Shown here: positions 1 to 64,000 of the stretch, in pieces | How the letters are laid out: each line of letters opens with the position of its first letter | Position numbering within the stretch: position 1 is the first letter of the stretch | Virus record (IMG/VR): IMGVR_UViG_3300021139_001731 | Coordinates: 1,580-65,579 of that record | Length of the DNA stretch: 64,000 nucleotides | From: a virus | Lineage: Duplodnaviria; Caudoviricetes | Reading direction: 5' to 3' (one strand) | Notes under the pieces: generated by a model | What the model saw: the letters and a program-made list of their open reading frames with translations, nothing else | The model's database searches: none | Told to the model about the DNA's origin: nothing | Program-made: the position numbers and the translations under genes

Positions 1-118
1 AAAACAAAAAAAATATAATACTCTACTATAAAAAATAATCCAAAAATTTGATTAATATTAAATACAAACCTAAACCCAAATATATGATTTAAATTTTGTT
101 AATTAATATTAATTTAGT

Positions 119-127
119 ATATTTATA
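119..127 (+). promoter_or_regulatory. ATATTTATA motif, candidate phage late promoter
   Basis: Same 9-mer found 4-19 nt upstream of seven ATGs, mostly of virion genes; here 15 nt before ATG 143. Confidence 0.45.
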
Positions 128-142
128 TTAAAATAGAAAAAT

Positions 143-1639
143 ATGAGAACAGTTTTAATAGGATCTGACTTTATGTATGATTCCAATGGAGATTTAAAGA
201 TTTTAGAAGTAAATACTAATATAACTTTAAATGTAAATGACAAAGTAGAAAACACAGAAGATGTATTTGATTTTTCACATTTACAATCATTTATATCAGA
301 TAGAGGATTCACAAGTATTGTTTATATTGGAAGTTTAATGGAGTTAGATACTGAATTGAAAACTTTTTGTGAAACTTTAAATATATCTTATACATTTTAT
401 AATGTTGGTGGTAACGCATTAACCGTACCATATGTTGAAGATGGTGATGATGTTTTAATTATTAGAAGTGCGTATGATACTACGGCTATTATTGATGATT
501 CATATTGTGCAGATAAATTCAATTTTGTAGAATTAATATCTAATGAAACATTTGGTTTACCCTATGCTTTAATTGATTCAACTAATACATTAGTAAATAC
601 AATTACTGAATTACCTGATAATGGTGTTCATCCAAATTTTATACTTAAATCTAGATATCCAAGTTATGATTTTAATGTTTACCCAAAATTATTTAAAATA
701 ACAAATTTAACTGAACTAGATATGGTAATTTCTGAGAATGTTAGTAATGAAGCACTTTTAGTTCCATATATATTCAATCCTAACAAATTATATAACGGAA
801 CACATATTCAAGCTATTAGAAGTTATAATATTCTTTATCCACCAACATTGGAATCTTTTAGTATTGGGCAATATACTGCAATTGGTGGTAATGCAGTTAC
901 TGAAACTCCATCTTATGATCCTACAACTTTAGTTTTAAATAGTATAGATAGAAACAAATATTTAACTAAACAAATGGATTATGATGGTTATCCAAAGGTT
1001 AGAAATACCGATAAATTATTATTGGCAGATGGTACTTGGGCTTCACCTGACCAAATTCAAGTAGGTACAATGTTAAAAACAATCAAAATACCAAATCCTA
1101 ATGGAATTGAGGTTACAAATGAATTTGGTGATTTTAATATGACATTGAATGACTTTAATTCAGGTGTTTCATATACTGAGGATAAAGTTTTAGGAGTTGA
1201 ATATGTAAATACTTTGAATAGATTAATTACAATAACATTTACGGATGGTAGTACTTGGTCAGATGGTCAATTTGTTAATTTTTTATGTGATATAAATAAT
1301 GATATTAGATGGCAAAGAGCGGATTTATTAAAGGCTGGTGATAAATTAATTGCATTAGAAGATGCAACAAGTTCAATTGTATTTGATACCACAAAGGAAG
1401 TTCAATCAATTACACTTACAACGGATTTTTTCACAGGTTGGGCTTTTACTGTTGAAAATGATCACTTATGGATTGTTCAAGATACTACTAATAATAATAA
1501 TTTTGCATTAGTAGAACATAACACATCTTGTTCAGCTTGTACAAGACTTTGTTCAGTTCAGTGTCCTGCTTGTCCTTCTAAATCACAACCTGCATGTGCT
1601 TCTAATCCGGCACCTGCAATATGTGTTTCTCAATGTTAA
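143..1639 (+). CDS. Fusion of circularly permuted ATP-grasp-like domain, Hint (intein-like) domain and C-terminal 8-Cys peptide
   Basis: N-terminal GSDFMYDSNGDLKILEVNTN (D...ExN metal-binding motif), FILKS and IRSY ATP-grasp-like motifs. aa ~285-460 Hint-like: LLLADGTW...IQVG, ITFTDG, W.RADLLKAGD, FTVENDH, ending VEHN. Then 38 aa with 8 Cys. Confidence 0.7.
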   Translation: MRTVLIGSDFMYDSNGDLKILEVNTNITLNVNDKVENTEDVFDFSHLQSFISDRGFTSIVYIGSLMELDTELKTFCETLNISYTFYNVGGNALTVPYVEDGDDVLIIRSAYDTTAIIDDSYCADKFNFVELISNETFGLPYALIDSTNTLVNTITELPDNGVHPNFILKSRYPSYDFNVYPKLFKITNLTELDMVISENVSNEALLVPYIFNPNKLYNGTHIQAIRSYNILYPPTLESFSIGQYTAIGGNAVTETPSYDPTTLVLNSIDRNKYLTKQMDYDGYPKVRNTDKLLLADGTWASPDQIQVGTMLKTIKIPNPNGIEVTNEFGDFNMTLNDFNSGVSYTEDKVLGVEYVNTLNRLITITFTDGSTWSDGQFVNFLCDINNDIRWQRADLLKAGDKLIALEDATSSIVFDTTKEVQSITLTTDFFTGWAFTVENDHLWIVQDTTNNNNFALVEHNTSCSACTRLCSVQCPACPSKSQPACASNPAPAICVSQC

Positions 1640-1663
1640 TAAATTAAATTAAAATATAATAAA

Positions 1664-1753
1664 ATGGCTAAAATTATATCGGATATTGATATCCAAACTA
1701 TGAATACAATTACAACTCAAATTGGTAATTTAATTGTAACAACACATTCTTAA
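1664..1753 (+). CDS. Putative 29-aa micro-protein MAKIISDIDIQTMNTITTQIGNLIVTTHS
   Basis: ATG preceded by an A-rich leader like neighbouring genes; fills the gap between ORFs 143-1639 and 1771-2052; below the ORF-track cutoff. Confidence 0.4.
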   Translation: MAKIISDIDIQTMNTITTQIGNLIVTTHS

Positions 1754-1770
1754 ATTAAATAAAAGGTTAT

Positions 1771-2052
1771 ATGTTCAATTTTAAAGAAATTATTGAAGCC
1801 TGGATTATTGCAGGTAATCCAACCGATGCACAGAGAGAACTGGCCGAGGCTAGAGGTAAAATTTGTGATGAGTGCCCTTCTAAAAAAAGATTGTTTAAAG
1901 AAAAACAATGGGGGGAATACTGTGGTGAATGTGGGTGTCCAATTGGTAAAAAAATATTTACAAACGATTTCAATCCATGTCCACTAAAAAAATGGGAAGA
2001 AGTAGATGATAAATACTATCCCAATACAAAAAAGAAAAAAACATTATTTTAA
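1771..2052 (+). CDS. Small Cys-rich putative metal-binding protein
   Basis: CDEC...CGECGC...CPLKKW pattern, 6 Cys in 93 aa. Confidence 0.65.
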   Translation: MFNFKEIIEAWIIAGNPTDAQRELAEARGKICDECPSKKRLFKEKQWGEYCGECGCPIGKKIFTNDFNPCPLKKWEEVDDKYYPNTKKKKTLF

Positions 2053-2057
2053 AGATA

Positions 2058-2465
2058 ATGCATTTATATAAACATAGAAGTTATTTTGAAAAGTGGGATA
2101 AAAATAAAACATATAATTGGATTCCGAGCGATGATAAAGAAAGATTTGAATTAGCTTATAAAGAAAATCCAACGGATGAAAATTTGTTATATTATTTAAA
2201 AAATCCAATTGAATATAAACTAAATAATGAAGGATTTAGAACATTCGATGATTTTAATTCAACAGATGAGGGTAATGTATTTTTAGGGTGTTCACATACT
2301 TTTGGTATTGGACATCATTTAGAAAACACCTGGTCATATAAATTAAATGAAACGATTGGTGGTAAATTTTGGAATTTATCATTGGGGGGAACTGGTGTTA
2401 CTACTGCATTTAGATTATTATGTGGATATAGTAAAGAATTAAAAATTGAAAAAACATTGTTATAG
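2058..2465 (+). CDS. SGNH/GDSL-like protein, apparently C-terminally truncated
   Basis: GCSHTFG block I and NLSLGG block II-like motifs; only 135 aa and lacks the terminal His motif seen in paralogues. Confidence 0.5.
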   Translation: MHLYKHRSYFEKWDKNKTYNWIPSDDKERFELAYKENPTDENLLYYLKNPIEYKLNNEGFRTFDDFNSTDEGNVFLGCSHTFGIGHHLENTWSYKLNETIGGKFWNLSLGGTGVTTAFRLLCGYSKELKIEKTLL

Positions 2466-3214
2466 TGAAGCTGATATGGACATATGATGATACAACCGGT
2501 AAAAGTTTTTATAAAGATGAACACCGAATCACTTTAATAAATTATTATATTCTATCAATTACAAATGCTAAAAAATTAGGATATAAAACAATAATTTATA
2601 CTACAAATATTTCTAAAAAATATTTTGAAAACATAGTAGATGAAATAATTGTTGTTAATAGACCATATGATACGAAAGTTTGGGATTATTTAAAAATATA
2701 TGTTTTAGAAAATAGAAATGATAATTTTTGTTTAATCGATGGTGATTTAATTTTAAATAAAAAATTACCAATCTTTACAGAAGAAGTTTTATTTGATTCA
2801 GTTGATGATTGGAATTGGGAATATGAATATAATGATATTGTAAATCAATTTGCAAATTTAGGTATAAATGAAATAATTGATTTTTGGTCAACGGTAAAAA
2901 TACCAACAATGAATTTAGGTATATTATATATAGCAAATGATTTAATTAAAAATGAATATATACAAATGTGGAAAAAGATGAACCAATGGTTAAATATACA
3001 AACGCAAGAAATAAACTTTGATTTGGCAACTATGGTAATTAGTCAGTACCTATTAACATTAATTTGCAAAAAAAATAATGTAACAACTAAATCTTTCAGA
3101 AAAAACACAACTACAAAAAGTGATTTCTACAACCATTATATAGGTGATATTAAATTTAAAGAAAGTTTAGTTCCAAACGATACAATAATAAAAATTAATA
3201 AAACTTTTTTATGA
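2465..3214 (+). CDS. Putative nucleotide-sugar transferase (GT-A-like)
   Basis: GTG start overlapping the previous stop; LIDGDL DxD motif and MNLGILY. Confidence 0.5.
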   Translation: MKLIWTYDDTTGKSFYKDEHRITLINYYILSITNAKKLGYKTIIYTTNISKKYFENIVDEIIVVNRPYDTKVWDYLKIYVLENRNDNFCLIDGDLILNKKLPIFTEEVLFDSVDDWNWEYEYNDIVNQFANLGINEIIDFWSTVKIPTMNLGILYIANDLIKNEYIQMWKKMNQWLNIQTQEINFDLATMVISQYLLTLICKKNNVTTKSFRKNTTTKSDFYNHYIGDIKFKESLVPNDTIIKINKTFL

Positions 3215-3735
3215 TTCATATAACTAATAATTTATTAAAAGAAACCGAACTATCTGTAATACAAAATATATGTGAAAATTTTGAAACATTTGAAGTAGAT
3301 AGTCCTAAAGGAAATGAGAATAATAATTCATACAATAGAGTATTTGTAGATGATGCTAAATTACAAACTTATTATCATGACTTAATAAACTATTTAGAAC
3401 AAACTATTGATAAAAATAAATTTGAAATATTAGAATTTCCTAAACCAAAAACATGGATAAATAAAGTAATTCCGGAAACTAATAAAAATGATTCATTTCA
3501 TTATGATATGTCTTTCTTAACTGCAATTACATATTTAAATGAAGATTTTATTGGTGGTGAATTTACATATATAAACGAATTTGGTGGTACTACAAAACTA
3601 AATCCAAAAATGAATAAAACACTTATAATGGATAAAAATCTATACCATAAAGTTTCACCTGTTTTATCTGGTGTTAGATTTAGTTTAGTTACTTTTTTCA
3701 ATTTCAATGCAAAAAATACTAAAACAATTGTATAA
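3211..3735 (+). CDS. 2OG-Fe(II) oxygenase (prolyl-4-hydroxylase-like)
   Basis: HYD, YLNEDFIGGE, HKVSPV, RFSLV facial-triad motifs. Confidence 0.85.
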   Translation: MIHITNNLLKETELSVIQNICENFETFEVDSPKGNENNNSYNRVFVDDAKLQTYYHDLINYLEQTIDKNKFEILEFPKPKTWINKVIPETNKNDSFHYDMSFLTAITYLNEDFIGGEFTYINEFGGTTKLNPKMNKTLIMDKNLYHKVSPVLSGVRFSLVTFFNFNAKNTKTIV

Positions 3736-3827
3736 TGAAACAATATACAATTTCATTTCCAAAAACACTTTGGTATTTTGGTGTAGGTAAAGAAAACGCA
3801 GATAAACAAATACATTATTATAACTAA
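3735..3827 (+). CDS. Possible 30-aa micro-ORF MKQYTISFPKTLWYFGVGKENADKQIHYYN
   Basis: TAATG coupling to the upstream stop; no homology evidence. Confidence 0.3.
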   Translation: MKQYTISFPKTLWYFGVGKENADKQIHYYN

Positions 3828-3848
3828 TTGATTATCAACAAGTTATAA
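3818..3848. repeat. Interrupted palindrome TTATAACT-aa-TTGAT-t-ATCAA-ca-AGTTATAA
   Basis: Outer 8-bp and inner 5-bp arms are exact reverse complements. Confidence 0.7.
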
Positions 3849-3864
3849 AAAATACCCTAAAATA

Positions 3865-3896
3865 GTTGAAAATTAGATAAAAAAGTCGTATCTTTG
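3865..3896 (+). promoter_or_regulatory. Bacteroidota-type -33/-7 promoter
   Basis: GTTG 3865-3868, 20-nt spacer, TAtcTTTG 3889-3896, upstream of ATG 3921. Confidence 0.7.
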
Positions 3897-3920
3897 ACTA
3901 TAAACATTAAACTCTAAGAT

Positions 3921-4529
3921 ATGAAGATTTTATCCATTATTGGTATTATATTGTTATGTGCATGCAATAAAGAAGTTACTACACCAATACCACCACAACA
4001 TTCAGTTTTCTTTTCAATAGATTCAGTATTAAATAGGACAGGTTCAAATTCACTTACTTTGGATAAGAATGGATTTTATCATATGATTATTGATACAATG
4101 TCTTTCCAAAACTTAGCTCGTATAACAGGTACATTTTTAGTAGATGGTAAACCAAATAAAATACCATCGCCGGTCGATGAACAAATATTATGGAGTAGTG
4201 ACCATTATTGGGTATTAAGTGCAGGTGATACCGTTGCACAATTAGTAAAAACTTATTTTAATACTTTTACCGGTAAATTAATGACAGTTAATCTTAAACC
4301 ATTAATTTCATATCAATCATATTTAGTTCCTACAATAAATCCTGTTTCATATTCGGATAGAAGTAATGGTGAGGTTAATACAATGTTTGCCCCGGTTTCG
4401 GCAATGAAAGGAGATACTATTACAATTACAGGTAAGGCAAAATATACCATAGAGATACCAAATTCAAAATTATTTTCAGATGTTAAAATTGATTCAATTC
4501 AGAAATCAATCCGAATTATTTGTGATTAA
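3921..4529 (+). CDS. Putative lipoprotein
   Basis: MK + hydrophobic stretch + LCAC lipobox (Cys15). Confidence 0.65.
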   Translation: MKILSIIGIILLCACNKEVTTPIPPQHSVFFSIDSVLNRTGSNSLTLDKNGFYHMIIDTMSFQNLARITGTFLVDGKPNKIPSPVDEQILWSSDHYWVLSAGDTVAQLVKTYFNTFTGKLMTVNLKPLISYQSYLVPTINPVSYSDRSNGEVNTMFAPVSAMKGDTITITGKAKYTIEIPNSKLFSDVKIDSIQKSIRIICD

Positions 4530-4549
4530 AGAAAAAATTTGTATATTTG
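4519..4549 (+). promoter_or_regulatory. Bacteroidota-type -33/-7 promoter
   Basis: TTTG 4519-4522, 19-nt spacer, TAtaTTTG 4542-4549. Confidence 0.7.
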
Positions 4550-4553
4550 AGTT

Positions 4554-4856
4554 ATGATAACAATGCCACAAACACCAATTACCGACCACTCATTTAAGAA
4601 GTGGGGAGCAATAAAAATAGAGGAAAGTGATGAAGAGTCAGAATTTTATTATTGGATATTACCACTACCAAAAGAAGATGATGATGTTAGTGATAGACCT
4701 ACACTTATATCAATAGCAAACGATGAATGGAAAACAATGGATATTAATGAGGGTGAATATTTAATGACCCTTTTTGATAATTTACCAATGTTAGAAACCG
4801 AAGAAGAAGTAGAATTATTATATAAAATCTTAACAAAAGAAAATCTAACAAAATGA
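4554..4856 (+). CDS. Hypothetical acidic protein
   Basis: 100-aa ORF behind a promoter, ATGA-coupled to the next gene. Confidence 0.6.
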   Translation: MITMPQTPITDHSFKKWGAIKIEESDEESEFYYWILPLPKEDDDVSDRPTLISIANDEWKTMDINEGEYLMTLFDNLPMLETEEEVELLYKILTKENLTK

Positions 4857-5536
4857 AAAAAACAGATGTAGAATTACAGCAAAACTATGATAAGTTTATT
4901 GCTATTATTAAAAAGTATTTTACCGGAGAAAGATTAGACAAATTATTGTTTATGTATTCCGAAGATGAATTGGGTGGTAATTTAATGGTATCACCTGCAA
5001 GTGGTAACACTGGTTATCACAATGCATATGAGGGTGGATATATTGACCATATCTTTAATGTATGTAAAAATGCGTTAAAGATGAAAGAATTATTTATTGC
5101 ACAAGGTGGTACACAAGATTTCACAGATGAGGAATTAATATTTTGTGCAATACACCATGATTTGGGTAAATTAGGTACTAAAGAGGAATTGCATTATGTT
5201 CCAAATGATAGTAAATGGCATATTGAGAATAAAGGTGATGTGTATAAAAGAAATACTAAGAATCAATATATGACAATTACAGATAGAACATTCTTTACTT
5301 TACAACACTATGGTATTGTAATTAATGAGAATGAATATTTTGGTATTAAGTTGACCGATGGTATGTATGATGAAGATAACCAAAAGTATCTTAAAACTTT
5401 CAATAAAGATAATGTACTTAAATCATCTATTGCAAAAATAATGCATTGGGCAGACCATATGAGTACGGTTATTGAGCAATCACATAATAAGTCAGAAAAA
5501 TCTGACACATTTACGTTCAATGTTGGAAAATTCTAA
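4853..5536 (+). CDS. HD-domain phosphohydrolase
   Basis: HNAYEGGYIDH, IHHDLGK, HWAD motifs. Confidence 0.85.
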   Translation: MKKTDVELQQNYDKFIAIIKKYFTGERLDKLLFMYSEDELGGNLMVSPASGNTGYHNAYEGGYIDHIFNVCKNALKMKELFIAQGGTQDFTDEELIFCAIHHDLGKLGTKEELHYVPNDSKWHIENKGDVYKRNTKNQYMTITDRTFFTLQHYGIVINENEYFGIKLTDGMYDEDNQKYLKTFNKDNVLKSSIAKIMHWADHMSTVIEQSHNKSEKSDTFTFNVGKF

Positions 5537-5574
5537 CAAATTGTCAGTTCAATCCCAATGGTACGGATATTGTA
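5533..5574 (+). promoter_or_regulatory. sigma54-like -24/-12 element with adjacent palindrome upstream of hsp20
   Basis: TGGTACGgataTTGT 5559-5573 versus consensus TGGCACG-N4-TTGC (GG-N10-G spacing kept); imperfect dyad CTAACAAATTGTCAG 5533-5547. Confidence 0.5.
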
Positions 5575-5613
5575 TTATATAGAGTATTATTAACAAAACA
5601 AAAACATTAAATT

Positions 5614-6036
5614 ATGTATTTAGTAGATTACAACAAATTAGTTGAAAATTGGTTTGCAGATGATTACAGCCAAAATTGGAAAACAACAACAGGTACTAAA
5701 ACCACTTACAAAACATCAACACAAAGAGTAGCAATTGACATTACAGATGATGTATTGGAGATTGGGTTATTAGTTCCAGGACATTCAGCAGACACATTAA
5801 CATTAGATTATGAGTCTGATAAAATTAGAGTTAAATCTAAAGCAAACGATGATGAAGATACCAAACCTTCTAAAATTCAAAATGAGTTAATTCAAACAAT
5901 TGATGAGACATTAACTATTGGAAAAGATTGGGATGGTGCAAAGGCGGAAGCCACAATTACAAACGGCGTTCTTTATATATCTATTCCAAAATTTGAAGAG
6001 AGAAAGCCAAAAAAACTATCCATTAAAGTTGGTTAG
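5614..6036 (+). CDS. Small heat-shock protein (Hsp20/alpha-crystallin)
   Basis: LEIGLLVPGHS...IRVKS and AEATITNGVLYISIPK alpha-crystallin motifs, 140 aa. Confidence 0.85.
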   Translation: MYLVDYNKLVENWFADDYSQNWKTTTGTKTTYKTSTQRVAIDITDDVLEIGLLVPGHSADTLTLDYESDKIRVKSKANDDEDTKPSKIQNELIQTIDETLTIGKDWDGAKAEATITNGVLYISIPKFEERKPKKLSIKVG

Positions 6037-6059
6037 TTCAGTTATATTTCGTATATTTG
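6028..6059 (+). promoter_or_regulatory. Bacteroidota-type -33/-7 promoter
   Basis: GTTG 6028-6031, 20-nt spacer, TAtaTTTG 6052-6059. Confidence 0.65.
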
Positions 6060-6089
6060 AAGGGTAGTCTAAACAACTACCCTTTTTTT
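6060..6089 (+). terminator. Intrinsic terminator after hsp20
   Basis: Stem AGGGTAGT / ACTACCCT, 7-nt loop, followed by a T run. Confidence 0.8.
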
Positions 6090-6977
6090 ATGAGCGAATA
6101 TTCACAAATACTTCCGTTAAGAACAGACATGAAAGTAGTAGACCAATTTGGGTTTCTACCATTATCAATTAATAGACCAACAAAAGAAAGCAAAAACAAA
6201 TGGAAAGATGCTTATCTTAATGATGGTAAAAACGAAGAACGTAGAGGTAACACTGGTTGGCTGCCACATTATGCATTTTCAGAATTTCACGCCGGTTTAG
6301 CAGAAAACATTTTAAAGTTTTGGTCTATGAAAGGTAGTAGAGTTGTAGACCCATTTGCTGGTAGAGTGACCAGAGCATATGTTGCAACAAAGTTAGGTAG
6401 AGAGTACACAGGGTTCGAAATTTCCCCTAAAACTTACGAAAGGATACATGAACACTTTACTGGGTTTGGTATGAAAACTCCCGTTATAAATGGTGATGGT
6501 ACATTAATGGAAGAAATCGAAGATAAGTATGCAGATTTAATTATGACCTGTCCACCTTATTTTGATTTAGAAAAATATGAATCAGTACCTAATCAATTAT
6601 CAGATGAATCAAATTATGAAATGTTTATGAATAAAATTGATTTGTGTGTAGGTAATTGTTATAGAGTATTAAAGAGTGGTGCATTTGCATGTTGGGTTGT
6701 AGGTGATATTCGTAGTAAAGGTAAATTCTTAAACTTTCACGGTGATGTTATCAATTCCTTTAAGAAGCACGGATTTTTACAACACGATATAGTTATACTA
6801 GAAAATATTTCACCATTTGCAGCATTACAGATTGGTAAAACTGCAGCAAATCGTTACACATCAAAAGTACATGAATATCTATTAGTGTTTAGAAAACCTG
6901 GAGAATATGAAATTCCAGATTATGTAACACCAGATGAATTAGAACAAGAAACAAAATTAGCAGAATTTTTTAGTTAA
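6090..6977 (+). CDS. Amino (N4-C/N6-A) DNA methyltransferase
   Basis: Motif I VDPFAG and motif IV TCPPY. Start moved to ATG 6090 because the TTG at 6057 lies inside the promoter. Confidence 0.85.
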   Translation: MSEYSQILPLRTDMKVVDQFGFLPLSINRPTKESKNKWKDAYLNDGKNEERRGNTGWLPHYAFSEFHAGLAENILKFWSMKGSRVVDPFAGRVTRAYVATKLGREYTGFEISPKTYERIHEHFTGFGMKTPVINGDGTLMEEIEDKYADLIMTCPPYFDLEKYESVPNQLSDESNYEMFMNKIDLCVGNCYRVLKSGAFACWVVGDIRSKGKFLNFHGDVINSFKKHGFLQHDIVILENISPFAALQIGKTAANRYTSKVHEYLLVFRKPGEYEIPDYVTPDELEQETKLAEFFS

Positions 6978-7831
6978 TGAATTTAAGTAATTACGATACT
7001 ATATATTTTAACGGATGTTCGTTTACCGAAGGTGGTGGATTTGAAGCAGGTAAGGTATGGATTAAAAATGCATATAAACAAAAATATGGATTTGAATATA
7101 TTAACGAACAAGAAGTATGTTATCCTACCATAGTTCAAACTTTATTACCCAATTTAAAGGTTATAAATGATGCAAAAAGTGGTAGTGGAACTGAACGTGT
7201 TATTAGACGTACTTGGGAATACATTTTTAAAAATGGATTAGATAAAAGTAAAAAAACAATATTCAGTTTAGAACTACCTGGTTCAATTTCTAGATTAGAT
7301 TTATTTTCAAATGAAGAATACGAATATTTGGTTGGAAATATTGAATATAATGAAAAAGGAAAAGTAAACGATACACAAATTGTAGTAGATTGGATATATG
7401 GACCACCACTAAATGAAAATTATAGAAATGAAACAAGAAGAATTTTAAAAGAATATTCAGAAGCATTTATACATCCTGTTGAAAAAGAAAAACAGGTTGC
7501 ATATTCTTTATTTGGATTAGCTAGTTTTATGATATTAAATGATATTCAATTTTATTTTAGTGGAGATACTAGCTATACACAATACCATTTAAATTTACAA
7601 TATGATTATCCTAATTTTAATAACGAACATATTTTAAATCTAAAAATAGATAATAATTATTACAATAATATAGTAACTTTTGCAGATACAACAAAAACAA
7701 AAATATCAGATGAAGTTGGAGTAGATGTAACAACGGATGGTCATCCAGGTTTTCAGGCACATAAAGATTGGGCAAAGGCATTTGTGGATTTTTTACAAAA
7801 TAAAGATAATTATAAAAAACAAATAATATGA
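6977..7831 (+). CDS. SGNH/GDSL-like hydrolase or acyltransferase
   Basis: GCSFTEGGG, AKSGSG, terminal DGHP. Confidence 0.65.
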   Translation: MNLSNYDTIYFNGCSFTEGGGFEAGKVWIKNAYKQKYGFEYINEQEVCYPTIVQTLLPNLKVINDAKSGSGTERVIRRTWEYIFKNGLDKSKKTIFSLELPGSISRLDLFSNEEYEYLVGNIEYNEKGKVNDTQIVVDWIYGPPLNENYRNETRRILKEYSEAFIHPVEKEKQVAYSLFGLASFMILNDIQFYFSGDTSYTQYHLNLQYDYPNFNNEHILNLKIDNNYYNNIVTFADTTKTKISDEVGVDVTTDGHPGFQAHKDWAKAFVDFLQNKDNYKKQII

Positions 7832-8010
7832 GATACAAAGAACAAGTAAGAGACAATTTAAACAACATTGAAATTAGAGTTAATTATTTAAGACAAGCAA
7901 CTGAGGGTAGTAAGCCTATTACTCCACAGGATGCTATTAAAATGATTGATGAAATTTTATATTCATTAACTAAAGTAAATGAATTAGTAGATTTAGAAAG
8001 AGAAGGATAA
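7828..8010 (+). CDS. Hypothetical 60-aa protein
   Basis: ATGA- and TAATG-coupled on both sides. Confidence 0.55.
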   Translation: MRYKEQVRDNLNNIEIRVNYLRQATEGSKPITPQDAIKMIDEILYSLTKVNELVDLEREG

Positions 8011-9128
8011 TGAACTGGCTTAAATGGTTGGTTGGTATTTCGGCAATAATCATAGCTGGTTGTGCCGCTTTCTTTTCCGTAACGGGTTTAGGTGTTCTAT
8101 TTAGTGGAGCATCTATATCCGTAATGGTTATGGCGGGTTCTTTGGAGTTCGCTAAATTAGTGTCTGCAACATATTTGAAGCAAGAATGGAGTACCCTTAA
8201 GGGGTTTAACAAATGGTATCTTACTTTAGCAATAGGATTATTAATGATAATCACTTCTGCTGGTATATTTGGTTATCTTTCTAACGCATTTCAACAACAA
8301 AATCTTAAATTGCAACAGGTAGATAGAGAAATTGCGATTTATACAACAAAAATACAGCAAAATTCAGCTCAAATTACACAACTTAACACTCAATTAACCA
8401 ATTTATCCTCAACACAAGGTAAAATTTTGGATAATGGTAAGGTAAATAACCGACTTTTACGTTCAATTGATAACAAGGATAAGCAAAGTGCACAAATTAA
8501 CAAAAAAATTAGTGATTTGCAAGATGAAAATGTTAAAAATAACGAAGAAATTAACAAAATTAAGGTTTCTAACTTAGATTTAGAGAAAGAAGTAGGTGGA
8601 TTTCGATTTGTGGCCGAAGCTTTTGGTGTAGAATTGAAAAAAGTAGTAAAATTCTTCATATTTTTGATTGTAATAGTGTTTGACCCACTTGCGGTAGCAC
8701 TTATTATTGCATTTAATGGGTTAATTGGTAAAAAAGAGGAAAAAAAATCAGTATTTCAAAAAGAATTGGAAGATTTTGTTGAAGGATATGATGAAAAAAC
8801 ATACGAAGTGTATGGTGATGGTAAAATTGATGAAAATACAATAAATACTAAATTAAATGAGGTATATGGTGATATAGAAGAGCGAAAAATCTATGATAGT
8901 GGAAAAAATTCACCAATTTTAGGAGAACATGAAGTTATAGAAGAAAAACCACTACCATACTACGAAGAACCTGATTTTGATTGGGAAAATAAAAACTTAT
9001 GGATAAATAATCCAGCCGCAGTTAAGTATTGGATGCAAAATGGTAATTCTATTCACAAATACAATAAATTATATAGGGATCATTTAAAAGAATTAGATAA
9101 TACCGATTCAACAACAAAAACATACTAA
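8010..9128 (+). CDS. Multi-pass membrane protein with coiled coil
   Basis: Three N-terminal hydrophobic segments, Q/N-rich heptad region, further TM segment FFIFLIVIVFDPLAVALIIAF. Confidence 0.7.
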   Translation: MNWLKWLVGISAIIIAGCAAFFSVTGLGVLFSGASISVMVMAGSLEFAKLVSATYLKQEWSTLKGFNKWYLTLAIGLLMIITSAGIFGYLSNAFQQQNLKLQQVDREIAIYTTKIQQNSAQITQLNTQLTNLSSTQGKILDNGKVNNRLLRSIDNKDKQSAQINKKISDLQDENVKNNEEINKIKVSNLDLEKEVGGFRFVAEAFGVELKKVVKFFIFLIVIVFDPLAVALIIAFNGLIGKKEEKKSVFQKELEDFVEGYDEKTYEVYGDGKIDENTINTKLNEVYGDIEERKIYDSGKNSPILGEHEVIEEKPLPYYEEPDFDWENKNLWINNPAAVKYWMQNGNSIHKYNKLYRDHLKELDNTDSTTKTY

Positions 9129-9129
9129 A

Positions 9130-9651
9130 ATGGCACATAAAGAGCAAAAGGATTTTTGCGTTTCAGTTCAATCAAAGTTTCTAGATAAATTTAAAGGAGT
9201 TTCAGTATTGGATATTGGTTCTTTGGATATAAATGGTAATAATCGTTATTTATTTGAAGATTACACTTATGTTGGAATAGATTTAGGTGAAGGTAAAAAT
9301 GTAGATGTAGTTAGTAGAGGACATGAATACAAAACGGATGAAAGATATGATGTTATTATATCTACTGAGTGTTTTGAGCATGATGAATATTGGGTTCAAA
9401 CAATAAACAACATTATTCACCATTTAAAGAGTGGTGGATTATTTTTATTTACTTGTGCAACAGATGGTAGACCTGAACATGGGACTCGTAGAACATCTCC
9501 ACAGGATGCACCATTTGTGGGAGATTATTATAGAAACTTAAATGAAGAAATAATGAAAGGTGAGATAGATTTTGATTCTATATTTAATGATTATAAATTT
9601 AGTAGTAGACAAAATCCATCAGATTTATATTTTTACGGAATTAAAAAATAA
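9130..9651 (+). CDS. Class I SAM-dependent methyltransferase
   Basis: VLDIGS motif I, YDVIISTECFEH, GGLFLFT. Confidence 0.8.
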   Translation: MAHKEQKDFCVSVQSKFLDKFKGVSVLDIGSLDINGNNRYLFEDYTYVGIDLGEGKNVDVVSRGHEYKTDERYDVIISTECFEHDEYWVQTINNIIHHLKSGGLFLFTCATDGRPEHGTRRTSPQDAPFVGDYYRNLNEEIMKGEIDFDSIFNDYKFSSRQNPSDLYFYGIKK

Positions 9652-9657
9652 TAAAAT

Positions 9658-10299
9658 ATGTATTCAGTTATAATACCCACAATGTGGAAAGCAAAAAGAT
9701 TGGGTGAAACATTAAACGAATTATGTGAACATCCGTTAGTTGGTCAAATTATTTTGATTGATAATAGTGGTGGTGAGTTGGGATATGAAATCATACATCC
9801 TAAAATATATCATGTAATCGAAAAAGAAAACACGTATGTAACCGCAGCTTGGAATAAAGGTGTAAACATGGCAAAATATGATAAACTTCTAATTCTAAAT
9901 GATGATATTTGGATGGATTGGAAAATATTAGATATATTAGAACCTCACGTTACTGAACAAAATGGATTAATTGGTTTAGATGAAACGGAATATAATATTG
10001 AACATTACGGACATGAGTTTGGATTAGAACCAATTGAAAGAAGAAATGGTGGTTGGGGTTGTGCAATCTTTGTTCATAAAGAAAACTATTCTCCAATACC
10101 AGAAGAAATGAAATTATGGGGACAAGATGATTGGTTATTTGTAAAAGCTAGAAATAGGAGAAAACAAAATTATAAATTAGTAGGATATACTATTTATGGT
10201 GAATTATCGGTTACAAACAATATTTTAGATGCAGATCCTAAAATACAAGAAATTAGAGAAAATGATTTAAGATTAAAAGATTATTATAACTTATATTAA
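9658..10299 (+). CDS. Glycosyltransferase family 2-like
   Basis: YSVIIPT, IILIDNS, AWNKGV, ILNDDI, WGQDD. Confidence 0.8.
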   Translation: MYSVIIPTMWKAKRLGETLNELCEHPLVGQIILIDNSGGELGYEIIHPKIYHVIEKENTYVTAAWNKGVNMAKYDKLLILNDDIWMDWKILDILEPHVTEQNGLIGLDETEYNIEHYGHEFGLEPIERRNGGWGCAIFVHKENYSPIPEEMKLWGQDDWLFVKARNRRKQNYKLVGYTIYGELSVTNNILDADPKIQEIRENDLRLKDYYNLY

Positions 10300-10304
10300 G
10301 AATT

Positions 10305-10961
10305 ATGTATTTACAAACACCTTACAAAATCAGTTACGATACACAAAAGTATCCATTTAGACAAATTGTTTCAAAAATGTTAGAAGTATGGGAGGGTGAT
10401 ACCATTCCATTAGAAGATTTACACACATTGGAACATTATGATTTATTTGTTAGAGAAAAAGACCAAGCAACGATTTGGCATAAAAGATATTACGAAAAAT
10501 ATAAAACCGAATTCTTACCTACTTACTTAGAATTAGTAAAAGAGCTTAAAGAAAGATTTGGTTATGATGAAGTTATTTATCAAGCTATACCAACATTTAG
10601 AGTTCAATTAGCAGAAGGTAATTTGGGAGTGGGTGAGTGGCATAAAGATAGAACTTACAATCATGGAGTGACAGAGGTTAATTTTTGGATGCCATTTGTA
10701 AATACCAACGAACAAAATACAATTTGGATGGAGAGTGTAGAAGATAAGGGTGATTACAAACCATATACTGTTAATTATGGTGAAATATTAGTATTTAGTG
10801 GTGCAAATTTATATCATGGTAATAAAAACAATGATAGTAGCCAAACAAGAGTATCAGTTGATTTTCGTTTAGTAGATCCAGCTAAATTTATACCAAATGA
10901 GGCAGGTTCAATTAATATGAAGGCAAAATTTGATATTGGTGGTTATTTTGAGAAATTATAG
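10305..10961 (+). CDS. 2OG-Fe(II)/PhyH-fold dioxygenase, StrG-like
   Basis: WHKD, NFWMPF, HGN, RVSVDFR. Confidence 0.65.
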   Translation: MYLQTPYKISYDTQKYPFRQIVSKMLEVWEGDTIPLEDLHTLEHYDLFVREKDQATIWHKRYYEKYKTEFLPTYLELVKELKERFGYDEVIYQAIPTFRVQLAEGNLGVGEWHKDRTYNHGVTEVNFWMPFVNTNEQNTIWMESVEDKGDYKPYTVNYGEILVFSGANLYHGNKNNDSSQTRVSVDFRLVDPAKFIPNEAGSINMKAKFDIGGYFEKL

Positions 10962-10963
10962 AT

Positions 10964-11998
10964 ATGCTAGATATAATATGTGTAGGTGGTTCAAACACAT
11001 CATTTAGACGTCCTGAAAAAGCTAGGTTTAACGAAGGGTATTGTCCTGATGCAGATGTCGATAATGCTGGTACTGGTTCTTATCCTGAAGTAATACATAG
11101 ACATTTTGGAAATAAAGTATATAATTTAGGGGTAGCAGGTAATTCCGTTCAAACTGCTGTATTATCTGTTATATCACTTGCAAATAAATTAATTAATAGT
11201 GGAAATAATAATTTTTCTATAATATTTAATTGTTCTGAGTTTTATAGACAATCTATGTATTTTTCAGATAAAATGTTAAAAATAAAAAATATAACAGATA
11301 TTGATAATAATCCTGTTATAAACAATTATTTATTTCAACCTGATAAATCTGGATTTTTCTTATTAGGTGGTGTTCAAAATATATCAAAGGATTCATATTC
11401 AGATAGTAATTTATTTAAAATTGCAAAAGCATATTCAGAACATTTATTTTCATTTGAAGAGTGTGAATTAAAAGCACTTACTCATTTATTATTATTTCAA
11501 AATTTTTGTAAAGTAAATAATATACCTTATAAAATATTTTTTGACTTTGATAACTTTTCATTTCCAGATATGAATTGGTTTGATTTGGATAAAACAAATG
11601 AAGAAACTTATTTTAAATCATATTTCATAGATAAAAAATTAACAAAAAAAGAACCATTGGGCCATATTAAAAAAGATCCGTATGTTTATGATTTATTTAA
11701 AATGTTAGATTTAAATAATTGTTGGTTTTACGAAACTGATGAAATTAAGTATGGTGGTATTCATGAATGGATATTTAAAAATAATGAATATAAAGCAGGG
11801 GATTCCGAATATATTGCATTTCATTTTGAAGATACAGAAAAAACACCAAATGAATTAAAAGATAAACCAACATTACTTAATATTCAAAGTGCAAAAGAAA
11901 AAATGAAAAAAGGTGTATTTTTTGAAACTGCTCATCCGACTTATTACTATTGGGAAAAATTTGTTAAAGAAGTTATGATTAATTGGAATTTATTCTAA
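10964..11998 (+). CDS. SGNH-like protein (divergent)
   Basis: GGSNT block I, NLGVAGNS block II, terminal AHP. Confidence 0.5.
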   Translation: MLDIICVGGSNTSFRRPEKARFNEGYCPDADVDNAGTGSYPEVIHRHFGNKVYNLGVAGNSVQTAVLSVISLANKLINSGNNNFSIIFNCSEFYRQSMYFSDKMLKIKNITDIDNNPVINNYLFQPDKSGFFLLGGVQNISKDSYSDSNLFKIAKAYSEHLFSFEECELKALTHLLLFQNFCKVNNIPYKIFFDFDNFSFPDMNWFDLDKTNEETYFKSYFIDKKLTKKEPLGHIKKDPYVYDLFKMLDLNNCWFYETDEIKYGGIHEWIFKNNEYKAGDSEYIAFHFEDTEKTPNELKDKPTLLNIQSAKEKMKKGVFFETAHPTYYYWEKFVKEVMINWNLF

Positions 11999-12004
11999 AT
12001 ATTA

Positions 12005-12036
12005 TTTGGAAATTTAATTAATTAAATGTATATTTG
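12005..12036 (+). promoter_or_regulatory. Bacteroidota-type -33/-7 promoter
   Basis: TTTG 12005-12008, 20-nt spacer, TAtaTTTG 12029-12036. Confidence 0.75.
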
Positions 12037-12053
12037 AGTATTAAACATTACAT

Positions 12054-12671
12054 ATGATAAAAATAGTAACAGACAAGGGAATATTAAAACAACCAATTCC
12101 TAACACACCATTCACTAAAGAAGAACAAGATTTAGCAACAGCTGCATTATTAACCGCAGTAACCGAACAACAAGGTTTAGGTATGAGTGCAAATCAAATT
12201 GGATTAAATAAAAGAATTTGTGTAATTAATGTGAGAGAAACTCCATTAGTATTAGTTAATCCAGAAATAGTTGATGAAGGACAAGAAAAATTGGTTTATT
12301 TTGAAGGTTGTTTATCTTTACCCAAAACAATGAAAAAACCTATTAAGACAGTTCGTTCTTATAATGTAAAGGTAAAAGCAGATAATTTTCCTGACGTATT
12401 AGAATTTGGTACGGAAGAAAGAAATCACGAAGATATTAATAAATTATTTAGTGATTTAGGATTATTAGAATCAGTTTGTGTTCAACATGAAATTGACCAC
12501 TTAAATGGTTTAACAATTAGAGATAGACAATATACTGAAACTGTACGTTTAACTGCATTTGCTAAATTAGGTAGAAATGAAAGATTTATTCTTAAAAAGG
12601 GTGAAGAAACACGTTCAGTTAAGAAAAAGAACCTATCAACTTACTTAGAACAAGGATGGGAGGTAGTATAA
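12054..12671 (+). CDS. def: Peptide deformylase
   Basis: All three motifs present: GLGMSANQIG, EGCLS, QHEIDHLNG. Confidence 0.95.
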   Translation: MIKIVTDKGILKQPIPNTPFTKEEQDLATAALLTAVTEQQGLGMSANQIGLNKRICVINVRETPLVLVNPEIVDEGQEKLVYFEGCLSLPKTMKKPIKTVRSYNVKVKADNFPDVLEFGTEERNHEDINKLFSDLGLLESVCVQHEIDHLNGLTIRDRQYTETVRLTAFAKLGRNERFILKKGEETRSVKKKNLSTYLEQGWEVV

Positions 12672-12672
12672 T

Positions 12673-12945
12673 ATGTTTGTAATATTAACAATATTAGTTT
12701 TACTTACATTGGGTTATATAATTTGGAATCTCCTAAAAAAATTGGAGAAAATGGAAGAATTATTAGAAGCTCAGGATTTAAAACTACAATATAATTTAGA
12801 TAAACTTATTGCAATGTATGTAGCAATGAAAGAAATAGATACCAATGGTGCATTTGAAAGTGATGATGAAGTTGGTGCCATATTTAATGATTTGAAAGAT
12901 ACTATTGAAAAAAACTTAAAAGAAATAGAAGAAACTAATGGGTAG
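12673..12945 (+). CDS. Membrane-anchored coiled-coil hypothetical protein
   Basis: N-terminal hydrophobic helix followed by heptads. Confidence 0.6.
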   Translation: MFVILTILVLLTLGYIIWNLLKKLEKMEELLEAQDLKLQYNLDKLIAMYVAMKEIDTNGAFESDDEVGAIFNDLKDTIEKNLKEIEETNG

Positions 12946-13666
12946 AAAGAAAAAAGACACCCGTTACTTTACGGAGCAAACGGAAGCTGCTATTATAGCA
13001 TATAATAAATCAGATAATCAAATTGAAAGAAATAGATTATATGCAGAACATATCCACTATTCATTTTATAAGTTAGCTGAGAATGTTTTAAATACATGGG
13101 GATTTACATACTTTGATGATGATAAAGAAGATATTAAATTTGAAGTAATTTCATTTCTTTTAGAAAAAATACATAAATTTGAAGAAGGTAAGGGTAAAGC
13201 ATTTAGTTATTTTACAATTGCAGCTAGAAATTATCTTATTTTAAATAATAATGCAAATTACAAAAGATTTAAAGCAACATCACAATTAAGTACAATGCCT
13301 GAAAGTTGGGATTTAGAAAATGATTTTAAACAAGTAAATCATAATGATGAGTTTAAAACATTCAATGAAAGAATGTTGCAATATTGGGATTTGAATCTTA
13401 ATAGAGAATTTACAAAAAAAAGAGATATTCAAATTGCAGATGCTGTTTTAGAATTATTTAGAAGAGCAGAATATATAGAATCATTTAATAAAAAATCGTT
13501 ATACTTATTGGTGAGAGAAATGACAGGTTATAAAACACATTATATAACTAAAGTTGTTTCTAAAATGAAAGAAACTCAAATGAAATTGTATTATCAATTT
13601 TTAGATGAGGGGGATATTACACAAGAATCAAAAGACCCTTTTTGGAAGAGAGTAATAACTAAATGA
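12938..13666 (+). CDS. Phage sigma factor (sigma70 region 2 / T4 gp55-like)
   Basis: KFEEGKGKAFSYFTIAARNYLI resembles region 2.3-2.4 of phage late sigma factors. Confidence 0.6.
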   Translation: MGRKKKDTRYFTEQTEAAIIAYNKSDNQIERNRLYAEHIHYSFYKLAENVLNTWGFTYFDDDKEDIKFEVISFLLEKIHKFEEGKGKAFSYFTIAARNYLILNNNANYKRFKATSQLSTMPESWDLENDFKQVNHNDEFKTFNERMLQYWDLNLNREFTKKRDIQIADAVLELFRRAEYIESFNKKSLYLLVREMTGYKTHYITKVVSKMKETQMKLYYQFLDEGDITQESKDPFWKRVITK

Positions 13667-15360
13667 GAATACTAGGTATATCAGCTTTTTACCACGACTC
13701 AGCAGCTGCATTAATTGTAGATGGTAAGGTCTTGTCTGCACAAGAGGAAGAAAGATTTACCGGTATTAAACATGACCAAAGATTTCCTATCAATTCGATT
13801 AATTGGATTCTAAAACAAAATAAACTTAAGATTAATCAAATAGATAAAATTGTTTGGTACGAAGATCCTAAAAAGAAATACGAAAGATTTAAAGAACAAT
13901 ATCACAAATATTTTCCTAAAACATGGAGATTAACTAAAAAGTTATTGACATGGAAAGGTAATAATGATATTGATTCTATTATTAGAAATACATTAAAGTA
14001 TAGAGGTGAAATAAAATATTGTGAACATCATCTTTCTCACTTAGCATATTCATTCTATACATCACCATTTACCGATGCACATTTATTCTCCGTTGATGGA
14101 GTTGGTGAAAACGAAACAGCCGTATTAGGGTTGGGATTAAAAGGTAAATACATTCAACAATTAGAAAGAAATTATTTTCCACATTCATTAGGATTATTAT
14201 ACGCATCCGTTACAGCATTCTTAGGATTCAAACCTAATAGTGGTGAATACAAAGTTATGGGATTAGCAGCTTATGGTAATCCTAAAGATGTGTATAGAGA
14301 ACAATTTGAAAAGTTAGCAAAACTAAACGGAAACACATTAGAATTGGATTTGAAATATTTTTCATTCCATTATTCAGAAAGAGGTATGTTTACCGAAAAA
14401 ATGGCTGAGTTATTCAATCAAGCACCAAGAACACCTGAAAGTGAAATTGAACCACAATATATGGACATTGCATTTTCATTACAAGCTCATTACGAAAGAT
14501 TATTCTTTGCAATGTTGAATAAATTTCATTCACACTACCCAATGGATAATTTATGTTTAAGTGGTGGTTGTGCATATAATGGTTTAGCAAATGGTAAGAT
14601 AACCTTAAATACTCCTTATAAGAATGTTTATGTACCACCTGCTCCATCTGATGCCGGTAGTGCTATTGGTTGTGCATTATATGAGTTTTACAAATCAAAT
14701 CCTACACATTCAAAGGTAGATAACCATAATCCCTATTTAGGTCCTCATTATCACAATGCAGATTATCTTAATGTACTTCATAGACTTGTTCCTAAAGATA
14801 AGATTAAACACACTCTAAACCCTATGGCGCTACATAAGCAGGTTGCTGCGTTAATTCACAAAGGAGCAATTGTAGGTTGGTTCAAAGGAAGTAGTGAATT
14901 TGGACAAAGAGCATTGGGACATCGTTCTATTTTAGCAAATCCAACTATTCCAGATATTAAACCTAAAGTTAATAGAGTTATTAAAAAGAGAGAAGGTTTC
15001 CGACCATTTGCTCCTATGGTAACGGCAGATGAAGCTAATAACTACTTTGAAATGTTGGGACAAGAAGTTCCTTATATGAATCAGGTATTTAAAGTTAAGG
15101 ATGGTTTTATTGCAGGTTTACCATCAATTACTCACGCCGATGGAACAGCAAGAGTTCAGACAGTAAAAAGAGAATTTAATACAGACATATATTTCTTACT
15201 TAAGGAATTTAAAAAATTAAGTGGATATCCTATTCTACTTAACACCTCATTCAATTTAAGAGGTCAAACAATGGTATTAGATCCTGAAACTGCTATTAAA
15301 ACATTTTACGATTGTGAAATGGATTATTTAGTTTTAGGTAGTTATATCATTAGTAAGTAA
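13663..15360 (+). CDS. Carbamoyltransferase (NodU/CmcH family)
   Basis: YHDSAAAL, EEERF, EHHLSH, GEYKVMGLAAYG, SGGCAYN, EFGQRALGHRSIL, KREGFRPFAP, LLNTSFN. Confidence 0.95.
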   Translation: MRILGISAFYHDSAAALIVDGKVLSAQEEERFTGIKHDQRFPINSINWILKQNKLKINQIDKIVWYEDPKKKYERFKEQYHKYFPKTWRLTKKLLTWKGNNDIDSIIRNTLKYRGEIKYCEHHLSHLAYSFYTSPFTDAHLFSVDGVGENETAVLGLGLKGKYIQQLERNYFPHSLGLLYASVTAFLGFKPNSGEYKVMGLAAYGNPKDVYREQFEKLAKLNGNTLELDLKYFSFHYSERGMFTEKMAELFNQAPRTPESEIEPQYMDIAFSLQAHYERLFFAMLNKFHSHYPMDNLCLSGGCAYNGLANGKITLNTPYKNVYVPPAPSDAGSAIGCALYEFYKSNPTHSKVDNHNPYLGPHYHNADYLNVLHRLVPKDKIKHTLNPMALHKQVAALIHKGAIVGWFKGSSEFGQRALGHRSILANPTIPDIKPKVNRVIKKREGFRPFAPMVTADEANNYFEMLGQEVPYMNQVFKVKDGFIAGLPSITHADGTARVQTVKREFNTDIYFLLKEFKKLSGYPILLNTSFNLRGQTMVLDPETAIKTFYDCEMDYLVLGSYIISK

Positions 15361-15375
15361 GTTTTTATTTACACA

Positions 15376-15384
15376 ATATTTATA
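15376..15384 (+). promoter_or_regulatory. ATATTTATA motif, candidate late promoter of the baseplate operon
   Basis: 10 nt upstream of ATG 15395. Confidence 0.5.
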
Positions 15385-15394
15385 AAAAAGATTT

Positions 15395-15817
15395 ATGGCA
15401 AGCGTAGACATGAATTTTCCCTTATTTAAGGGAAAAACATTTAGTGATTTGTTGGGAGACATTTACGAAAACCAACAAGCAAAAAAGAAAAACATTTCAG
15501 CATTAATTGAAGAAATGAGAAAGTTAGTTACTTCAACAAGAGATGTAGTGACCGTTGGTCCTATTATTACTCAATTGATAGAAGCTAGTATTAGTAATGA
15601 TGACCACCTTATTAAGATTGCAAACATAGCACAAAAGTTAGTATTAGCAAACACTAAAAAAGCTGGAGATGAAGGTTGGTTAAGTGAAGATGATAAGAAA
15701 GCTCTATTAGAGGAAATGGATGCGACCGCAAAAGAAATAACACAAAATACAGAAGATAAGATTGAAGATTTAGAATTTGAAATTGAAAACTTAAAAGAAA
15801 CATTGGGTAGTAAATAA
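15395..15817 (+). CDS. Conserved-looking helical hypothetical protein heading the structural operon
   Basis: 140-aa ORF, TAATG-coupled to the next gene. Confidence 0.65.
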   Translation: MASVDMNFPLFKGKTFSDLLGDIYENQQAKKKNISALIEEMRKLVTSTRDVVTVGPIITQLIEASISNDDHLIKIANIAQKLVLANTKKAGDEGWLSEDDKKALLEEMDATAKEITQNTEDKIEDLEFEIENLKETLGSK

Positions 15818-17118
15818 TGGCTAATTTTTTCCAATCACAACAAGTTTCTGCAAATTTTGCACCTAATACAACTGGATTGCAATACGACATTGCATTGGTT
15901 CATAGTGTAGTATTGAATATAAGTGATATTAAAAATCCAATACAAGATTTAGATAAAGCATATTCTGAATTTAAAGATAGTGATTATATAGACAAAGATG
16001 GATTATATTATGGTGCTATTTATTATAGAAAGCCTGGTGCAGCGGTTGAAATAAATGAAGATAAATTATCGGTTGCATATCCTTTAAGAAGAGAGTTTTT
16101 ACAAATACCCGTAAAAAATGAGACTGTAAGAATTTATAATATATCGGGTAGAGATTATTACGAAAAAATAACTCCAGAAAATTCTCCAAATTTTAATACA
16201 GATACAACATTAGTTTTATATGGATTGAAAACTACAAAGGAGACTGATGGTGGTAGTAATAGTAATTTAAACAATTATCAAGAAACTTCACAAACGGGTA
16301 TAGCTAATTCGGATAAAGGTACAAATACTTCTGATAATATAAAGGATGGGTTTGGTGGTAAATATTTTAAAAGAAATATGAAAATTCATCAATTAGCTAT
16401 GAATGAGGGCGATACTATAATTCAAGGTAGATTTGGACATTCAATTCGTTTTAGTGGATATATACATGATGATAAAACAAATGGAACATCTTATCCTGCA
16501 ATATTAATTCGTAATGGAGAAAGTTCTAATAATCAACAAAAGAAAATATATGATGTAGTAAGTGAGGATGTAAATGGTGATGGTAGTTCAATACAAATAA
16601 CATCCGGTCAATATAAAACACTTTTTAATTCTACAAATGTAAAAGTTAGTAAAGAAGCAAATTCTAACTATCCATCTTCAGATAATTTAATTGGAGATCA
16701 AATAGTAGTTAATACAGGTAGAATAATTCTTTCATCAAAAAATGCAGAGACATTTTTGTTTAGTAAAAAAACATTTAGTATCTTTACTGATGATATTGTT
16801 ACAATAGATACTGAAAAGGGTTATACACTTATTTCTCAAAATGGTAATATTGAAATAAATGCTAAAAATAATAAAAATGTTATATTAGCAGTTAATAGTG
16901 GTGGTAAAGTATTTCATGGTAAAGATGGTGCAGACCAACAGGCTATCTTAGGTAACAAATTAGTAGATTTATTGGGACAATTAATCGATGCAATAGATGC
17001 TATGACAATTGCAACACCATCTGGTCCATCGGCTCCTGGTCCTATTGATAAATCACCATTTAATAATATAAAGAATCAATTGAAAGATACTCTATCTAAA
17101 AACAATTACCTTATCTAA
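15817..17118 (+). CDS. Baseplate hub/spike protein (gp5/gpV-like)
   Basis: QIPVKNETV OB-fold-like segment, beta-repeat C-terminus, AILGNKL...TPSGPS tip motif; position before gp25. Confidence 0.55.
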   Translation: MANFFQSQQVSANFAPNTTGLQYDIALVHSVVLNISDIKNPIQDLDKAYSEFKDSDYIDKDGLYYGAIYYRKPGAAVEINEDKLSVAYPLRREFLQIPVKNETVRIYNISGRDYYEKITPENSPNFNTDTTLVLYGLKTTKETDGGSNSNLNNYQETSQTGIANSDKGTNTSDNIKDGFGGKYFKRNMKIHQLAMNEGDTIIQGRFGHSIRFSGYIHDDKTNGTSYPAILIRNGESSNNQQKKIYDVVSEDVNGDGSSIQITSGQYKTLFNSTNVKVSKEANSNYPSSDNLIGDQIVVNTGRIILSSKNAETFLFSKKTFSIFTDDIVTIDTEKGYTLISQNGNIEINAKNNKNVILAVNSGGKVFHGKDGADQQAILGNKLVDLLGQLIDAIDAMTIATPSGPSAPGPIDKSPFNNIKNQLKDTLSKNNYLI

Positions 17119-18440
17119 TGTGGTCACAATTTTATGATGAAGTAGGAACTAAAATGAAACAAGCCGATTGGAAATCTTCGGATGAATGGGCAAATTATTT
17201 TAGTAAGAAATATGATGAGTGTATAAAGAGAGGATTTGATAATACTACAAAAAATCCAATTAAAAAAGGTAATGTAGAATTGATGAATGCACTTTTACAA
17301 TCAGCAGCGGCAACTTCTTTAGCAGCTTCTAATCCATCATTTTATAGTTCATACATTACATTATTAGGAAATGCGGTTGTTGGATATTGGACGGGTTCCG
17401 AATTACAAAACACTTCTATTCCGGTATTTCCTGCACCTGGTACATTAGTTAATTTATCTGTTACTTCTAATGTTGTTACTAATCCTGGTAAATTTTCAAA
17501 TGGGGTTACTCCTCCAATTACAAATGTAGATGAATTTCTAAAATTGTTTATAAGTTTAGCACAATTGCATTTAACTACAATACAAGGTAGTTGTTATACA
17601 ATTTCACAATACCCACCACCATTACCACCTGGACCTGGTGTTATAAGTTGGACCGGATATAAAGTTGAAATGGGTAAATTAAATTCAACTCAATCAATTG
17701 CACCATATGAAATTAATAATGCAGATTTTAAATTAACCGATGATGAAACAATAGGTGCAGAAAACGATTTGAAAAAAGCCGATGAAACAATTGTAGAGGT
17801 TAAACAAAAACAAGCTACAAAAGAAATATCAGATGATGAAGCGGTTGTATTATTAGAATCTTCATACGAAGCAAAGGAATTAGCTACTTATAAAATTTCT
17901 ACCGGTATGAATGTTAGCATTGGCGTAGATGTTGATATTTTGAATAATATACAACAGTCTACCAAAGATGATAATATTGGAAAAAGAATTGTAGCATATG
18001 CAAAAATAGCAGCATCTATTCCAGTTTTAGAAACACCTGCAACTTCAAATTATGGTGGATATGTTACTACATATTTAAATGCAGTGGGTATTAATCGTCC
18101 TGCATTTTGGTGTGCAGCAGCTGTTAGTTATTGGTTTAAACAAGCAGGAGCCAAATCACCTAATTCTGCCAGTTGTGCGGAATGGAAATCTTGGGCAATT
18201 AGAAATGGATTATGGTCATCCACTCCAGTTTATGGTGCAGCTATTATTTATTCAAATGCAGCTGGTATTCCGCATCACATTGGTATAGTTGCAGACCCTA
18301 ACCCAAATGCACAAGGTAGAATTACAACAATAGAAGGAAATACTACGGGTGGTGGATTTAATAGAGATGGTGTAGGGGTATTTGTAAAGAATCCAAGATT
18401 AGGAGCAATTAATGGATTTATTATCCCAAAAAAGAAATAA
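17118..18440 (+). CDS. Virion-associated protein with C-terminal CHAP amidase
   Basis: FWCAAAVSYW (Cys), HHIGIV (His), TIEGNT (Glu). Confidence 0.8.
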   Translation: MWSQFYDEVGTKMKQADWKSSDEWANYFSKKYDECIKRGFDNTTKNPIKKGNVELMNALLQSAAATSLAASNPSFYSSYITLLGNAVVGYWTGSELQNTSIPVFPAPGTLVNLSVTSNVVTNPGKFSNGVTPPITNVDEFLKLFISLAQLHLTTIQGSCYTISQYPPPLPPGPGVISWTGYKVEMGKLNSTQSIAPYEINNADFKLTDDETIGAENDLKKADETIVEVKQKQATKEISDDEAVVLLESSYEAKELATYKISTGMNVSIGVDVDILNNIQQSTKDDNIGKRIVAYAKIAASIPVLETPATSNYGGYVTTYLNAVGINRPAFWCAAAVSYWFKQAGAKSPNSASCAEWKSWAIRNGLWSSTPVYGAAIIYSNAAGIPHHIGIVADPNPNAQGRITTIEGNTTGGGFNRDGVGVFVKNPRLGAINGFIIPKKK

Positions 18441-18471
18441 TAAATAATTATATATAGTAAAAACACAATTT

Positions 18472-18957
18472 ATGGATCAAAAAGAATTAATTAAGGCATT
18501 AGTGAAGGTTTTAAGAGAAGATATTAAAAAAACTCTTAAAGAAGAAATTCGCAAAGCTGTACATGAAGTTCTAAACGAACAAGTTTCAGAACCTACTCAA
18601 AAACCAAGAGTAAACGAAGATTATCAATTTAAATCAAAAGATGATGGTGGTTGGGGAACAATAGATTATTCACAAAGACAAGCAGCACCAACTAGACCTA
18701 TGATATCACCTGATATGTTAGGATATGGTGATGGATTTAATGATTATATGCAACCTGAACAAGCACCAGCAAGTAATTGGGGTGGTCGTGGAGATGAAGA
18801 ATATGGTTCTTATTTACAAGGACAAGAAGAAGGTGGTATTCCATTACATGTTAAGGCACAAATTGCAGCACAAAGAAATCCACAGGCAACAGCTCCTGTA
18901 TTAAAAGCTTTGAATAGAGATTATTCTCAATTAGTAAAAAAATTCAATAAGGGGTAA
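18472..18957 (+). CDS. Hypothetical protein
   Basis: 161-aa ORF within the structural operon. Confidence 0.65.
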   Translation: MDQKELIKALVKVLREDIKKTLKEEIRKAVHEVLNEQVSEPTQKPRVNEDYQFKSKDDGGWGTIDYSQRQAAPTRPMISPDMLGYGDGFNDYMQPEQAPASNWGGRGDEEYGSYLQGQEEGGIPLHVKAQIAAQRNPQATAPVLKALNRDYSQLVKKFNKG

Positions 18958-18962
18958 TGTAA

Positions 18963-19388
18963 GTGGCATTTGAATTAGAAAAATCATTTGTAATTGATAC
19001 ACAAGATAAATCCGTTGGTTTAGCATTGCCTATTGGTGGTGCAAATAACGGATATTTTGCTGTAAACTATACTACAAAAGATCAGATTAAATCTAATTTA
19101 AAAAACTTAATATTAACCGAACCAGGCGAAAGAATATCAAATCCAACATTTGGTACTCCATTAAGACAATTTATATTTGAACCATATGAGGAAGGTGAGT
19201 TTGAATCAAAAATTGAAAATGTTATAACAACTGCAATATCAAAGTATTTACCTTATGTTACAATTGAATCTATTATATTTGAAAATAACAATGATAACAA
19301 AGATAAACATTTGGTAAATTTAGAATTAAAATATTCAATAAACTTTTCAGCAATTCCAACAACTGATACATTAACAATTTCATTATAA
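18963..19388 (+). CDS. Baseplate wedge subunit, T4 gp25-like
   Basis: NLKNLILTEPGERISNPTFGTPLRQFIFEP signature; GTG start. Confidence 0.9.
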   Translation: MAFELEKSFVIDTQDKSVGLALPIGGANNGYFAVNYTTKDQIKSNLKNLILTEPGERISNPTFGTPLRQFIFEPYEEGEFESKIENVITTAISKYLPYVTIESIIFENNNDNKDKHLVNLELKYSINFSAIPTTDTLTISL

Positions 19389-19389
19389 A

Positions 19390-21396
19390 ATGGCACTTAA
19401 TCCAATAGATAAAAGCTGGTCAACAAATAAAAAAGATATTAAATATGTGAATAGAGATTTCACATCTTTAAAACAGGCTTTAATTGAATTTACAAAAACA
19501 TATTTCGCAAATACTAATAGTGATTTTAGTGATGCATCTCCTGGTATGATGTTCATAGAACAAGCCGCTTATGTAGGTGATGTTTTATCATACTATACGG
19601 ATGCACAATTAAAAGAATCCTTTATTAACATTGCAAGTAATTATTCAAACATACTTACTCACGCACAAAACTTTGGATACGTTCCTAAGATTAGTAGACC
19701 GGCTACAACAACATTGACAGTTTATCAAACCGTTCCATCTAATAATGGTGAACCGGATTATAATTATTGTGTTAAGATTAAAGCAGGAATGCAAATACAA
19801 TCACAATCAAATTCAGGTGTTACATTTATAACAGAGGATGTGGTTGATTTTACCGATGCTAATGGTAGAACGGTTTCTGTATTAACTACCGATACAACAG
19901 GCACACCTCAACTTTATTTATTAACAAAAACAGTTAAGGCTATTAGTGCAAATGTAGTAACTGAAACTTTTCCGTTGGGAACATTTACACCAAATCCAAC
20001 ATTTAATATTATAGATTCTAATTTTATAAAAATAATATCGGTTACTGATAATGCGAACACTTATTATGAAGTTCCGTATTTGGCACAAGAAATGGTGTAT
20101 GTAAAACAACCAAATGCATCTATATATGATTCAACATTGGCAGGTAATAGTGATGTTACACCATACACATTAAAATTAGTTAAAACCAATAGAAGGTTTA
20201 CTACAAGAGTAATTGATGTTGATACCGTTCAATTAAGATTTGGTGCAGCAAGTGAGACAACGGCAGATGAAATGATTGTTCCTAATACTAAAAATGTTGG
20301 GTTGGGTTTAAACAATTCAATAAATAGATTAGATGCATCTTTTGACCCATCTAATTTCTTAAAAACATCTACATATGGTATAGCACCATCGGGTATAGGA
20401 AATACTTTAACAGTAACGTATCTAAGTGGTGGTGGAATTTCATCAAATGTAAAATCTAATGATTTAAGAAAAATAACAGGTATTGATTTTGATGAAGAAT
20501 TATTATCTTTTAGTAATATATCATTACCTACATATCAACAATCAAAAGCTTCAATAGCAGTAGATAATTTAATTCCTGCTACGGGTGGTAGAGGTATTGA
20601 AACATTAGATGAAATTAGAGAAAATGCAATTGCAAATTATGCATCACAAAATAGATGTGTAACAGCATCAGATTATGAGGTTAGAGCGTTATCATTAGAC
20701 CCTTCATTTGGTAGTATAGCAAAAGTATATGTAGAACAAGATTCTTCAGCAGATATAACTCCTACACAAAATATATTAAGAGATCCTGCTGCTCGAGCAC
20801 AATTTGTAGCATTCACAAAATCTTTGGTAGGTTTAAGTGAAGCAGATACTAAAATTGCAATAGATACTTTCTTACAATCTAAAGGTACTGTTAATTCAAA
20901 TAATAACCCATTTGCAATCAATATGTATACATTGGGGTACGATAGTAATGGAAATCTTACACAACTTAATGATGCAACTAAAAACAACCTTAAAACGTAT
21001 TTAAACGAGTATAGATTGATTACAGATGCAGTGAATATATTAGATGGATTTATTATTAATATTGGAGTTAATTTTCAAATAACAGTTTATTCAAATTATA
21101 ATAAAAGTGCAGTTGTATTAGCATGTGTACAGGCCGTAACTAATTATTTTGATATTAATAATAGAAAAATAAATCAACCTATTAATTTAAGTGAATTAGA
21201 GTTAGAATTAGCAAATGTTGAAGGTGTGGCATCCGTTCCTAGTGTTGAAATAATTAATATTGCACAAGATGGATATTCTCTATATACTTATGATATAAAG
21301 GCGGCAACACAAAATAAAATTGTTTATCCTTCAATGGATCCTTCTATTTTTGAATTGAAGTTTCCTAATACGGATATTAAAGGGAGAGCATTATAA
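19390..21396 (+). CDS. Baseplate wedge protein, T4 gp6 / BaseplateJ-like
   Basis: YVNRDFTSLK, DFSDASPGMMFIE, YLSGGG, SQNRCVTASDYE. Confidence 0.85.
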   Translation: MALNPIDKSWSTNKKDIKYVNRDFTSLKQALIEFTKTYFANTNSDFSDASPGMMFIEQAAYVGDVLSYYTDAQLKESFINIASNYSNILTHAQNFGYVPKISRPATTTLTVYQTVPSNNGEPDYNYCVKIKAGMQIQSQSNSGVTFITEDVVDFTDANGRTVSVLTTDTTGTPQLYLLTKTVKAISANVVTETFPLGTFTPNPTFNIIDSNFIKIISVTDNANTYYEVPYLAQEMVYVKQPNASIYDSTLAGNSDVTPYTLKLVKTNRRFTTRVIDVDTVQLRFGAASETTADEMIVPNTKNVGLGLNNSINRLDASFDPSNFLKTSTYGIAPSGIGNTLTVTYLSGGGISSNVKSNDLRKITGIDFDEELLSFSNISLPTYQQSKASIAVDNLIPATGGRGIETLDEIRENAIANYASQNRCVTASDYEVRALSLDPSFGSIAKVYVEQDSSADITPTQNILRDPAARAQFVAFTKSLVGLSEADTKIAIDTFLQSKGTVNSNNNPFAINMYTLGYDSNGNLTQLNDATKNNLKTYLNEYRLITDAVNILDGFIINIGVNFQITVYSNYNKSAVVLACVQAVTNYFDINNRKINQPINLSELELELANVEGVASVPSVEIINIAQDGYSLYTYDIKAATQNKIVYPSMDPSIFELKFPNTDIKGRAL

Positions 21397-22478
21397 TGGT
21401 ATTATTTTATACCGCATCACAAGATGCAACTATATATTTACAACAACCTTACCAAAATACTGGTATAGATGAAGTATTGGAAATATCTAAAGTATATTAT
21501 GGTGATACACCTGATATGAGTAGAGTATTAATTCAATTTGATAACATTGAATTACCAGATGTTCCATTTAGTGCATCTTTACAACTAAAAATAACTAAAG
21601 CAGATGAAATTCCTGCAAGATTTAGTATTGAAGCATATCCTATTAGTGGAAGTTGGGAAATGGGTACTGGTACTCGTTTCGATAATTTAACTACTAATGG
21701 TGCAACTTGGATGTATCGAAATGGTGATAATACATCAACTAATTGGTATACAACAATGGATGGTATTACCGCATCTTATTCTCAATTTGTAACAGGTGAT
21801 AGTAGTGGTTGGGGAGGTAGTTGGTATACAAGTTCGATAGCAACACAATCATTTAATTATAGATTAGATGATATTAATTTAGATGTTACTCAATTCTTTG
21901 AAAGATGGGCAGATAATGAATTAGTTAATAATGGAATTATATTAAAGTTTCCAACGGCAAATGAACAAGATACCGTAGATTATGGTAGTATTAAAATATT
22001 TTCAAAAGAAACCAATACAATATATCAACCTAAATTAGTAATTACTTATTTAGAAGATGATAGTATTAGTGGAAGTTTAGTGGATATTACAGATTATATT
22101 AATAGTAGTTCATATGATGTTCAATATAGAGTGTATTCTCCAAATATTAAAACATCTTATAATGAAGGACAAAAGGTAACTATAAAAGTGGATGCTAGAG
22201 AATTGTATCCGGTAAAACAATTTAATTCTACTTTTGCATATCAGGTAAAATATTATTTACCTACAACATCATATTATTCAATTATAGATACCGTAACAAA
22301 AGAAACTATAATTCCTTATTCTGATGCAAGTAGAGTAATACAAGGTGAATTTAATAATTTGGTAAAATTAAACTTAACCAACTGGCCTATTGGTAGAAAC
22401 TACACATTATTGGTAAAAACAATAGATGTTGATAACGAAGAGATTTTTGAAATAGGTTCATTTGATATTTACGAATAA
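21396..22478 (+). CDS. Structural protein with DNRLRE/CBM-like N-terminal beta domain
   Basis: ASQDATIY...NTG...LEI...RVLIQFD pattern. Confidence 0.5.
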   Translation: MVLFYTASQDATIYLQQPYQNTGIDEVLEISKVYYGDTPDMSRVLIQFDNIELPDVPFSASLQLKITKADEIPARFSIEAYPISGSWEMGTGTRFDNLTTNGATWMYRNGDNTSTNWYTTMDGITASYSQFVTGDSSGWGGSWYTSSIATQSFNYRLDDINLDVTQFFERWADNELVNNGIILKFPTANEQDTVDYGSIKIFSKETNTIYQPKLVITYLEDDSISGSLVDITDYINSSSYDVQYRVYSPNIKTSYNEGQKVTIKVDARELYPVKQFNSTFAYQVKYYLPTTSYYSIIDTVTKETIIPYSDASRVIQGEFNNLVKLNLTNWPIGRNYTLLVKTIDVDNEEIFEIGSFDIYE

Positions 22479-23551
22479 TGGCAATAGAAACATCATACAT
22501 TAATTTTAGTGATTTAAATTCAGAATCAACAATGTCTGCTAAGTTGTATATTGACCAATATGATGCAACTCAATTAGCAAATGCTATTGATATTAAAGTT
22601 ACTGAATTAATTACAGGATTACCAACTGCAAGTTTAGATTTAGTTCCAAAACCTGTATATGATGCAGAAGTATCACATAGTGCAGATTTACAATTGCAAG
22701 TAAATATTTTAACAACAGATAACGATGCATTAAAATCTAGAGTTCAATCATTATTAGCAGATAGTAGTTCTTTATATACTGATAATGATTCTTTAAGAGT
22801 TGCCGCAGCTAAGTTACAAAATACAATAGATTCGGTTCAACAAACAACATTAGAATTAAGAACTAACTTAACTACATCTTTAACTAAAGCAATTAATGAA
22901 GCAACTGAAAGAACTGCATTAGAAGCAGAGAATGCGGGCTTAACGGCTCAAAAGAATGCTTTAATTAAACAGATTGATACTTTAAACAATTTATTAGCAC
23001 AAGCAAATGCAACAATACAAGTAGCACAACAACAATTAAGTGCTAAACAACAAGCAGTAGCTGCGGGTGGTGTTTCTACTGGTGAATTATCCACAATAGT
23101 TTTTTCAAATGGAGATCCTACTAAGTTAATTCAACAAGGTGTAATGATATCTCAGGATTATGGTGGTGGATATGGAAGTAATGCAAAGGCAGGTCAATTT
23201 GCAGCAAGTGGTAATCCATTTGCTAGCACATATCAAACATATTTCGATGTAGTAGCTGGACCTAAAGATATATCTGTTAATATATCATTTAAAGGTGATG
23301 TATTACAATCTCCTTGGAATTTAGGAGTATCTTTACCAGTTCAATTAAAAGCAAATCAAACTCAAAGATTTCAAATGGATTCTCCATCTGCATACTTAAA
23401 TCAATTACCTGGTCAAAATGGTGGTGGATTGTTTTCACATTCATCTCCAACACAATTAAATTATACTATGACTATAACAGCTACAGATATAGACCCTAAT
23501 GGTAAAATTGAAAACAAAGATTTTGTAATGAGAATATATAATCATAACTAA
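22478..23551 (+). CDS. Coiled-coil structural protein
   Basis: Long A/L/Q/T heptad region at aa ~65-195 then a beta-rich C-terminus. Confidence 0.6.
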   Translation: MAIETSYINFSDLNSESTMSAKLYIDQYDATQLANAIDIKVTELITGLPTASLDLVPKPVYDAEVSHSADLQLQVNILTTDNDALKSRVQSLLADSSSLYTDNDSLRVAAAKLQNTIDSVQQTTLELRTNLTTSLTKAINEATERTALEAENAGLTAQKNALIKQIDTLNNLLAQANATIQVAQQQLSAKQQAVAAGGVSTGELSTIVFSNGDPTKLIQQGVMISQDYGGGYGSNAKAGQFAASGNPFASTYQTYFDVVAGPKDISVNISFKGDVLQSPWNLGVSLPVQLKANQTQRFQMDSPSAYLNQLPGQNGGGLFSHSSPTQLNYTMTITATDIDPNGKIENKDFVMRIYNHN

Positions 23552-23553
23552 TT

Positions 23554-24774
23554 ATGGCAATAAACGATTTCCAAAATATTGAAAATATTAATCTTAATTT
23601 AGATTCAACAGCACAATTAATTGCATCTAAAGATTTAACGATATTCAAAACAGGCGCGAAAAATATCACTGATTTTGGAATGTCTAATAATGATGTTATT
23701 GAATTTAGAATATATGATATTTCGAACAACTTATTACAACAAACAGGTGGTAATAATGTAAGATATATTCATAAAGATAATTTATCAAAATATCTATTAA
23801 GTACAACTGACCCTATTACACAAGAATTGATTTATAATATTGATGTTGAAAAATTAATTTATGAAGCAGGTTATGGTAATGGACAATTTAAAGTTTCATT
23901 TAATTTTTTAAAAAATTATTTAGGAAATGAGGATAAGAAACAAAGAGTATGGATACATGAAGTTTCACCTAGTAGAACTGAAATTAGAATAATGCCTTTA
24001 TTGGGAAATGATGAAATTTTGAATCAAAAAATTACAAATAGATACAATTCTTTTTTAGATAAAGCAAATGAATTAAGAGAAGTTATTACTAATATAGAAA
24101 ATACAATAGATTCAATTGAATTACAAATTAGTGATTTAATTGATAAATATTTTATTTCAACTCATGGTAAAGTGTGGTTAGATAAAGTTATAGCTGATTA
24201 TAAATTTAATCATCTATCTTATACTTCATTTAAAACAAAAGTATTTAGTGATTTTAAAAATTCAGTTTACTATCAATTAAATGGTAAAGAATTTAATATT
24301 AATTCAGCTAATTATGGTAATAAAACAAATACACCATTTAATATAGATGAATTTTATAAAACAAATGATATAATATCAATATTACAAAATAGATTACATG
24401 AATCGATTGAATATAATTCATCATTTATTGCACAATATGATATTCCACAAATTGTAAAAGATTATACACAATCAAAAACTGATTCACAATTATTACAATC
24501 ATTATTAGATACAACTTATACAACAAAAAGTAATCTAACACAAAACGATAAATTAGGTATAGTAAATAAAACACCAGTTACAATTGATACAACACCTATT
24601 ACAACAATAAAAGAAGATGTGATAGTACCTACTCCTATTGCAGATCCATTGCCAGTAGAAACAACTACTCCAATATATAGTGGAGGTGGTGGAGGTTCGT
24701 ATTCAAATGGAACATATTCAATGTATACTGGATTATCTAATTATATTGATTTTAATACAAACTATTTTAAATAA
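23554..24774 (+). CDS. Putative baseplate-associated protein
   Basis: HEVSPSRTEIRI motif; located in the structural operon. Confidence 0.55.
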   Translation: MAINDFQNIENINLNLDSTAQLIASKDLTIFKTGAKNITDFGMSNNDVIEFRIYDISNNLLQQTGGNNVRYIHKDNLSKYLLSTTDPITQELIYNIDVEKLIYEAGYGNGQFKVSFNFLKNYLGNEDKKQRVWIHEVSPSRTEIRIMPLLGNDEILNQKITNRYNSFLDKANELREVITNIENTIDSIELQISDLIDKYFISTHGKVWLDKVIADYKFNHLSYTSFKTKVFSDFKNSVYYQLNGKEFNINSANYGNKTNTPFNIDEFYKTNDIISILQNRLHESIEYNSSFIAQYDIPQIVKDYTQSKTDSQLLQSLLDTTYTTKSNLTQNDKLGIVNKTPVTIDTTPITTIKEDVIVPTPIADPLPVETTTPIYSGGGGGSYSNGTYSMYTGLSNYIDFNTNYFK

Positions 24775-24776
24775 GG

Positions 24777-24785
24777 ATATTTATA
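24777..24785 (+). promoter_or_regulatory. ATATTTATA motif
   Basis: 4 nt upstream of ATG 24790. Confidence 0.4.
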
Positions 24786-24789
24786 AGTA

Positions 24790-27700
24790 ATGTTAGACTA
24801 TTTAAGTAATTTATATTCCCAAAATATGGATGGTGCTACATACACACCATTCACTTCATTAGATGTCCTTAATAGTAGTTATGGAAATAATGGGGGTAGT
24901 ATAACAAGTGGAGATAGTTCACAAATTAATACAAATACACAAATTGTTCCGCCACCTACACCAACTGGTGCAGATATAAAATTATTTTTAGATAATATAG
25001 GAACATATAAGAATCAAATGACTTTTAATGTACAAGGTCAATCTTATAATGAAGGTTCAGTATTATTAATTGATTCAAATACAATTAATGATAGTTTAGT
25101 AATTAAACCAATAGTAAATGATGGGTTTACATTAAAAAATTATTTTGAATTAAAAAAGACATTAGTAAATGATACTATACTAATTGATGGTGTATATGAG
25201 CCAACAAAAGTTCCTGGTATTACTTTAATTACATATAATGGCTATGGTTCTACACAAGCAACATCTGATTATGTTTTACCACAAACTATTGATTTGGGTT
25301 TTGATTTAACTCAAACACCAACAGTAAAAACATTTACAAGAATACAAAATGTTTATTTAGTTACAAACTACAATAATACTCAATTAAATAGTGAATTAGA
25401 GGTAACAATAAATTCTATTGACTTAGTATCACCTAAAACAATAAGAATAGGTGATTCGGTTGATATAACCAATGTAAATAATACTTCATCAGATTTATCT
25501 ATTTCAATTAGTGGTTTATCATCATTTGATTTAAGTAATATTAGATGGCAATATTCTAGTAAATTTAATAGTAATAGTACATTTGATATTAATGATTTTA
25601 ATATATTAACATCGGATAATTCTGGATTATTAAGAAGTTCTGATTTTAATTCTAATATTATTTTATTAATTGAAGTAACACCAAATACATCTAATTATCC
25701 TACACTAACATTAGGTGTAAACGATATTAGCTATAATATAGCAGAAAGTGTATTTACAAATAAAAGTTCTAAATTAATTTCAATTCCATATAATGCAAGT
25801 AAATTAGATGGTATTAAAATAACAACACCATATAGAACATTTACTCAGGCGGTAAGTAGAAACGCAGAATTAGATTTACAAAACGATTTTCAAAATAACG
25901 AAGGTCAATTTAAAATATTACTTACTCCATATTCAGAATTATATGGTGATGGTGTTACACAATCAATTATAGTAACAATTAATAAAGTATTAGATACACC
26001 TATTATTGATAAAATAGATTATCCAACAAATGTAGTAATACCTGTTTATAGTTTTGGTGATACTAATTTTACAATATCATTTGAAAGTAATTTAGCTACA
26101 AACGTATTTATTTATCATTCAACTGAGGATAACTCTAATTTATTTGGTAATTTTAATTCAAAAGATAGTATTCAACTTAATTATAATTCTATAAAGGCAT
26201 TTAATACAAATGCAAAATTAGATTTATTATTAGTTCCATATAATGGAAATATAAAGGGGGAAATTGAAAGAATTAGTATTTTATTTGATGATCCTGGATT
26301 TTATGTTTCTACACAAAATTTAAAAGATGAATTATTTAATGCAATTGCATCTCAATTAAAATTTAATTTAAATAAACCAAATTATTTAAATCATTTAGCA
26401 TCATTTGATATTGATGATAAACAAATTATAATTTCAAATTGGGATACTGATAATACAACTTTTACTAAATTTAAGAATGATGAATTAGGTAATAAAGTTC
26501 CAGATGGAGAAATAAATAAAAGTATTGTATTAAAATTATACGAACCATTACCTACTAATATTAACAAAAATGATGTATTATGGGTATCTGAACTTGTTTC
26601 TTTACCAATACTTCAATCAGTAATTGTATCTGGAACACTTACTGATAATACTATACCATTAAGACCCGCTAATTTTAATATTGAAGTTGATTTTGTAAAA
26701 GGTCAATCTACCGGTTTTCAATCATATGATGGATTAATATTAAGTGGTTCACAAAGTTCTCAACAAATAGTAGATACATATTTAGTTCAAAACTTTATAG
26801 ATATCGAAGGAATTAATATAGATTATACAGATTTTTCTAATTTTGTAAAATATAGTAGTGCAGTTGAAAGATTAGCTAATTTTAAATATAAAAAAGATTT
26901 AATAGACTTTTATGATAATAAAATAGAAGTATTGTTACCATCTGCTAGTGTTTTACCAACTGTTCAATTAGATATTATAAATTATGAAAATAATAAAAAT
27001 ACATTAATTAATGGTTTTGATAATTGGGAAAAATATTTACAAAACAATGTATTTACTGGTTCTATTTCAACAAATGATTTATTATTAAATGAATATAACA
27101 CATATTTAAGTAATGCAACTATATACGATAAGGAAAATGTAAATTCATTAAAATCAAATATTCCAAATCATATTATAGAAGATAGTGGAAATTTAGATTT
27201 CTTATTGTTCTTAGATATGATAGGAAACTATTTTGATATTATATGGTCTTACATAAATGGTATAAGCGATCAAAAGAAAATTGCAGAAACTAATAAATCT
27301 GGTATAGAAGATAAATTTTTATATCAATATTTGGAATCATTTGGTTGGGATGCTAAAAATCTTAATTCTAATAAACAACTTTGGAACTATGTATTTGGAT
27401 TGAACGATGCAGGTTTAAATAACACATATACATCAGATGAATATTTAGGTGATAATACAATACAAATTACACCAGAACAAGCTACTAATCAAGTTTGGAG
27501 AAGAATTGCAAATAACTTACCATATCTATTAAAACATAGAGGTAGTGTTAGAGGTATTAATGCATTATTGACTTGTTATGGTATAGCTTCATCAAATCTT
27601 TCTATAATGGAATTTGGTGGACCTACAATCGATACCGTAGTAGATACTCCTAAATTTATATACGATAGTTTAACTTATAATTTAGTATTTGATAATAAAA

Positions 27701-29637
27701 ATGCAAATTTAATAATACCATTCAATGGAACACCAAAACCACAGGCAATTGAATTTAAAGTTAAGCCTGCTGAATTTGATAATTATGGATTTATAAATTC
27801 TAATGATTTTCAATTAGGTATTGTTGTAAATGGACATGGTTCAAATAAGTTTGGTAATTTTACAATTAATCATACACAAGTTGTAGGTGAACCATATCCT
27901 TTTTATGATGGAAATTATCATAGTATTTTGGTAAATAAAGTAGGTGATACAATTACACTTTATGCAAAAACAAATGATAAAGATAGAATCATACAAAGTG
28001 GACAATGGAGTGCAACAATCGATGGAAGTTTATATGAATCAACTACACAGATTGAATTTGTTGGATTTAGTGGTTCATTAGAGGAATTTAGATTATGGCA
28101 AACACCATTAAGTGAAAGTGTATTTGATAATCACGTTATAATGCCTGAAGCTATAAATGGTAACACAATTTATAGTTCAACTGAAGATTTATTATTAAGA
28201 TTAGATTTTGAAAGAGCACAAGATTTATCTTTAACGGGTTCAATAAATAATGTAGCTCCAAATTTAGGATATATTGATTCTATTACAACAGATCAATTTG
28301 GTATATCAGCAACTTATCCATATAATTATGAACCAGTAGAAAGAGAGTTATCATTGATAATTCCTAATAGTGGTGCAAGTAGATATTATACTAATAAAGT
28401 AAGATTAGAATCACAAGAATTAATATCCAATTTATCACCAACTCAAAGAGCAACTAAAAAGGCATTTGAAACATCTACAAAAGATTCTAATAGAGTAGGG
28501 TTATTATTCTCTCCTAATAAAGATTTAGATTTAGATATTGCAAAATCTTTAGGTGGTGAATCGTTTGATGATTATATTGGTGACCCTCAATATGAATATG
28601 GATATACAAATTATCCTGAATTAGATACTTTAAGAAATTATTATTTTGAAAGAGTAGGTGAAAGAAACATATATGAGTTTATTCGTTTAGTTAAATTTTA
28701 CGATAAATCTTTATTTGTTAATTTAAAAGAAATGTTACCAGCTAGAGCAAATGTAACTACCGGTCTTTTAATAGCACCTCATTTATTGGAAAGAAATAAA
28801 ATAAATGTAAATAGACCTAAAGCAGAAGCAGAAATCTTAGAAGGAGTTATAACTGATACTCAATTTAGTATTTTAGATGGTTCATATGAAGTATTAAATA
28901 GTGAATTAAATTTAGAAGATAGTTTATCTAATATATCCATAGTTAATGAAGATTTACCAGCTATTATAGATGCAACTGAAACTTACATTTTTAACGCAAC
29001 AAATTTAAGTTATAAAGCAGAAATTAATACTATTGAAACTACATTGGCAGCAGGTGAGGTTGATTCACATTATGGAGTTATAAATTATAAAAGAATAAGT
29101 AGTTCTATACAAACTGAATTCGACTTAATGAATGCTGGACAAGTTGTAGGTATGGACCAAAACTATATTGATTATGGATTTAATACTATGTTTGATAATG
29201 GTTATGGTAAATACACATATGAAGAAAATGGTATATTTAAATCAAAGGGTGTTAGAGCATTTTTAGTAACAAAAAGAAATGGTGTAATTACTAAATTAAA
29301 TCAAAATGGTGTTAGTGGTAGTGAAGCAAATATTTATACATCTTCTTATACTGAAGAATTATTAATACAGGATATTGGAATATCAAGTGGTAGTTTAGCG
29401 GGAGATCCTAATATTGTAAGTATAGTTACTGCAAGTGGTTATTTACCATCTCATTATATTTATAAAGGAGAGAAACACACTGGTATTCAAAATTTATTCT
29501 TTAGAGGTTCTAAACAAACAAGTGATACTACGATAGATGGAAAATCGCCGGTAGAAACATTTGTAACTAATCCAACTAAATTAAGAGTTACGGCACAGGG
29601 TAGAAGTAACAATGAACCTATATTAGAAGTAGATTAA
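24790..29637 (+). CDS. Large baseplate wedge protein (gp7-like) with LamG-like segment
   Basis: 1615 aa; LPYLLKHRGSVRGINALLTCYG wedge/tail-I-like motif; FSGSLEEFRLW LamG-like motif. Confidence 0.6.
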   Translation: MLDYLSNLYSQNMDGATYTPFTSLDVLNSSYGNNGGSITSGDSSQINTNTQIVPPPTPTGADIKLFLDNIGTYKNQMTFNVQGQSYNEGSVLLIDSNTINDSLVIKPIVNDGFTLKNYFELKKTLVNDTILIDGVYEPTKVPGITLITYNGYGSTQATSDYVLPQTIDLGFDLTQTPTVKTFTRIQNVYLVTNYNNTQLNSELEVTINSIDLVSPKTIRIGDSVDITNVNNTSSDLSISISGLSSFDLSNIRWQYSSKFNSNSTFDINDFNILTSDNSGLLRSSDFNSNIILLIEVTPNTSNYPTLTLGVNDISYNIAESVFTNKSSKLISIPYNASKLDGIKITTPYRTFTQAVSRNAELDLQNDFQNNEGQFKILLTPYSELYGDGVTQSIIVTINKVLDTPIIDKIDYPTNVVIPVYSFGDTNFTISFESNLATNVFIYHSTEDNSNLFGNFNSKDSIQLNYNSIKAFNTNAKLDLLLVPYNGNIKGEIERISILFDDPGFYVSTQNLKDELFNAIASQLKFNLNKPNYLNHLASFDIDDKQIIISNWDTDNTTFTKFKNDELGNKVPDGEINKSIVLKLYEPLPTNINKNDVLWVSELVSLPILQSVIVSGTLTDNTIPLRPANFNIEVDFVKGQSTGFQSYDGLILSGSQSSQQIVDTYLVQNFIDIEGINIDYTDFSNFVKYSSAVERLANFKYKKDLIDFYDNKIEVLLPSASVLPTVQLDIINYENNKNTLINGFDNWEKYLQNNVFTGSISTNDLLLNEYNTYLSNATIYDKENVNSLKSNIPNHIIEDSGNLDFLLFLDMIGNYFDIIWSYINGISDQKKIAETNKSGIEDKFLYQYLESFGWDAKNLNSNKQLWNYVFGLNDAGLNNTYTSDEYLGDNTIQITPEQATNQVWRRIANNLPYLLKHRGSVRGINALLTCYGIASSNLSIMEFGGPTIDTVVDTPKFIYDSLTYNLVFDNKNANLIIPFNGTPKPQAIEFKVKPAEFDNYGFINSNDFQLGIVVNGHGSNKFGNFTINHTQVVGEPYPFYDGNYHSILVNKVGDTITLYAKTNDKDRIIQSGQWSATIDGSLYESTTQIEFVGFSGSLEEFRLWQTPLSESVFDNHVIMPEAINGNTIYSSTEDLLLRLDFERAQDLSLTGSINNVAPNLGYIDSITTDQFGISATYPYNYEPVERELSLIIPNSGASRYYTNKVRLESQELISNLSPTQRATKKAFETSTKDSNRVGLLFSPNKDLDLDIAKSLGGESFDDYIGDPQYEYGYTNYPELDTLRNYYFERVGERNIYEFIRLVKFYDKSLFVNLKEMLPARANVTTGLLIAPHLLERNKINVNRPKAEAEILEGVITDTQFSILDGSYEVLNSELNLEDSLSNISIVNEDLPAIIDATETYIFNATNLSYKAEINTIETTLAAGEVDSHYGVINYKRISSSIQTEFDLMNAGQVVGMDQNYIDYGFNTMFDNGYGKYTYEENGIFKSKGVRAFLVTKRNGVITKLNQNGVSGSEANIYTSSYTEELLIQDIGISSGSLAGDPNIVSIVTASGYLPSHYIYKGEKHTGIQNLFFRGSKQTSDTTIDGKSPVETFVTNPTKLRVTAQGRSNNEPILEVD

Positions 29638-29664
29638 AAATAATGTAAAGAAAAAATATTTTAT

Positions 29665-29673
29665 ATATTTATA
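29665..29673 (+). promoter_or_regulatory. ATATTTATA motif
   Basis: 19 nt upstream of ATG 29693. Confidence 0.45.
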
Positions 29674-29692
29674 AAAGAATAATAAACAAACT

Positions 29693-30316
29693 ATGGCATA
29701 TTTAGATAACACAACGATTACAGTAGATGCTATCCTTACAAAAAAAGGTAGAGAAAAATTAGCAGCTGGTCAACCATTAAACATCTCACAATGGGCATTA
29801 GGTGATGATGAAATTGATTATAATTTATACGATCCAGCACATCCAAAGGGTTCAGCATATTATGATGCAGCTATTTTAGCAACTCCAATTTTGGAAGCTA
29901 GTCCAGATGAAACTCAAGCATTAAAATATAAATTAGTAACACTTCCTAGTGGTACTGTTAAGATACCTGTTGTTTCTATTAATGTTCAAACTATTGCAGC
30001 TAAAACAACTGGTGGTCAATTTCCTATTACACCTTCAACTTCACCAGCAGGTAATTTGAATGGTGGTTATACCGCAGTTTTAGGTAATAAGAATGCAGGT
30101 ACAATCGTAGGTGCTGGTTTAGCAAATGTAACAACAACTTCAACTACATTTACAAATAGTGTAACTGCAACAGCAGAAGTAGTTAAGGGTATGACATTTA
30201 CATTCATTCCTAATAGTTCATTAACTTCAACAATAACAACAACATTGACTATATTTGGTAACGAAACTGGTGGTAGTATTACTATTCCTGTTACTGTTAC
30301 TTATGTAGCTGCATAA
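29693..30316 (+). CDS. Virion structural protein
   Basis: DAILTKKGREKLA...WALGDDEIDY tail-collar-like N-terminus, Thr-rich. Confidence 0.6.
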   Translation: MAYLDNTTITVDAILTKKGREKLAAGQPLNISQWALGDDEIDYNLYDPAHPKGSAYYDAAILATPILEASPDETQALKYKLVTLPSGTVKIPVVSINVQTIAAKTTGGQFPITPSTSPAGNLNGGYTAVLGNKNAGTIVGAGLANVTTTSTTFTNSVTATAEVVKGMTFTFIPNSSLTSTITTTLTIFGNETGGSITIPVTVTYVAA

Positions 30317-30331
30317 AATAAATAAACGAAT

Positions 30332-31552
30332 ATGGCAACTTTAGGTTCAAATACTGGTACACAACTTACCAATGATTTAGCAACATATCTTAATCAACAA
30401 AAGCAAAATGCTAATGGAACATTAGATACAACTCAGTTAGCAGCTATCATTAATAATTATCTTACAACAGGTGAGAAATTAGTGATGGAAACTAATGTAA
30501 CTACAAATTCAGTATATAAACAATTTAATACAACAGATGTAGTTCCTGCTAAAAATGAAGTAGTAACAACTGGTTTGTGGAGTAATGGTAGTGGAAGTTT
30601 ATATACTTTTTATACAAGTTCAACTACAACTATTGCAGGTGCAAGTGGTTCTACAACTTCTCCTTATTATTACAATGTATATGCTTCAAATTTAACTGGT
30701 TCATCACCTGTTGAATTTGCGGTAACATATGGTGAAATAAGTGGTGCGGGTGTTCCAACAACTGCAATCGATCAAAATTCAACATTAGCAACTAAAGCTA
30801 CTTATTTCCAATATAGAGCTTTATTAACTGATAGTGCTGATAATTTCTTTACTTTTTATAGTGGAAGTACTCCAGATGCATTTGCTTCAGATGACTTTTA
30901 CGCAATTAACTTAAGTAGAGCAAATTATAGAGAAAGAGTAGATGCCGGTAATTGGAGTATTAGTTTGAGTGGTTCTAATGGTTTATTTACATTCATAGAT
31001 GATAGTAATAATAAATTCGAATCTAACACAGCTGGTTTAACTGTTTATAACATTGTAAGTGGTTCATTAAATTTAGGAACAAATCAAAACGCAACTATAT
31101 CAACACATACCGCATCAAATGGTGTTGGTTATGGTAAGTTCTATCCTGATTTTGGTATTTTAATATTTAGTCCAGATGCATTGGCATCAACAGTTGGTTC
31201 TGAATTAAGTGGTTCATCACAAACTTCAACATACGATTATACTCAACTTAAATTCTTAAGTGCAATTCAAAAGGGTGGTAATTTTGAAGCAAGAAGAATT
31301 GAAAATTTATCAACTGCACACTATTTTGTAAGAGTTAATAACAGAGAATTTAATTTTTCTAATAACCCTACTTATACTGATGCTACTGGTTCATTTACTC
31401 AACCAACATTCACAACAGATCCTTTATCTTATATTACAACAATTGGTTTATTTAACGATGCAAATGAAATGATTGCAGTAGCTAAAACATCTCAACCAAT
31501 AGCTAAATCATTCAGTAAAGAATTATTATTGAAAGTTAAATTAGATTTCTAA
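30332..31552 (+). CDS. Tail-collar/fibre attachment-like protein
   Basis: C-terminal YITTIGLFNDANEMIAVAKTSQPIAK...KLDF. Confidence 0.65.
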   Translation: MATLGSNTGTQLTNDLATYLNQQKQNANGTLDTTQLAAIINNYLTTGEKLVMETNVTTNSVYKQFNTTDVVPAKNEVVTTGLWSNGSGSLYTFYTSSTTTIAGASGSTTSPYYYNVYASNLTGSSPVEFAVTYGEISGAGVPTTAIDQNSTLATKATYFQYRALLTDSADNFFTFYSGSTPDAFASDDFYAINLSRANYRERVDAGNWSISLSGSNGLFTFIDDSNNKFESNTAGLTVYNIVSGSLNLGTNQNATISTHTASNGVGYGKFYPDFGILIFSPDALASTVGSELSGSSQTSTYDYTQLKFLSAIQKGGNFEARRIENLSTAHYFVRVNNREFNFSNNPTYTDATGSFTQPTFTTDPLSYITTIGLFNDANEMIAVAKTSQPIAKSFSKELLLKVKLDF

Positions 31553-31570
31553 GATATTCAATCTTATATA

Positions 31571-31608
31571 AAACAAAAACCCAACCTTAAAAAGTTGGGT
31601 TTTTGTTT
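31571..31608. terminator. Intrinsic, probably bidirectional terminator
   Basis: Perfect 15-bp stem AAACAAAAACCCAAC / GTTGGGTTTTTGTTT with 8-nt loop. Confidence 0.85.
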
Positions 31609-31614
31609 ATTGGA

Positions 31615-31623
31615 ATATTTATA
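31615..31623 (+). promoter_or_regulatory. ATATTTATA motif
   Basis: Immediately after the terminator and 7 nt before ATG 31631, as expected for a re-initiation promoter. Confidence 0.55.
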
Positions 31624-31630
31624 TTAGATT

Positions 31631-32713
31631 ATGTTAAAACAAATTCCTAAATCCGATATTAATTATAGACCATTTAAGGTTTATAAAACATTTACTCTTA
31701 CTGAAAATGATGTTACTGCTTCTTTGGTATTTAATCATACGGGTAGTACGGATTCATTATCACCAATAGAATTAACTGAGCAAGGATTATATCACCAATT
31801 ATACACAATGTATTATAGGGATCCACATAATCCGTTCACATCGTATGGTGATATATTGCCAATTTCTGAATCTTATAATACTACAACTTCACAAAGATAT
31901 TTAAGTGGTTCAGCGTATGTTTTACCTATACCACAAAAAATGTATGGAGAAGGAATAAAACCTGGTAGTGTTATTTTAAATAGTAATGTTACCGGTGATT
32001 ATTCTATGGATGATTCATATGGTAATTTAATTTCAGATACCAATGAATTTATATTAATTTCATTAAATGTTCAAGATGGAACTTTTACATTTGTAGATTC
32101 AATTGGAAATCAAAATACGTTATCCTTTACCGAAATTAATATGAACAATGGTATTATTTCAATAGTAGGACAACTAAATTCTTTTACAAACTTTTCGGCA
32201 AATATAAATGGTGATTCAATTAGTTTTGTTGGTGTAATAGAAGGAAATCCAAATATTAGTAAGAGAATAGTAGGTAATGTTATTTATTCACATGGATTAA
32301 TTATAATTACACATGATGTATTAGGAAATAATTTAGGATATTTTAATGATTACCATTTAGAATATAAATCGACTAATACCATTTATGAAAATGAAATATT
32401 ATTGGTAGTAGAAGAAGATGAGTTTAATATATCTACTAACAAAACAGCAATAGGATTAGTAACTGGTTCATATTTTGAGAGAACCACTATAAATAATCCA
32501 ATAATAGGATCAGATGGTATTAGTTTAGCAGGATTTGATGATTATATGTATAGTTCATCGGTAGATACTACTGGTTCATATTTAGCACCTTATATAACTA
32601 CAATTGGGTTATATGATGATAATATGGATATGGTAGCAGTTGCTAAATTAGCTAAGCCTGTTAAATCAATGCCAGACTTACCTGTAAACTTTTTAGTAAG
32701 ATTTGATACTTAA
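31631..32713 (+). CDS. Tail-collar-like protein, paralogue of 30332-31552
   Basis: C-terminal YITTIGLYDDNMDMVAVAKLAKPVK...RFDT. Confidence 0.65.
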   Translation: MLKQIPKSDINYRPFKVYKTFTLTENDVTASLVFNHTGSTDSLSPIELTEQGLYHQLYTMYYRDPHNPFTSYGDILPISESYNTTTSQRYLSGSAYVLPIPQKMYGEGIKPGSVILNSNVTGDYSMDDSYGNLISDTNEFILISLNVQDGTFTFVDSIGNQNTLSFTEINMNNGIISIVGQLNSFTNFSANINGDSISFVGVIEGNPNISKRIVGNVIYSHGLIIITHDVLGNNLGYFNDYHLEYKSTNTIYENEILLVVEEDEFNISTNKTAIGLVTGSYFERTTINNPIIGSDGISLAGFDDYMYSSSVDTTGSYLAPYITTIGLYDDNMDMVAVAKLAKPVKSMPDLPVNFLVRFDT

Positions 32714-32716
32714 TAT

Positions 32717-33400
32717 ATGTTTATAATTTATTATCACATATTTGCAACCCCAGGTGTGATAGATATTTTAAATGAACATTTTTACTTAATAGAAAAATAT
32801 TTTAATTTTGAATATCAATTAAATATCGGTATTTGTACTAGTAATCATAAAAATTCATTAAATGATGTTTTAGAATATTTAAAAACAAAAAAATGTATAG
32901 TTAGGGATATTAAAGATTGTCATTCTGAATGGGTTACTTTAGATTTACTAGAAGGTGATAAAGTTACATATAATGATGATGATATAATAATGTATTTTCA
33001 TACTAAAGGTATAACACATATAAACGATACCGAAAAATATAAAAGAATGGTTTCATGGAGACAACTTATGAACTATTTTTTATTAGAAAGAATAGATGAT
33101 GTAATAAAAATTCTTAATAACACCGAACATAATATCTATGGTGTTACTAAATTTATGTATGATTGGGAACAACAAAAAAGACCTGGACATTTTCATATGA
33201 TGGGTAATTTTTGGGTAGTTACTGGTAAATATGCAAAAACAATTAATACTACAATAGGTAAGAGAGATGTTAGAACTGATGTAGAAAATAGATTTTGGCA
33301 ATTAGGTGATAATCCAAATCCATATCAAATATATCATTATAATACTAATATTGATATTGAAACACTTTATTTTAAAAGAGAAGATTACGAAATAAAATAA
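32717..33400 (+). CDS. Putative glycosyltransferase-like protein
   Basis: IIYYHIF, EWVTL, YFHTKG, GNFW motifs. Confidence 0.45.
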   Translation: MFIIYYHIFATPGVIDILNEHFYLIEKYFNFEYQLNIGICTSNHKNSLNDVLEYLKTKKCIVRDIKDCHSEWVTLDLLEGDKVTYNDDDIIMYFHTKGITHINDTEKYKRMVSWRQLMNYFLLERIDDVIKILNNTEHNIYGVTKFMYDWEQQKRPGHFHMMGNFWVVTGKYAKTINTTIGKRDVRTDVENRFWQLGDNPNPYQIYHYNTNIDIETLYFKREDYEIK

Positions 33401-33406
33401 ATAATT

Positions 33407-33415
33407 ATATTTATA
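33407..33415 (+). promoter_or_regulatory. ATATTTATA motif
   Basis: 14 nt upstream of ATG 33430. Confidence 0.45.
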
Positions 33416-33429
33416 TTAAACAAAATACA

Positions 33430-33642
33430 ATGGCAATAATAGATACATACAATAAAAGTGGAATAGCAGATAAAATTGGTAATAATGCTAAAACATCTGG
33501 ATTTATACCTAATGAACAACAAGGTAATCCTTCACAATTCGATTTAACTGCAACTACTTTAGATAAAAAGGATTTAAATGGTAATTCAACTGCACCATAT
33601 ACTCCAAAGAAAACTTACGAAGACGTTACTCCTAGACAATAA
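33430..33642 (+). CDS. Small hypothetical protein (70 aa)
   Basis: ORF preceded by the candidate late motif. Confidence 0.6.
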   Translation: MAIIDTYNKSGIADKIGNNAKTSGFIPNEQQGNPSQFDLTATTLDKKDLNGNSTAPYTPKKTYEDVTPRQ

Positions 33643-33644
33643 TA

Positions 33645-34055
33645 ATGGCAAAGAAAAAAGTTACAAAAAGTAGTGGTTGGGTAGCAAAAAAGAATGGTTT
33701 TAAAAGTGGTTTAGAAGATTCAGTTTCCCAACAAATAGAGAGTAAAGGAATTAAAGTAGAATATGAAACCGAAAAAGTTAGTTATATCATACCTGCTTCA
33801 CCTCATACTTATCATCCTGATTTTAAGTTACCTAATGGTATCAGGATAGAAACGAAAGGTAGATTTGTAATAGCTGATAGAAAGAAACATTTATTAGTTA
33901 AAGAACAAAACCCTCAATTAGATATTCGTTTTGTATTTACCAATTCAAAGAATAAAATTAACAAAAATTCTAAAACTACCTATGCAGATTGGTGTGATAA
34001 AAATGGGTTTAAGTATTCCGATAAGGTAATACCAGATGAATGGTTTACCGAATAA
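33645..34055 (+). CDS. Holliday junction resolvase, T7 endonuclease I-like
   Basis: FKSGLE, YHPDF, IETKGRF, DRKKHLLVKEQNPQLDIRFVF. Confidence 0.9.
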   Translation: MAKKKVTKSSGWVAKKNGFKSGLEDSVSQQIESKGIKVEYETEKVSYIIPASPHTYHPDFKLPNGIRIETKGRFVIADRKKHLLVKEQNPQLDIRFVFTNSKNKINKNSKTTYADWCDKNGFKYSDKVIPDEWFTE

Positions 34056-34087
34056 TTTGGTAATTTCGACTAATTTCCGTATATTTG
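34056..34087 (+). promoter_or_regulatory. Bacteroidota-type -33/-7 promoter
   Basis: TTTG 34056-34059, 20-nt spacer, TAtaTTTG 34080-34087. Confidence 0.75.
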
Positions 34088-34091
34088 ATAT

Positions 34092-35093
34092 ATGGAGATA
34101 ATACAACTTTTTGATAAATACATAGGACCAAGCAAAGCTCTTAAGAAAAATGAGTATGCATATCATTGTCCTTTCTGTCATCATCACAAACCAAAATTAC
34201 AAATAAACGATAAAACACATAAGTTTCATTGTTGGACTTGTAATGCCGGCGGTAATCTTATTTATTTAGGTAAGAAGATTGGAATGAGTGATTTAGACCT
34301 AAATGATTTATTGTCTAAATGTGGTATTAGTGAAGAAACCCGTCGTAAATTGAAAGATGATTGGACAGGAACTCTTAAGGAATTATTAGATAAACTTTGG
34401 CAAGAAGAGGAAGAACAAGAAGCTGAAAACACATCACAATTATTATTACCAACAGAATTTAAGTCAGCATTAGAACTGAAAATAGATAAAAAGAATCCAA
34501 TTGAAGGGCATGCTATAAAATATCTTAAAGAAAGAGGCATAACTAAAAAACATATTATTAGATATAATATTGGATTCTGTGCTAAGGGTTTATATGCTGG
34601 TAGAGTTATTATTCCATCATATGATAGTAGAAATCAATTAAATTATTTTATAGCAAGAAGTATATTTCCTGATGAGAAACAAAAGTATAAAAATCCTCCT
34701 GTATCTAAAGATGTTATAGTTTTTGCTAATCAAATTGATTGGTCGCAACCTATTACTTTATGTGAAGGTGTATTTGATGCTATAGCTCTGAAGCGTAATG
34801 CTATTCCACTTTTAGGTAAGTTTGTTCAGAAAACACTAATGGGTGCATTGAAAAATACTAAACCAGATGTTTACATTTGTTTAGATAATGATGCACAAGA
34901 AGATGCATTAGTATTATATGATAAAATTAAATCATATGTAAAATCAGTTAAAAACATTAAGTTAGATGGTAAAGATGCGGGTGAAAATTCTTTCTCAAAT
35001 ATTTTGAAATATCAGAAAAATTCCGTAACTTTGAGTTGGGAAAGCTTAATAAGAGAAAAACTATTATCTTTTAATAGTAGTTCATTAAAATAA
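34092..35093 (+). CDS. DNA primase (Zn finger + TOPRIM)
   Basis: CPFC...HCWTC zinc finger, GRVIIP, CEGVFDA, LDNDA. Confidence 0.9.
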   Translation: MEIIQLFDKYIGPSKALKKNEYAYHCPFCHHHKPKLQINDKTHKFHCWTCNAGGNLIYLGKKIGMSDLDLNDLLSKCGISEETRRKLKDDWTGTLKELLDKLWQEEEEQEAENTSQLLLPTEFKSALELKIDKKNPIEGHAIKYLKERGITKKHIIRYNIGFCAKGLYAGRVIIPSYDSRNQLNYFIARSIFPDEKQKYKNPPVSKDVIVFANQIDWSQPITLCEGVFDAIALKRNAIPLLGKFVQKTLMGALKNTKPDVYICLDNDAQEDALVLYDKIKSYVKSVKNIKLDGKDAGENSFSNILKYQKNSVTLSWESLIREKLLSFNSSSLK

Positions 35094-35100
35094 AAAAGAA

Positions 35101-38100
35101 ATGAATAAATTAAAAAGAATTTATCACATTGCAGACATTCACATTAGAAACTTAAAAAGACACCAGGAATATAGAGAAGTTTTTAATAGATTATTTGAAG
35201 ACATTAAAAAGAGGGGAACTGAAGATTCCCTTATTTATTTAGCTGGAGATTTGGCTCACGCTAAATTAGAAATGTCACCGGAGCTTCTTAACGAAATAAA
35301 TTATTTTCTTAAGAAGTGTTGTGAATTATGTCCTACTATTCTAATTGCTGGAAACCATGATTGTAATTTAAACAATGTTGGTAGATTGGATGTATTGAGT
35401 CCAATTGTAGAAGCATTAGATTTACCTAACTTAACTTATTTAAGAGATACTCAATCTTATACCTATGGGGGTGTAAGATTTGATTTATTTTCTATTTTTG
35501 ATGATAAAGAAAATTGGAAGTTTGAACCAATTACATCAGATACTACAAATATTGCATTATTTCACGGACCAATTTTAGATGCAACTACTGATGTAGGTTA
35601 TCATATTTCTTCTAGACATTTTACAACTGAAATGTTTGATGGATATGATTTAGCTTTATTAGGTGATATTCATAAAAGACAAACTATGATTTCCCCAGAT
35701 GGTTGTAAAGTAGTTTATCCTGGTTCCCTTATTCAGCAAAATCATGGTGAGAAATTAACTGAACATGGTTATGCTATTTGGAATATTAGTGATTTATCAG
35801 TTGAATATGTAGATATTCCAAATGATTATGGTTATTATACTTTACATGTAGAGAATGGTATTGTACCTGATGTAACTGATATGCCTGTTAAACCAAGATT
35901 AAGAGTGTTGGTTTCAAAGACAGATGCCGCAGATATGAAAAGAGTTACTACTGAAATTAAAAAGAAATATAAAGTAGATGAGTTTACTATTACTCGTACC
36001 GATACATTAGCTCGTTTAAGAACAGGCAATAGAGATGGTAAGTTGAATGTAGGTAATGTAAATGACCCTCAATATCAAGCCGGTCTTATCAAAGATTATT
36101 TAGGTAGAAACTATATGTTAGATGCCGAAACATTAGGTAAGATTGAAGATTTGAATACTAAATTAAATAAGAAACTTACAGATGAAGATTTAGTTAAGAA
36201 TATAACTTGGAAGCCAATTCGTTTTGAGTTTGATAATATGTTCAGTTATGGTGAGAACAATATCGTTAACTTTGATAATATGAAAGGGTTAATGGGTGTG
36301 TTCGCTCCAAATGCCGCGGGTAAATCTTCTTTATTCGATGCATTATCTTTTTGTATATTTGATAAGAGTAGTAGAGCATTCAAAGCAGCTAATATCTTAA
36401 ACAATCGTAAAACAGAATTTAAGTGTAAGTTAGAATTTGAAATCAATGATGAGAAATTCTTTATTGAGAGAACTGCTAAATTAGCTAAGAAGGGTGACAC
36501 AGTTAAAGTAGATGTAAACTTTTGGAGATTGGAGGGTGATGAAATGATTTCTCTAAATGGAAACGAAAGAAGGGATACGGATAAAGCAATCGAAAGTTAT
36601 TTAGGAAAGTATGAAGATTTTGTATTAACTGCATTATCTTTACAAGGAAACAATTCCCTATTCATTGATAAATCACAATCAGAAAGAAAAGATTTATTAG
36701 CTCAGTTTATGGGTATTAATGTATTCGATAAGTTATATGATTTAGCAAGTGAGGATATTAAAGAAGTTCAGGTCTTATTAAGAAACTTTAAGAGAACTGA
36801 TTTTACATCAGAGTTAGCAACAGCAGAAACTAAATTAGAAGAACTTAATGATGAGTATGAAGAATTAGAAATTGAGAAAGAAAGTTACGAAGATAGACAA
36901 GATGAATTAAATGAAAAGATAACTGAATTATCAGCTCAATTAGTTCCAATGGATGGTAATTTGAATATTGATGATTTGAATACTAAAAAGGAAAAATTAG
37001 AAAATAGTTTAGAGGAATTAAAAGAATTAAGTATTGTTAAAGTGGCCAATATTAGTGATATTATTGGTAAGGTAGTAGAACTAAAAAAATTATTGGCTGA
37101 AAAAGCAACTCCTAATGGTATTGATATAGAAATTGTATATTCTAATTATAAAACAGAACAATCAAAGTTATTAGAAGCAACTAAAGTATATGATACTGCA
37201 AAATTACATTTGAGTTTAGCAGAAGAAAAGATTAAACATTTGGATAAACATGAATATGACCCTAATTGTAAATTCTGTTGTGATAATACTTTTGTAAAAG
37301 ATGCAACAAATGCAAAAAATGCATTACCTCAATTACAAGAAATAGTAAATCAAGCCCTAATAGATTGTACAGGTATTCAACAAACTTTAGATACAATGGA
37401 AGGTATCGAGAAACAATATAACGAAGTAGTTGATTTAAAAGCTAAAATACAAAAGGGAGTTCAAGCACATACCAATAGAACTTTAGAGTTTAATGGTATG
37501 ATTACTCAAAAAGAATTATACGAAGCACAATTAACGGCGGTTGAAATGGATATTGTAAGATACCACGCCAACGAAGCAAACATTCAAAATAACAATGTAT
37601 TGAATGGACAAATTGAAACTATTAAAGTTCAATTAGCAAGTGTAACAAAAGATTTAAGAAATATTAATTCTACCCTATTGCAAGTTAATGGTGATATTGC
37701 AAAAGCAAATTCTTATATAACTACCATTACTCAAAAAATGGAAGAAGCTAAAGGATTAGAAGAACAATATCAAATCTACGAATATTATTTAGATGCAGTT
37801 AAGAGGGATGGTGTATCATATGAATTGATTGCAAAGGCTCTACCAGTGATAGAAGGTGAGGTTAATAACATCTTACAACAAATTGTAGAGTTCGGTATCG
37901 TCTTTGATATGAGTGGCAAGAATGTGAACGCTAGAATTGTTTATGAGGATCAAAGTTGGCCATTAGAAATGTGTAGTGGTATGGAAAAATTTGTAAGTGG
38001 GTTAGCTATTAGAGTTGCACTTATTAATGTATGTAATTTACCTCGTCCAAACTTCTTAGTAATTGATGAAGGGTTTGGAACATTGGATAGTGATAACTTA

Positions 38101-38247
38101 CAATCTATCTTTATGATGTTTGATTATCTTAAAACACAATTTGATTTCATTAATATAATTTCTCACTTGGATGCAATGCGAGATATTGTAGATACATTGG
38201 TTGAAATTAAAAAAGTAGATGGTTTTTCTCAAATTCAATATAAATAA
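35101..38247 (+). CDS. Fused SbcD/Mre11 nuclease - SbcC/Rad50 ATPase (T4 gp47+gp46-like)
   Basis: ADIH, AGD, GNHD, FHG, GDIH phosphoesterase motifs; Walker A APNAAGKSS, zinc hook CKFC, signature CSGME, Walker B IDEGFGTLD, ISH. Confidence 0.93.
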   Translation: MNKLKRIYHIADIHIRNLKRHQEYREVFNRLFEDIKKRGTEDSLIYLAGDLAHAKLEMSPELLNEINYFLKKCCELCPTILIAGNHDCNLNNVGRLDVLSPIVEALDLPNLTYLRDTQSYTYGGVRFDLFSIFDDKENWKFEPITSDTTNIALFHGPILDATTDVGYHISSRHFTTEMFDGYDLALLGDIHKRQTMISPDGCKVVYPGSLIQQNHGEKLTEHGYAIWNISDLSVEYVDIPNDYGYYTLHVENGIVPDVTDMPVKPRLRVLVSKTDAADMKRVTTEIKKKYKVDEFTITRTDTLARLRTGNRDGKLNVGNVNDPQYQAGLIKDYLGRNYMLDAETLGKIEDLNTKLNKKLTDEDLVKNITWKPIRFEFDNMFSYGENNIVNFDNMKGLMGVFAPNAAGKSSLFDALSFCIFDKSSRAFKAANILNNRKTEFKCKLEFEINDEKFFIERTAKLAKKGDTVKVDVNFWRLEGDEMISLNGNERRDTDKAIESYLGKYEDFVLTALSLQGNNSLFIDKSQSERKDLLAQFMGINVFDKLYDLASEDIKEVQVLLRNFKRTDFTSELATAETKLEELNDEYEELEIEKESYEDRQDELNEKITELSAQLVPMDGNLNIDDLNTKKEKLENSLEELKELSIVKVANISDIIGKVVELKKLLAEKATPNGIDIEIVYSNYKTEQSKLLEATKVYDTAKLHLSLAEEKIKHLDKHEYDPNCKFCCDNTFVKDATNAKNALPQLQEIVNQALIDCTGIQQTLDTMEGIEKQYNEVVDLKAKIQKGVQAHTNRTLEFNGMITQKELYEAQLTAVEMDIVRYHANEANIQNNNVLNGQIETIKVQLASVTKDLRNINSTLLQVNGDIAKANSYITTITQKMEEAKGLEEQYQIYEYYLDAVKRDGVSYELIAKALPVIEGEVNNILQQIVEFGIVFDMSGKNVNARIVYEDQSWPLEMCSGMEKFVSGLAIRVALINVCNLPRPNFLVIDEGFGTLDSDNLQSIFMMFDYLKTQFDFINIISHLDAMRDIVDTLVEIKKVDGFSQIQYK

Positions 38248-38258
38248 TATTTATTTTT

Positions 38259-38891
38259 ATGAATATTGAACTTAATAATAAACTATTAAAAAATGGATAT
38301 CTTTCATTTCAATTAGATAATGAAACAAAAGAACAATTAAAACAAATTGCAAATAAATTAAAAAAAAATGAATTTACACACTTAAGACATACTGGATGTG
38401 GAAATTCTGATAGTTCATTTGATTCATTTGAAAATTTAGAAAAATTAAAAAATGAATACGCACCTCAAAAAAAATGGCAAGTTTGGTATCAAGATAATAA
38501 TTTTAGAACAAAAATAACAGATGAAGAGTATTCTTTTATTCGTAATTTATTTACATCTATTATAGAAAATTTATATCCTGTTGATTCTTATGATAAAGAT
38601 TTTTTCATAAATTGTACAATGTATAACAAAGGTTGTTATATAAATAGTCACACCGATGGTGCAGCCGGTCATAGACTTACAAATATACTCATTTACTTAA
38701 ATGATGATTATATTGATGGTATGGGTGGAGAAATAATAATTAATAAAGAAAAGGTAAAACCTGAATTAGGTAACGTTGCAATAATTGATTTTTCAAAAAA
38801 CAATCCAATACATGAAGTAACTGAAGTATTAGATGAAAATTTTAGAAGATTAACCATAATAGTTGAATTAGCACGAAATACTCAAAAATAG
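38259..38891 (+). CDS. 2OG-Fe(II) oxygenase
   Basis: HTD, IYLNDDY...GGE, HEV, RR. Confidence 0.85.
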   Translation: MNIELNNKLLKNGYLSFQLDNETKEQLKQIANKLKKNEFTHLRHTGCGNSDSSFDSFENLEKLKNEYAPQKKWQVWYQDNNFRTKITDEEYSFIRNLFTSIIENLYPVDSYDKDFFINCTMYNKGCYINSHTDGAAGHRLTNILIYLNDDYIDGMGGEIIINKEKVKPELGNVAIIDFSKNNPIHEVTEVLDENFRRLTIIVELARNTQK

Positions 38892-38917
38892 AATATTTAT
38901 AAAAAAGAATATTCTAT
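38888..38917. repeat. 10-bp inverted repeat enclosing an ATATTTATA motif (38893-38901) just before the tail-fibre ATG
   Basis: ATAGAATATT / AATATTCTAT with 10-nt loop. Confidence 0.5.
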
Positions 38918-38918
38918 A

Positions 38919-41900
38919 ATGGCTGTTGATATAAAAGTTGCACCGGATGAAAAATTAGAATTAGTTCAAACATATATTACTGATACTAATCCAAATTCTG
39001 ATTATTTTGTTATAAGTGAACTTCCTGATACATTTTCTGGAGGTAAAAACGCATTCTTAATAGCAGGCAGTGATAAGTTATTAGCTAATACAGAAGTAAA
39101 AGTTCAAGTTAGAGATGCAGCGGGTAATGTTTGTTATATAGAATTTTCAAACGGATTACCTACTGAATATTATGAAGGTAATTCTAAAGTAGTTGCAGTT
39201 TATGTATATCCTACACTTACTTCTTTTGGACCTGCAACAATTACTATATTAGGTCAATTAAAAGATGTTCCTACTGAATGGAGTGGTTTATATAATGTAA
39301 AATGGCAAAAACAGGTTAATATAAATCCTGCATTAGCAAATACAACTAGAGTAAGATTATATAAAAGACCATTAGTTACAATTTCAGAAATATTAGAACC
39401 ACTTTATTCAATTGTTAGTGGTAGTAAAGTAGCCTCATTAGTTACACAATCATTTGCATCAATTAAAGTAAATCAATTAGAAACTTTTGCAGGAGATGTT
39501 GCTAGAGTAAAAGTATATAGAACATCAGCAGGAGATATAGCAGATTATGAATTAATTCAAGATATATCGATAGAAGCAAAAAATCTTTTAACTACATATG
39601 CTTTAACAGGTAGTGTAGTTGGAAATGCAGGTATATTTGGTCCAGATAGTTTAAGTAAAGTTTGGAATACCGGTTCATTAAATGCACAATTAAATTCAAC
39701 GTACATTAATGATGGTTTGCAATTAGATGGGCATGGATTACTTACATATACATCATCGTTAAATTTATTAAGTTCAAATACATACGAATTAGAATTAGAT
39801 ACATTTTTTACAGGTTCAACTTCAACAAATTTAGTAGCATACATTAGTGGTACACAAAATGGTGCAATTCCAATTACTACATTTAGTGGTTCAACTCCAA
39901 CTAAAAACTTTGGTACTACTACAATACCATTTACAATACCTAATGATGAACCAACTGCAAGTTTATATTTTTCACAATCAGCAAGTGAATGGCATGTTGG
40001 AAATATTTCATTAAACCTTTCACAAGATACAGCATTTTCACCAAACGAAGTTAGTTTTATTACATCTATGCCAACGGTATTAGGCAATGAAACGTTTAAT
40101 TTTAAGTTTGAATTATATGATATAAACAATAACTATGTACCAATTGCAATAACACAAAGTGCTTTATTTACTGGGGGTAATAATAATGTAGGTGGAACTT
40201 TACTATTAATTAGTGGATCAACATCGGCATCAAATGCAGCAATATTAGCCTTATCACAATCAGTAAGTGGAACAATTGGTGTAGTAACTGGTAGTGTATC
40301 ATATGTAAGTACAAGTGTATCTCAATCATTTTACACATCATCAGTATATTCTGCCTCATTACAAAGTTCATCTTTATATATTAGTTCATCTATTAGTGGA
40401 ACAATATCAAATGTATCTCAAAGTGTAAGTGGAACAATATCATTTGTAAGTTCATCTTTGAGTAGTAGTATATCATCATCTATATCAACTTCAATTGCAT
40501 TTGCTAGTCAATCTGTATACAATTCATTATCATCCTCATATGCAAAAGTTCAACAACTAGCAGATGGTGGATATAGTGGTTCTTTTATTAGTGGGAATGT
40601 AATGTATGCACCGGTAGTTGGTGGACAATTAGGATATTTTAGTAGTTTATTTAGAGTAGGTCAAGAACCTGGCTCAATTTATTTAGATGCTAGAACTTCT
40701 ACCAGAAAAATATACATAGGTGGAGTAAATTCAACCGGTTCATATAATAGTGGAAGTACTCCAGTTTATATGGATAGTGCTGGAAATTTTTCATTAGGGT
40801 CTGGATTATTATGGGATGGTTCATCATTGACAGTGAATGGTACAATAAATGTAACGGGTGGAAATGCAGCCACACAAGCATATGCAAGTAGTTCAGCATT
40901 CACACAGGCAAATACAGCATATACAAATGCAGTTTCAACGGCAAGCGGTAGTTCATACACAATGGCAACTACATCTGCAAATTCAGCATACACAAATGCT
41001 TCAGCAAGTGCGTATACAATGGCAACCGTATCATCCAATACGGCATATAATAATGCAAAATCAGTAGCAGATAGTATTGCAAATGGAACATATAGTGGTG
41101 GAACATTAATAACTGGAACAAGTATAGTATCTCCTACAATAGCAGGTGCAAATGGATATTTTTCACAAACTTTTAAAGTAGGTAATGGTGGTATTACATT
41201 AGATGGAGTTAACAAATTAATTTATGTAGGTGCAGGACATTTTAACAATGCAGATACTTCGTTCTATGTAGATAATAGTAGTAATTTTTCTTTAGGTAAT
41301 AAACTTAGTTGGGATGGTTCAACATTAACAGTTAGTGGAACAATTAATGCAAATGCAGGAACTTTTAGTGGAAACATTACATCTACTGCAACAATTAGTG
41401 GTGGTACTATATCCGGAGGTACAATTAGTGGTGGTAGTATTTCAATTGGTAGTAATTTTAGTGTTGATGTAGGTGGTAATATGGTTGCTAATAATGCTAA
41501 TATAGCAGGAGCAATTACCGCCGGCAATGGTTCAACTATTGGTGGTTGGACAATATCAAACTCACAAATATATGTACCAAATGCAATAAATTTAGATGCA
41601 ATTGCAAAACAAATATCAGTTGCCGATGCTTCTGGCGTTCCTAGAGTTGTATTAAATCAAAATGCAAGTTTATCTTCATTAACAGGTGGTGGCGGTTCAA
41701 GTGGAGGTTATGGTGGGGGAAGTGGAACTAGTGGAACTAGTTTTTCTAGTACAGTTACAAGTTTTACTGCAAATAGTGGACAAACTTATGTTGTAAGTGC
41801 TAATATAAATCAATCAGATGCAGCATATGCAATTACGTTAAATACATTTGGATATTATAGTGGATATTATTCAACATTTATTTACATAACAAATGGTTCA

Positions 41901-42617
41901 ACTACTTATACATTATTTAGTTTTAGTCATTCAATATCTCAAAAGAATAGCACGTATTCGGCTTTAGGTGGTATTAATGGAAAATCTGGAACCCTTTCAT
42001 TTACAGGTGATGGAACTACATGGTCTATAACAACATACACATATTATTCCGGTCCAAATACAATTGATTATTCTAACTATGGATTATCTTCACCTTCATT
42101 TAATTACTCATATGCAGTTGATGTATCTAAAACTGAAATAATACCTGGTGGTTTACAAGTTGTAACAACATCAACTCAATATGTTCAAGCACCAAGAACG
42201 GCAGGTACAGCATTAATTGTTGGGGGTAATATAACAGCAACAGGTACTATAACACCAGGTGTATCGGATGGTAGGCTAAAAGAAAATATAGTTAATATAG
42301 ATAAACCATTAGATAAAATAAATAATATAAATGGTGTTTATTTTAATTATACAGATGAAGCAAATGTGTTTGTACCACATTTAGGTAAAAATAGACAAGT
42401 TGGAGTTATTGCACAAGAAATAAATTCTGTATTTGAAGAAATACCAGAATTAACTCCAATATCTCCATTTGATAATGATGGACAAGGAAATTCAAAAACA
42501 GGTCAAAATTATATGACTGTTCAATATGAAAAATTAGTACCTTTATTAATTGAGGGTATAAAAGAATTATCTAAAAAAGTATCTTCATTAGAAGCACAAT
42601 TAAGTGGTTCAAAATAA
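38919..42617 (+). CDS. Tail fibre/spike with C-terminal intramolecular chaperone (peptidase S74-like)
   Basis: SDGRLKENI, GVYF, GVIAQE, VQYEKLVPLLIEGIKEL; Ser/Gly/Thr-rich shaft with internal repeats. Confidence 0.9.
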   Translation: MAVDIKVAPDEKLELVQTYITDTNPNSDYFVISELPDTFSGGKNAFLIAGSDKLLANTEVKVQVRDAAGNVCYIEFSNGLPTEYYEGNSKVVAVYVYPTLTSFGPATITILGQLKDVPTEWSGLYNVKWQKQVNINPALANTTRVRLYKRPLVTISEILEPLYSIVSGSKVASLVTQSFASIKVNQLETFAGDVARVKVYRTSAGDIADYELIQDISIEAKNLLTTYALTGSVVGNAGIFGPDSLSKVWNTGSLNAQLNSTYINDGLQLDGHGLLTYTSSLNLLSSNTYELELDTFFTGSTSTNLVAYISGTQNGAIPITTFSGSTPTKNFGTTTIPFTIPNDEPTASLYFSQSASEWHVGNISLNLSQDTAFSPNEVSFITSMPTVLGNETFNFKFELYDINNNYVPIAITQSALFTGGNNNVGGTLLLISGSTSASNAAILALSQSVSGTIGVVTGSVSYVSTSVSQSFYTSSVYSASLQSSSLYISSSISGTISNVSQSVSGTISFVSSSLSSSISSSISTSIAFASQSVYNSLSSSYAKVQQLADGGYSGSFISGNVMYAPVVGGQLGYFSSLFRVGQEPGSIYLDARTSTRKIYIGGVNSTGSYNSGSTPVYMDSAGNFSLGSGLLWDGSSLTVNGTINVTGGNAATQAYASSSAFTQANTAYTNAVSTASGSSYTMATTSANSAYTNASASAYTMATVSSNTAYNNAKSVADSIANGTYSGGTLITGTSIVSPTIAGANGYFSQTFKVGNGGITLDGVNKLIYVGAGHFNNADTSFYVDNSSNFSLGNKLSWDGSTLTVSGTINANAGTFSGNITSTATISGGTISGGTISGGSISIGSNFSVDVGGNMVANNANIAGAITAGNGSTIGGWTISNSQIYVPNAINLDAIAKQISVADASGVPRVVLNQNASLSSLTGGGGSSGGYGGGSGTSGTSFSSTVTSFTANSGQTYVVSANINQSDAAYAITLNTFGYYSGYYSTFIYITNGSTTYTLFSFSHSISQKNSTYSALGGINGKSGTLSFTGDGTTWSITTYTYYSGPNTIDYSNYGLSSPSFNYSYAVDVSKTEIIPGGLQVVTTSTQYVQAPRTAGTALIVGGNITATGTITPGVSDGRLKENIVNIDKPLDKINNINGVYFNYTDEANVFVPHLGKNRQVGVIAQEINSVFEEIPELTPISPFDNDGQGNSKTGQNYMTVQYEKLVPLLIEGIKELSKKVSSLEAQLSGSK

Positions 42618-42623
42618 AATGTT

Positions 42624-43637
42624 ATGTTTGATTTATTAGTTACAACTGGAGCAGGTAATGTTCCTATGGGTGGTAGTGATTTATGGGTAAACAATTTTAT
42701 AGAAAATGTAATACCATTTTTAGAACATCCAACTGTTTTATTAATTGATGGTAGAATGCCTAATGGGTTTGATCCTGATTCTATATCATGTCAATATGTA
42801 TTTGGAAAGGAAAACCCTTTATTAGTAGAACCTCTTTTAAGAAATTGTAGAAGAATACATTTTTTACATAACAATTATTATCGTAGAGATGAATTGTGGG
42901 AATATAAAAATAAATTTCATACTATATTCTGTCACGCCTACATTAAAGAAATTATAAATACTAATGTAGATTTGGGATTAGATAGAGTTTATTTACCTAC
43001 TACAATGGATTTACAATGGGAACAAGATGTAATGAATCAATGTAAACAAATAGTTTGGATTGGTTGTAATGATGGGTTAGTACAAAAAGATTTCAAAGAT
43101 AAATGTATTCAAATTCCAAACTACTACGAATTTCAGATTAATAATGAATATCGTTGGATGATAGATAAGATAGGATATGCGGCCCGTAGTGAGACACGAA
43201 AGTGTTTTCATTTTTTAGATGGACATAGGGGATATGCATGTACGGATTGGATGGGGTATGAAAATCTTAAAGAAGGATTAAACTTAGATTTAAAAAAGGT
43301 AAGATTTTACCCATATAATTTGGAAAATCATAGAAATTTCTTTAACTTAGACTTTACGATATTTCACGGTTGTTATGTAAATGAACCTTTTGGATATTCT
43401 ATATTTAACGCTGTAGATTATGGTAAACTTCCAATACTAAACAAATATTGGATGCCAAGAATACCATACAAATATAGAGCATCAACAAAAGAGGAATTTA
43501 ATAAAATGTATGAAATAATGTGTGATGATTTTGAAGTTGAAAGACAATATCAATTTAAATTATTAAAATCATCATTATTAAAATACGATAACAAAAGTGA
43601 ATGGATATTAGAAATAGTTAATTTATTAAATAAATGA
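42624..43637 (+). CDS. Putative GT-B (GT4-like) glycosyltransferase
   Basis: GGSDLWV N-terminus, EPFGYSIFNAVDYGKLPI donor-binding motif. Confidence 0.6.
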   Translation: MFDLLVTTGAGNVPMGGSDLWVNNFIENVIPFLEHPTVLLIDGRMPNGFDPDSISCQYVFGKENPLLVEPLLRNCRRIHFLHNNYYRRDELWEYKNKFHTIFCHAYIKEIINTNVDLGLDRVYLPTTMDLQWEQDVMNQCKQIVWIGCNDGLVQKDFKDKCIQIPNYYEFQINNEYRWMIDKIGYAARSETRKCFHFLDGHRGYACTDWMGYENLKEGLNLDLKKVRFYPYNLENHRNFFNLDFTIFHGCYVNEPFGYSIFNAVDYGKLPILNKYWMPRIPYKYRASTKEEFNKMYEIMCDDFEVERQYQFKLLKSSLLKYDNKSEWILEIVNLLNK

Positions 43638-44389
43638 TAACAAATAAAGATTACATTAAAGAATTTATTTCAAATAATCAAGAAGTAGATGATTACGGAG
43701 ACCAGGTTTTGTTAAATGTGCCATATCGTTGGTCACATGGTGCAACGGATGATCATTTAGGTGATGGTTTAATTATTTATTCTCTAATTCAGTTTATGAA
43801 AGCAAAAGTATGTGTTTGCCTTGGTAGTGGAGGTGGATTTATACCAAGAATAATGACACAGGCCAGAATTGATTTACATTCACAAAATATATTTGAAGGT
43901 GATGCTAACTATAATTGGGGTGATATAGGAACTACCTATGTTGTAGATGCAATGAATGGTATTGGTGGTAATGTAAATTGGTTTAAAGAAGAATCCTTTT
44001 TTAGAAGAGTATTTTCACCTAGGATAATTGCGGATACAACTACAAACGCATTTCATAATTATTTCGTATTAAATGATATTAAGATTGATTATTTACATAT
44101 TGATGCGGGACATTCATATGAAAATGTAAAGGAAGATTTTGATTTATATTCTCAGTTAATGAGTGAGAACGGAATTATATCAATTCACGATACTGACCCT
44201 AATTATGCAGATAAATACATAGTTACAAATGAAGTGAAGGATAGGGGTGATTTTGATGATTGGAACGGCCCTATTCAATTAGCAAAAGAAATAGATAATG
44301 AAAAATGGGAAGTATTTAATTTATTTAATTTTGGTATTATAAAAAATAAACCAGCATCTACTGGATTAACATTAGTAAGAAGAAAATAA
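43634..44389 (+). CDS. Class I SAM methyltransferase (Methyltransf_24-like)
   Basis: CLGSGGG, IDYLHIDAGHSYE, IHD. Confidence 0.8.
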   Translation: MITNKDYIKEFISNNQEVDDYGDQVLLNVPYRWSHGATDDHLGDGLIIYSLIQFMKAKVCVCLGSGGGFIPRIMTQARIDLHSQNIFEGDANYNWGDIGTTYVVDAMNGIGGNVNWFKEESFFRRVFSPRIIADTTTNAFHNYFVLNDIKIDYLHIDAGHSYENVKEDFDLYSQLMSENGIISIHDTDPNYADKYIVTNEVKDRGDFDDWNGPIQLAKEIDNEKWEVFNLFNFGIIKNKPASTGLTLVRRK

Positions 44390-45228
44390 TGAAAAGATTA
44401 GTTACCGTAACCGGAAGTAGAACAAATACACTTACACATTTTTTTAAATACTATCAAACTTTAGTAGATGAAATATATGTTGTAGTATACGAATGGGAAG
44501 GTATGAGCACATATGATGAAGTAGAAAGAATATCAAAACAATTTCCTAATGTTAATATTATTAATCGTTCTAAAAAAGAAAAATTTAATTGGGAGCATGT
44601 AACCTATCTTTACAATCAAACTAAAATGTTACATCCAAATGATTGGTGGATAGTTGCAGATGATGATGAGTTTCATGTTTATTCAAAAAATTTAAATGAA
44701 ATAATAGAAGATTGTGATAAAAATGGTTGGGATTTAGTTAGAGGTGGTTTTGTAGATAGAATAGGTAAAGAGGGTGAATTTGTAGAATTAAAAGAAGATG
44801 AATATATATTCCAACAATTTCCATTAGCAGGTTTTTTTCGTTATCCCTTAAGTGGAGCATGTCCTAATAAAATTTGTATAATGAAAGGATATATAGAATT
44901 AACACCTGGTCAGCATTATGCAAAAATAGATGGACAAACAACTTGGAAATGGCAAGGTTGGAATCATCCTTTAATAGCACCAACAAATGAATATAGTGTA
45001 ATAGTTAATCATTTTAAATGGGATAGTACTTGTGTTGATAGAATAAAACAAGTAGCAGATATTAATCAAAGATATTCATATTCAAAAGAATATCAGGAAA
45101 TGTACGATGCTATAAAACTAAATAATTTTAAGATTGATATTTATGATGAGAGGTTTATGATTGAAGAATGTGGTTGGTACCAGTATTCTAAGTGGGATAA
45201 ACTTTTTAAAATAATTCAGTCTATTTAA
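44389..45228 (+). CDS. Putative GT-A glycosyltransferase (GT2/GT92-like)
   Basis: WWIVADDDEF DxD motif. Confidence 0.6.
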   Translation: MKRLVTVTGSRTNTLTHFFKYYQTLVDEIYVVVYEWEGMSTYDEVERISKQFPNVNIINRSKKEKFNWEHVTYLYNQTKMLHPNDWWIVADDDEFHVYSKNLNEIIEDCDKNGWDLVRGGFVDRIGKEGEFVELKEDEYIFQQFPLAGFFRYPLSGACPNKICIMKGYIELTPGQHYAKIDGQTTWKWQGWNHPLIAPTNEYSVIVNHFKWDSTCVDRIKQVADINQRYSYSKEYQEMYDAIKLNNFKIDIYDERFMIEECGWYQYSKWDKLFKIIQSI

Positions 45229-45260
45229 TTTGGTTATATAAATAAAATTCGTTACATTTA
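45229..45260 (+). promoter_or_regulatory. Bacteroidota-type promoter (one mismatch)
   Basis: TTTG 45229-45232, 20-nt spacer, TAcaTTTA 45253-45260, before ATG 45264. Confidence 0.55.
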
Positions 45261-45263
45261 AAT

Positions 45264-46745
45264 ATGAGTAATCATAAATTAGCAATAATAATTCCTTATA
45301 GAGATAGGAGAGAACATCTTGATATTTTCTTGCCACATATGGTTGCATTTTTATCTAACAAAGATATTGATTACAAATTATTTATTGTAGAACAAAGTGA
45401 TGATAAACCATTTAATTATGGTAAGATTTGTAATGTAGCATTTGATTTATTAAAAGATGAATACGATTATTTTTGTTTTCATGATGTTGATATGTTACCT
45501 ACATCTGATAAAGCAGATTATAGTTACAAAGATTATCCTGTTCATTTAGCAACTAGAGTACAAGTTCATGATAATACATTACCTTACTTACAATATTTAG
45601 GTGGTGTATTTATAATTCCAAAAAAACAATTTGAAGAAGTTAATGGCTTCTCTAATGAATATTATGGTTGGGGTTATCACGACTTAGATTTATTATATAG
45701 AATGGATAAAGCAGGTCTAAAATTAGATTCGGAATACATTTATCCTAGAATCGATACTGAATATGAAATTGATAAATTAAAAATTACAGATTCAATTAAA
45801 AAAGAAAAAGTAACTTATTTAAAATTTGATGGTGAAACCCAAATGGAAATTTTACCAAATAAATTTTTAAAACCGTTTACAACCGATTCATTTACTATTT
45901 CAGCATGGATAAACTTTGATCAATTTGTAAAAGAAGAACAATATGTAGTTTCATTTCCTGGATATAATAGTGGTATATCAATTCAACCTGATAATACTTT
46001 AAGATTTAATTTTTGGGGTAAAGATTCAAAATACTATTTTAATTACAAAAAACTTAAACCAAATCAATGGCATCATATTGTTGCAAATGTTGATTTTGAT
46101 TCTAATAAATTAAAATTATTTATAGATACATTTGAAGAAGGATCTAAAATAGATAGTTTAACTCAATTTGAATTACCATTGTGGGATTATACAAAAGATA
46201 AAATATACATTGGATGTGGTTCACATGGTAAGAATATGTTTAGAGGAAAATTAGCTAATTTATATTTCTTTGATTATAATTTAAGTGAGTCTGAAATTAA
46301 AAATTTATACTTAAACGGATTAGTTAATAATAGAACATTACAAACACAATTTGAGCCAGTATTAAAATATCAGTTCAATAATTTCTATAAAAATTATTTA
46401 ATAGATGGTAGTAAAAATCATAACCATTCTACATTATATAATGAACATGGTAGTAATTATTCTCAATATTTAGGTAATACTGAAATTATAAAAACTACAA
46501 AAATAAAATTACCTAAAAGAATAGAAGCAACATTTCAATCGTTACCACATGATAACGATACTAATATTGTTGAAAGATTTAATGGATTTGATCCTGATAC
46601 TATTGAAAACGGATTAATATTTTTTAAAGATATTCTTACTAAAAAAATAACAACAGATACAATTGGATTAAGTAATTTGAAATATAAATTTATTGAGAAT
46701 GAAAAATTTGATGAACATACAAATTGGATTAAAATAATACTTTAA
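45264..46745 (+). CDS. GT7 galactosyltransferase-like enzyme with inserted LamG domain (copy 1)
   Basis: IIPYRDR, FNYGK, HDVD, GGV, NGFSNEYYGWGYHDLD; LamG; C-terminal LPH...GLSNLKY. Confidence 0.85.
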   Translation: MSNHKLAIIIPYRDRREHLDIFLPHMVAFLSNKDIDYKLFIVEQSDDKPFNYGKICNVAFDLLKDEYDYFCFHDVDMLPTSDKADYSYKDYPVHLATRVQVHDNTLPYLQYLGGVFIIPKKQFEEVNGFSNEYYGWGYHDLDLLYRMDKAGLKLDSEYIYPRIDTEYEIDKLKITDSIKKEKVTYLKFDGETQMEILPNKFLKPFTTDSFTISAWINFDQFVKEEQYVVSFPGYNSGISIQPDNTLRFNFWGKDSKYYFNYKKLKPNQWHHIVANVDFDSNKLKLFIDTFEEGSKIDSLTQFELPLWDYTKDKIYIGCGSHGKNMFRGKLANLYFFDYNLSESEIKNLYLNGLVNNRTLQTQFEPVLKYQFNNFYKNYLIDGSKNHNHSTLYNEHGSNYSQYLGNTEIIKTTKIKLPKRIEATFQSLPHDNDTNIVERFNGFDPDTIENGLIFFKDILTKKITTDTIGLSNLKYKFIENEKFDEHTNWIKIIL

Positions 46746-46754
46746 ATAAAACAT

Positions 46755-47000
46755 ATGGCAGACAAAAAAGAATTATCATTAGAAGAAAGAAATGTTATAG
46801 CTTTAGAAAAACAAGCAAAAGCAACTGAAAGGTTAGCATATGCAGCTGAAGATATTGCAGAGTTTTTCCACATCTCTGATATTGGTAAATTTACTGAAAA
46901 ATTAGAATGGTATTTATATGAATTTCACCAAATCTTAAAGACAAGACAAGTAGGTGGTTCATCATCTAGACCTGATAAAAATTACGAAAGAGAAGCATAA
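46755..47000 (+). CDS. Hypothetical 81-aa protein
   Basis: TAATG-coupled to the next gene. Confidence 0.6.
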   Translation: MADKKELSLEERNVIALEKQAKATERLAYAAEDIAEFFHISDIGKFTEKLEWYLYEFHQILKTRQVGGSSSRPDKNYEREA

Positions 47001-48412
47001 TGCAAAAACTAGCAATTATAGTTCCATATCGAGATAGACAATCTCACTTAGAAGTATTTATTCCTTATATGGAAGAATATTTAAAGAATTATGATTACAA
47101 GATTTTTGTCATAGAACAAAATGATAGTAAACCTTTTAATAGAGGTAAACTTTTAAACATTGGTGCAAGAATTGCAATTAAAGAAGGATTTGATTATTTT
47201 GCATTACATGATGTGGATATGTTACCATTAAAAAATGTAGATTATTCTTATCCAGAAACACCTGTACATTTAATATCAAAAGTAGATAAAGAAGTTCCAT
47301 TCGTTGATTATTTTGGTGGTGTAACTTTATTTAATGTACATGATTACAAATTAGTTAATGGATATTCTAATGAGTATTGGGGGTGGGGGTTTGAAGATGA
47401 TGATTTATTATATAGATGTATACAAAGAAATATACCATTAGATAAAGTGGCATATGGTATAAAAGATAATAATTATTTGATTAATTATTTTAAATTCGAT
47501 GGAAATACATCATATATTAAAATACCTTATAAGAATTTTCAATCCATATTTAATTCTGATTTTACATTATCAATTAAATTAAAACCGGAAGATACTAAAA
47601 CTTCATTAAAAGAAACATTTGATGAATATTATGCAGTATCAATTCCAGGTAGAAACACTGGTATTTCATATACATCATTTAAAAGATATAAATCAGAAAT
47701 TTGGACAAAAGATGATAAATCAAAATCTATTCAATCAGATATATTAGGTGAAATATGGTCGCATTTAGTTTTAGTTAAAGAGAGTAATCAAATTTCATTT
47801 TATATGAATGGTGAATTAATTGGAACCGAACAACTAAGTGATTTATTGTATGAATATGATAATGATTATTTTTATATTGGTGTAGGTAATCCAACATTAG
47901 ATAGTAAACAATTTTATTTTAAAGGATTAATTGCTGAGTTTGCTATTTGGAATATTGCATTAGATAAAGATAATATAAATGAAGTATACGAAAATTCATT
48001 ATATAAATCAATCATTAACGATTATAGAAAATATAACAAATCAAAATATCTTAAATGTTATTATGATTTTAAAAATTTCAAAGGAGATATTATACAAGAT
48101 TTAAGTGGTAATAGAAACAATGGTATGATGTATAATTGTGAAGATGGTATTATACTAGATAAATTTGAAACAGAAATAGTAGTTCCTATCAGAAGAAAAG
48201 GACAATTTAAAACATTAAAACATACATCTAATTCTACAATTGGAAATAATTGGATTCATTCAGAAACAAGAAATAACCAAGAAAGATTTTATAATGAAAT
48301 GAAAGGTAACATTGTAGATTTATCTATCGATGGATTAAACACCTGTATTTTTAAAGAAATAGATAGAGTGGATATAACAGATAACGCAGTTAAAATTTCA
48401 GTTAATATATGA
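47000..48412 (+). CDS. GT7-like enzyme with inserted LamG domain (copy 2)
   Basis: IVPYRDR, FNRGKLLN, HDVD, WGWGFEDDD; LamG; C-terminal LKH...DGLN. Confidence 0.88.
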   Translation: MQKLAIIVPYRDRQSHLEVFIPYMEEYLKNYDYKIFVIEQNDSKPFNRGKLLNIGARIAIKEGFDYFALHDVDMLPLKNVDYSYPETPVHLISKVDKEVPFVDYFGGVTLFNVHDYKLVNGYSNEYWGWGFEDDDLLYRCIQRNIPLDKVAYGIKDNNYLINYFKFDGNTSYIKIPYKNFQSIFNSDFTLSIKLKPEDTKTSLKETFDEYYAVSIPGRNTGISYTSFKRYKSEIWTKDDKSKSIQSDILGEIWSHLVLVKESNQISFYMNGELIGTEQLSDLLYEYDNDYFYIGVGNPTLDSKQFYFKGLIAEFAIWNIALDKDNINEVYENSLYKSIINDYRKYNKSKYLKCYYDFKNFKGDIIQDLSGNRNNGMMYNCEDGIILDKFETEIVVPIRRKGQFKTLKHTSNSTIGNNWIHSETRNNQERFYNEMKGNIVDLSIDGLNTCIFKEIDRVDITDNAVKISVNI

Positions 48413-49851
48413 AGTTAGGAGTTTGTGTACCATATAGAAATAGAGAAGCTCATTTAGCAGAGTTTGCACCAAGAGTTCATAAATTCTTAACGGAGCAAGC
48501 TATTGAACATAAAATTTATTTTGCACATCAATGTGATGATAAATTGTTCAATAGAGGTAAAATGAAAAATATTGCAGCCAAACACGCGTTTGATGATGGT
48601 TGTGATTATATTGTATGGCACGATATAGATATGGTACCAGAAGATAGTTCTTGTGATTATAGCTTCAATCCTGAGAACCCTAAACATTTAGCAGTAAGAA
48701 TATCTCAAACAGATTATAATCTAAAATATGAGGAGTATTTTGGTGGTGCAGTACTATTCACAAAAGAACAAGTAATGACTACAAATGGTTACTCAAATGA
48801 TTATTGGGATTGGGGTATGGAGGATGATGACCTATTTTGGAGATGTGTATTGACTGGTAATGCAGAGCAACATTATTTACCACAACTTGATAATCAAAAG
48901 TATGGTTATTTCAATGGTAAAGATTCATATGTAAAAATTGAACCATCCCGTTCATTAAGAAATGTTTGTTCAAGGTCGCATACAGTTTCCATATTAGTAA
49001 GAGCACACCAACAAGAAGAAAAAGTTCCAATTTATTTAATTGGTGATGAAGATAGAAGATTTTGTGAATACCCAATTTTCAGAAGACCGGGTCATGATTG
49101 GGGTATATCTTATAATAATAGTAGAGCATTTACTACAATGATGTGGAACAATAGTAGAGAGTTTTTATATCTTTGGGCAAAACGATATGAACAACAATGG
49201 ACATGGGTTACATTGACCGTAGATGATGAAACTAAAGAAATATCATTATATATTAACGGAAAGAAAAGTGATGCACGTTTTGGAACAGGATTATCCTCAC
49301 CATTACAATATGAAGGATTTTTAAAAAGATATGGTATAGAACCTTATTATATAGGAACAACTACATCAGTAAAAGAGGGTGAAGTAAATAAATGGTTTAA
49401 AGGGGATATTGCTAAAATGTTTATTTGGGATAGGTGTTTAGATGAAAATGAAATATTAGAATTTCCAGATGAAATGGTAGCACATTATGATTTTAATGAA
49501 ACTAATGGAAATATTTTAACAGATTTAAGTGGAAATGGAAATCATGGTGAAATATATAATGTAGAAATAAAAGAGGAAGATATTTTGAAAATTCACAATA
49601 CTATCTTACCTTTCCGTAGAGATGGTAAGTTTGAATGTTTACCACACCAAACGGAAGGATTGATTAGTATAGGTGGTGTTGATAAATGGGCAAAGGGTGA
49701 AACTACTGCAAGAAATGAGAGACGATATATTTTAGAAATGCAGCAAGGAACATATGATTGGAAAAATGATGGTATGAATAGTTTAGAATACGAACTCATA
49801 TCAGTAGAAGATATAGGAAATAATTCAGTAATGATAAATTGTAAAGCATAA
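48409..49851 (+). CDS. GT7-like enzyme with inserted LamG domain (copy 3)
   Basis: CVPYRNR, FNRGKMKN, HDID, WGMEDDD; LamG; C-terminal LPH...DGMNSLEY. Confidence 0.88.
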   Translation: MKLGVCVPYRNREAHLAEFAPRVHKFLTEQAIEHKIYFAHQCDDKLFNRGKMKNIAAKHAFDDGCDYIVWHDIDMVPEDSSCDYSFNPENPKHLAVRISQTDYNLKYEEYFGGAVLFTKEQVMTTNGYSNDYWDWGMEDDDLFWRCVLTGNAEQHYLPQLDNQKYGYFNGKDSYVKIEPSRSLRNVCSRSHTVSILVRAHQQEEKVPIYLIGDEDRRFCEYPIFRRPGHDWGISYNNSRAFTTMMWNNSREFLYLWAKRYEQQWTWVTLTVDDETKEISLYINGKKSDARFGTGLSSPLQYEGFLKRYGIEPYYIGTTTSVKEGEVNKWFKGDIAKMFIWDRCLDENEILEFPDEMVAHYDFNETNGNILTDLSGNGNHGEIYNVEIKEEDILKIHNTILPFRRDGKFECLPHQTEGLISIGGVDKWAKGETTARNERRYILEMQQGTYDWKNDGMNSLEYELISVEDIGNNSVMINCKA

Positions 49852-51242
49852 TGGCAAGTTATGAAGAGTTTGAAAAGGTAAGAGAAAACCTTAATTCAGT
49901 AGGTGTAGGGTTTTGTTTAGCAAAATGGATGCAAGTAACAATGCATTTACATATTGGACATAATCATTCATGTCACCACCCAATGACACACCAAATATCA
50001 ACAACTGAAATAGAAAGAGATCCATCGGCATTACATAATACTCGATTCAAAAAAGAAAAGAGAAAAGAAATGTTAGAAGGAAAAAGACCAACAGAATGTG
50101 ATTATTGTTGGGGTGTAGAAGATAGTTCAAATCAATTTAGTGATAGAACTTTTAAATCATCTGAACCATGGGCATATCCACACTTAGAAAAAATTAAAAA
50201 TACACATTGGAGAGAAAATATAAATCCTTCATATGTAGAAGTTTCATTCAGTAATGCTTGTAATTTTAAATGTTCATATTGTGCACCACCATTCTCAACA
50301 AAATGGATGGAAGAAATAGAACAATACGGTGGTTATCCAACAAGTGATAGTTTTAATGATTTGAAACATTTTACTAGTAGTGGTAGAATTCCCATTCCAC
50401 AAAATGAATACAATCCATATGTAGAAGCATTTTGGAAATGGTGGCCTGAGTTATATCAAGATTTATATACATTTAGAATTACGGGTGGTGAACCTATGAT
50501 GCATAAAGATACTATGAAAGTATTAGATTATATTATTGATTCACCAAATCCTAATAAAGAATTATCATTAAGTATTAATTCAAATTTAGGAGTTCCAGAT
50601 AGTTTATATAAAAAATTCAGAGAGAAATTTAAAATAATTTCGGATAGAGGATTAGTTAAAGAATTAATAATTTATACAAGTTGTGATGGATATGGTGCAC
50701 AGGCCGAGTATGGTAGAAATGGATTAGTTTATAATCAATTAATGGATAGAATTGATGATTTATGTGATTATATTCCTAGATTAACAATTGATATTATGAG
50801 CACTTATAACGTGTTATCGGTTCCATCTTATAAAAAATTAATAACGGATGTTTATTCATTAAAAGCAAAACATACAAACGCATTAAGATATTACAAACAA
50901 CCTCTTTTATTAGATAGTTCATACCTTCGTTATCCTAATCATCAATCTATTAAAATATTAGATAGAGAATGGGAAAAGGAAATATTTGAACAAGCACAAT
51001 TAGTTGAGTTTCATGAATTACTAAGAGAAGATGCTAATTGTTATGGGTTTAGTGATGTTGAAATTGTAAAAGTAAGAAGAATACATGATTATTTTATTTC
51101 AATTGATGATGAAGATAGAATGGCACACAGAAAAGATTTTTATAAATTTTTTAGTGAACATGATAAAAGAAGAGGAACTAATTTTGAGAAAACATTTCCT
51201 GAATTAACTGATTTTTATAACAAATGTAAAGAAATGAAATAA
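49851..51242 (+). CDS. Radical SAM protein with N-terminal twitch/SPASM-like Cys cluster
   Basis: CNFKCSYC, GGEP; N-terminal CLAKW...SCHH...CDYCW. Confidence 0.88.
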   Translation: MASYEEFEKVRENLNSVGVGFCLAKWMQVTMHLHIGHNHSCHHPMTHQISTTEIERDPSALHNTRFKKEKRKEMLEGKRPTECDYCWGVEDSSNQFSDRTFKSSEPWAYPHLEKIKNTHWRENINPSYVEVSFSNACNFKCSYCAPPFSTKWMEEIEQYGGYPTSDSFNDLKHFTSSGRIPIPQNEYNPYVEAFWKWWPELYQDLYTFRITGGEPMMHKDTMKVLDYIIDSPNPNKELSLSINSNLGVPDSLYKKFREKFKIISDRGLVKELIIYTSCDGYGAQAEYGRNGLVYNQLMDRIDDLCDYIPRLTIDIMSTYNVLSVPSYKKLITDVYSLKAKHTNALRYYKQPLLLDSSYLRYPNHQSIKILDREWEKEIFEQAQLVEFHELLREDANCYGFSDVEIVKVRRIHDYFISIDDEDRMAHRKDFYKFFSEHDKRRGTNFEKTFPELTDFYNKCKEMK

Positions 51243-51925
51243 TGGAATTTAAAGATACCTTTTGTGCAAGTTTATTTAGAGAAAGTAAACATAATACATC
51301 ATTAAAACCAAATTTATTAAGCGATATATTTCAACATTCAGTTAAAATAGAATGTAAATTTATAGCAGAAAATAATTATAAAAAACAATGGATTTTTTCT
51401 AAACAAGGAATAATTAATAGTGGATGTTTTATTGATGGTAATAAATTATCATTTACATTATCATCAACCACTAATGATATTGATTTTACAAATAGTCAAG
51501 TTCAAATAGATTATGAATTTGATTATAATAAAGAATATGAAATTCAATATAAAATCAATACAAATACAAATGAATTAATAGTATCAGTAAATGGTGAAAT
51601 TAGAAAAATGTATTATAGTGGAAATCTTAGTGATTATTCAAACGTACCATTATGGATAGGAACATCTAATCCATTTGTAGAGCCACAAAATTATTTTAAT
51701 GGAAATATATCTAAGTTTATAGTTTCAAATAATGATGGAATTATTACGGATTTAGATTTTACAAATGTTAATAGATTTAAAGTTTGGGATAAAAGTGGTA
51801 ATGGTAATTTTGCTTACATAGAAGAATTTGCAAATAAAACAATACAAATAAAATTAAATAGAATGATAGCTGGAAATTCATTAGAACCAGCAGATATTAC
51901 TAATATAAAACAAACTTTAATATAA
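51242..51925 (+). CDS. Stand-alone LamG/concanavalin-like domain protein
   Basis: LWIG...YFNGNIS...WDKSGNGN, matching the GT7 inserts. Confidence 0.6.
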   Translation: MEFKDTFCASLFRESKHNTSLKPNLLSDIFQHSVKIECKFIAENNYKKQWIFSKQGIINSGCFIDGNKLSFTLSSTTNDIDFTNSQVQIDYEFDYNKEYEIQYKINTNTNELIVSVNGEIRKMYYSGNLSDYSNVPLWIGTSNPFVEPQNYFNGNISKFIVSNNDGIITDLDFTNVNRFKVWDKSGNGNFAYIEEFANKTIQIKLNRMIAGNSLEPADITNIKQTLI

Positions 51926-52893
51926 TGAAAATATTAATAACAGGTGGAGCTGGATATTTAGGAACAGTTATCACTAAAACAATGTTAGAAGCAGGGCATA
52001 AAGTAACTGCAATAGATAATTTATCATTTAAACAATTATCACCTTTACATTATACATCAAACCCAAACTATAATTTTATTTATGGCGATGTAAGAAATGA
52101 AGCATTTTTAAGACATCAAGTTGGTATTCATGATGTTATAATTCCATTGGCAGCAATTGTAGGATTTCCCGCATGTAAAGCAGACCCTAAATTAGCGTGG
52201 GAAGTTAATTTTCATCAAATAGAAACTATATTAGATACAATTACTGATGACCAAATTATTTTATACCCAAATACAAATAGTGGTTATGGTATTGGTGAAG
52301 GACAAACGGAATGTACTGAAACTTCGCCACTAAACCCAATTTCAGTTTATGGTGAAAGTAAATGTGCAGCTGAAAAATTATTATTAGAATGTTCACAGTC
52401 AGTATGTTTTCGTTTGGCAACCGTATTCGGTACATCGGCAAGAATGAGAACGGATTTGTTAGTTAATGAATTTGTTTACAAAGCAATGACTGATAAATAC
52501 ATTACCGTTTTTGAAAAACATTTTAAGAGAAACTTTATTCATATTAATGATGTAGCAAGTGTATTTTTATGGGCATTGAACAATTACGATAAAATGAAAC
52601 ACAATGTTTACAATGTTGGATTGAGTGATGCAAATTTAAGTAAACAAGAATTATTAGAAAAAATACAAGAATATATTCCTGATTTTGCAATTAGTTATTC
52701 TGATTTTTATGAAGATCCGGATAAGAGAGATTATATTGTATCAAACGCAAAAATAGAAGCAACAGGTTGGAAACCAAAGTATAGTTTAGATGATGGTATT
52801 AAAGAATTGATGAAAACATATCAGGTCTTAATTCCAAAAATGACATCTGAATTTAGAAACGGATTCCCATTAGGTTACGCACAAACTTTTTAA
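51925..52893 (+). CDS. NAD-dependent epimerase/dehydratase (extended SDR)
   Basis: TGGAGYLG, YGESK, RNFIHINDV. Confidence 0.92.
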   Translation: MKILITGGAGYLGTVITKTMLEAGHKVTAIDNLSFKQLSPLHYTSNPNYNFIYGDVRNEAFLRHQVGIHDVIIPLAAIVGFPACKADPKLAWEVNFHQIETILDTITDDQIILYPNTNSGYGIGEGQTECTETSPLNPISVYGESKCAAEKLLLECSQSVCFRLATVFGTSARMRTDLLVNEFVYKAMTDKYITVFEKHFKRNFIHINDVASVFLWALNNYDKMKHNVYNVGLSDANLSKQELLEKIQEYIPDFAISYSDFYEDPDKRDYIVSNAKIEATGWKPKYSLDDGIKELMKTYQVLIPKMTSEFRNGFPLGYAQTF

Positions 52894-52894
52894 T

Positions 52895-54442
52895 ATGAGT
52901 AATTTTGTTTGGGGTAAAAAAGGTGATGAAACATTTCAAGAATATAGAGATAGAGCAATAAACTCAGTATCTCCATCTTTTTGTGGTGCAAAGTGGTATA
53001 ATGCAACCATATGGTTAAATATGGGACAAACTACATCATGCCATCATCCACCTGCACACAAAATACCACTAGAAGAATTGGATAAATCATACAAAGCACT
53101 TCATAATACGCACTACAAAAAGTTAGTTCGTAAAGAAATGTTAGAAGGTATAAGACCGGCAGAATGTGAGTATTGTTGGAAAGTAGAAGATTTAGGACCA
53201 GATAAAGTAAGTGATAGAGTTTACAAATCAGTTATATATTCGGATGAAGAATTGATTGAAGCAAAAGAACAATTTGGTTATACTAAGGATGTGGATTTGA
53301 AAACATTGGAAATTAGTTTTGATGCTAATTGTAACTTTGCATGTTCATATTGTAATGCATCATTTAGTACAACTTGGCAAACTGATATTAAAACAAATGG
53401 AGCTTATCAAAATTTAGTTACTGATGGTGCACCTGCATTTCACCACGCTGGAGATGATGCAATGATATATGGTAAGGATAACAAAGATAATCCATATGTT
53501 GCAGCATTTTGGAAATGGTGGGAAGGTGAGTTACAACATTCATTAAGAGAGTTAAGAGTTACTGGTGGCGAACCTACAATGAGTAAAGATTTTTGGAAGT
53601 TAATGGATTGGTGGAAAACCCATAATGAATGTAGTGTTAGATTTGCAGTTAATTCTAATTTAGGACAAAAGCAAGAGTTAGTAGATAGATTAATAGCAGC
53701 AACTCACAACTTTAAGGAAATCGATATTTATACGAGTGGTGAAAGTGTTGGTAAGCATGCAGAATATATTAGAGATGGTAAAGATTGGAATAGGTGGAAA
53801 ACAAATGTAGAAGCAATATTGAGAGATGGTAAAGTAAGAACAATGAATGTAATGATGACAATAAATGCATTATGTTTGTTTAGTATTACAGATTTCTTAG
53901 ATGAAATGAATATATTAAGAGAGAAGTATATAGATAAAACTCCACTCCTAATGACACTTAATATTTTAAGATTTCCTTCATTTCAATCAGCAACTACACT
54001 ACCTGAAGAAATACGATTAGAAAGAGCAGACCACCTTCAAAATTGGGTTGAAAACTTTATTAAGAGTAAACCTTCATATTACAACGATACCGATTTGTGG
54101 GGGCTTGCAAATCAAATTTATAGGTTATGTGAATATTTAAGAGAAGTAACACAAGGACATAGATTTGCATCGGATTTAAGAAGTAGACAGAGAGATTTCA
54201 AATCATTCTATCAACAATATGATATTCGTAGAGGTAAAAACTTTATTGAAACATTTCCAGAATTGGAAGATTGGTTTGAAATGGTTAGAGAAAGTAGAAC
54301 TGATTATGTTCAAGAAATCAAAAAGGTTAGGGGTGATGAAAATAATCGTTACAAATTAGATTATGAAAAAAGAGCATTAGAAGAAGGTATTGTAACAGAT
54401 GATTTAGAAAATGAAATTATAAAACATTTGAATAATGAGTAA
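52895..54442 (+). CDS. Radical SAM protein, paralogue of 49851-51242
   Basis: CNFACSYC, TGGEP; N-terminal CGAKW...SCHH...CEYCW. Confidence 0.88.
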   Translation: MSNFVWGKKGDETFQEYRDRAINSVSPSFCGAKWYNATIWLNMGQTTSCHHPPAHKIPLEELDKSYKALHNTHYKKLVRKEMLEGIRPAECEYCWKVEDLGPDKVSDRVYKSVIYSDEELIEAKEQFGYTKDVDLKTLEISFDANCNFACSYCNASFSTTWQTDIKTNGAYQNLVTDGAPAFHHAGDDAMIYGKDNKDNPYVAAFWKWWEGELQHSLRELRVTGGEPTMSKDFWKLMDWWKTHNECSVRFAVNSNLGQKQELVDRLIAATHNFKEIDIYTSGESVGKHAEYIRDGKDWNRWKTNVEAILRDGKVRTMNVMMTINALCLFSITDFLDEMNILREKYIDKTPLLMTLNILRFPSFQSATTLPEEIRLERADHLQNWVENFIKSKPSYYNDTDLWGLANQIYRLCEYLREVTQGHRFASDLRSRQRDFKSFYQQYDIRRGKNFIETFPELEDWFEMVRESRTDYVQEIKKVRGDENNRYKLDYEKRALEEGIVTDDLENEIIKHLNNE

Positions 54443-54971
54443 TAAATGGGATCAATTTAGAGTAACTCCATCAAAAAAATTTGGTATGGAAGTTCCAATC
54501 TTTACACCTTCAATTTATAGAGAGTATAGAGGTGAAATATTTACAACATTTCATAATCAGGAACATCCTGTAATGATAAGAATAGGTGAAGGACATGAAA
54601 TACATAGCAGATTCTCAAAATCATATAAGGGTGTTTTAAGAGGATTACACTATGACAATAAAACTTGGAAACTTGTACAAGCTTTAGTTGGAGATATTTA
54701 CCTAATTGTTTTGGATATGCGAAAAGAAAGTCCTACATTTGGAGAGTGGGAATCCTTTATGATAACTGAGAAAGATAGAAATCAAGTATTAATTCCACCA
54801 GGATTCGCAAATGGACATTACGCATTAACCGATTGTATTTTTCATTATAACTTATTTTATAAAGATGGTTATGTGGATGCAGATGAGCAAGGTGTGGTTA
54901 AATGGAATGATCCGGAATATCAAATGGAATGGCCAACAATAAATCCAATATTACAAAAAAGAGATAGATAA
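54435..54971 (+). CDS. rmlC: dTDP-4-dehydrorhamnose 3,5-epimerase-like (RmlC cupin)
   Basis: RGLH, KLV, DMRKESPTFG, IPPGFANG. Confidence 0.85.
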   Translation: MSNKWDQFRVTPSKKFGMEVPIFTPSIYREYRGEIFTTFHNQEHPVMIRIGEGHEIHSRFSKSYKGVLRGLHYDNKTWKLVQALVGDIYLIVLDMRKESPTFGEWESFMITEKDRNQVLIPPGFANGHYALTDCIFHYNLFYKDGYVDADEQGVVKWNDPEYQMEWPTINPILQKRDR

Positions 54972-55606
54972 TGATAGAAAATTTACAAAAATATCCAGTT
55001 GTATCAGAAGTTCGTTACACAAAGGAAGATTTAATTAACTACGAAAGAATGATTGCAGACCATTGGGAAGCAGGTAAGATTAAAGGACCGGTGCATTTAA
55101 GTGGTGGTAACGAAGAACAACTTATTGAAATTGGTAAAAGAATTAAAGAAACAGATTGGGTATTCTCAACCTGGCGTTCTCATTATCACGCACTAATTAA
55201 AGGTGTGTGTCCAGTTTGGTTAGAAGAAGAAATCTTAGCAGGTAGAAGTATTACTATTGTTAGTGAGGAACAAAGATTTTATGCAAGTGCAATTGTAGGA
55301 GCAATCATACCTATCGCAGTTGGTGTAGCTATGGCAAATAAAAGAGATGGTAAAGATGATAAGGTATTTTGTTTTGTAGGTGATATGGCATTTGAGACCG
55401 GTGGGTTTTATGAAATGCACAAATATGCAGAAAGATATGATTTACCAATTGTATTTGTAGTAGAAGATAATGGTGTATCAACTAACACTCCAACTGAAGC
55501 AACTTGGAATGGAGAAAAGAGAACAATACCATCAGAAAAAGTTATTTGGTATTCATATGAAAAAGTATGGCCTCATTATGGAACAGGTAAATGGGTAATA
55601 TTTTAA
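54971..55606 (+). CDS. TPP-dependent enzyme, E1 alpha-like subunit (short)
   Basis: HLSGGNEE, STWRSHYH, GDMA...E...EDNG TPP-binding motif; 211 aa. Confidence 0.85.
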   Translation: MIENLQKYPVVSEVRYTKEDLINYERMIADHWEAGKIKGPVHLSGGNEEQLIEIGKRIKETDWVFSTWRSHYHALIKGVCPVWLEEEILAGRSITIVSEEQRFYASAIVGAIIPIAVGVAMANKRDGKDDKVFCFVGDMAFETGGFYEMHKYAERYDLPIVFVVEDNGVSTNTPTEATWNGEKRTIPSEKVIWYSYEKVWPHYGTGKWVIF

Positions 55607-57096
55607 TGGAAAAAATAAATTTTATATACGAATACGAAAACGATGGGGTTATATTTCCAAATGGATTAACATACGATGCGTATCTTTCTACATTGGAACA
55701 AATACAACTTCATGGTGTTTCTACAAATGATTTTTTTACTAGAGGTTATACTGACCATCATATGGTTATAAATTTATCCTCAAAGTATCCAGAAAAAACA
55801 TTTAATGTATTTTATACAAGAACTATATATGAAAATGTATTACACTTCTTTACAAAAGTAAATGAAAGAAAATATACATTTGAAAAAAATGATAAACAAT
55901 TTGAAGTAAATTTAATAACACCAGATAAAATACAAAGTGGTGAAAGAAATTATTATATTGTAAATTTATTTGGTAACGAAGATTTTTTATTTCAAACTCC
56001 ATCTTTGACTGTAACTAATTTAGAAGAAAAACAATCTGGAAATAGACCACTTTTAAATTTAGATGAAAAAATTATAAATGCAATTAAATTAGGAGATTTA
56101 AAATTAGTAATTGCAACTTTCCATGAAGGTGGTGTACATTATCCATCTTTTTTTGAAAAATTATATTTTAGTTGTTTTAAATTAGGATTAAATCCGAATG
56201 ATATACATTATGTAAATGCGGATGCAAATATAGAATTACAACATGATTTATATTGTAGAAATAATATAATTCCTGGAAAAATAAATTGTCATTTTGTAGA
56301 TTGGTTATTTACAACGGCTTGTGGGGCATATTCAAATAATCCATATGATGAAGATGTATTAAATTATGAAGGTGAGAGAGAGAAAAACTTTTTAATATTT
56401 AATCGTTCAGTATTTAAAGATCATAGATTTTGGTATTTATCACAATTACAAAAAAATAAAGTATTAGATGATTGTTTATTTTCTATGATATTTCCATATG
56501 ATAGAGAAATACAATTTGGACAAGATATATACAGAGGATTTCCTGCATTTACAACGGAAGAAGAATTTAAAGAAGTATTACCATATATGCAAGAAGTGAA
56601 AGATATGGGTTCTATTAAAATTGATGATGTAGATACATTTGAAGATTCTACATTTTATGTTAATGGACGTAGAGTTCACTATGGTTGGATTGATTGGAGT
56701 AAACCTACATTTGATTTTACTTTCTTACGAACATATATGACATTACTTACTGAATCATCTTTTACAAGTTGTCAAGTTTCTGAAAAAGGAGTAAAGGCAT
56801 TAAGATACTATCATCCATTCATAGCGGTAGCAGGACCACATTATTTAAAAATGTTAAGAAGAAAAGGATTTAGAACATTTGGTAAATATTTTGATGAGAG
56901 TTATGATGATATTGAAGATCATGGAGAACGAATGAAAGCAATCGTTAAACTTACAACTGAATTAAACGATCCAAAAAAACTACATAAAATATTTATGGAT
57001 AGTAAAGAAGATGTAATTTACAATTCACATTTATGTAGAACATTTTCTGACTACCAAACAATACAAGAACTATTTTACAATATATTTGAAATATGA
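55606..57096 (+). CDS. Putative GT-B glycosyltransferase with GT10-like C-terminal motif
   Basis: LLTESSF...VSEKGVKAL..YHPFI..AG; start placed at the TAATG overlap (55606) rather than 55591. Confidence 0.4.
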   Translation: MEKINFIYEYENDGVIFPNGLTYDAYLSTLEQIQLHGVSTNDFFTRGYTDHHMVINLSSKYPEKTFNVFYTRTIYENVLHFFTKVNERKYTFEKNDKQFEVNLITPDKIQSGERNYYIVNLFGNEDFLFQTPSLTVTNLEEKQSGNRPLLNLDEKIINAIKLGDLKLVIATFHEGGVHYPSFFEKLYFSCFKLGLNPNDIHYVNADANIELQHDLYCRNNIIPGKINCHFVDWLFTTACGAYSNNPYDEDVLNYEGEREKNFLIFNRSVFKDHRFWYLSQLQKNKVLDDCLFSMIFPYDREIQFGQDIYRGFPAFTTEEEFKEVLPYMQEVKDMGSIKIDDVDTFEDSTFYVNGRRVHYGWIDWSKPTFDFTFLRTYMTLLTESSFTSCQVSEKGVKALRYYHPFIAVAGPHYLKMLRRKGFRTFGKYFDESYDDIEDHGERMKAIVKLTTELNDPKKLHKIFMDSKEDVIYNSHLCRTFSDYQTIQELFYNIFEI

Positions 57097-58385
57097 AATT
57101 AATTAATTTTTATATTGAAAATTGGGCAAATGATGGAATTAATGATGGTTACACTCCATTACCAAATGGTGTCTTTGATTTTAAATTTAACCAATCATTT
57201 GCCGCAAATAATTTTACAGGAGTTATAGATGAAATTAGAGATAGTGAATTACAAAGTAGTTTAAATGAAATATTTTTAAGAGCAAAATATGGTGAAAAAA
57301 GATATGCAGTTGCATTTGAACATAAAGATTTAAAAATAGTTTTAACCGATAAACCAGTATTAGAAGGTGCAATTGAGAATTATTATTTAGTTACACCCAA
57401 AGTTCATATGGAAACATTAGAAGAATATTTACCATATTACGATACTATATTAGAAAAGGGAATTAAAATTTTATTTGTAAGTTTTCATGAAAGTGGTGTA
57501 TATCCTAAATTTTATAAATGGATTAATAATAACAAATACCATAATCAAATTTATACTATAACACCTTGTTATAATATAAAAAAATTTACAAAAGGACATC
57601 ACATATATTTTCCATTTTTAACATATGATTTAGATCATAACTTTAAACAAAACGATAGTTTATTTTCAGTATGTGATAGGGAAATGTATGATAATACTGC
57701 AAAAAGAAAAATGATTCTATCTTTTAATCGAAATGTAAAAAGAGAACATAGATTTTATTTTTATAATTTTTGTAGAATGGAAAATTTAATAGATGATAAT
57801 TACATTTCATTTTTAGAATTTCCTGATGAGCATGTTGAGTTTTATAATACAATGCAAATTCCAATATTAAATGAATATAAAAAATTCTTTTTAGAAAATG
57901 CACCACATTATGAGGTATCGGTAGATGTTAGAACGGATGATCCTGGATATGTAGAAAACCTTTTACATAATTGGAACAATGATAGTTGGTTATATGCAGA
58001 GAGTTTATTTTCAATTGTACTAGAAACAAAATACTTTGAAAGAGATATTATGATTTCAGAAAAAGTATTAAGACCTATTGCAAATTGTCATCCATTTGTA
58101 GTCATTGGTCCAAGATATACAACAAAGATTTTAGAAGATATGGGATTTTATATTCCACCTTTTATAGATTATAATGAGTTAGATAAAGAAGATTTTCCTT
58201 GGTTACGATTGGTAAAAACATTTGAACAAATAAAAAAATTAGTAAAATATTGTGAAGAACACAATGAACTTCCTCCGTTTGATATGGATAAAATAGAAGC
58301 AAATCAAAAATTACTTTTAGGGTTTGATAGAAGTGAAGTTTTATATGAATACTATTCAAAATTAATAAAAACAAAAATAATATAA
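57093..58385 (+). CDS. Paralogue of 55606-57096, putative glycosyltransferase
   Basis: FNRNVK..HR and SIVLETK...ISEKVLRPI..CHPFVVIG. Confidence 0.4.
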   Translation: MKLINFYIENWANDGINDGYTPLPNGVFDFKFNQSFAANNFTGVIDEIRDSELQSSLNEIFLRAKYGEKRYAVAFEHKDLKIVLTDKPVLEGAIENYYLVTPKVHMETLEEYLPYYDTILEKGIKILFVSFHESGVYPKFYKWINNNKYHNQIYTITPCYNIKKFTKGHHIYFPFLTYDLDHNFKQNDSLFSVCDREMYDNTAKRKMILSFNRNVKREHRFYFYNFCRMENLIDDNYISFLEFPDEHVEFYNTMQIPILNEYKKFFLENAPHYEVSVDVRTDDPGYVENLLHNWNNDSWLYAESLFSIVLETKYFERDIMISEKVLRPIANCHPFVVIGPRYTTKILEDMGFYIPPFIDYNELDKEDFPWLRLVKTFEQIKKLVKYCEEHNELPPFDMDKIEANQKLLLGFDRSEVLYEYYSKLIKTKII

Positions 58386-59323
58386 TGAAAAAAGTTTTAA
58401 TAACAGGTTGTAGTGGTTTAGTAGGAATACATTTAGTAAAAAAATGTTTAGTAGCGGGATATGAAGTAATTGGTGTAGATTTAAGACAATCTGAACATTT
58501 ACCAACATCAGAAAGATTTACTTTTTATCAAATGGATTTAACTAAAACAGAAAACATAGAACAATTATTTTTCTATGAAACTCCTGATGTAGTATTTAAT
58601 ACATTTGGTGTTAAAGGTTCTCCATTAAGAGCAAAAGAAAAGCCAGTAGATTTCTTATATCCATCCTTTAAAATTAATACTGAAATTATTAATCAATGTG
58701 CAAAGAATAATACTTGGTTAATATTTGTTAGTTCAGTTGGAGTATATGCACCGGCAGAAACATTTATAGAAGATAGTGTATGGAAAACATTACCATCAGA
58801 AGCAGATTGGTTTCCAAGTTGGAGTAAGAGAATGGGTGAAGTATTGTTAGAAGCATATAAAGTTCAGTTCAATTACACTAATTGGGCAATTATAAGACCG
58901 GCAAATATATTTGGTGAATACGATAACTTTGATGGAACTGGAACCGTTATTGCAACTCAATGTAAAAAAGTATTTGAAGCAGATAGTGAAATAGAAGCAT
59001 GGGGTGATGGTACACCTATTAGAGATTTTGTATATGCGGGTGATGTTGCAAATGCAATTTTATCGTTATATGAAAGACAAATTCATACAACTATTAATTT
59101 TGGAGCTGGTGAAGAAATTACAATCAAATCAATGATTGAACAATTAATAAAAATTAGTGGAAAAGATATATATATTAAATGGGATACAACCAAACCAAAT
59201 GGTGACCTTCGTAGACAAATGGACACTACTAAACAAAAAGAAATTGGATTGTTACCAATATTAGGTTTTAATGAAGCTCTAAAATTAACATATGAAAGTT
59301 ATATCTCAAAAAGAATTGGATAA
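58385..59323 (+). CDS. Extended SDR, GDP-fucose synthase-like
   Basis: TGCSGLVG, RPANIFG, WGDGTPIRDFVY. Confidence 0.85.
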   Translation: MKKVLITGCSGLVGIHLVKKCLVAGYEVIGVDLRQSEHLPTSERFTFYQMDLTKTENIEQLFFYETPDVVFNTFGVKGSPLRAKEKPVDFLYPSFKINTEIINQCAKNNTWLIFVSSVGVYAPAETFIEDSVWKTLPSEADWFPSWSKRMGEVLLEAYKVQFNYTNWAIIRPANIFGEYDNFDGTGTVIATQCKKVFEADSEIEAWGDGTPIRDFVYAGDVANAILSLYERQIHTTINFGAGEEITIKSMIEQLIKISGKDIYIKWDTTKPNGDLRRQMDTTKQKEIGLLPILGFNEALKLTYESYISKRIG

Positions 59324-59693
59324 AGAATTTGAGTATTTAGAAAAACAAAAAGCAATACTCAAAGAAGAAAGAGAAAAAATAATGTTGGAAAGAAGTAAAT
59401 TGTATTATCAATGGAAAGAAATACAAGAAACAGATGAATCTATTCAAAAAGACCAAGAAAGAGTTAATAAATTAAGAGGTGATTTACAATTTGAATTAAA
59501 AAAAGTAAATGAAGAATATACTATTAAGATAGATGCTGAAATCGCAGAAATACGAAAAGAAAAAAACAATGAATTAGAACTAGAACTGCAACAAGATAGA
59601 TTACGATTAGATAAAATTAGAAGAGATTTACATGAGTTAATTGCAATAGAAGAAGCAACAGTAATAACATTTAAACAAAAAAATATAATATAA
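59292..59693 (+). CDS. Charged coiled-coil hypothetical protein
   Basis: E/K/L heptads throughout; TAATG-coupled to the next gene. Confidence 0.55.
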   Translation: MKVISQKELDKEFEYLEKQKAILKEEREKIMLERSKLYYQWKEIQETDESIQKDQERVNKLRGDLQFELKKVNEEYTIKIDAEIAEIRKEKNNELELELQQDRLRLDKIRRDLHELIAIEEATVITFKQKNII

Positions 59694-60430
59694 TGTTAGA
59701 TATACAAAAAAATGAATATTCTACTGGAACAATATGGGATATGGTAGATGAAATAAATTCCGATTTTCTTAAATCTTTATACGATAGTGTTTTAGTTAAA
59801 TTCAAAGATAACACAGATTGTGTAACTTATTTGTATTCATCATACAATGATCATCCAGATTATAAACAATCTGCATATTATACAAAAGATGAATTTATTA
59901 ATATAAAACAATATGTAGAAGAAAAAAATGATGAAAGATATGAACCACATCAGCAAAATAAAATGTGTCATACTCATTTATCTGAATTTGAAGAAAAGAT
60001 TGGTTTAGATAAAAATTATTTTAACAATGTAGTATATAAAGTATTAGATGATTTAGCAGTTAAAATATTAAAAAAAGAATATAATATAGAAGTTAACACA
60101 GAAGATTTTATACATAAAGCACAATTAACTTGGTATAGTGATGGTGATTTTATTAAAATGCATGATGATGGACCGACTGATACTAGAATATGTGCTTTGT
60201 TAATTTATTTAACTCCGGAAGAATATTATAAAGCAGGTAGTGGTGGTGAATTGGTATTGAAAAATAGAAAAAATACAATTGATATAGCTTATCCAATATT
60301 AGGAAACTATGCAGTTATTGATTTTACAAGAAACTCACCGGTACATTCAGTACATAAAGTGAGTGGAAATTTCAATAGATTTGCATATTTAAATTTTATA
60401 GAATTAAAAGATAAAAATGCAAGGCCTTAA
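59693..60430 (+). CDS. 2OG-Fe(II) oxygenase
   Basis: HDD, LIYL...GGE, HSV, R. Confidence 0.85.
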   Translation: MLDIQKNEYSTGTIWDMVDEINSDFLKSLYDSVLVKFKDNTDCVTYLYSSYNDHPDYKQSAYYTKDEFINIKQYVEEKNDERYEPHQQNKMCHTHLSEFEEKIGLDKNYFNNVVYKVLDDLAVKILKKEYNIEVNTEDFIHKAQLTWYSDGDFIKMHDDGPTDTRICALLIYLTPEEYYKAGSGGELVLKNRKNTIDIAYPILGNYAVIDFTRNSPVHSVHKVSGNFNRFAYLNFIELKDKNARP

Positions 60431-61067
60431 TAAATCATATTATTGTGGAAATGGGAATGAATTTTTTGGAAATGAATATTCTAAAAGATTAGAAGAAGCA
60501 TATAATGGAATATTAAATTATAAAGATTTTGATTATCAAATTATATATTCTTTAAATGCAGTACACAATGTAAGTATTGTACCATCAAAACCATTTAATG
60601 AACAAATTTTTTATAAAAATGAATTTATTTCAAAGAAAGAAAATTTAGCACAAGTTTGGTTTGAAAAGAATAATCTAATAACTGAATTTCATTCTATATC
60701 TGATTATTGTTATTTAAAATTATTAGAATTATATCCTGAACAAAGTAAAAGATTTGGTGGTCCATCTTTTTCTTTAACAATATATGATAAAGGTTGTTTT
60801 ATAGAAAATCATAAAGATGGTGATGATGATGATAAAAGTAGATTATGTGTAGTTTTATTGTATTTAAATAAAGATTGGAAACCGGGAATGGGTGGAGAAC
60901 TAATAATTACAGATGAACATGGAAATAAATTGGAAATTACGCCAGAATTTGGTAACTTTGCAATACTAGATTTTCAAAATTATAATTTATACCATGAAGT
61001 TAAACCAATTACGGATGATAACTTTCATAGAAAAACATTAATAAGTTTTATACATTTAGCAAAATAA
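60417..61067 (+). CDS. 2OG-Fe(II) oxygenase
   Basis: HKD, LYLNKDW..GMGGE, HEV, RK. Confidence 0.85.
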   Translation: MQGLNKSYYCGNGNEFFGNEYSKRLEEAYNGILNYKDFDYQIIYSLNAVHNVSIVPSKPFNEQIFYKNEFISKKENLAQVWFEKNNLITEFHSISDYCYLKLLELYPEQSKRFGGPSFSLTIYDKGCFIENHKDGDDDDKSRLCVVLLYLNKDWKPGMGGELIITDEHGNKLEITPEFGNFAILDFQNYNLYHEVKPITDDNFHRKTLISFIHLAK

Positions 61068-61072
61068 AAAAT

Positions 61073-62050
61073 ATGATAAATAAAGATTCAAAAATCCTGA
61101 TAACAGGTGGTTCTGGATTAGTCGGACAGAACTTAACAAACCGATTACACAAAGAAGGTTACACAAACATTAGAGTTAATTTACACAAAAGAGGTGTAAG
61201 AAATCCAATTGAAGGAGTGGAGTATGTTCACTTTGATTTGAAAACATACGAAGGATGTTTAGATGCAACTAAAGGAGTAGAAGTAGTTTACCATTGTGCA
61301 GCAAGTACATCAAACGCAGTAGACACAGTAGTTGACCCATTAGCACATGTTACACCAAACGTAGCAATGAACAATTTCTTAATTGATGCCAGTTGGAGAA
61401 ATAAGGTTCAACATTACATCTTCTTATCATCTAATACTGTTTATCCACCAAAAGGAGATAAGCCGGTAGTAGAGACAGATTTCCTATTTGATGAACCATA
61501 TCCGGTATACTTTCCAGTAGGTTGGATGAAAAGATATGCAGAAGTTCAATGTGAATTATACGCAAAGTATTTACCAACAAAAATGAAGTGCACGGTGATT
61601 AGACCTGCAAATTTATTTGGACCACATGATAAGTACGATTTCAATAAATGTCATGTTACTCCTGCAACAATTAGAAAAGTAGCAGACCAAATGAACCCTA
61701 TTCCAGTGTGGGGTGATGGTAGTGAATTACGAGATTTATTATATATTGAAGATTTTGTAGAAGCATTACAAATAGTAATGGAAAAAGAAAAAGAAGATTA
61801 TCAAGTTTATAATATTGGTTCTAACAGAGTTTATTCAGTATTAGAAGTATTAGAAGCAATGAAAAGAATTGCAAACTATAATGCACCTACTGAATTTATT
61901 AAAGGTAAACCATCGATGATTCCAACTCGTAAAATTGATTCATTTAAAATTTATGATAAATTAGGATGGCAAGCAACTACATCATTAGAAGATGGATTAA
62001 AAAATGCATATGAATGGTATTTAGAACATAAAGATGAATTCCAAAATTAA
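61073..62050 (+). CDS. Extended SDR, GDP-fucose synthase-like
   Basis: TGGSGLVG, RPANLFGPHD, HVTPA, WGDGSELRDLLY. Confidence 0.88.
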   Translation: MINKDSKILITGGSGLVGQNLTNRLHKEGYTNIRVNLHKRGVRNPIEGVEYVHFDLKTYEGCLDATKGVEVVYHCAASTSNAVDTVVDPLAHVTPNVAMNNFLIDASWRNKVQHYIFLSSNTVYPPKGDKPVVETDFLFDEPYPVYFPVGWMKRYAEVQCELYAKYLPTKMKCTVIRPANLFGPHDKYDFNKCHVTPATIRKVADQMNPIPVWGDGSELRDLLYIEDFVEALQIVMEKEKEDYQVYNIGSNRVYSVLEVLEAMKRIANYNAPTEFIKGKPSMIPTRKIDSFKIYDKLGWQATTSLEDGLKNAYEWYLEHKDEFQN

Positions 62051-62916
62051 TGAAAGGTATTTTATTTCCAGGCGACTCATATACATGGGGTGAAGGTCTT
62101 CATTTATATTCGGAGTTACCAGATACAAAATTTGATGAAATGGCGTTTGATGGAACAAATTATACTCCTTCTCATATTAAATTTATAGAAGCAAATAGAT
62201 TTGCAAGAAAAGTTGCAAATCACTTCAATACGTTTGAATTAGTTAGATTTAGTAATGGTGGTAACAATAATGATATTTTTGAATTTATTGATCAGTTACC
62301 AAAACAATATTTAAAAAACCATATGCCAGCTACTGGACGTATACAAGTTCCTAGATCGGTAGAATATAGATTAGAAGATTTTGATTATATTGTTTTACAA
62401 TTAACTGATATGTTTAGAAATGAAATTAAGTTTGAATATAAAGACATTATCGGATATTGTAACATTAGGTCAGATGAAAGTATAAAAAGGTCTGGTTTTA
62501 TTTTCTATTTAAAAGATAATTTTAATGGTAATATAAATTATTTCATTGAATATTATTTAAAAACTACAATTTATAATATAATAGAAAAATTTAAATTATA
62601 CGAATCAAAAGGAATTAAAAGATGTTTTATTCATACATGGCATAATGACCCAATTCCGTTCTTTAACAATAATGAATTCTTAAAAGAAAGGTGGATTACA
62701 TATGATGATGGAAATAATATATTTAATTCAATTATGGATTTACAAAGTTCAGAAAAAAGAAGGTCTGGTATGAGTATAAATGATGATTATTTTTTTATAC
62801 AAAAAGGAATAATTGTTAATAATGGGCATACATCATTAGAAGCACATAATATACAAGCAAAAGCAATAATTAAAAAAATAGAAGAATATGAGCAGTCCAC
62901 AATACACTCCGTATAA
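62050..62916 (+). CDS. SGNH-like protein
   Basis: GDSYTWGEG, ANRFARKVANHF, terminal GH. Confidence 0.6.
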   Translation: MKGILFPGDSYTWGEGLHLYSELPDTKFDEMAFDGTNYTPSHIKFIEANRFARKVANHFNTFELVRFSNGGNNNDIFEFIDQLPKQYLKNHMPATGRIQVPRSVEYRLEDFDYIVLQLTDMFRNEIKFEYKDIIGYCNIRSDESIKRSGFIFYLKDNFNGNINYFIEYYLKTTIYNIIEKFKLYESKGIKRCFIHTWHNDPIPFFNNNEFLKERWITYDDGNNIFNSIMDLQSSEKRRSGMSINDDYFFIQKGIIVNNGHTSLEAHNIQAKAIIKKIEEYEQSTIHSV

Positions 62917-63433
62917 AGATGCATTAACAACGGCAATGACTAATTTAGCAGAGTTAGAAGATTCTGTTTTTATTGGACAACAAATTGTATATCAAGGAAA
63001 TCCTATGAGCACAACATTGGGTGGTGTATCAAAGGATAAAATGATTGAAGTTCCTGTAATGGAAGAATCACAAATGGGAATGAGTTTAGGTATGGCAATG
63101 GCAGGTAAAAGAGTTATTACATTTTATCCAAGATGGGATTTTATTATATGTGCAACAAATCAATTAGTAAATCACGTAGATAAGATTGGATTAATGAGTG
63201 GTGGCAAATGGAAACCAAACTTAATTATCAGATTGGGTAAGGGTAGTGATAAACCATTAGATCCAGGTCATCAACACAAAGGAAATTACTTTGATGAATT
63301 TAAAAGTATGTGTCCTAATATAGAATTTCACGATTTAAAAAGACCTGAAGATATTGAATTAGCTTACAAATATGTAACTAAAGAAGGTGGTATTCATATT
63401 ATGGTAGAATATCCGGAGTTATATTATGTATAG
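62888..63433 (+). CDS. TPP-dependent enzyme, E1 beta / transketolase pyrimidine-binding subunit lacking the C-terminal domain
   Basis: VPVMEESQMGMSLGMAMAG, DFI..ATNQLVN, DPGHQH; 181 aa. Confidence 0.85.
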   Translation: MSSPQYTPYKDALTTAMTNLAELEDSVFIGQQIVYQGNPMSTTLGGVSKDKMIEVPVMEESQMGMSLGMAMAGKRVITFYPRWDFIICATNQLVNHVDKIGLMSGGKWKPNLIIRLGKGSDKPLDPGHQHKGNYFDEFKSMCPNIEFHDLKRPEDIELAYKYVTKEGGIHIMVEYPELYYV

Positions 63434-64000
63434 TGGAAAAGGAATTATATTTGTAGGATGTTCTTTTACTTGGGGTGGTGGTTTAGAATATTACCCACCA
63501 TTTAAGGATATTCCAGATCCATATGCATTTCAATATGATGAACAAAAAATTACATTTGCAATAATGAATTTTATTAAAGCAAATAGATTTAGTAGATTGG
63601 TTGCAAACCATTTTGGAATGTGGGAAGCAAATAGATTAAATTGTGGTGGTTCTGATGATGGTTCAATTGACCAAATAAAAATGATGTTAGAATTAGGTAA
63701 TCATAGTCAAAACATTTCCAAGCAATTTGAAAATATTAAAATGCAAAGATATTCAGCAGATGAAATTGAATATGTTGTATTCCAATTAACAGATCCATTT
63801 AGAAATTATCATATTAATATAAATGGTGAAAATTTAGTAATTAATATTGCACAAATAAGACAAAGAAATACTAATGAATTTAATAAAAATGATATTAAAA
63901 TAGATAACAATAAAATTACATTACCATTAAATAATTTTGATATTCAACAAAATGATAAATTAGAATTATGTGATATAGATAATGAAGGAATTACAAATAA
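63426..64000 (+). CDS. SGNH-like protein, paralogue of 62050-62916 (runs off the window edge)
   Basis: Translated by hand: MYSGKGIIFVGCSFTWGGGLEY...KANRFSRLVANHF...VVFQLTD; no stop before 64000. Confidence 0.7.
   Translation, partial: MYSGKGIIFVGCSFTWGGGLEYYPPFKDIPDPYAFQYDEQKITFAIMNFIKANRFSRLVANHFGMWEANRLNCGGSDDGSIDQIKMMLELGNHSQNISKQFENIKMQRYSADEIEYVVFQLTDPFRNYHININGENLVINIAQIRQRNTNEFNKNDIKIDNNKITLPLNNFDIQQNDKLELCDIDNEGITN

Follow-up and report, generated by a model that had tools for sequence, protein, structure and literature searches.

The window, by which we mean the whole 64,000-nucleotide stretch analysed, derives from an uncultured T4-like phage; no tRNA genes were found within these 64 kb. 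Near its 5′ end lies a single ORF that encodes an N-terminal ATP-grasp-type ligase domain, a Hint domain, and a short Cys-rich tail, the reading frame 5′ of this ORF being closed by stops (Table 1). The fusion gene heads a cassette consisting of a micro-gene, a gene for a zinc-ribbon-like protein, and genes for enzymes ending in K-[TSN]-hydrophobic-hydrophobic, a C-terminal pattern referred to below as the tag. The three-part layout of the fusion protein had been proposed in a sequence-only reading of this DNA and proved real. Both folds were recovered with Foldseek (E of 2e-6 for the ATP-grasp match to YjfC, 7uk6; E of 1e-7 for the Hint/intein fold), and the architecture was common to every homologue set, namely 656 full-length homologues of the fusion protein, a further 222 representatives at 50% identity, and 251 IMG/VR stretches. 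The ligase-Hint-Cys-peptide fusion was thus confirmed to be genuine and not a chance ORF.

Table 1. Features of the fusion gene and its cassette, in window coordinates.
Feature	Position	Strand	Remarks
2OG-Fe(II) oxygenase gene, third of a trio (3′ end)	1..31	+	Trio lies mostly 5′ of the window (contig 60-1610)
Fusion ORF (ligase, Hint, Cys-rich tail)	143..1639	+	498 aa, ATG start; 656 homologues
Permuted ATP-grasp ligase domain (aa 1-283)	143..991	+	Fold match; conserved residues
Hint domain (aa 285-460)	995..1522	+	Lys285 at Cys1 position; H441 (block F), H459, N460 kept
Asn460 codon AAC, predicted scissile junction N460-T461	1520..1522	+	N460 in 225/227 relatives
38-aa tail, T461-C498, predicted released peptide	1523..1636	+	3774.4 Da reduced
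29-aa micro-ORF	1664..1753	+	Core ..N..T.IG.LIV..; C-terminus THS here, NS in most relatives
93-aa zinc-ribbon-like protein, tag KKTLF	1771..2052	+	Invariant C35, C51, C54, C56, C70, W11, W75
135-aa protein, no family assigned, tag EKTLL	2058..2465	+	
249-aa protein, weak DUF6734 match, tag NKTFL	2465..3214	+	
174-aa 2OG-Fe(II) oxygenase-like protein, tag TKTIV	3211..3735	+	
284-aa protein, no family assigned, tag KKQII	6977..7831	+	

The whole fusion protein had no match in sequence searches of the PDB, PHROGs, and NCBIfam, and a search of the PDB with the family profile was likewise empty. Neither the fusion protein nor the 93-aa protein had relatives in 50,697 phage records searched by tblastn and megablast, and the fusion family was not found in cultured phage records. 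A scan of 185,579 species genomes returned one 2-kb contig in a MAG as its sole match, which is probably a mis-binned phage fragment. No published description of the ligase-Hint-Cys-peptide layout was found in the literature, in keeping with the sequence-only reading, in which the architecture was not recognised from any RiPP or phage system described so far.

The N-terminal domain was assigned by fold. Residues 1-283 were modelled alone (pLDDT 90), and the top 17 structural matches were all ATP-grasp enzymes, the closest being E. coli YjfC and YgiC and the glutathione synthetases. The alignment to YgiC (7uka) covered 200 residues and spanned positions 1-277, its Z of 8.7 being middling; profiles from Pfam, NCBIfam, and the PDB all failed to recognise the domain. 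Classical ATP-grasps aligned from residue 55 only, and the strand carrying the E-x-N motif precedes the rest of the fold, as in the permuted glutathione-synthetase/GspS-type ATP-grasps. Across 111 representatives sharing at most 50% identity, D9, E22, N24, R108, D118, K169, and R226 were conserved at 0.99-1.00 (1.00 for E22, N24, and R108; 0.99 for K169 and R226). The domain therefore has the E-x-N, Lys, and Arg residues expected for Mg and ATP binding, with the mapping of the Lys and Arg onto the ATP site inferred rather than superposed. According to published work (PMC12568646), YgiC and YjfC act as peptidyl-polyamine synthetases, and the R/D...E-x-N residues of Cp1B take part in catalysis.

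Residues 282-460 adopt a Hint/intein fold, matching the NpuDnaB intein (4o1r; Z 14.9, rmsd 2.4, 139 residues aligned) and Tetrahymena BIL2 (6tmm; Z 14.8). The best Pfam match was PT-HINT (PF07591), which stayed below its cut-off (21.5 versus 27.7 bits, E 2.9e-4). When aligned by hhalign with the canonical second Hint found in some relatives (probability 98%, E 1e-13), K285 was paired with Cys1, and H441 with the block-F His. Position 1 is Lys in 129 and His in 31 of 227 relatives, and no Cys was seen among the residues tallied; a conserved block-B TxxH motif is missing; and the +1 residue after N460, Thr461 here, is variable over 181 tails (A, V, L, S, F, G, P, Y, and others). Canonical intein splicing is therefore excluded, there being neither Cys nor Ser at position 1, no TxxH motif, and no conserved nucleophile at +1. 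The domain ends in V457-E458-H459-N460, and the residues that serve C-terminal cleavage in inteins and type-A BIL domains are all kept: H441 is at least 90% conserved (set A1), and the penultimate His and terminal Asn occur in 217 and 225 of the 227 relatives, respectively. C-terminal cleavage is therefore plausible, and, from these residues, the activity of the Hint seems limited to a cut at its own C-terminus. The sequence-only reading had the terminal His-Asn driving release, and it is indeed the C-terminal-cleavage residues alone that are retained. Counting against cleavage here, Asn cyclisation is slow in many inteins without the preceding steps.

The tail beyond this junction contains eight Cys (positions 463, 466, 470, 474, 477, 485, 494, and 498, the last residue), five Pro, no Asp or Glu, and one Lys, K480 (codon 1580-1582), within C477-P-S-K480. 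It was modelled with a pLDDT below 50, and no docking site was predicted. Among relatives, 185 short tails were compared with the protein body. Cys accounts for 18.3% of tail residues versus 0.5% of the body, and Pro for 9.3% versus 3.0%, while Asp and Glu together fall from 14.3% in the body to 4.5%. The number of Cys is even in 99.5% of these tails, and every one (185/185) has at least one Lys. The tails evolve four to five times faster than the body (dN of 0.44 versus 0.11-0.13), and their Cys codons have a dN/dS of 0.07, although the dN/dS pairs are not independent and tail dS is near saturation. A hypervariable but always Cys-rich tail after the His-Asn, as anticipated from the sequence, thus holds across the family's short tails. 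So does the expectation that graspetide crosslinks are unlikely; graspetide crosslinking was dismissed, as the core here lacks acidic residues to serve as acceptors. The cargo after the His-Asn ranges in relatives from about 20 to more than 500 residues, BACON-domain proteins included.

A second self-cleaving module follows the first in a number of distant relatives. Eight carry a complete Cys1...HN Hint that matches Pfam Intein_splicing or PT-HINT above cut-off. In six of them (P0155, P0156, P0180, P0194, P0215, and P0230) it lies directly after the Cys-rich peptide, and in P0145 and P0266 it follows merely 7 and 2 Cys-free residues. In other distant relatives a Peptidase_S74 domain comes directly after the peptide (25.3 bits versus a cut-off of 22 in P0177). 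The placement of a second Hint or a self-cleaving Peptidase_S74 after the peptide supports excision of the peptide.

In relatives, the fusion gene is almost always accompanied by the micro-ORF and the zinc-ribbon-like gene, with 48 distinct versions of the micro-ORF directly 3′ of the fusion gene, and in P0139 the ligase domain is fused directly to the micro-peptide motif. The 93-aa protein matched only viral clusters without names in the ESM Atlas. Four of the tagged enzymes on the contig are 2OG-Fe(II) oxygenases. Those of the upstream trio end in KKNNII, KKNLM, and KYNTLL; the first two match PF13640 above cut-off, and the third matches PF03171 weakly. Radical SAM enzymes and halogenases, also tailoring-type enzymes, are neighbours of the fusion gene in relatives. 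The cassette of micro-gene, zinc-ribbon-like gene, and tagged enzymes was absent from the sequence-only reading.

At the downstream positions +1 to +4, the tag ends 74, 71, 59, and 56% of the genes, respectively, versus 7.6% of upstream genes; these frequencies refer to a pattern defined after examples had been seen. Two other origins were considered. That the tag merely reflects a signal in the DNA (for example a promoter, a terminator, or a coupling signal) was dismissed since the Thr, Ser, and Leu codons vary synonymously, and selection therefore acts on the protein. A by-product of AT-rich composition was dismissed on the internal frequency of the pattern, 0.0015 per position versus 9 of 65 C-termini, and on its strong upstream/downstream asymmetry; in a cultured cyanophage region at 41% GC the tag was found at 0 of 52 C-termini. 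The tag, which we take to resemble a basic-hydrophobic C-terminal degron, may have no link to the ligase and act as a degradation signal.

We consider it on balance probable that the fusion ORF encodes a peptide precursor that processes itself and carries its own ligase, at the head of a phage peptide-tailoring cassette. Judging from the conserved key residues, Lys285 and the missing TxxH would preclude both splicing and an N-terminal cut, while Asn460 would cyclise to a succinimide, breaking the N460-T461 bond and freeing the 38-residue peptide. The composition of the peptide suggests that its eight Cys would form four disulfides outside the reducing cytoplasm, and the prolyl-hydroxylase-like 2OG-Fe(II) oxygenases and other tagged neighbours probably decorate it. 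The fold and catalytic residues of the N-terminal domain point to an active, permuted amide ligase of the glutathione-synthetase or YgiC-YjfC type, which would convert a carboxylate to an acyl phosphate and join it to an amine. The favoured amine would be the obligatory single Lys, K480, and the favoured carboxylate a conserved C-terminus in the cassette, that of the 29-aa micro-protein or of the tagged proteins. The role of a hypervariable, Cys-framed product is most likely in conflict or recognition outside the cell.

The ligase might instead serve to tag proteins or peptides. It would activate either the C-terminal carboxylate of the cassette proteins that bear the tag (...K-T-L-L-COOH) or that of the micro-protein, and its amine partner in the Cys-rich peptide would be the Lys or the alpha-amine exposed by Hint cleavage. 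The peptide would then be a covalent tag and the system an ATP-driven counterpart to BIL-mediated ubiquitin-like conjugation; if true, this would be a ubiquitin-like or sortase-like conjugation chemistry that is not known in viruses. Cassette proteins do have conserved C-termini, and Lys is obligatory in every short tail. Joining a peptide carboxylate to an amine is the reaction of the nearest folds, YgiC/YjfC, and further matches to the ligase fold include enzymes acting at protein C-termini, namely LysX/ArgX, RimK, and TTL(L). The BIL2 domain of the Tetrahymena BUBL locus is among the top Hint matches, and in double-Hint relatives the peptide sits between two Hints in a BUBL-like manner. We nevertheless consider tagging unlikely, with one peptide per fusion protein to serve 5-10 tagged proteins, no evident gain for the phage from tagging its own enzymes, and a tag that presumably looks like a degron. 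Head-to-tail cyclisation, favoured alongside ligation at a terminus in the sequence-only reading, would join the T461 alpha-amine to the C498 carboxylate in a cyclotide-like, disulfide-rich macrocycle. It would use the free N-terminus released by the Hint, and it is consistent with the action of related ligases on peptide C-termini, with the exposure of the peptide C-terminus by a second Hint or S74 domain in relatives, and with the ability of type-A BIL domains to ligate through amine attack on a thioester. The last tail residues, however, are highly variable among relatives, as is the +1 residue (Pro in 12 of 181), the double-Hint relatives retain all ligase catalytic residues, and the obligatory Lys, the micro-protein, and the tags would be left unexplained, making cyclisation quite improbable.

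Two further readings give the Hint or the ligase a different part. The Hint could be a degenerate, non-cleaving scaffold, with the tail staying attached and binding zinc or forming disulfides as part of a ligase whose substrate is a small molecule, such as a polyamine or a glutathione-like thiol. The loss of Cys1 and block B, tail CxxC spacing compatible with metal binding, and the small-molecule amides made by enzymes of the nearest ligase folds would all suit such an arrangement. It is hard to reconcile with retention of the His-Asn in over 95% of the 227 diverged members despite drift elsewhere, with a supposedly structural tail that outpaces the body in evolution, with the second self-cleaving domain after the peptide in relatives, and with a cargo of such varied size and content, and we regard it, too, as quite improbable. 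Alternatively, the ligase-Hint part could be the constant carrier of a polymorphic effector whose variable cargo would be released to act as a toxin, inhibitor, or binding module when phages are in conflict with hosts or with each other. The ligase would then belong to another step, and the tag, basic then hydrophobic, would presumably be a degron of the ClpX type and set the timing of enzyme turnover. Polymorphic toxins follow the same logic, with a constant N-terminal part and a HINT placed just before the variable cargo (PMC3482391), and the wide diversity and fast evolution of the cargo agree with it. We judge this unlikely, since a secretion or trafficking domain is lacking, no immunity-like gene lies next to the fusion gene (the neighbours being the micro-ORF, the zinc-ribbon-like protein, and enzymes), the ligase is invariant and always fused, and the tags cluster directionally, 3′ of the fusion gene.

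If the self-processing precursor reading is correct, a widespread group of large aquatic phages makes disulfide-rich, fast-diversifying peptides, and the ligase-Hint-peptide layout may represent a new way of making, decorating, and releasing them. One precursor would carry both the releasing protease and the ligase, an enzyme-sized, self-removing leader that would be new RiPP logic, and tailoring enzymes would be addressed through a common C-terminal tag. The peptides would also provide a candidate substrate for the long-unexplained dioxygenase arrays of aquatic myoviruses, which have been noted in cyanophages (PMC2938197). Useful parts could include a Hint that cleaves without splicing, a small amide ligase of 283 aa, and the short tag of the enzymes, and the hypervariable peptides could amount to a large, so far unused collection of scaffolds resembling knottins or conotoxins.

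Among known systems, pretoxin-HINT proteins (PF07591; Zhang et al. 2012, PMC3482391) share a Hint directly before hypervariable cargo, a constant N-terminal part, and predicted autoproteolytic release. The phage-encoded fusion protein differs in scoring below the Pfam cut-off, in its ligase N-terminal part and Cys-framed cargo of 30-60 aa, and in being without a secretion, RHS, or filament part or an immunity gene. The BIL domains and Tetrahymena BUBL loci (2lwy, 6tmm/6y75) include the top structural matches to the Hint (Z 14.2-14.8) and, as predicted for the phage Hint, cleave without splicing and need no +1 nucleophile; the double-Hint relatives copy the BIL-cargo-BIL order. Unlike these, the fusion ORF has a single Hint and ends after the peptide, its cargo is not ubiquitin-like, and its Hint cannot form a thioester because Cys1 is missing. 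YgiC/YjfC, glutathionylspermidine synthetase, and the eukaryotic glutathione synthetases (7uk6, 7uka, 2io7, 2hgs) have the same permuted ATP-grasp with a Mg-binding E-x-N strand near the N-terminus, whereas the phage domain is about 100 residues smaller, lacks detectable sequence similarity to them, and has a Hint and a peptide fused to it. LysX/ArgX with the zinc-ribbon carrier LysW, RimK, and tubulin tyrosine ligase are ATP-grasps that act on a protein C-terminal carboxylate, and a small zinc-ribbon-like protein with a conserved C-terminus, reminiscent of LysW, is encoded near-ubiquitously beside the phage ligase. The fold match to these enzymes is weaker, however (Z 5.1-5.4, from residue 55 onward only), and the phage tag ends in hydrophobic residues instead of Glu and is common to many enzymes. 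With RiPPs such as graspetides/microviridins, ranthipeptides/SCIFF, and conopeptide-like disulfide peptides, the system shares a ribosomal precursor, a hypervariable Cys-rich core, and clustered tailoring enzymes (2OG oxygenases here, with radical SAM enzymes and halogenases in relatives). It departs from them in that the core is without Asp or Glu for graspetide links, the ATP-grasp belongs to another clade, the "leader" is a 460-aa enzyme plus autoprotease, and a tag is carried by the enzymes instead of a leader on the precursor.

The fusion gene, whose reading frame is closed by stops immediately upstream, lies on a 65.6-kb contig of which the window begins 1579 nt in. Its product ends in V-E-H459-N460 followed by 38 residues that contain eight Cys (one of them last), five Pro, a single Lys (K480, in C477-P-S-K480), and no Asp or Glu. 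The sequence-only reading had described this ORF, its His-Asn end, and its Cys-rich tail, and every feature it described is present. The window has a GC content of 28%, carries nearly all of its long ORFs on one strand, and encodes a baseplate wedge protein, a hub with lysozyme, and an Hsp20; its source is a large T4-like myovirus. The contigs of relatives reach 335 kb and carry tail sheath and baseplate genes. No fusion gene was found in cultured phage records, and a scan of 185,579 species genomes located it on one 2-kb contig only. This sole match in cellular genome bins (locus L091, CAIWXP010000069.1), from a 'Candidatus Diapherotrites' MAG, most likely represents phage DNA that was mis-binned.

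A model of the whole protein was generated with AlphaFold from a 70-sequence alignment (A1), resulting in a pLDDT of 85 with values below 50 confined to the tail; residues 1-283, modeled separately, reached 90. Structural matches of residues 1-283 included E. coli YjfC (Foldseek E 2e-6), eukaryotic glutathione synthetases, glutathionylspermidine synthetase, and the fungal ligase Cp1B, and VIA-align hits 1-17 were ATP-grasp enzymes without exception. As the Z score of 8.7 to YgiC (200 residues) is middling, the ATP-grasp assignment rests jointly on the consistent hit list, the Foldseek probability, and residue conservation. Among 111 representatives sharing at most 50% mutual identity, no variation is seen at D9, E22, N24, R108, and D118, and conservation is 0.99 at K169 and R226. 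The classical ATP-grasps RimK, LysX/ArgX, and TTL could be aligned from residue 55 onward only, so the E22-x-N24 strand at the extreme N-terminus is a product of the same type of circular permutation as in glutathione synthetase. YgiC and YjfC have been termed peptidyl-polyamine synthetases, and Cp1B activity requires R/D...E-x-N residues (PMC12568646). The N-terminal domain of the fusion protein appears to be a functional amide ligase.

Residues 282-460 adopt a Hint fold, matching the NpuDnaB intein (Z 14.9, rmsd 2.4, 139 aligned), Tetrahymena BIL2 (Z 14.8), a Clostridium BIL (Z 14.2), and Hedgehog (Z 13.5); the only Pfam match in this region was a sub-threshold one to PT-HINT. Profile-profile alignment to the canonical second Hint that certain relatives carry (probability 98%, E 1e-13) paired Lys285 with Cys1 and His441 with the block-F His. 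In the 227 full-length members, the first Hint position is Lys in 129 and His in 31, Cys is not among the residues tallied, and no conserved occurrence of TxxH was found, while His459 is retained in 217 and Asn460 in 225. The residue following Asn460 is variable (A, V, L, S, F, G, P, Y, and others). With the N-terminal chemistry lost and the C-terminal chemistry kept, protein splicing is ruled out, and the putative cleavage between N460 and T461 would be the one reaction left to the domain.

A search of 1.8 billion representatives, using just the ligase domain as query, yielded 222 relatives, most with the identical layout. Across 185 short tails (median 38 aa), 18.3% of residues are Cys, versus 0.5% elsewhere in the protein; Asp and Glu together account for 4.5% versus 14.3%, and Pro for 9.3% versus 3.0%. 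The number of Cys is even in 99.5% of these tails (six in 54, eight in 116, ten in 8), which may indicate disulfides rather than metal sites. Every one of the 185 contains at least one Lys and 126 contain exactly one, whereas the observed Lys frequency would leave about one-quarter of tails without any by chance; this Lys sits in an internal C-P-K type motif in 134 tails, including that of K480, and within the last four residues in 47. For 122 pairs of 70-97% identity, dN was 0.44 for the tail (0.58 when its Cys codons are left out), compared with 0.11 for the ligase and 0.13 for the Hint, and dN/dS was 0.07 at tail Cys codons, a contrast that, as the pairs are non-independent and tail dS is near saturation, we read only as a tail evolving much faster around a constant Cys framework.

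In eight relatives there is a complete second Hint that starts with Cys and ends in His-Asn, followed by a tiny Lys-bearing end (KK, KKF, or AKKF). In six of them this Hint directly follows the Cys-rich peptide, and the other two (proteins P0145 and P0266) have merely 7 and 2 Cys-free residues between their Hints. The second Hints exceed the Pfam cut-off for Intein_splicing or PT-HINT (e.g., E 1e-15 for P0155 and 1e-12 for P0215). In other relatives, the peptide is followed by ...K|S-D-x-x-x-K and then by a Peptidase_S74 intramolecular-chaperone domain (25.3 bits against a cut-off of 22 in P0177), a domain known for self-cleavage. Double-Hint peptides themselves lack Lys, which is found after the second Hint; in the S74 forms, Lys terminates the peptide at the cut site. 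Still other relatives have 150-700 residues of different cargo behind His-Asn, BACON domains among them. Placing a self-cleaving module on each side of a peptide makes little sense if the peptide is not meant to be freed with both ends exposed, and this arrangement is the best indirect support for peptide release. At two loci of the double-Hint and S74 clades, L089 and L090, the zinc-ribbon-like gene precedes the fusion gene instead, and a distinct micro-ORF of 39-45 aa ending in KHLS or KHLQ comes after it; a tryptophan halogenase and a radical SAM enzyme of 566 aa are among the tagged neighbors.

The tag is defined as K-x(0-1)-[TNQS]-[ILFMV]-[ILFMV] at the C-terminus. It ends 9 of the 65 ORFs in the contig versus 0.09 expected from its internal frequency, and seven of the nine lie no more than 8 kb from the fusion gene, in addition to a near-match (KYNTLL). 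Over 58 distinct related loci, tag frequency is 74, 71, 59, 56, 42, and 43% at genes +1 to +6, falls to approximately 10% by gene +9, and is 7.6% in upstream genes; the pattern was chosen after examples had been seen, and the upstream/downstream contrast under the identical pattern serves as an internal control. The tag codons differ synonymously (ACA/ACT/ACG/ACC, AGT/TCA, TTA/TTG/CTA), indicating selection at the protein level. In a cultured cyanophage region that lacks the fusion gene, 0 of 52 proteins end in the tag, three 2OG oxygenases included, a weak control because the GC content of this region is higher. Tagged proteins in the contig include four 2OG-Fe(II) oxygenase-like proteins, the genes for three of which lie just upstream of the window (two above the PF13640 cut-off, one weakly matching PF03171), and tryptophan halogenases and radical SAM enzymes are among those of diverged relatives.

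Immediately 3' of the fusion gene is a micro-ORF of 24-30 aa with the core ...N..T.IG.LIV..NS (48 distinct versions), followed by the zinc-ribbon-like gene, encoding a protein of 87-108 aa that has six conserved Cys residues and ends in the tag (55 versions). Two diverged fusion-gene copies in one phage genome (L060 and L066, on the same 211-kb IMG/VR contig) each have their own micro-ORF and zinc-ribbon-like gene. In the 317-aa relative P0139, which has neither Hint nor Cys tail, the ligase domain is joined straight to a micro-peptide-like C-terminus (...NEMNSIMTRIGNQILLKNS); as a single case, this is no more than a hint that the micro-protein may work with the ligase.

Elsewhere in the window, a 202-aa ORF with a lipoprotein-like signal start (MKILSIIGIILLCAC) and no family match breaks the run of tagged genes. 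The carbamoyltransferase gene has the fusion gene in its vicinity in several relatives, and in three relatives it is followed by a second conserved micro-ORF of 37-38 aa ending in DPFIYNH. A sugar-nucleotide/glycosylation cluster encodes three NAD-dependent epimerases/dehydratases, a dTDP-sugar isomerase, a TPP enzyme, a GT7-lectin fusion, and two radical SAM proteins; the tag also ends two ORFs inside it. The SbcD-like (aa 2-301) and SbcC-like (aa 349-1047) parts of a nuclease are fused in one 1048-aa ORF, whereas the compared cultured cyanophage encodes them as separate genes, gp47 and gp46.

Coordinates of the fusion gene and other features (window positions unless a related locus is named)
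Feature	Position	Strand	Remark
Fusion ORF	143-1639	+	ATG start, 498 aa
2OG-Fe(II) oxygenase-like protein	3211-3735		tagged; PHROG match
202-aa ORF	3921-4529		
Peptide deformylase and Nol-like carbamoyltransferase	12054-12671 and 13663-15360		
1615-aa ORF	24790-29637		lowest-GC stretch of the window (24%)
Fused SbcCD-like nuclease	35101-38247		
Glycosylation cluster	48409-62050		
Tagged ORFs inside the cluster	51242-51925, 59292-59693		
P0139	L093:81-1034		
Double-Hint, S74 clades	L089:3394-5274, L090:7001-8788		
Second micro-ORF	L001:5286-5402, L002:4768-4884, L006:5864-5977		

From the observed folds, residue conservation, tail statistics, and cassette structure, we infer the cleavage, every substrate, and a biological role for the fusion protein and cassette in a scheme that, taken whole, we consider somewhat probable. 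Asn460 would cyclize and release the 38-mer, which would be tailored by the tagged prolyl-hydroxylase-like oxygenases and other enzymes and oxidized to four disulfides; the fused ligase would then form an ATP-dependent amide bond, with K480 as the favored amine and a cassette-encoded C-terminus as the favored carboxylate. Conjugation of the peptide directly to the tags of cassette proteins we regard as unlikely. Head-to-tail cyclization, set beside freed peptide ends on one side and the Lys of every short tail on the other, seems to us very unlikely. A non-cleaving scaffold role for the Hint, to be weighed against the retained His-Asn pair and the two-module relatives, appears nearly as improbable. 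The fusion protein could also be a polymorphic-effector carrier and the tags degrons, a reading we doubt about as much as direct conjugation to tags; it may be set beside the varied cargo of some relatives and the tag's apparent resemblance to basic-hydrophobic ClpX signals.

Full-text literature searches found no published description of the Hint/ATP-grasp/peptide layout. The nearest described logic is that of polymorphic toxins, in which HINT is placed before variable cargo (PMC3482391), as it is in the fusion protein. Arrays of dioxygenases and halogenases in cyanophages have been noted and left unexplained, with peptide modification proposed (PMC2938197), and the cassette offers a candidate peptide substrate for such enzyme arrays in a related phage group.

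Follow-up and report, generated by a model that had tools for sequence, protein, structure and literature searches.

A candidate glycan-synthesis island behind the tail-fibre gene of an uncultured T4-like jumbo myovirus

Large "LPS" gene clusters next to tail fibres have been published for T4-like cyanophages and pelagimyophages. Besides tail fibres, these regions of 20-45 kb encode glycosyltransferases, radical SAM cassettes, and epimerases and reductases that act on nucleotide sugars. Elsewhere among viruses the acceptors are known to be structural proteins: in the O-glycosylation of mycobacteriophage capsids and tail tubes, and in the fibril glycans of giant viruses and the capsid glycans of chloroviruses, virus glycosyltransferases act cytoplasmically on structural proteins. 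Giant viruses also encode sugar-nucleotide pathways, and host secretory machinery is not used. Two cellular systems supply the nearest chemistry. In the capsule heptose pathway of Campylobacter jejuni, a GDP-sugar is oxidised at C4 by Cj1427, epimerised at C3/C5 by Cj1430 and reduced at C4 by Cj1428 (PMC10680097), and E1 alpha/beta pairs offer a precedent for giving 4-keto sugars a two-carbon branch (PMC4802897).

Here we compare these systems with a locus in a 64,000-nucleotide stretch of viral DNA, the whole of which we call the window. Positions 42,624-64,000 hold 22 consecutive ORFs of at least 80 aa, all on the + strand like every feature described below, which either overlap or are separated by at most 35 nt. 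The unbroken run described in an earlier sequence-only reading is thereby confirmed, and the whole island measures ~24 kb. That reading had likened it to bacterial O-antigen or giant-virus loci more than to phage regions, a contrast that does not hold, given the comparable clusters of the cyanophages and pelagimyophages. Like the island, the P-SSM2 and S-SM2 clusters and the pelagimyophage host-recognition cluster belong to aquatic T4-like myoviruses, and in all of them function is a prediction. The island nevertheless comes from another lineage, with genomes of 237-335 kb and a TerL only ~35% identical to that of cyanophages, as against 55% to Flavobacterium phage immuto and Microcystis phage Mel-JY01. 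Such islands are already known in aquatic phages, and what is new is this enzyme set, in which PHROG assignments are missing for nearly all proteins.

The source is an uncultured T4-like jumbo myovirus, with the island between its tail-fibre gene and its packaging and head genes. Upstream lie a baseplate wedge, a tail lysozyme-like protein and a tail fibre with an S74 chaperone. The anticipated continuation past the window edge is real but short: the contig itself terminates there, inside the island, and relatives carry only two further genes, one completing the 63426 paralogue and the other encoding a third GT-B paralogue. In relatives L046 and L018 a large protein follows, then a T4-type terminase (TerL) and portal, so the island is internal to a T4-like jumbo phage, phage-encoded as originally proposed. 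An assembly artefact or chimera, with sugar genes of a bacterial O-antigen locus fused to a phage contig, might be suspected from the contig end within the island and from the binning of some homologous contigs into bacterial MAGs. Yet GC content (~27-30%, uniform, the same as in the remaining window) and coding strand are unchanged across the junction, and the phage-syntenic MAG contigs (L092 and L124) are short, low in GC and probably mis-binned. Moreover, the order fibre, GT-B, methyltransferase, GT2, three GT7-LamG genes and onward to TPP beta recurs in at least eight independent viral contigs, and the island is kept inside single viral contigs of 100-335 kb, the complete relatives (237-335 kb) being 95-100% complete. 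Synteny therefore refutes a chimera as far as possible, and we regard one as extremely improbable. That the locus is a phage glycan-synthesis island is, by our estimate, very probable.

Its conserved core is predicted to comprise a dehydrogenase, epimerase and reductase trio together with a minimal split ThDP enzyme. SDR-A (51925..52893) is a Cj1427-type nucleotide-sugar C4-dehydrogenase by its match to PDB 6VO6/6VO8 (E 3.8e-111 over 302 aa), the first of which we take to be Cj1427. The cupin (54435..54971; Pfam dTDP_sugar_isom, 4e-34) is a Cj1430-like 3,5- or 3-epimerase of 4-keto nucleotide sugars, and its top PDB matches are GDP-D-glycero-4-keto-D-lyxo-heptose epimerases (E 2e-37 to 5e-35), with RmlC behind at 1e-24. 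SDR-B (58385..59323) and the Cj1428-like SDR-C (61073..62050) resemble GDP-fucose synthases or C4-reductases, with below-cut-off matches to NCBIfam GDPFucSynFcl (1e-38 and 8e-42, respectively); in the PDB, SDR-C matches GDP-fucose synthetase (5e-31) and 8ewu, 7anh, 7cxt, 7m13 and 7anc (5e-28 to 8e-21). A dTDP-rhamnose set was considered for these "RmlC plus SDR" genes and rejected, as their closest counterparts are instead the C4-dehydrogenase, 3,5-epimerase and C4-reductase that act on GDP-heptose in the Campylobacter capsule pathway. The canonical YxxxK motif seems to be missing from SDR-B and SDR-C.

The island shares with the C. jejuni pathway the logic of oxidising C4, epimerising and then reducing. 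In contrast to that pathway, the phage lineage lacks the GDP-heptose supply genes (neither GmhA nor an NTP_transferase-type guanylyltransferase was found in relatives, and no nucleotidyltransferase is conserved in the complete ones) as well as capsule export genes; it adds the ThDP enzyme, two radical SAM enzymes and 2OG oxygenases, and its substrate may be a hexose. On balance we lean towards a core that makes a branched sugar derived from GDP-heptose or GDP-mannose.

The ThDP enzyme consists of an E1 alpha-like PP-domain subunit of 211 aa (54971..55606; Pfam E1_dh 1.6e-19 and TPP_enzyme_C), in which the ThDP motif GDM...EDNG is intact, and an E1 beta-like Pyr-domain subunit of 181 aa (62888..63433; Pfam Transket_pyr, NCBIfam PDH E1 beta 5e-13). 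Pfam and NCBIfam thus agree with the initial calls of TPP alpha and beta, as they do for the three SDRs, which are of the extended type, and the RmlC-type cupin. The subunits reach only ~60% of the length of normal E1 subunits, and the E1-beta C-terminal domain is missing. In cellular genomes beta immediately follows alpha; the phage halves are 7 kb apart. S-SM2 and P-TIM68 carry a homologue of this mini-ThDP enzyme (32-35% identity), which is fused in S-SM2 but split in the island. Plm8/Plm9 (paulomycin) and AviB1/AviB2 (avilamycin) likewise divide the E1-type PP and Pyr domains between two polypeptides, and their gene clusters, like that of the phage, also encode a 3,5-epimerase, reductases and a methyltransferase; YerE (yersiniose) is a functional counterpart among two-carbon-branch ThDP enzymes. 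These systems work in a dTDP- or CDP-sugar context, whereas the phage context is that of a GDP-sugar and the phage activity is a prediction.

Across related loci, TPP alpha and beta are universal (48/48), and SDR-B (38/48), SDR-C (38/48, median 80% identity), the cupin (36/48) and SDR-A (31/48) are common; TPP beta occurs in at least 108 viral contigs. SAR11, CPR bacteria and DPANN archaea also carry the core cassette in their surface-glycan loci, and in SAR11 HIMB1412 it sits directly 3' of a 4,6-dehydratase-family gene. This setting of the cellular homologues, in surface-polysaccharide loci that also hold GT2 genes and an ABC exporter, speaks against a virion acceptor and for the main rival, a remodelling of the host envelope. 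The same sugar would then be placed on host lipid-linked O-antigen, capsule or glycoprotein intermediates and moved outward by host exporters, which might, for example, block superinfection or keep progeny from sticking to debris. Published readings of the P-SSM2 and pelagimyophage clusters favour such modification of host LPS, and S-SM2 has a comparable ~20-kb cluster with a fused mini-transketolase homologue. On the other hand, the island and its continuation yielded neither an initiating phosphoglycosyl transferase nor a flippase, polymerase, ligase or ABC transporter, which extends to the relatives the absence of the flippase, polymerase and ligase seen earlier, and neither part encodes a protein with a credible transmembrane segment. 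Soluble or peripheral enzymes also make up most of the glycosyltransferases for O-antigen and capsule, as is normal in lipid-linked assembly, so a lack of membrane proteins is compatible with host lipid-linked targets too, and the soluble transferases could equally act on such intermediates. What tells further against the host envelope is position: the island follows a tail fibre in the structural, late-type part of the genome and is not placed with early genes, and GT-B genes repeatedly come directly after S74 fibres. A strictly lytic T4-like phage would presumably also gain little from a late surface change. We consider host-surface remodelling less likely, if still the strongest competitor.

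Glycosyltransferases number seven in the window and eight in relatives. The first, a GT-B enzyme of GT4 or T4 AGT-like type (42624..43637), has no Pfam match; its GT4-like motif NEPFGYSIFNAVDYGKLPI and its atlas neighbours (AGT 0.97, Glycos_transf_1 or GT4 0.96) bear out its original assignment as GT4-like. A GT-A, GT2-like identity for 44389..45228 is probable, with a DDD run and a Glyco_tranf_2_4 score of 25.8 bits that falls below the cut-off of 27.5. Two further GT-B enzymes lie at 55591..57096, possibly GT10/fucosyltransferase-like, and at 57093..58385; the two are paralogues (BLASTP E 1e-6), and the GT-B fold of the 55591 family in a predicted model (pLDDT 86) confirms the earlier GT-B-like calls.

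Three tandem enzymes (45264..46745, 47000..48412 and 48409..49851) combine GT7N, GT7C and Laminin_G_3 in Pfam, exactly as had been read from the sequence, and are well diverged (the second 32% identical to the first, the third 28-32% to its paralogues). Unlike animal β1,4-galactosyltransferases of GT7 (B4GALT1, B4GALT7), they lack a membrane anchor or stem, occur as three paralogues and carry, within the catalytic domain, a LamG insertion of ~230 residues between the EDDD helix and the conserved-His loop. GT7-LamG enzymes were found in none of 50,697 deposited phage genomes. The free-standing protein at 51242..51925 has no Pfam match; BLASTP to the LamG part of 48409 (E 8e-5) tentatively agrees with the LamG call made for it.

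The resemblance of 42624 to the T4 DNA alpha-glucosyltransferase, its nearest atlas cluster, raises the alternative that AGT/BGT-like GT-B and tailoring enzymes glycosylate modified phage bases as a defence against restriction, as in T4, RB69 and further phages. The lineage is T4-like, and diverse glycans on phage DNA are known (PMC13326640; bioRxiv 10.1101/2023.12.21.572611). However, known routes need either a thymidylate-synthase homologue, as for 5hmC, 5hmU and 5hoC (PMC13326640), or a C5-methyltransferase with TET. Neither of the complete relatives G001 and G002 encodes a Thymidylat_synt-family hydroxymethylase/hydroxylase or a C5-methyltransferase, G001 despite a second 42624-type paralogue that likewise directly follows an S74 fibre, and a DNA acceptor is therefore disfavoured. 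Tet_JBP gave no match, with control genomes equally silent. Eight glycosyltransferases, together with lectin-like domains and a pathway to a branched sugar, go beyond what is known for any DNA glycan, and the structural matches are generic GT-B ties. We judge DNA hypermodification highly improbable; of the two cytoplasmic acceptors first suggested, virion protein or DNA, the former is the one we favour.

The tailoring enzymes were mostly identified correctly at the outset, as Pfam and NCBIfam indicate. They include a class I SAM methyltransferase (43634..44389; Methyltransf_24, 1.4e-9, 39 bits against a cut-off of 26) and two twitch-type radical SAM enzymes, at 49851..51242 and 52895..54442, which score 327 and 306 bits against NF033640 (cut-off 170) and share 34% identity. 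The first has an N-terminal twitch-type auxiliary cluster, with invariant cysteines C22, C41, C83, C86 and C137xxxC141xxC144. Only one of the 50,697 deposited phage genomes has a twitch radical SAM enzyme. Two P4H-like 2OG-Fe(II) oxygenases follow (59693..60430, Pfam 2OG-FeII_Oxy_3 7e-9; 60417..61067, Pfam 4e-12), the second having 4IW3/4J25 (E 1e-5) as its only meaningful PDB relative. The exception is the pair initially called SGNH: 62050..62916 and its paralogue at 63426..64000 (38% identity), which is cut by the contig end and whose full-length orthologues in L046 and L018 span 268-300 aa. They match no SGNH family in Pfam or by family profile against the PDB, and the invariant S10, N69-G70-G71 and H260 of 62050 suggest a possible SGNH-like esterase or acyltransferase.

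This repertoire of an E1-like ThDP pair, radical SAM enzymes, 2OG oxygenases, a methyltransferase and many glycosyltransferases recalls the avilamycin and paulomycin oligosaccharide antibiotic clusters, and a further tailoring-type gene, a carbamoyltransferase, lies elsewhere in the window. The island might accordingly make a soluble product (a free glycoside, a glycolipid or a modified small peptide) rather than a conjugate. But enzymes that would form an aglycone (PKS, NRPS, cyclases) are missing from it, as are resistance genes and exporters, and its place within the virion module is conserved; such a product seems very unlikely to us.

The tail fibre immediately 5' of the island (38919..42617, 1232 aa; Pfam Peptidase_S74 2e-13) is itself a candidate acceptor, with a Ser-rich stalk around residues 430-540 and an S74 intramolecular chaperone at its C terminus. 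Its N-terminal ~420 aa are conserved in relatives in the same position, and the adjacency of fibre and glycosyltransferase is seen again in G001 (twice), G003 and G004. A late-type promoter-like motif, ATATTTATA, lies at 38893..38901, 17 nt 5' of the fibre start codon. The window has ten copies, all on the + strand, and seven of them stand 12-33 nt 5' of start codons of structural-type genes; in relatives the motif is conserved ahead of the fibre orthologues and of genes adjoining terminase and portal. No + strand terminator was found in the scanned part, 38,000-57,999, and the island genes appear to be co-transcribed with the fibre from this predicted promoter, which makes a virion protein the most likely acceptor. 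Against a virion acceptor stand the total motif count in the window, which shows no excess over chance, and the complete relative G002, in which 44 kb separate the GT7-LamG genes from the S74 fibre. We put a virion acceptor at slightly under an even chance. Proximity to structural genes is a feature the island shares with known virion-glycosylation systems, though mycobacteriophages employ one to three glycosyltransferases and host sugars, and virion glycans in the island's lineage are a prediction.

Our best overall reading, which we hold at about even odds, is a soluble cytoplasmic glycan pathway that is fed by a host GDP-sugar and most likely decorates virion proteins. Because no phage sugar-1-phosphate nucleotidyltransferase is present, a host GDP-sugar of manno configuration, GDP-D-glycero-D-manno-heptose or GDP-mannose, would be used. 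SDR-A would oxidise C4, the cupin would epimerise C3 and/or C5, the two-subunit ThDP enzyme would attach two carbons, probably supplied by pyruvate, to the 4-keto sugar, and SDR-B and SDR-C would carry out reductions. The two radical SAM enzymes, the methyltransferase, the P4H-like oxygenases and the two possible esterase/acyltransferase-like proteins may tailor the sugar further. The glycosyltransferases would then assemble an oligosaccharide, with the inserted lectin-like LamG domain of the three β4GalT-like enzymes beside the acceptor site, and a tail fibre or other structural protein would be glycosylated in the cytoplasm before assembly. The site of two-carbon addition, the radical SAM chemistry and the choice of heptose or hexose are proposals from sequence. 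The P4H-like oxygenases might also make hydroxylated attachment sites.

A third P4H-like 2OG-Fe(II) oxygenase (38259..38891; 2OG-FeII_Oxy_3, 4e-9) lies just upstream of the fibre and is a paralogue of both island oxygenases (BLASTP 40% identity to 60417). Two small ORFs match no family: a coiled-coil-like one of 133 aa (59292..59693) is poorly conserved (2/48 loci), and one of 81 aa (46755..47000) is 47-89% conserved in close relatives.

Genes in the window are closely packed on one strand at ~28% GC throughout, and from 42,624 to the window end they form a run of 22 ORFs with intergenic gaps of at most 35 nt. Because the window is the final 64,000 bases of a 65,579-bp viral contig, this + strand carbohydrate island is cut by the contig end as well as by the window edge. 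On its 5' side lie genes for a gp6-like baseplate wedge protein, a tail-lysozyme-like protein, a primase, a 2OG oxygenase and a 1232-aa tail fibre (38919-42617) ending in an S74 intramolecular chaperone. The sequence-only reading had seen in the island an uninterrupted run of sugar-making and decorating genes, a description that is borne out overall except for its two SGNH calls. Pfam and NCBIfam back the methyltransferase, the three GT7-LamG proteins (ORFs 45264, 47000 and 48409, each with GT7N, GT7C and Laminin_G_3), two radical SAM proteins (49851 and 52895, both of the N-terminal twitch subfamily NF033640), three extended SDRs (51925, 58385 and 61073, here SDR-A, SDR-B and SDR-C), an RmlC-type cupin (54435), E1-alpha-like and E1-beta-like ThDP proteins (54971 and 62888) and two P4H-type 2OG oxygenases. 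ORF 42624 has no family match; it carries a GT4-like motif, and its nearest clusters in our reference atlas are T4-type AGT (0.97) and GT4 (0.96). The LamG likeness of 51242 is weak, with no family match, and 44389 has a GT2-like score slightly under the Pfam threshold. The SGNH calls for 62050 and 63426 had a motif basis alone: neither the family profile nor Pfam gives an SGNH match, none of 24 family members matches the SGNH Pfam models, and the profile finds no match in the PDB. The family keeps S10, N69, G70/G71 and H260 invariant, which is compatible with SGNH, although the spacing is atypical. PDB sequence searches with 42624, 55591 and the first radical SAM enzyme gave nothing useful, nine of the 10 island ORFs tested against PHROGs had no family (the radical SAM protein being the sole credible match), and at the DNA level the island matched none of 50,697 phage genomes.

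A GT7-LamG protein search recovered at least 8 viral contigs that share the gene order from the tail fibre onward, and a search with the E1-beta-like protein at least 108, up to 335 kb in length. Three relatives are rated 95-100% complete (237, 335 and 316 kb), and the contig of this window 28%. In two homologous loci, L046 and L018, the sequence runs past the point at which our contig stops: the remainder of the 63426 paralogue is followed by a third paralogue of the GT-B family of 55591 and 57093, then by a large protein with DUF5661 and cytidylyltransferase-like domains (preceded in L018 by two extra ORFs without a Pfam match) and, in L046, by a T4-type large terminase and a T4-type portal identified with Pfam, genes that the L018 locus stops short of. 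The possibility of a host-phage chimera was set aside because the island's synteny recurs within viral contigs and terminase and portal come next in L046. Among cultured phages, the nearest terminases (55% identity) belong to Flavobacterium phage immuto and Microcystis phage Mel-JY01. The DUF5661 protein (L046:12786-16070 and L018:14697-19409; 1094-1570 aa) is the first gene after the island and has a late-type motif upstream in L046; it might serve in sugar-phosphate activation or act as a structural protein that carries an enzymatic domain. Two contigs, one binned in a Pelagibacterales MAG (VHCC01000006.1) and one in a gammaproteobacterial MAG (NZZP01000015.1), also carry the full synteny of the island at phage-like GC, GT7-LamG and twitch radical SAM genes included, and probably represent phage DNA binned wrongly.

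No result is more informative than the match of SDR-A to PDB entries 6VO6 and 6VO8 (E 3.8e-111 across residues 2-303, 302 residues). We take 6VO6 to be Cj1427, the Campylobacter jejuni C4-dehydrogenase for GDP-D-glycero-α-D-manno-heptose. The best PDB matches of the cupin are GDP-D-glycero-4-keto-D-lyxo-heptose 3,5- and 3-epimerases (2e-37 to 5e-35), with RmlC scoring more poorly (1e-24), and SDR-C matches GDP-fucose synthetase (5e-31) as well as 7anh, 7m13 and 7anc, some of its matches presumably being Campylobacter heptose C4-reductases. In that organism, Cj1427 oxidizes C4 and its NADH is recycled with α-ketoglutarate, Cj1430 carries out C3/C5 epimerisation and Cj1428 reduces C4 (PMC10680097, whose reference list includes the structure paper taken as that of 6VO6). 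Judged by sequence, the island shares with the Campylobacter GDP-heptose pathway a Cj1427-type C4-dehydrogenase, a cupin C3/C5-epimerase and an SDR C4-reductase; it differs in that its relatives are without the supply of GDP-D-glycero-D-manno-heptose (GmhA, kinase, phosphatase and guanylyltransferase). SIS_2 and NTP_transferase found no match in the three 95-100% complete relatives, so the substrate would come from the host or be another GDP-sugar, and a host GDP-sugar is the most likely start of the pathway. A strong candidate 4,6-dehydratase occurs in only one of the complete relatives, and small cytidylyltransferase-like genes are found elsewhere in the relatives' genomes. The much higher scores of the cupin and SDRs against GDP-heptose enzymes led us to reject a dTDP-rhamnose-type pathway. 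In both Fcl-like SDRs (58385-59323 and 61073-62050) the canonical YxxxK seems to be missing where expected, the segments FPSWSK and YFPVGWMK standing instead.

To this set the phage adds a minimal split ThDP enzyme. Its alpha subunit (211 aa) matches E1_dh at 1.6e-19 (profile 8-173 of 300) and carries a GDM...EDNG motif, its beta subunit (181 aa) matches Transket_pyr at 1.8e-6 (profile 5-138 of 174), and the conserved Glu is present. Plm8/9 and AviB1/B2 likewise combine an E1 alpha PP domain bearing the ThDP motif with an E1 beta Pyr domain, whereas the phage subunits are short (the E1 norm is about 320-360 aa each) and are not encoded side by side, the genes being 7 kb apart in the phage and adjacent in cells. 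Cyanophage S-SM2 differs again in that a carbohydrate cluster of ~20 kb in its genome holds a fused version. From the parallels with Plm8/Plm9, AviB1/AviB2 and YerE, and from the co-conservation of the pair with enzymes for making and processing 4-keto sugars, we infer that the enzyme may place a pyruvate-derived two-carbon branch on an NDP-4-keto sugar. A split ThDP enzyme of the phosphonate/sulfopyruvate-decarboxylase type was discarded, as Pfam and NCBIfam assign the domains to the E1/transketolase type and no PEP mutase turned up.

Among 48 related loci with full flanks, homologues of both ThDP subunits occur in all 48. SDR-B and SDR-C have homologues in 38 loci each, the cupin in 36 and SDR-A in 31, followed by the SGNH-like proteins (25-27), the radical SAM proteins (24-26), the 55591-type GT-B (24) and GT7-LamG (13, many of its copies lying beyond the ±10 kb sampled). 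Beyond phages, a single-sequence scan of 185,579 species genomes with the alpha subunit found nothing; an alignment-based scan of the same genomes found 34 loci at 43-63% identity, in SAR11, CPR bacteria, DPANN archaea, Omnitrophota and others. There alpha lies directly beside beta, usually flanked by SDR-B, cupin and SDR-C. On a 1.3-Mb contig of Pelagibacter HIMB1412, the ThDP pair is 3' of a GDP-mannose-4,6-dehydratase-family gene, and the presence of two GT2 genes, an ABC exporter, a GHMP kinase and further ThDP enzymes marks this as a surface-glycan locus. Since the HIMB1412 locus pairs the core with a 4,6-dehydratase-family gene and the phage pairs it with a Cj1427-type gene, the predicted input is an NDP-4-keto sugar from either kind of enzyme, on which the epimerase, the ThDP enzyme and the two reductases would act next. 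A core common to SAR11, CPR bacteria and DPANN archaea suggests that an uncharacterised sugar is widespread in streamlined aquatic microbes, and among natural catalysts of C-C branching in nucleotide sugars the phage enzyme may be the smallest.

Assembly of the glycan would fall in part to the GT7-LamG proteins. All three paralogues score far over the Pfam gathering cut-offs (68-87 bits for Glyco_transf_7N, cut-off 27; 56-68 bits for 7C, cut-off 23), and in a structure model (pLDDT 85) the GT-A fold superposes on the β4GalT catalytic domain. Foldseek aligns the first ~155 residues with β4GalT1 and β4GalT7 at 35-39% identity (E about 1e-14). Across 26 aligned members, the H-D-x-D, W-G-x-E-D-D-D and D-G-L-N-x-L motifs and a C-terminal His are all kept, and H73, D74, D76, W136, G137, D140, D142 and H429 are invariant; from its position, H429 would be the counterpart of the metal-binding His of β4GalT1. 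Family membership predicts UDP-Gal or another UDP-hexose as donor and a β1,4 linkage. The matches of the model place LamG within the GT-A domain, just N-terminal to the conserved-His segment. In β4GalT1 the equivalent loop covers the donor on closing and makes up the acceptor site, and since LamG adjoins that loop, a role in acceptor recognition is plausible, by analogy with the lectin domain of polypeptide GalNAc-transferases. This architecture is found in 241 metagenomic clusters, all functionally unnamed, and the protein had no match in the 50,697 deposited phage genomes.

The radical SAM pair scores 327 and 306 bits against NF033640 (curated cut-off 170). Invariant in its family are C22, C41, C83 and C86 of an N-terminal four-Cys auxiliary site as well as C137, C141 and C144 of the CxxxCxxC motif, and residues 60-112 weakly match the twitch region of BtrN; the family profile finds only weak PDB matches to MoaA, BtrN, YydG and viperin. 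Ralstonia phage RsoM2USA (MG752970.1, about 217-219 kb) is the sole deposited phage with twitch radical SAM homologues, at 38% identity in two places, within a region whose annotations are all hypothetical proteins. The 2OG oxygenases are of prolyl-hydroxylase type, with 4IW3/4J25, which we take to be a protein prolyl hydroxylase, as sole PDB relative (E 1e-5).

Several observations, the prolyl-hydroxylase type of these oxygenases among them, point toward a virion protein as the acceptor of the finished glycan. The motif ATATTTATA shows no overall enrichment; all 10 copies in the window are on the coding strand, and seven sit 12-33 nt 5' of structural-type start codons, including that of the tail fibre. 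Sites before structural-type genes lie at 119, 15376, 24777, 29665, 31615 and 38893, and the motif is kept 5' of fibre orthologues and of terminase/portal-adjacent genes in relatives, a placement suggestive of late expression. GTATATTTGA-like sites (4542, 12029 and 34080) precede the primase and other early-type genes. A scan for sigma-70 promoters and terminators gave fewer matches than in shuffles. Because the island has no intergenic ATATTTATA and 38,000-57,999, the part scanned, has no + strand terminator-like site, fibre and island seem to form a single late unit. G001, a complete relative of 237 kb, repeats the window's arrangement of fibre, GT-B and three GT7-LamG genes, and in it a 33%-identical paralogue of the 42624 GT-B (G001:C1:116517-117820) follows within about 140 nt 3' of a second S74 tail fibre. 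Glycosyltransferase genes adjoin S74 fibres in G000, G001 (twice), G003 and G004, the last with GT7-LamG genes 3 kb from the fibre, but not in G002, where the GT7-LamG genes are not near one either. We regard the chances of a virion protein being the acceptor as close to evenly balanced; the P4H-like oxygenases would then perhaps make hydroxylated attachment sites.

The sequence-only reading had argued for a cytoplasmic acceptor, virion protein or DNA, from the absence of flippase, polymerase and ligase. That absence is confirmed: no ORF of the island or of its continuation in L046 and L018 has a credible transmembrane segment, so the island holds no initiating transferase, flippase, polymerase, ligase or ABC exporter and differs from a Wzx/Wzy- or ABC-dependent surface polysaccharide locus in being without membrane-embedded machinery. 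The host envelope is an acceptor that we consider unlikely but worth keeping in mind, as soluble glycosyltransferases build lipid-linked glycans too, the core derives from surface-glycan loci, and host O-chain modification is the published view for cyanophage and pelagiphage clusters. DNA can be glycosylated by way of a C5-methyltransferase plus TET; no C5-methyltransferase was found in G000-G003, and a Tet_JBP search gave no match in the relatives, with control genomes equally silent. Other routes pass through a thymidylate-synthase homologue to 5hmC, 5hmU or 5hoC (PMC13326640). Thymidylat_synt was not found in G001 or G002, both 100% complete, and was present only in G004. G001 and G002 have neither enzyme, although G001 has two 42624-type GT-B copies, and we regard DNA as a highly improbable acceptor. 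Of the earlier proposal, then, the virion protein is favoured and DNA is not, and the wider interpretation, that the genes make, polymerise and decorate unusual nucleotide sugars, is supported in part.

In regard to the host, a TAnnTTTG-like motif (the GTATATTTGA class), which recalls the Bacteroidota -7 promoter element, and the Flavobacterium-phage-like terminase are hints of Bacteroidota, but the SAR11-rich spread of the core cassette points against this.

To our knowledge, the sugar clusters of aquatic T4-like phages have been called "LPS genes" for twenty years and their function has never been tested. As a kind, such clusters are already known, because they are documented beside tail fibres in T4-like cyanomyophages and pelagimyophages, and a recently described freshwater jumbo lineage with predicted Bacteroidota hosts, the Moraphages, has four core GT orthogroups (PMC12619734). 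The features of the Moraphages are compatible with those of our phage (freshwater, 200-307 kb, T4-like core VOGs), which may belong to the same lineage, with no shared identifier to link the two. What is new here is the Cj1427-type entry step, the minimal split ThDP enzyme, the twitch radical SAM pair, three GT7 proteins with an inserted LamG, a GT-B family without a family model and a recurrent pairing of fibre and GT-B. Tentatively, and with rather less than even confidence, we propose that the tail fibres or other virion proteins of a widespread, uncultured lineage of T4-like jumbo phages (at least 108 contigs) bear a complex glycan of the phage's own making. It would contain a branched-chain heptose-derived sugar and be built by animal-like β4-galactosyltransferases that have captured a LamG beside the acceptor site, P4H-like oxygenases perhaps making hydroxylated attachment sites. 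If true, tailed phages would have their first example of elaborate, virus-autonomous protein glycosylation, on a par with that of giant viruses. A virion acceptor would extend phage "glycan shields" beyond mycobacteriophages to abundant freshwater and marine phages and bear on host recognition, aggregation and decay in nature, and a host-surface acceptor would mean large-scale surface rewriting by a lytic phage. Given that the system is common, has yet to be characterised and can be tested directly, we rate its significance as moderate to high: it offers as handles a conserved five-enzyme core with 6VO6 as a close structural homologue of the first step, an unnamed GT7-LamG architecture in hundreds of metagenomic clusters, and a recurrent tail-fibre and GT-B pair open to direct co-expression.

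Other genes of the window deserve brief mention. A NodU/CmcH-type carbamoyltransferase (13663-15360, + strand; PHROG 1601, E 7e-123) sits among tail and baseplate genes 27 kb 5' of the island, of which it could be a functional part through sugar O-carbamoylation. The first ORF (143-1639) has a weak Pretoxin-HINT match below the cut-off (E 3e-4), and 6057-6977 encodes an N6/N4 DNA methyltransferase (E 4e-22). SbcD- and SbcC-type proteins are two separate polypeptides in T4 and bacteria; here an SbcD/Mre11-type metallophosphoesterase and an SbcC/Rad50-type SMC ATPase are fused in one 1048-aa polypeptide (35101-38247, + strand; Pfam Metallophos, AAA_23 and SMC_N).

What the first reader, a model, noticed from the sequence alone, without database searches (positions are those of the whole stretch)
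54435..63433. Minimal split TPP enzyme plus RmlC and SDRs: candidate branched-chain sugar pathway
An E1-alpha-like gene (211 aa) and an E1-beta-like gene (181 aa, no C-terminal domain) lie ~7.3 kb apart within sugar-nucleotide genes. No E2/E3 is present in the window. Established: TPP enzymes add pyruvate-derived two-carbon branches to NDP-4-keto-6-deoxysugars (YerE for yersiniose; E1-like AviB1/B2 in avilamycin biosynthesis). Inference: the phage makes a C-branched sugar rather than boosting pyruvate metabolism.
Basis: partly seen in the sequence, partly recalled or inferred. Interest (0 to 1): 0.7.

Follow-up and report, generated by a model that had tools for sequence, protein, structure and literature searches.

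The report
Minimal thiamine enzyme in phage heptose operon
A large uncultured phage carries a stripped-down two-part thiamine enzyme whose genes bracket a cassette for remodelling an activated keto-sugar (GDP-heptose type); it most likely adds a short carbon branch to that sugar, and I found no paper reporting a test of this widespread enzyme family.

Summary
An E1-alpha-like gene (54971-55606, 211 aa, ThDP-diphosphate domain only) and an E1-beta-like gene (62888-63433, 181 aa, pyrimidine-binding domain only) lie 7,281 bp apart in one operon. No E2 or lipoyl protein is present in the contig or in two complete related phages.

The two are partners. They co-occur in 47/51 viral and 65/75 cellular loci, are adjacent in 61/65 cellular pairs, and are fused in cyanophages S-SM2 and P-TIM68. 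Only phages split them with a 0-8 kb variable cassette.

The sugar context needs correcting: it is GDP-heptose-type, not dTDP-rhamnose-type. SDR1 matches PDB 6VO6 (Cj1427 C4-dehydrogenase, by my recollection). "RmlC" matches GDP-4-keto-heptose 3,5-epimerases. SDR2 and SDR3 are fucose-synthase-like C4-reductases. In 16 viral loci there is a 4-keto generator plus epimerase plus alpha/beta but no reductase.

Best reading (about 0.6): a minimal E1/DXS-like carboligase that adds a 2-oxoacid-derived (probably pyruvate) unit to the C4 ketone. Its closest known relatives are the full-length alphaKADH2 enzymes (AviB1/B2, Pau11/12, KbDH).

The chemistry is untested. This scan has flagged the same family many times on other DNA.

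The parts
51925..52893 (+). SDR1: Cj1427-like GDP-(heptose) C4-dehydrogenase, the 4-keto generator
   Evidence: 375 bits to PDB 6VO6/6VO8 over residues 2-303. Conserved directly upstream of RmlC-alpha in 39/51 viral loci. That 6VO6 is Cj1427 is my own recollection; the paper is not held.
54435..54971 (+). RmlC-family cupin: GDP-4-keto-heptose 3- or 3,5-epimerase type (Cj1430-like)
   Evidence: PF00908 118 bits. Best PDB matches are C. jejuni GDP-D-glycero-4-keto-D-lyxo-heptose epimerases 7M14, 8DCO, 8DCL and 8DB5 at about 130 bits, against about 90 bits for true dTDP RmlC. TIGR01221 scores 113.5, below its 155.75 cut-off.
54971..55606 (+). Alpha subunit: E1-alpha-like ThDP diphosphate-binding (PP) domain only, 211 aa
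   Evidence: PF00676 70 bits; TIGR03182 96 bits against a cut-off of 394. Aligns to human E1-alpha residues 53-209 only. G137-D138-M139...E165-D166-N167, H42, R69, H71, H73 and H202 are invariant or nearly so in 111 homologues. Its start shares one base with the RmlC stop.
55591..57096 (+). GT-B-type glycosyltransferase (unk501), paralogue of unk430
   Evidence: Falls in the same blastp cluster as unk430. The family has up to 5 paralogues per locus and is fused to beta in P0137 and P0139.
57093..58385 (+). GT-B-fold glycosyltransferase (unk430)
   Evidence: AF2 model pLDDT 87.6. Foldseek top hits are SdgB, GT4 enzymes, AviGT4 and a fucosyltransferase, prob 0.9-1.0 but TM only about 0.39. No Pfam hit.
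58385..59323 (+). SDR2: GDP-fucose-synthase-like C4-reductase
   Evidence: NF047922 133 bits, below cut-off. PDB hits are GDP-L-fucose synthases, including the C. jejuni heptose reductases 7ANH and 7M13.
59292..59693 (+). unk133, unknown function, variable cassette gene
   Evidence: No Pfam or NCBIfam hit. 54-67% identical in related loci.
59693..60430 (+). 2OG-Fe(II) oxygenase a
   Evidence: PF13640 36.9 bits.
60417..61067 (+). 2OG-Fe(II) oxygenase b
   Evidence: PF13640 47.5 bits.
61073..62050 (+). SDR3: GDP-fucose-synthase-like C4-reductase
   Evidence: NF047922 144 bits. E. coli GDP-fucose synthetase 111 bits. 80-96% identical across loci.
62050..62916 (+). unk288: SGNH/GDSL-like protein (by motif only), probable glycan O-acyl esterase or transferase
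   Evidence: Alignment A4 has invariant G8, S10, G71 and H260 in the block pattern GxS...G...NGG...DxH. The Atlas lead is weak. A profile search of PDB found nothing.
62888..63433 (+). Beta subunit: E1-beta-like pyrimidine-binding (PYR) domain only, 181 aa
   Evidence: PF02779 28 bits; NF006667 48 bits. Aligns to E1-beta residues about 5-170. The activating Glu59, R82 and Q129-H130 are invariant in 102 homologues. The family is about 177 aa long in 277 representative clusters.
63426..63998 (+). unk191: paralogue of unk288, cut by the contig end
   Evidence: Same cluster as unk288. The contig ends at window position 64000.
49851..51242 (+). Twitch-domain radical SAM enzyme 1
   Evidence: NF033640 327 bits.
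52895..54442 (+). Twitch-domain radical SAM enzyme 2
   Evidence: NF033640 306 bits.
43634..49851 (+). Upstream part of the same operon: methyltransferase, GT2-like protein and three GT7-LamG glycosyltransferases
   Evidence: Pfam hits.

Best explanation
The 211-aa alpha and 181-aa beta proteins assemble into a minimal E1/DXS-like thiamine-diphosphate enzyme (inferred). Alpha supplies the diphosphate/Mg site and beta supplies the pyrimidine site and the activating glutamate. The parts that let a true E1 talk to E2-lipoamide are absent.

The enzyme works inside a GDP-sugar pathway of the Campylobacter heptose type. SDR1 (Cj1427-like) oxidises C4 of a host-supplied GDP-heptose (possibly GDP-mannose) to a ketone, and the RmlC-like epimerase scrambles C3/C5. 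The ThDP enzyme then decarboxylates a 2-oxo acid (most likely pyruvate) and adds the resulting acyl-anion equivalent to the C4 carbonyl. That would give a tertiary-alcohol, 4-C-acetyl-type branched sugar.

The Fcl-like reductases SDR2 and SDR3 make unbranched epimeric GDP-sugars in parallel. The 2OG oxygenases, SGNH-like proteins and radical SAM enzymes tailor the products, and the GT-B, GT2 and GT7 transferases assemble a glycan.

Shown here: the domain content, the conserved catalytic residues, the partnership of alpha and beta, and the pathway context. Inferred: assembly into one enzyme, the C-C bond formation, the donor, the acceptor and the position of the branch.
For: (1) Partnership. 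Alpha and beta co-occur in 47/51 viral and 65/75 cellular loci. They are adjacent in 61/65 cellular pairs (median -11 bp). They are fused in S-SM2, P-TIM68 and several metagenomic and DPANN proteins.

(2) Functional site. The GDM...EDN motif, the activating Glu59 and the beta His (Q129-H130) are invariant across 111 and 102 distinct sequences. The natural fusion P0128 models at pLDDT 93.8 and superposes on DXS, a pyruvate-decarboxylating carboligase, at TM 0.72-0.75 over both domains.

(3) Not a PDH. The beta C-terminal domain is absent and alpha aligns to E1-alpha only up to about residue 209. No E2 or lipoyl protein is present in the contig, and no E2 in complete relatives.

(4) Context. SDR1 scores 375 bits to 6VO6, and the epimerase's best matches are GDP-4-keto-heptose epimerases. 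47/51 viral loci carry a 4-keto generator, either a C4-dehydrogenase (39) or a GMD-like 4,6-dehydratase (8), never both. Cellular loci add the GmhA, HddA, GmhB and HddC genes and a ColD-like 3-dehydratase.

(5) Pathway logic. 16 viral loci (types C4DH-RmlC-A-B and RmlC-A-GMD-B) have no recognisable C4-reductase, so alpha/beta sits where the canonical pathway (PMC10680097) has its reductase.

(6) Precedent. E1-type alpha/beta enzymes install pyruvate-derived C2 branches on keto-sugars. KbDH-alpha/beta does pyruvate-ketone coupling in vitro, and AviB1/B2 act together with the non-haem-iron enzyme AviO2 (PMC12247030, PMC4425429, PMC4753412). Two 2OG oxygenases lie between alpha and beta here. Aldo-keto reductases of the same Pfam family as Pau7 recur beside A/B in cellular loci.
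Against: No biochemical data exist for any member of the family. Both proteins are much shorter than every characterised sugar-branching E1-type enzyme (Pau11 is 325 aa and Pau12 is 345 aa). Many loci, including this window, also carry C4-reductases, so the keto group has another possible fate. The frequent association with GmhA, HddA and HddC in cells would equally fit a role upstream, in making a ketose phosphate. No 4-C-branched heptose came up in the papers I searched. The phage encodes no nucleotidyltransferase, so the nucleotide sugar is assumed to come from the host. The identification of 6VO6 as Cj1427 rests on my memory.
Confidence: 0.6

Rival explanations
1. A miniature transketolase or DXS-like enzyme acts upstream on sugar phosphates. 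It would supply sedoheptulose-7-phosphate or another ketose phosphate that the GmhA, HddA, GmhB and HddC enzymes turn into the GDP-heptose precursor.
For: The cyanophage homologues are annotated 'transketolase central region' and sit beside phosphoheptose isomerase, a kinase and nucleotidyltransferases. Cellular loci carry SIS, GHMP, HAD and NTP-transferase genes in 19-33 of 75 loci. The fusion model superposes on DXS.
Against: By sequence the pair is E1-type, not transketolase-type: PF00676 scores 70 bits with no PF00456 hit, and the dxs model scores 24 bits against a cut-off of 466. The phage modules keep the C4-dehydrogenase and epimerase but have no GmhA or HddC anywhere, even in complete genomes. 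SAR11 loci carry a separate genuine split transketolase next to A/B. Hosts already have a transketolase.
Confidence: 0.1
2. The same branching role but different chemistry or timing. The enzyme might transfer a hydroxyacetyl or longer unit (donor hydroxypyruvate, 2-oxoglutarate or a hydroxylated 2-oxo acid). Or it might act on a keto-sugar already attached to the glycan, as proposed for avilamycin and paulomycin.
For: Split transketolases are proposed to add hydroxyacetyl branches in miharamycin, and YerE-like enzymes use C4-C8 donors (PMC12247030, PMC9306805). Beta is fused to the GT-B family in P0137 and P0139, and alpha to a GT2 in P0125. Branch attachment after glycosyl transfer is proposed in PMC4425429.
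Against: The review describes characterised E1-type branching enzymes as specialised for C2 units from pyruvate (PMC12247030). The fusions could be gene-calling artefacts from overlapping ORFs. The tight coupling to the nucleotide-sugar C4-dehydrogenase and epimerase argues for a nucleotide-sugar acceptor.
Confidence: 0.15
3. A plain 2-oxoacid decarboxylase that forms no C-C bond on the sugar. It might adjust the 2-oxoacid pool that the Cj1427-like dehydrogenase and the 2OG oxygenases depend on, or make an aldehyde for another tailoring step.
For: Cj1427 needs 2-oxoglutarate to recycle its tightly bound NADH (PMC10680097). Two 2OG oxygenases lie in the cassette.
Against: The minimal four-gene modules have no 2OG oxygenase and no consumer for an aldehyde. 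Decarboxylating 2-oxoglutarate would remove the co-substrate rather than supply it. The family also travels with GMD-like dehydratases, which need no 2-oxoacid.
Confidence: 0.07
4. An auxiliary metabolic gene pair that boosts host pyruvate dehydrogenase by joining host E2/E3, or decayed remnants of such genes.
For: Automatic annotations call the homologues 'pyruvate dehydrogenase E1 alpha'. The best named sequence matches are PDH E1 subunits.
Against: The beta C-terminal domain and the alpha C-terminal third are absent. E2-docking by that beta domain is my own knowledge. Scores are far below the equivalog cut-offs (96 against 394). No E2 is present. The length and catalytic residues are strictly conserved in more than 5,000 clusters, which excludes decay. 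The pair always sits in glycan loci.
Confidence: 0.02

Closest known systems
alphaKADH2-type (E1 alpha/beta) sugar C-branching ThDP enzymes: AviB1/AviB2 (avilamycin), Pau11/Pau12 (paulomycin), AlmDI/DII-type (aldgamycin), KbDH-alpha/beta (kibdelomycin)
   Same: Two subunits homologous to E1-alpha (PP) and E1-beta (PYR). No E2/E3 partners. Encoded inside keto-sugar pathways. The proposed reaction is decarboxylation of pyruvate and addition to a sugar ketone, shown in vitro for KbDH on ketones including sugar analogues (PMC12247030). Accompanied by non-haem-iron oxygenases and ketoreductases (PMC4425429, PMC4753412).
   Different: The known ones are full length (about 325 and 345 aa). They come from actinomycete antibiotic clusters and act on dTDP-type deoxysugars or glycosides. 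Here alpha is 211 aa and beta 181 aa, with no beta C-domain and no alpha C-terminal third, and the motif is GDM instead of GDG. The context is GDP-heptose, and the hosts are phages, SAR11, CPR bacteria and DPANN archaea. I could not obtain AviB/Pau/KbDH sequences, so no tree places the family relative to them.
Campylobacter jejuni GDP-heptose modification pathway (Cj1427 C4-dehydrogenase, Cj1430 C3/C5-epimerase, Cj1428 C4-reductase)
   Same: SDR1, the RmlC-like protein and SDR2/SDR3 match these three enzyme types, in the same logical order (PMC10680097).
   Different: I found no ThDP enzyme reported in that pathway ('thiamine' does not occur in PMC10680097). The phage lacks the precursor genes gmhA, hddA, gmhB and hddC.
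[quoted passage not shown]
   Same: The fused homologue has the same PP-PYR arrangement (TM 0.72-0.75). DXS also couples pyruvate decarboxylation to carboligation onto a sugar carbonyl without a lipoyl acceptor.
   Different: DXS is a single chain of about 620 aa with a third domain, and its acceptor is glyceraldehyde-3-phosphate. Sequence similarity is marginal (24-27 bits).
YerE / ErwE (ALS-like ThDP flavoenzymes of yersiniose-type LPS sugars)
   Same: The same proposed outcome: an acyl branch at C4 of a nucleotide-activated 4-keto sugar in surface glycans.
   Different: They belong to an unrelated ThDP superfamily (single chain, PYR-TH3-PP order, about 560-600 aa) and use a CDP-3,6-dideoxy acceptor. 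An ALS-like enzyme of that general type sits as a separate gene next to A/B in SAR11 loci.

Membership tests
alphaKADH2 sugar-branching ThDP enzymes (AviB1/B2 type) | Two subunits homologous to E1-alpha (PP domain) and E1-beta (PYR domain) | tested here: met
   PF00676 70 bits and TIGR03182 96 bits for alpha; PF02779 28 bits and NF006667 48 bits for beta. PDB E1 alignments.
alphaKADH2 sugar-branching ThDP enzymes (AviB1/B2 type) | Intact ThDP/Mg motif (GDG-X-N) and activating glutamate | tested here: met
   G137-D138-M139...N167 (GDM in 109/111) and beta Glu59 (102/102). The third motif position differs from the canonical G.
alphaKADH2 sugar-branching ThDP enzymes (AviB1/B2 type) | Full-length E1 architecture (alpha about 325 aa; beta about 345 aa with C-terminal domain) | tested here: not met
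   211 aa and 181 aa, with no Transketolase_C, against Pau11 at 325 aa and Pau12 at 345 aa (PMC4425429).
alphaKADH2 sugar-branching ThDP enzymes (AviB1/B2 type) | Encoded with enzymes that make a nucleotide keto-sugar; no E2/E3 | tested here: met
   (47/51 viral loci with a 4-keto generator).
alphaKADH2 sugar-branching ThDP enzymes (AviB1/B2 type) | Catalyses 2-oxoacid decarboxylation and addition to a sugar ketone | not testable with these tools
   Needs an enzyme assay.
alphaKADH2 sugar-branching ThDP enzymes (AviB1/B2 type) | Groups phylogenetically with AviB/Pau/KbDH rather than with PDH or acetoin E1 | not tested
Pyruvate / 2-oxoacid dehydrogenase E1 (PDH complex component) | Beta C-terminal domain that docks E2, and the alpha C-terminal region | tested here: not met
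   Beta ends after the PYR domain. Alpha aligns only to human E1-alpha 53-209 of 365. The docking role of the domain is my own knowledge.
Pyruvate / 2-oxoacid dehydrogenase E1 (PDH complex component) | Partner E2 (lipoyl acyltransferase) encoded | tested here: not met
   PF00198 and PF00364 are absent from the contig; PF00198 is absent from four relatives, two of them complete.
Pyruvate / 2-oxoacid dehydrogenase E1 (PDH complex component) | Reaches the NCBIfam equivalog cut-off | tested here: not met
   96 bits against 394 for alpha; 48 bits against 321 for beta.
Transketolase (including split forms) | Transketolase_N (PF00456) and Transketolase_C domains | tested here: not met
   Neither hit is reported. 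A genuine split transketolase in SAR11 loci scores 121 bits on PF00456.
DXS | Single three-domain chain reaching the dxs model cut-off | tested here: not met
   TIGR00204 scores 23.7 bits against 466. There is only fold-level likeness of the fused homologue.
C. jejuni-type GDP-heptose modification cassette | Cj1427-like C4-dehydrogenase | tested here: met
   375 bits to PDB 6VO6/6VO8. The entry's identity as Cj1427 is from my own knowledge.
C. jejuni-type GDP-heptose modification cassette | RmlC-fold GDP-4-keto-heptose C3 or C3/C5-epimerase | tested here: met
   The top eight PDB hits are C. jejuni entries, five of them deposited under GDP-heptose names (7M14, 8DCO, 8DCL, 8DB5, 8DAK), at 124-132 bits.
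C. jejuni-type GDP-heptose modification cassette | GDP-fucose-synthase-like C4-reductase | tested here: met
   SDR2 and SDR3, at family level only; substrate not determined.
C. jejuni-type GDP-heptose modification cassette | [quoted passage not shown] | tested here: not met
   SIS_2 and NTP_transferase are absent from the contig and from four related records, two of them complete; GHMP kinase and HAD phosphatase were not searched there. All four gene types are present in cellular and cyanophage loci. Heptose against mannose as the substrate is therefore unresolved for this phage.
YerE-like ThDP flavoenzymes | Single chain with TPP_enzyme_N, TPP_enzyme_M and TPP_enzyme_C | tested here: not met
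   There is only a weak TPP_enzyme_C hit on alpha (35 bits), and no N or M domains.

The most novel reading that the evidence does not exclude
The minimal alpha/beta pair makes a C4-acyl-branched heptose (a nine-carbon-level sugar) of a kind I did not find in the papers searched, displayed on the phage particle or on the infected cell. In phages, the two subunit genes serve as conserved anchors around a recombination hot-spot. Glycosyltransferase, reductase and oxygenase cassettes are swapped in and out there to diversify the glycan.
Probability: 0.4. Interest if true: 0.75.

Novelty: new variant of a known kind. Interest (0 to 1): 0.6.

Why it matters
If the reading is right, this is the smallest known form of a sugar-branching thiamine enzyme: just a PP and a PYR domain. 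It is very abundant, with more than 5,000 protein clusters of the alpha subunit alone, in ocean phages, SAR11, candidate-phyla bacteria and DPANN archaea.

Automatic annotation calls it 'pyruvate dehydrogenase E1'. That would wrongly suggest that the phage manipulates central carbon metabolism.

The enzyme would extend the well-studied Campylobacter GDP-heptose pathway with a C-C bond-forming branch, and it predicts unknown branched sugars on very abundant marine microbes and viruses. It would also offer a compact carboligase that accepts ketones, which biocatalysis groups are actively looking for (PMC12247030). The phage-specific splitting of the gene pair by variable cassettes is a concrete example of how viral glycan loci diversify.

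Tried and rejected
- A single-sequence scan of cellular genomes found nothing. A profile scan then found more than 130 loci.
- The protein atlas gave only virus-only unnamed clusters for unk430 and unk288.
- A profile of the unk288 family found nothing in PDB, so its SGNH assignment rests on motifs alone.
- The Cj1427 structure paper (PMC7509852) and the Krug et al. survey are not held.
- I could not obtain AviB1, Pau11 or KbDH sequences, so I built no tree against the characterised enzymes.
- I considered and rejected phosphonopyruvate or sulfopyruvate decarboxylase. ComDE-like small split enzymes belong, by my own knowledge, to the TPP_enzyme_N/C superfamily, whereas this pair is of the E1/Transket_pyr type, and no PEP mutase was among the recurrent neighbour families I annotated.
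- I rejected a PDH auxiliary gene and gene decay (see the rival explanations).
- I rejected a pelagimyophage of the HTVC008M type: the closest cultured phages by baseplate wedge are Microcystis phage Mel-JY01 and Flavobacterium phage immuto at 39-42%. The host remains unknown.

Full report
**Observation.** The region is one tightly packed + strand operon with overlapping stops and starts. It lies in a low-GC (about 28%) contig of an uncultured T4-like myovirus with baseplate, endolysin, a tail fibre with an S74 chaperone, primase and SbcCD. The contig is 65,579 bp, ends at the window end, and CheckV rates it 28% complete. The closest cultured phages by baseplate wedge are Microcystis phage Mel-JY01 and Flavobacterium phage immuto at 39-42%, so the host is unknown.

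The RmlC-family cupin is at 54435-54971. The E1-alpha-like protein is at 54971-55606 (211 aa; PF00676 70 bits). The E1-beta-like protein is at 62888-63433 (181 aa; PF02779, no C-terminal domain). SDRs lie at 51925, 58385 and 61073. The alpha-beta gap is 7,281 bp. No E2 or lipoyl domain exists in the contig, and no E2 in four related phage records, two of them complete at 237 and 336 kb.

**The two proteins are real, functional-looking partners.** Alpha aligns to human E1-alpha residues 53-209 only. Beta aligns to the PYR domain of E1-beta. Across 111 distinct alpha and 102 distinct beta homologues from viruses and cells, the cofactor and catalytic positions are invariant or nearly so. In alpha these are H42, N47-E48, R69, H71, H73, G137-D138-M139, E165-D166-N167 and H202. 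In beta they are the activating E59, R82 and Q129-H130. The motif is GDM rather than GDG in 109 of 111 sequences.

The 210-aa alpha form has more than 5,000 clusters in the large protein database. The 177-aa beta form has 277 representative clusters at E below 1e-10, and full-length E1-beta appears only at about 31% identity.

In 51 IMG/VR loci and 75 cellular loci with an alpha ORF (of 80 fetched), beta lies within 9 kb of alpha in 47 and 65 respectively. The four viral exceptions end before the expected beta position. In cells the genes are adjacent in 61 of 65 pairs (median -11 bp). In phages only 6 of 47 are adjacent, 11 lie 0.1-2 kb apart and 30 lie more than 5 kb apart.

Natural alpha-beta fusions of 380-408 aa exist in cyanophages S-SM2 and P-TIM68, in DPANN archaea and in metagenomes. 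One fusion (P0128) models at pLDDT 93.8 and pTM 0.91. As a single chain it superposes best on DXS (TM 0.72-0.75 over both domains). Single-chain targets are favoured in that comparison, so it shows a compatible PP-PYR architecture and not closer kinship than to E1.

**The sugar context is GDP-heptose-type, not dTDP-rhamnose-type.** SDR1 (51925-52893) scores 375 bits to PDB 6VO6/6VO8. [quoted passage not shown] The paper is not held, so this identification is my own knowledge.

The 'RmlC' has as its best solved relatives the C. jejuni GDP-D-glycero-4-keto-D-lyxo-heptose 3- and 3,5-epimerases (about 130 bits), well above true dTDP RmlC (about 90 bits). SDR2 and SDR3 belong to the GDP-fucose-synthase family, which is the family of the C. 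jejuni C4-reductases. The canonical order dehydrogenase, epimerase, reductase is described in PMC10680097.

In one set of phage loci the only gene between alpha and beta is a GMD-like GDP-sugar 4,6-dehydratase (PF16363, 253 bits), with a ManC-like gene upstream. Cellular loci add GmhA-like SIS, GHMP kinase, HAD phosphatase, NTP-transferase, a ColD-like 3-dehydratase (190 bits), UDP-Glc/GDP-Man dehydrogenase, a flippase and GT2/GT4 genes. The cyanophage clusters are annotated the same way.

This phage and its complete relatives encode no NTP-transferase or SIS isomerase. The GDP-sugar must therefore come from the host, and heptose against mannose remains open.

**Pathway logic.** 47 of 51 viral loci carry a 4-keto generator. 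It is either the C4-dehydrogenase (39) or the 4,6-dehydratase (8), never both. 44 carry the epimerase. 16 have no recognisable C4-reductase. These are the minimal modules C4DH-RmlC-A-B (for example L016) and RmlC-A-GMD-B (for example L021), whose other neighbours are unrelated. In those modules the ThDP pair stands where the canonical pathway has its reductase. It is then the only candidate to consume the C4 ketone. Adding a carbanion to that ketone would give a tertiary alcohol that needs no reductase.

This is the chemistry assigned to the E1-type 'alphaKADH2' enzymes of antibiotic pathways. AviB1/B2 and Pau11/12 rest on genetics, and KbDH-alpha/beta couples pyruvate to ketones, including sugar analogues, in vitro (PMC4425429, PMC4753412, PMC12247030). 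YerE-type enzymes of LPS do the same kind of reaction (PMC9306805). There are two further parallels. AviB1/B2 act with the non-haem-iron enzyme AviO2, and two 2OG oxygenases lie between alpha and beta here. Pau7, which reduces the acetyl branch, is an aldo-keto reductase, and aldo-keto reductases recur beside A/B in cellular loci.

**The cassette in this window.** Between alpha and beta lie eight genes:
- Two paralogous proteins of a virus-only family. For unk430 the model (pLDDT 87.6) has a GT-B glycosyltransferase fold, with top hits SdgB, GT4 enzymes, AviGT4 and a fucosyltransferase (probability 0.9-1.0 but TM only about 0.39). The family has up to five paralogues per locus, and beta is fused to it in two metagenomic proteins.
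- The two reductases, SDR2 and SDR3.
- An unknown 133-aa protein.
- Two 2OG oxygenases.
- An SGNH-like protein, assigned by motif only. Its paralogue follows beta.

Upstream lie two twitch-domain radical SAM enzymes flanking SDR1, three GT7-LamG proteins, a GT2-like protein and a methyltransferase.

Compared with the closest loci, the core enzymes are 87-96% identical (alpha, beta, SDR2, SDR3). The oxygenases, unk133 and the SGNH-like genes are only 49-62% identical. The cassette is therefore mosaic.

**Verdict and limits.** I put about 0.9 on alpha/beta being one functional ThDP enzyme of a GDP-keto-sugar pathway. I put about 0.6 on it forming a C-branch at the keto carbon, and less than that on pyruvate being the donor.

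The rivals are: an upstream transketolase or DXS-like role (0.1), other donors or action after glycosyl transfer (0.15), a plain decarboxylase (0.07), and a PDH auxiliary gene (0.02).

The pair fails one defining feature of the characterised alphaKADH2 enzymes, the full-length architecture. I therefore call it a new minimal variant of that kind rather than a member.

No paper in the searchable library describes it. The pelagimyophage and cyanophage papers mention LPS-type islands but not this enzyme (PMC7029224, PMC3037559).

This scan has flagged the same family on many other genomes, and follow-up agents there reached the same reading. Those are unchecked AI notes and add no independent evidence. 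I reached the reading from my own tests before I saw them. Their 3-dehydratase lead I tested and confirmed for cellular loci.

Noticed in passing
window 54971-63433; loci L003-L053: In phages the alpha and beta genes bracket a variable cassette of 0 to about 8 kb, whereas in cells they are adjacent (61/65). The conserved flanks (SDR1-RmlC-alpha on the left, beta on the right) may act as anchors for cassette exchange.
   Followed up: partly
window 49851-51242 and 52895-54442: Two paralogous twitch-domain radical SAM proteins (NF033640, 327 and 306 bits) flank the Cj1427-like dehydrogenase. Their substrate is unknown. The same pair is conserved in the closest loci.
   Followed up: no
L068, L101, L104 (Pelagibacteraceae genomes): SAR11 glycan loci hold three different ThDP enzymes side by side: the minimal A/B pair, a genuine split transketolase (PF00456 and PF02779) and a 559-aa ALS-like enzyme. 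The ALS-like enzyme's best PDB match is 8RPH, an unnamed 'thiamine pyrophosphate-binding protein' (233 bits).
   Followed up: partly
proteins P0123, P0124, P0125, P0137, P0139, P0251; L115:4807-6843: Metagenomic fusions join alpha to an SDR, a B12-radical SAM domain or a GT2. They join beta to the GT-B family or to radical SAM enzymes. Some may be gene-calling artefacts.
   Followed up: partly
protein P0130 (550 aa): An alpha homologue matches the family only over its first ~120 residues (to about alpha position 121) and also carries Hint/intein-type domains (PF07591, PF14890), suggesting an intein-like insertion in the ThDP enzyme.
   Followed up: no
alpha residue 139 (window about 55385-55387): The ThDP motif reads GDM instead of the canonical GDG in 109 of 111 split-form family members. 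Four fused forms (S-SM2, P-TIM68, P0132, P0133) keep GDG, while others (P0126, P0128, P0129) have GDM.
   Followed up: partly
window 45264-49851: Three tandem GT7 (beta-1,4-galactosyltransferase-like) proteins each carry a LamG/concanavalin-like domain.
   Followed up: no
window 13663-15360; L016:14665-16365; L028:14108-15787: A Nol-type carbamoyltransferase is conserved in this phage group. In the minimal-module phages it lies within 5 kb of the A/B pair.
   Followed up: no
L054, L055 (Saccharibacteria and Flavobacteriales MAG contigs): The two 'cellular' contigs closest to the phage alpha (58-62%) carry the virus-only GT-B family. They are probably phage fragments binned into MAGs.
   Followed up: no
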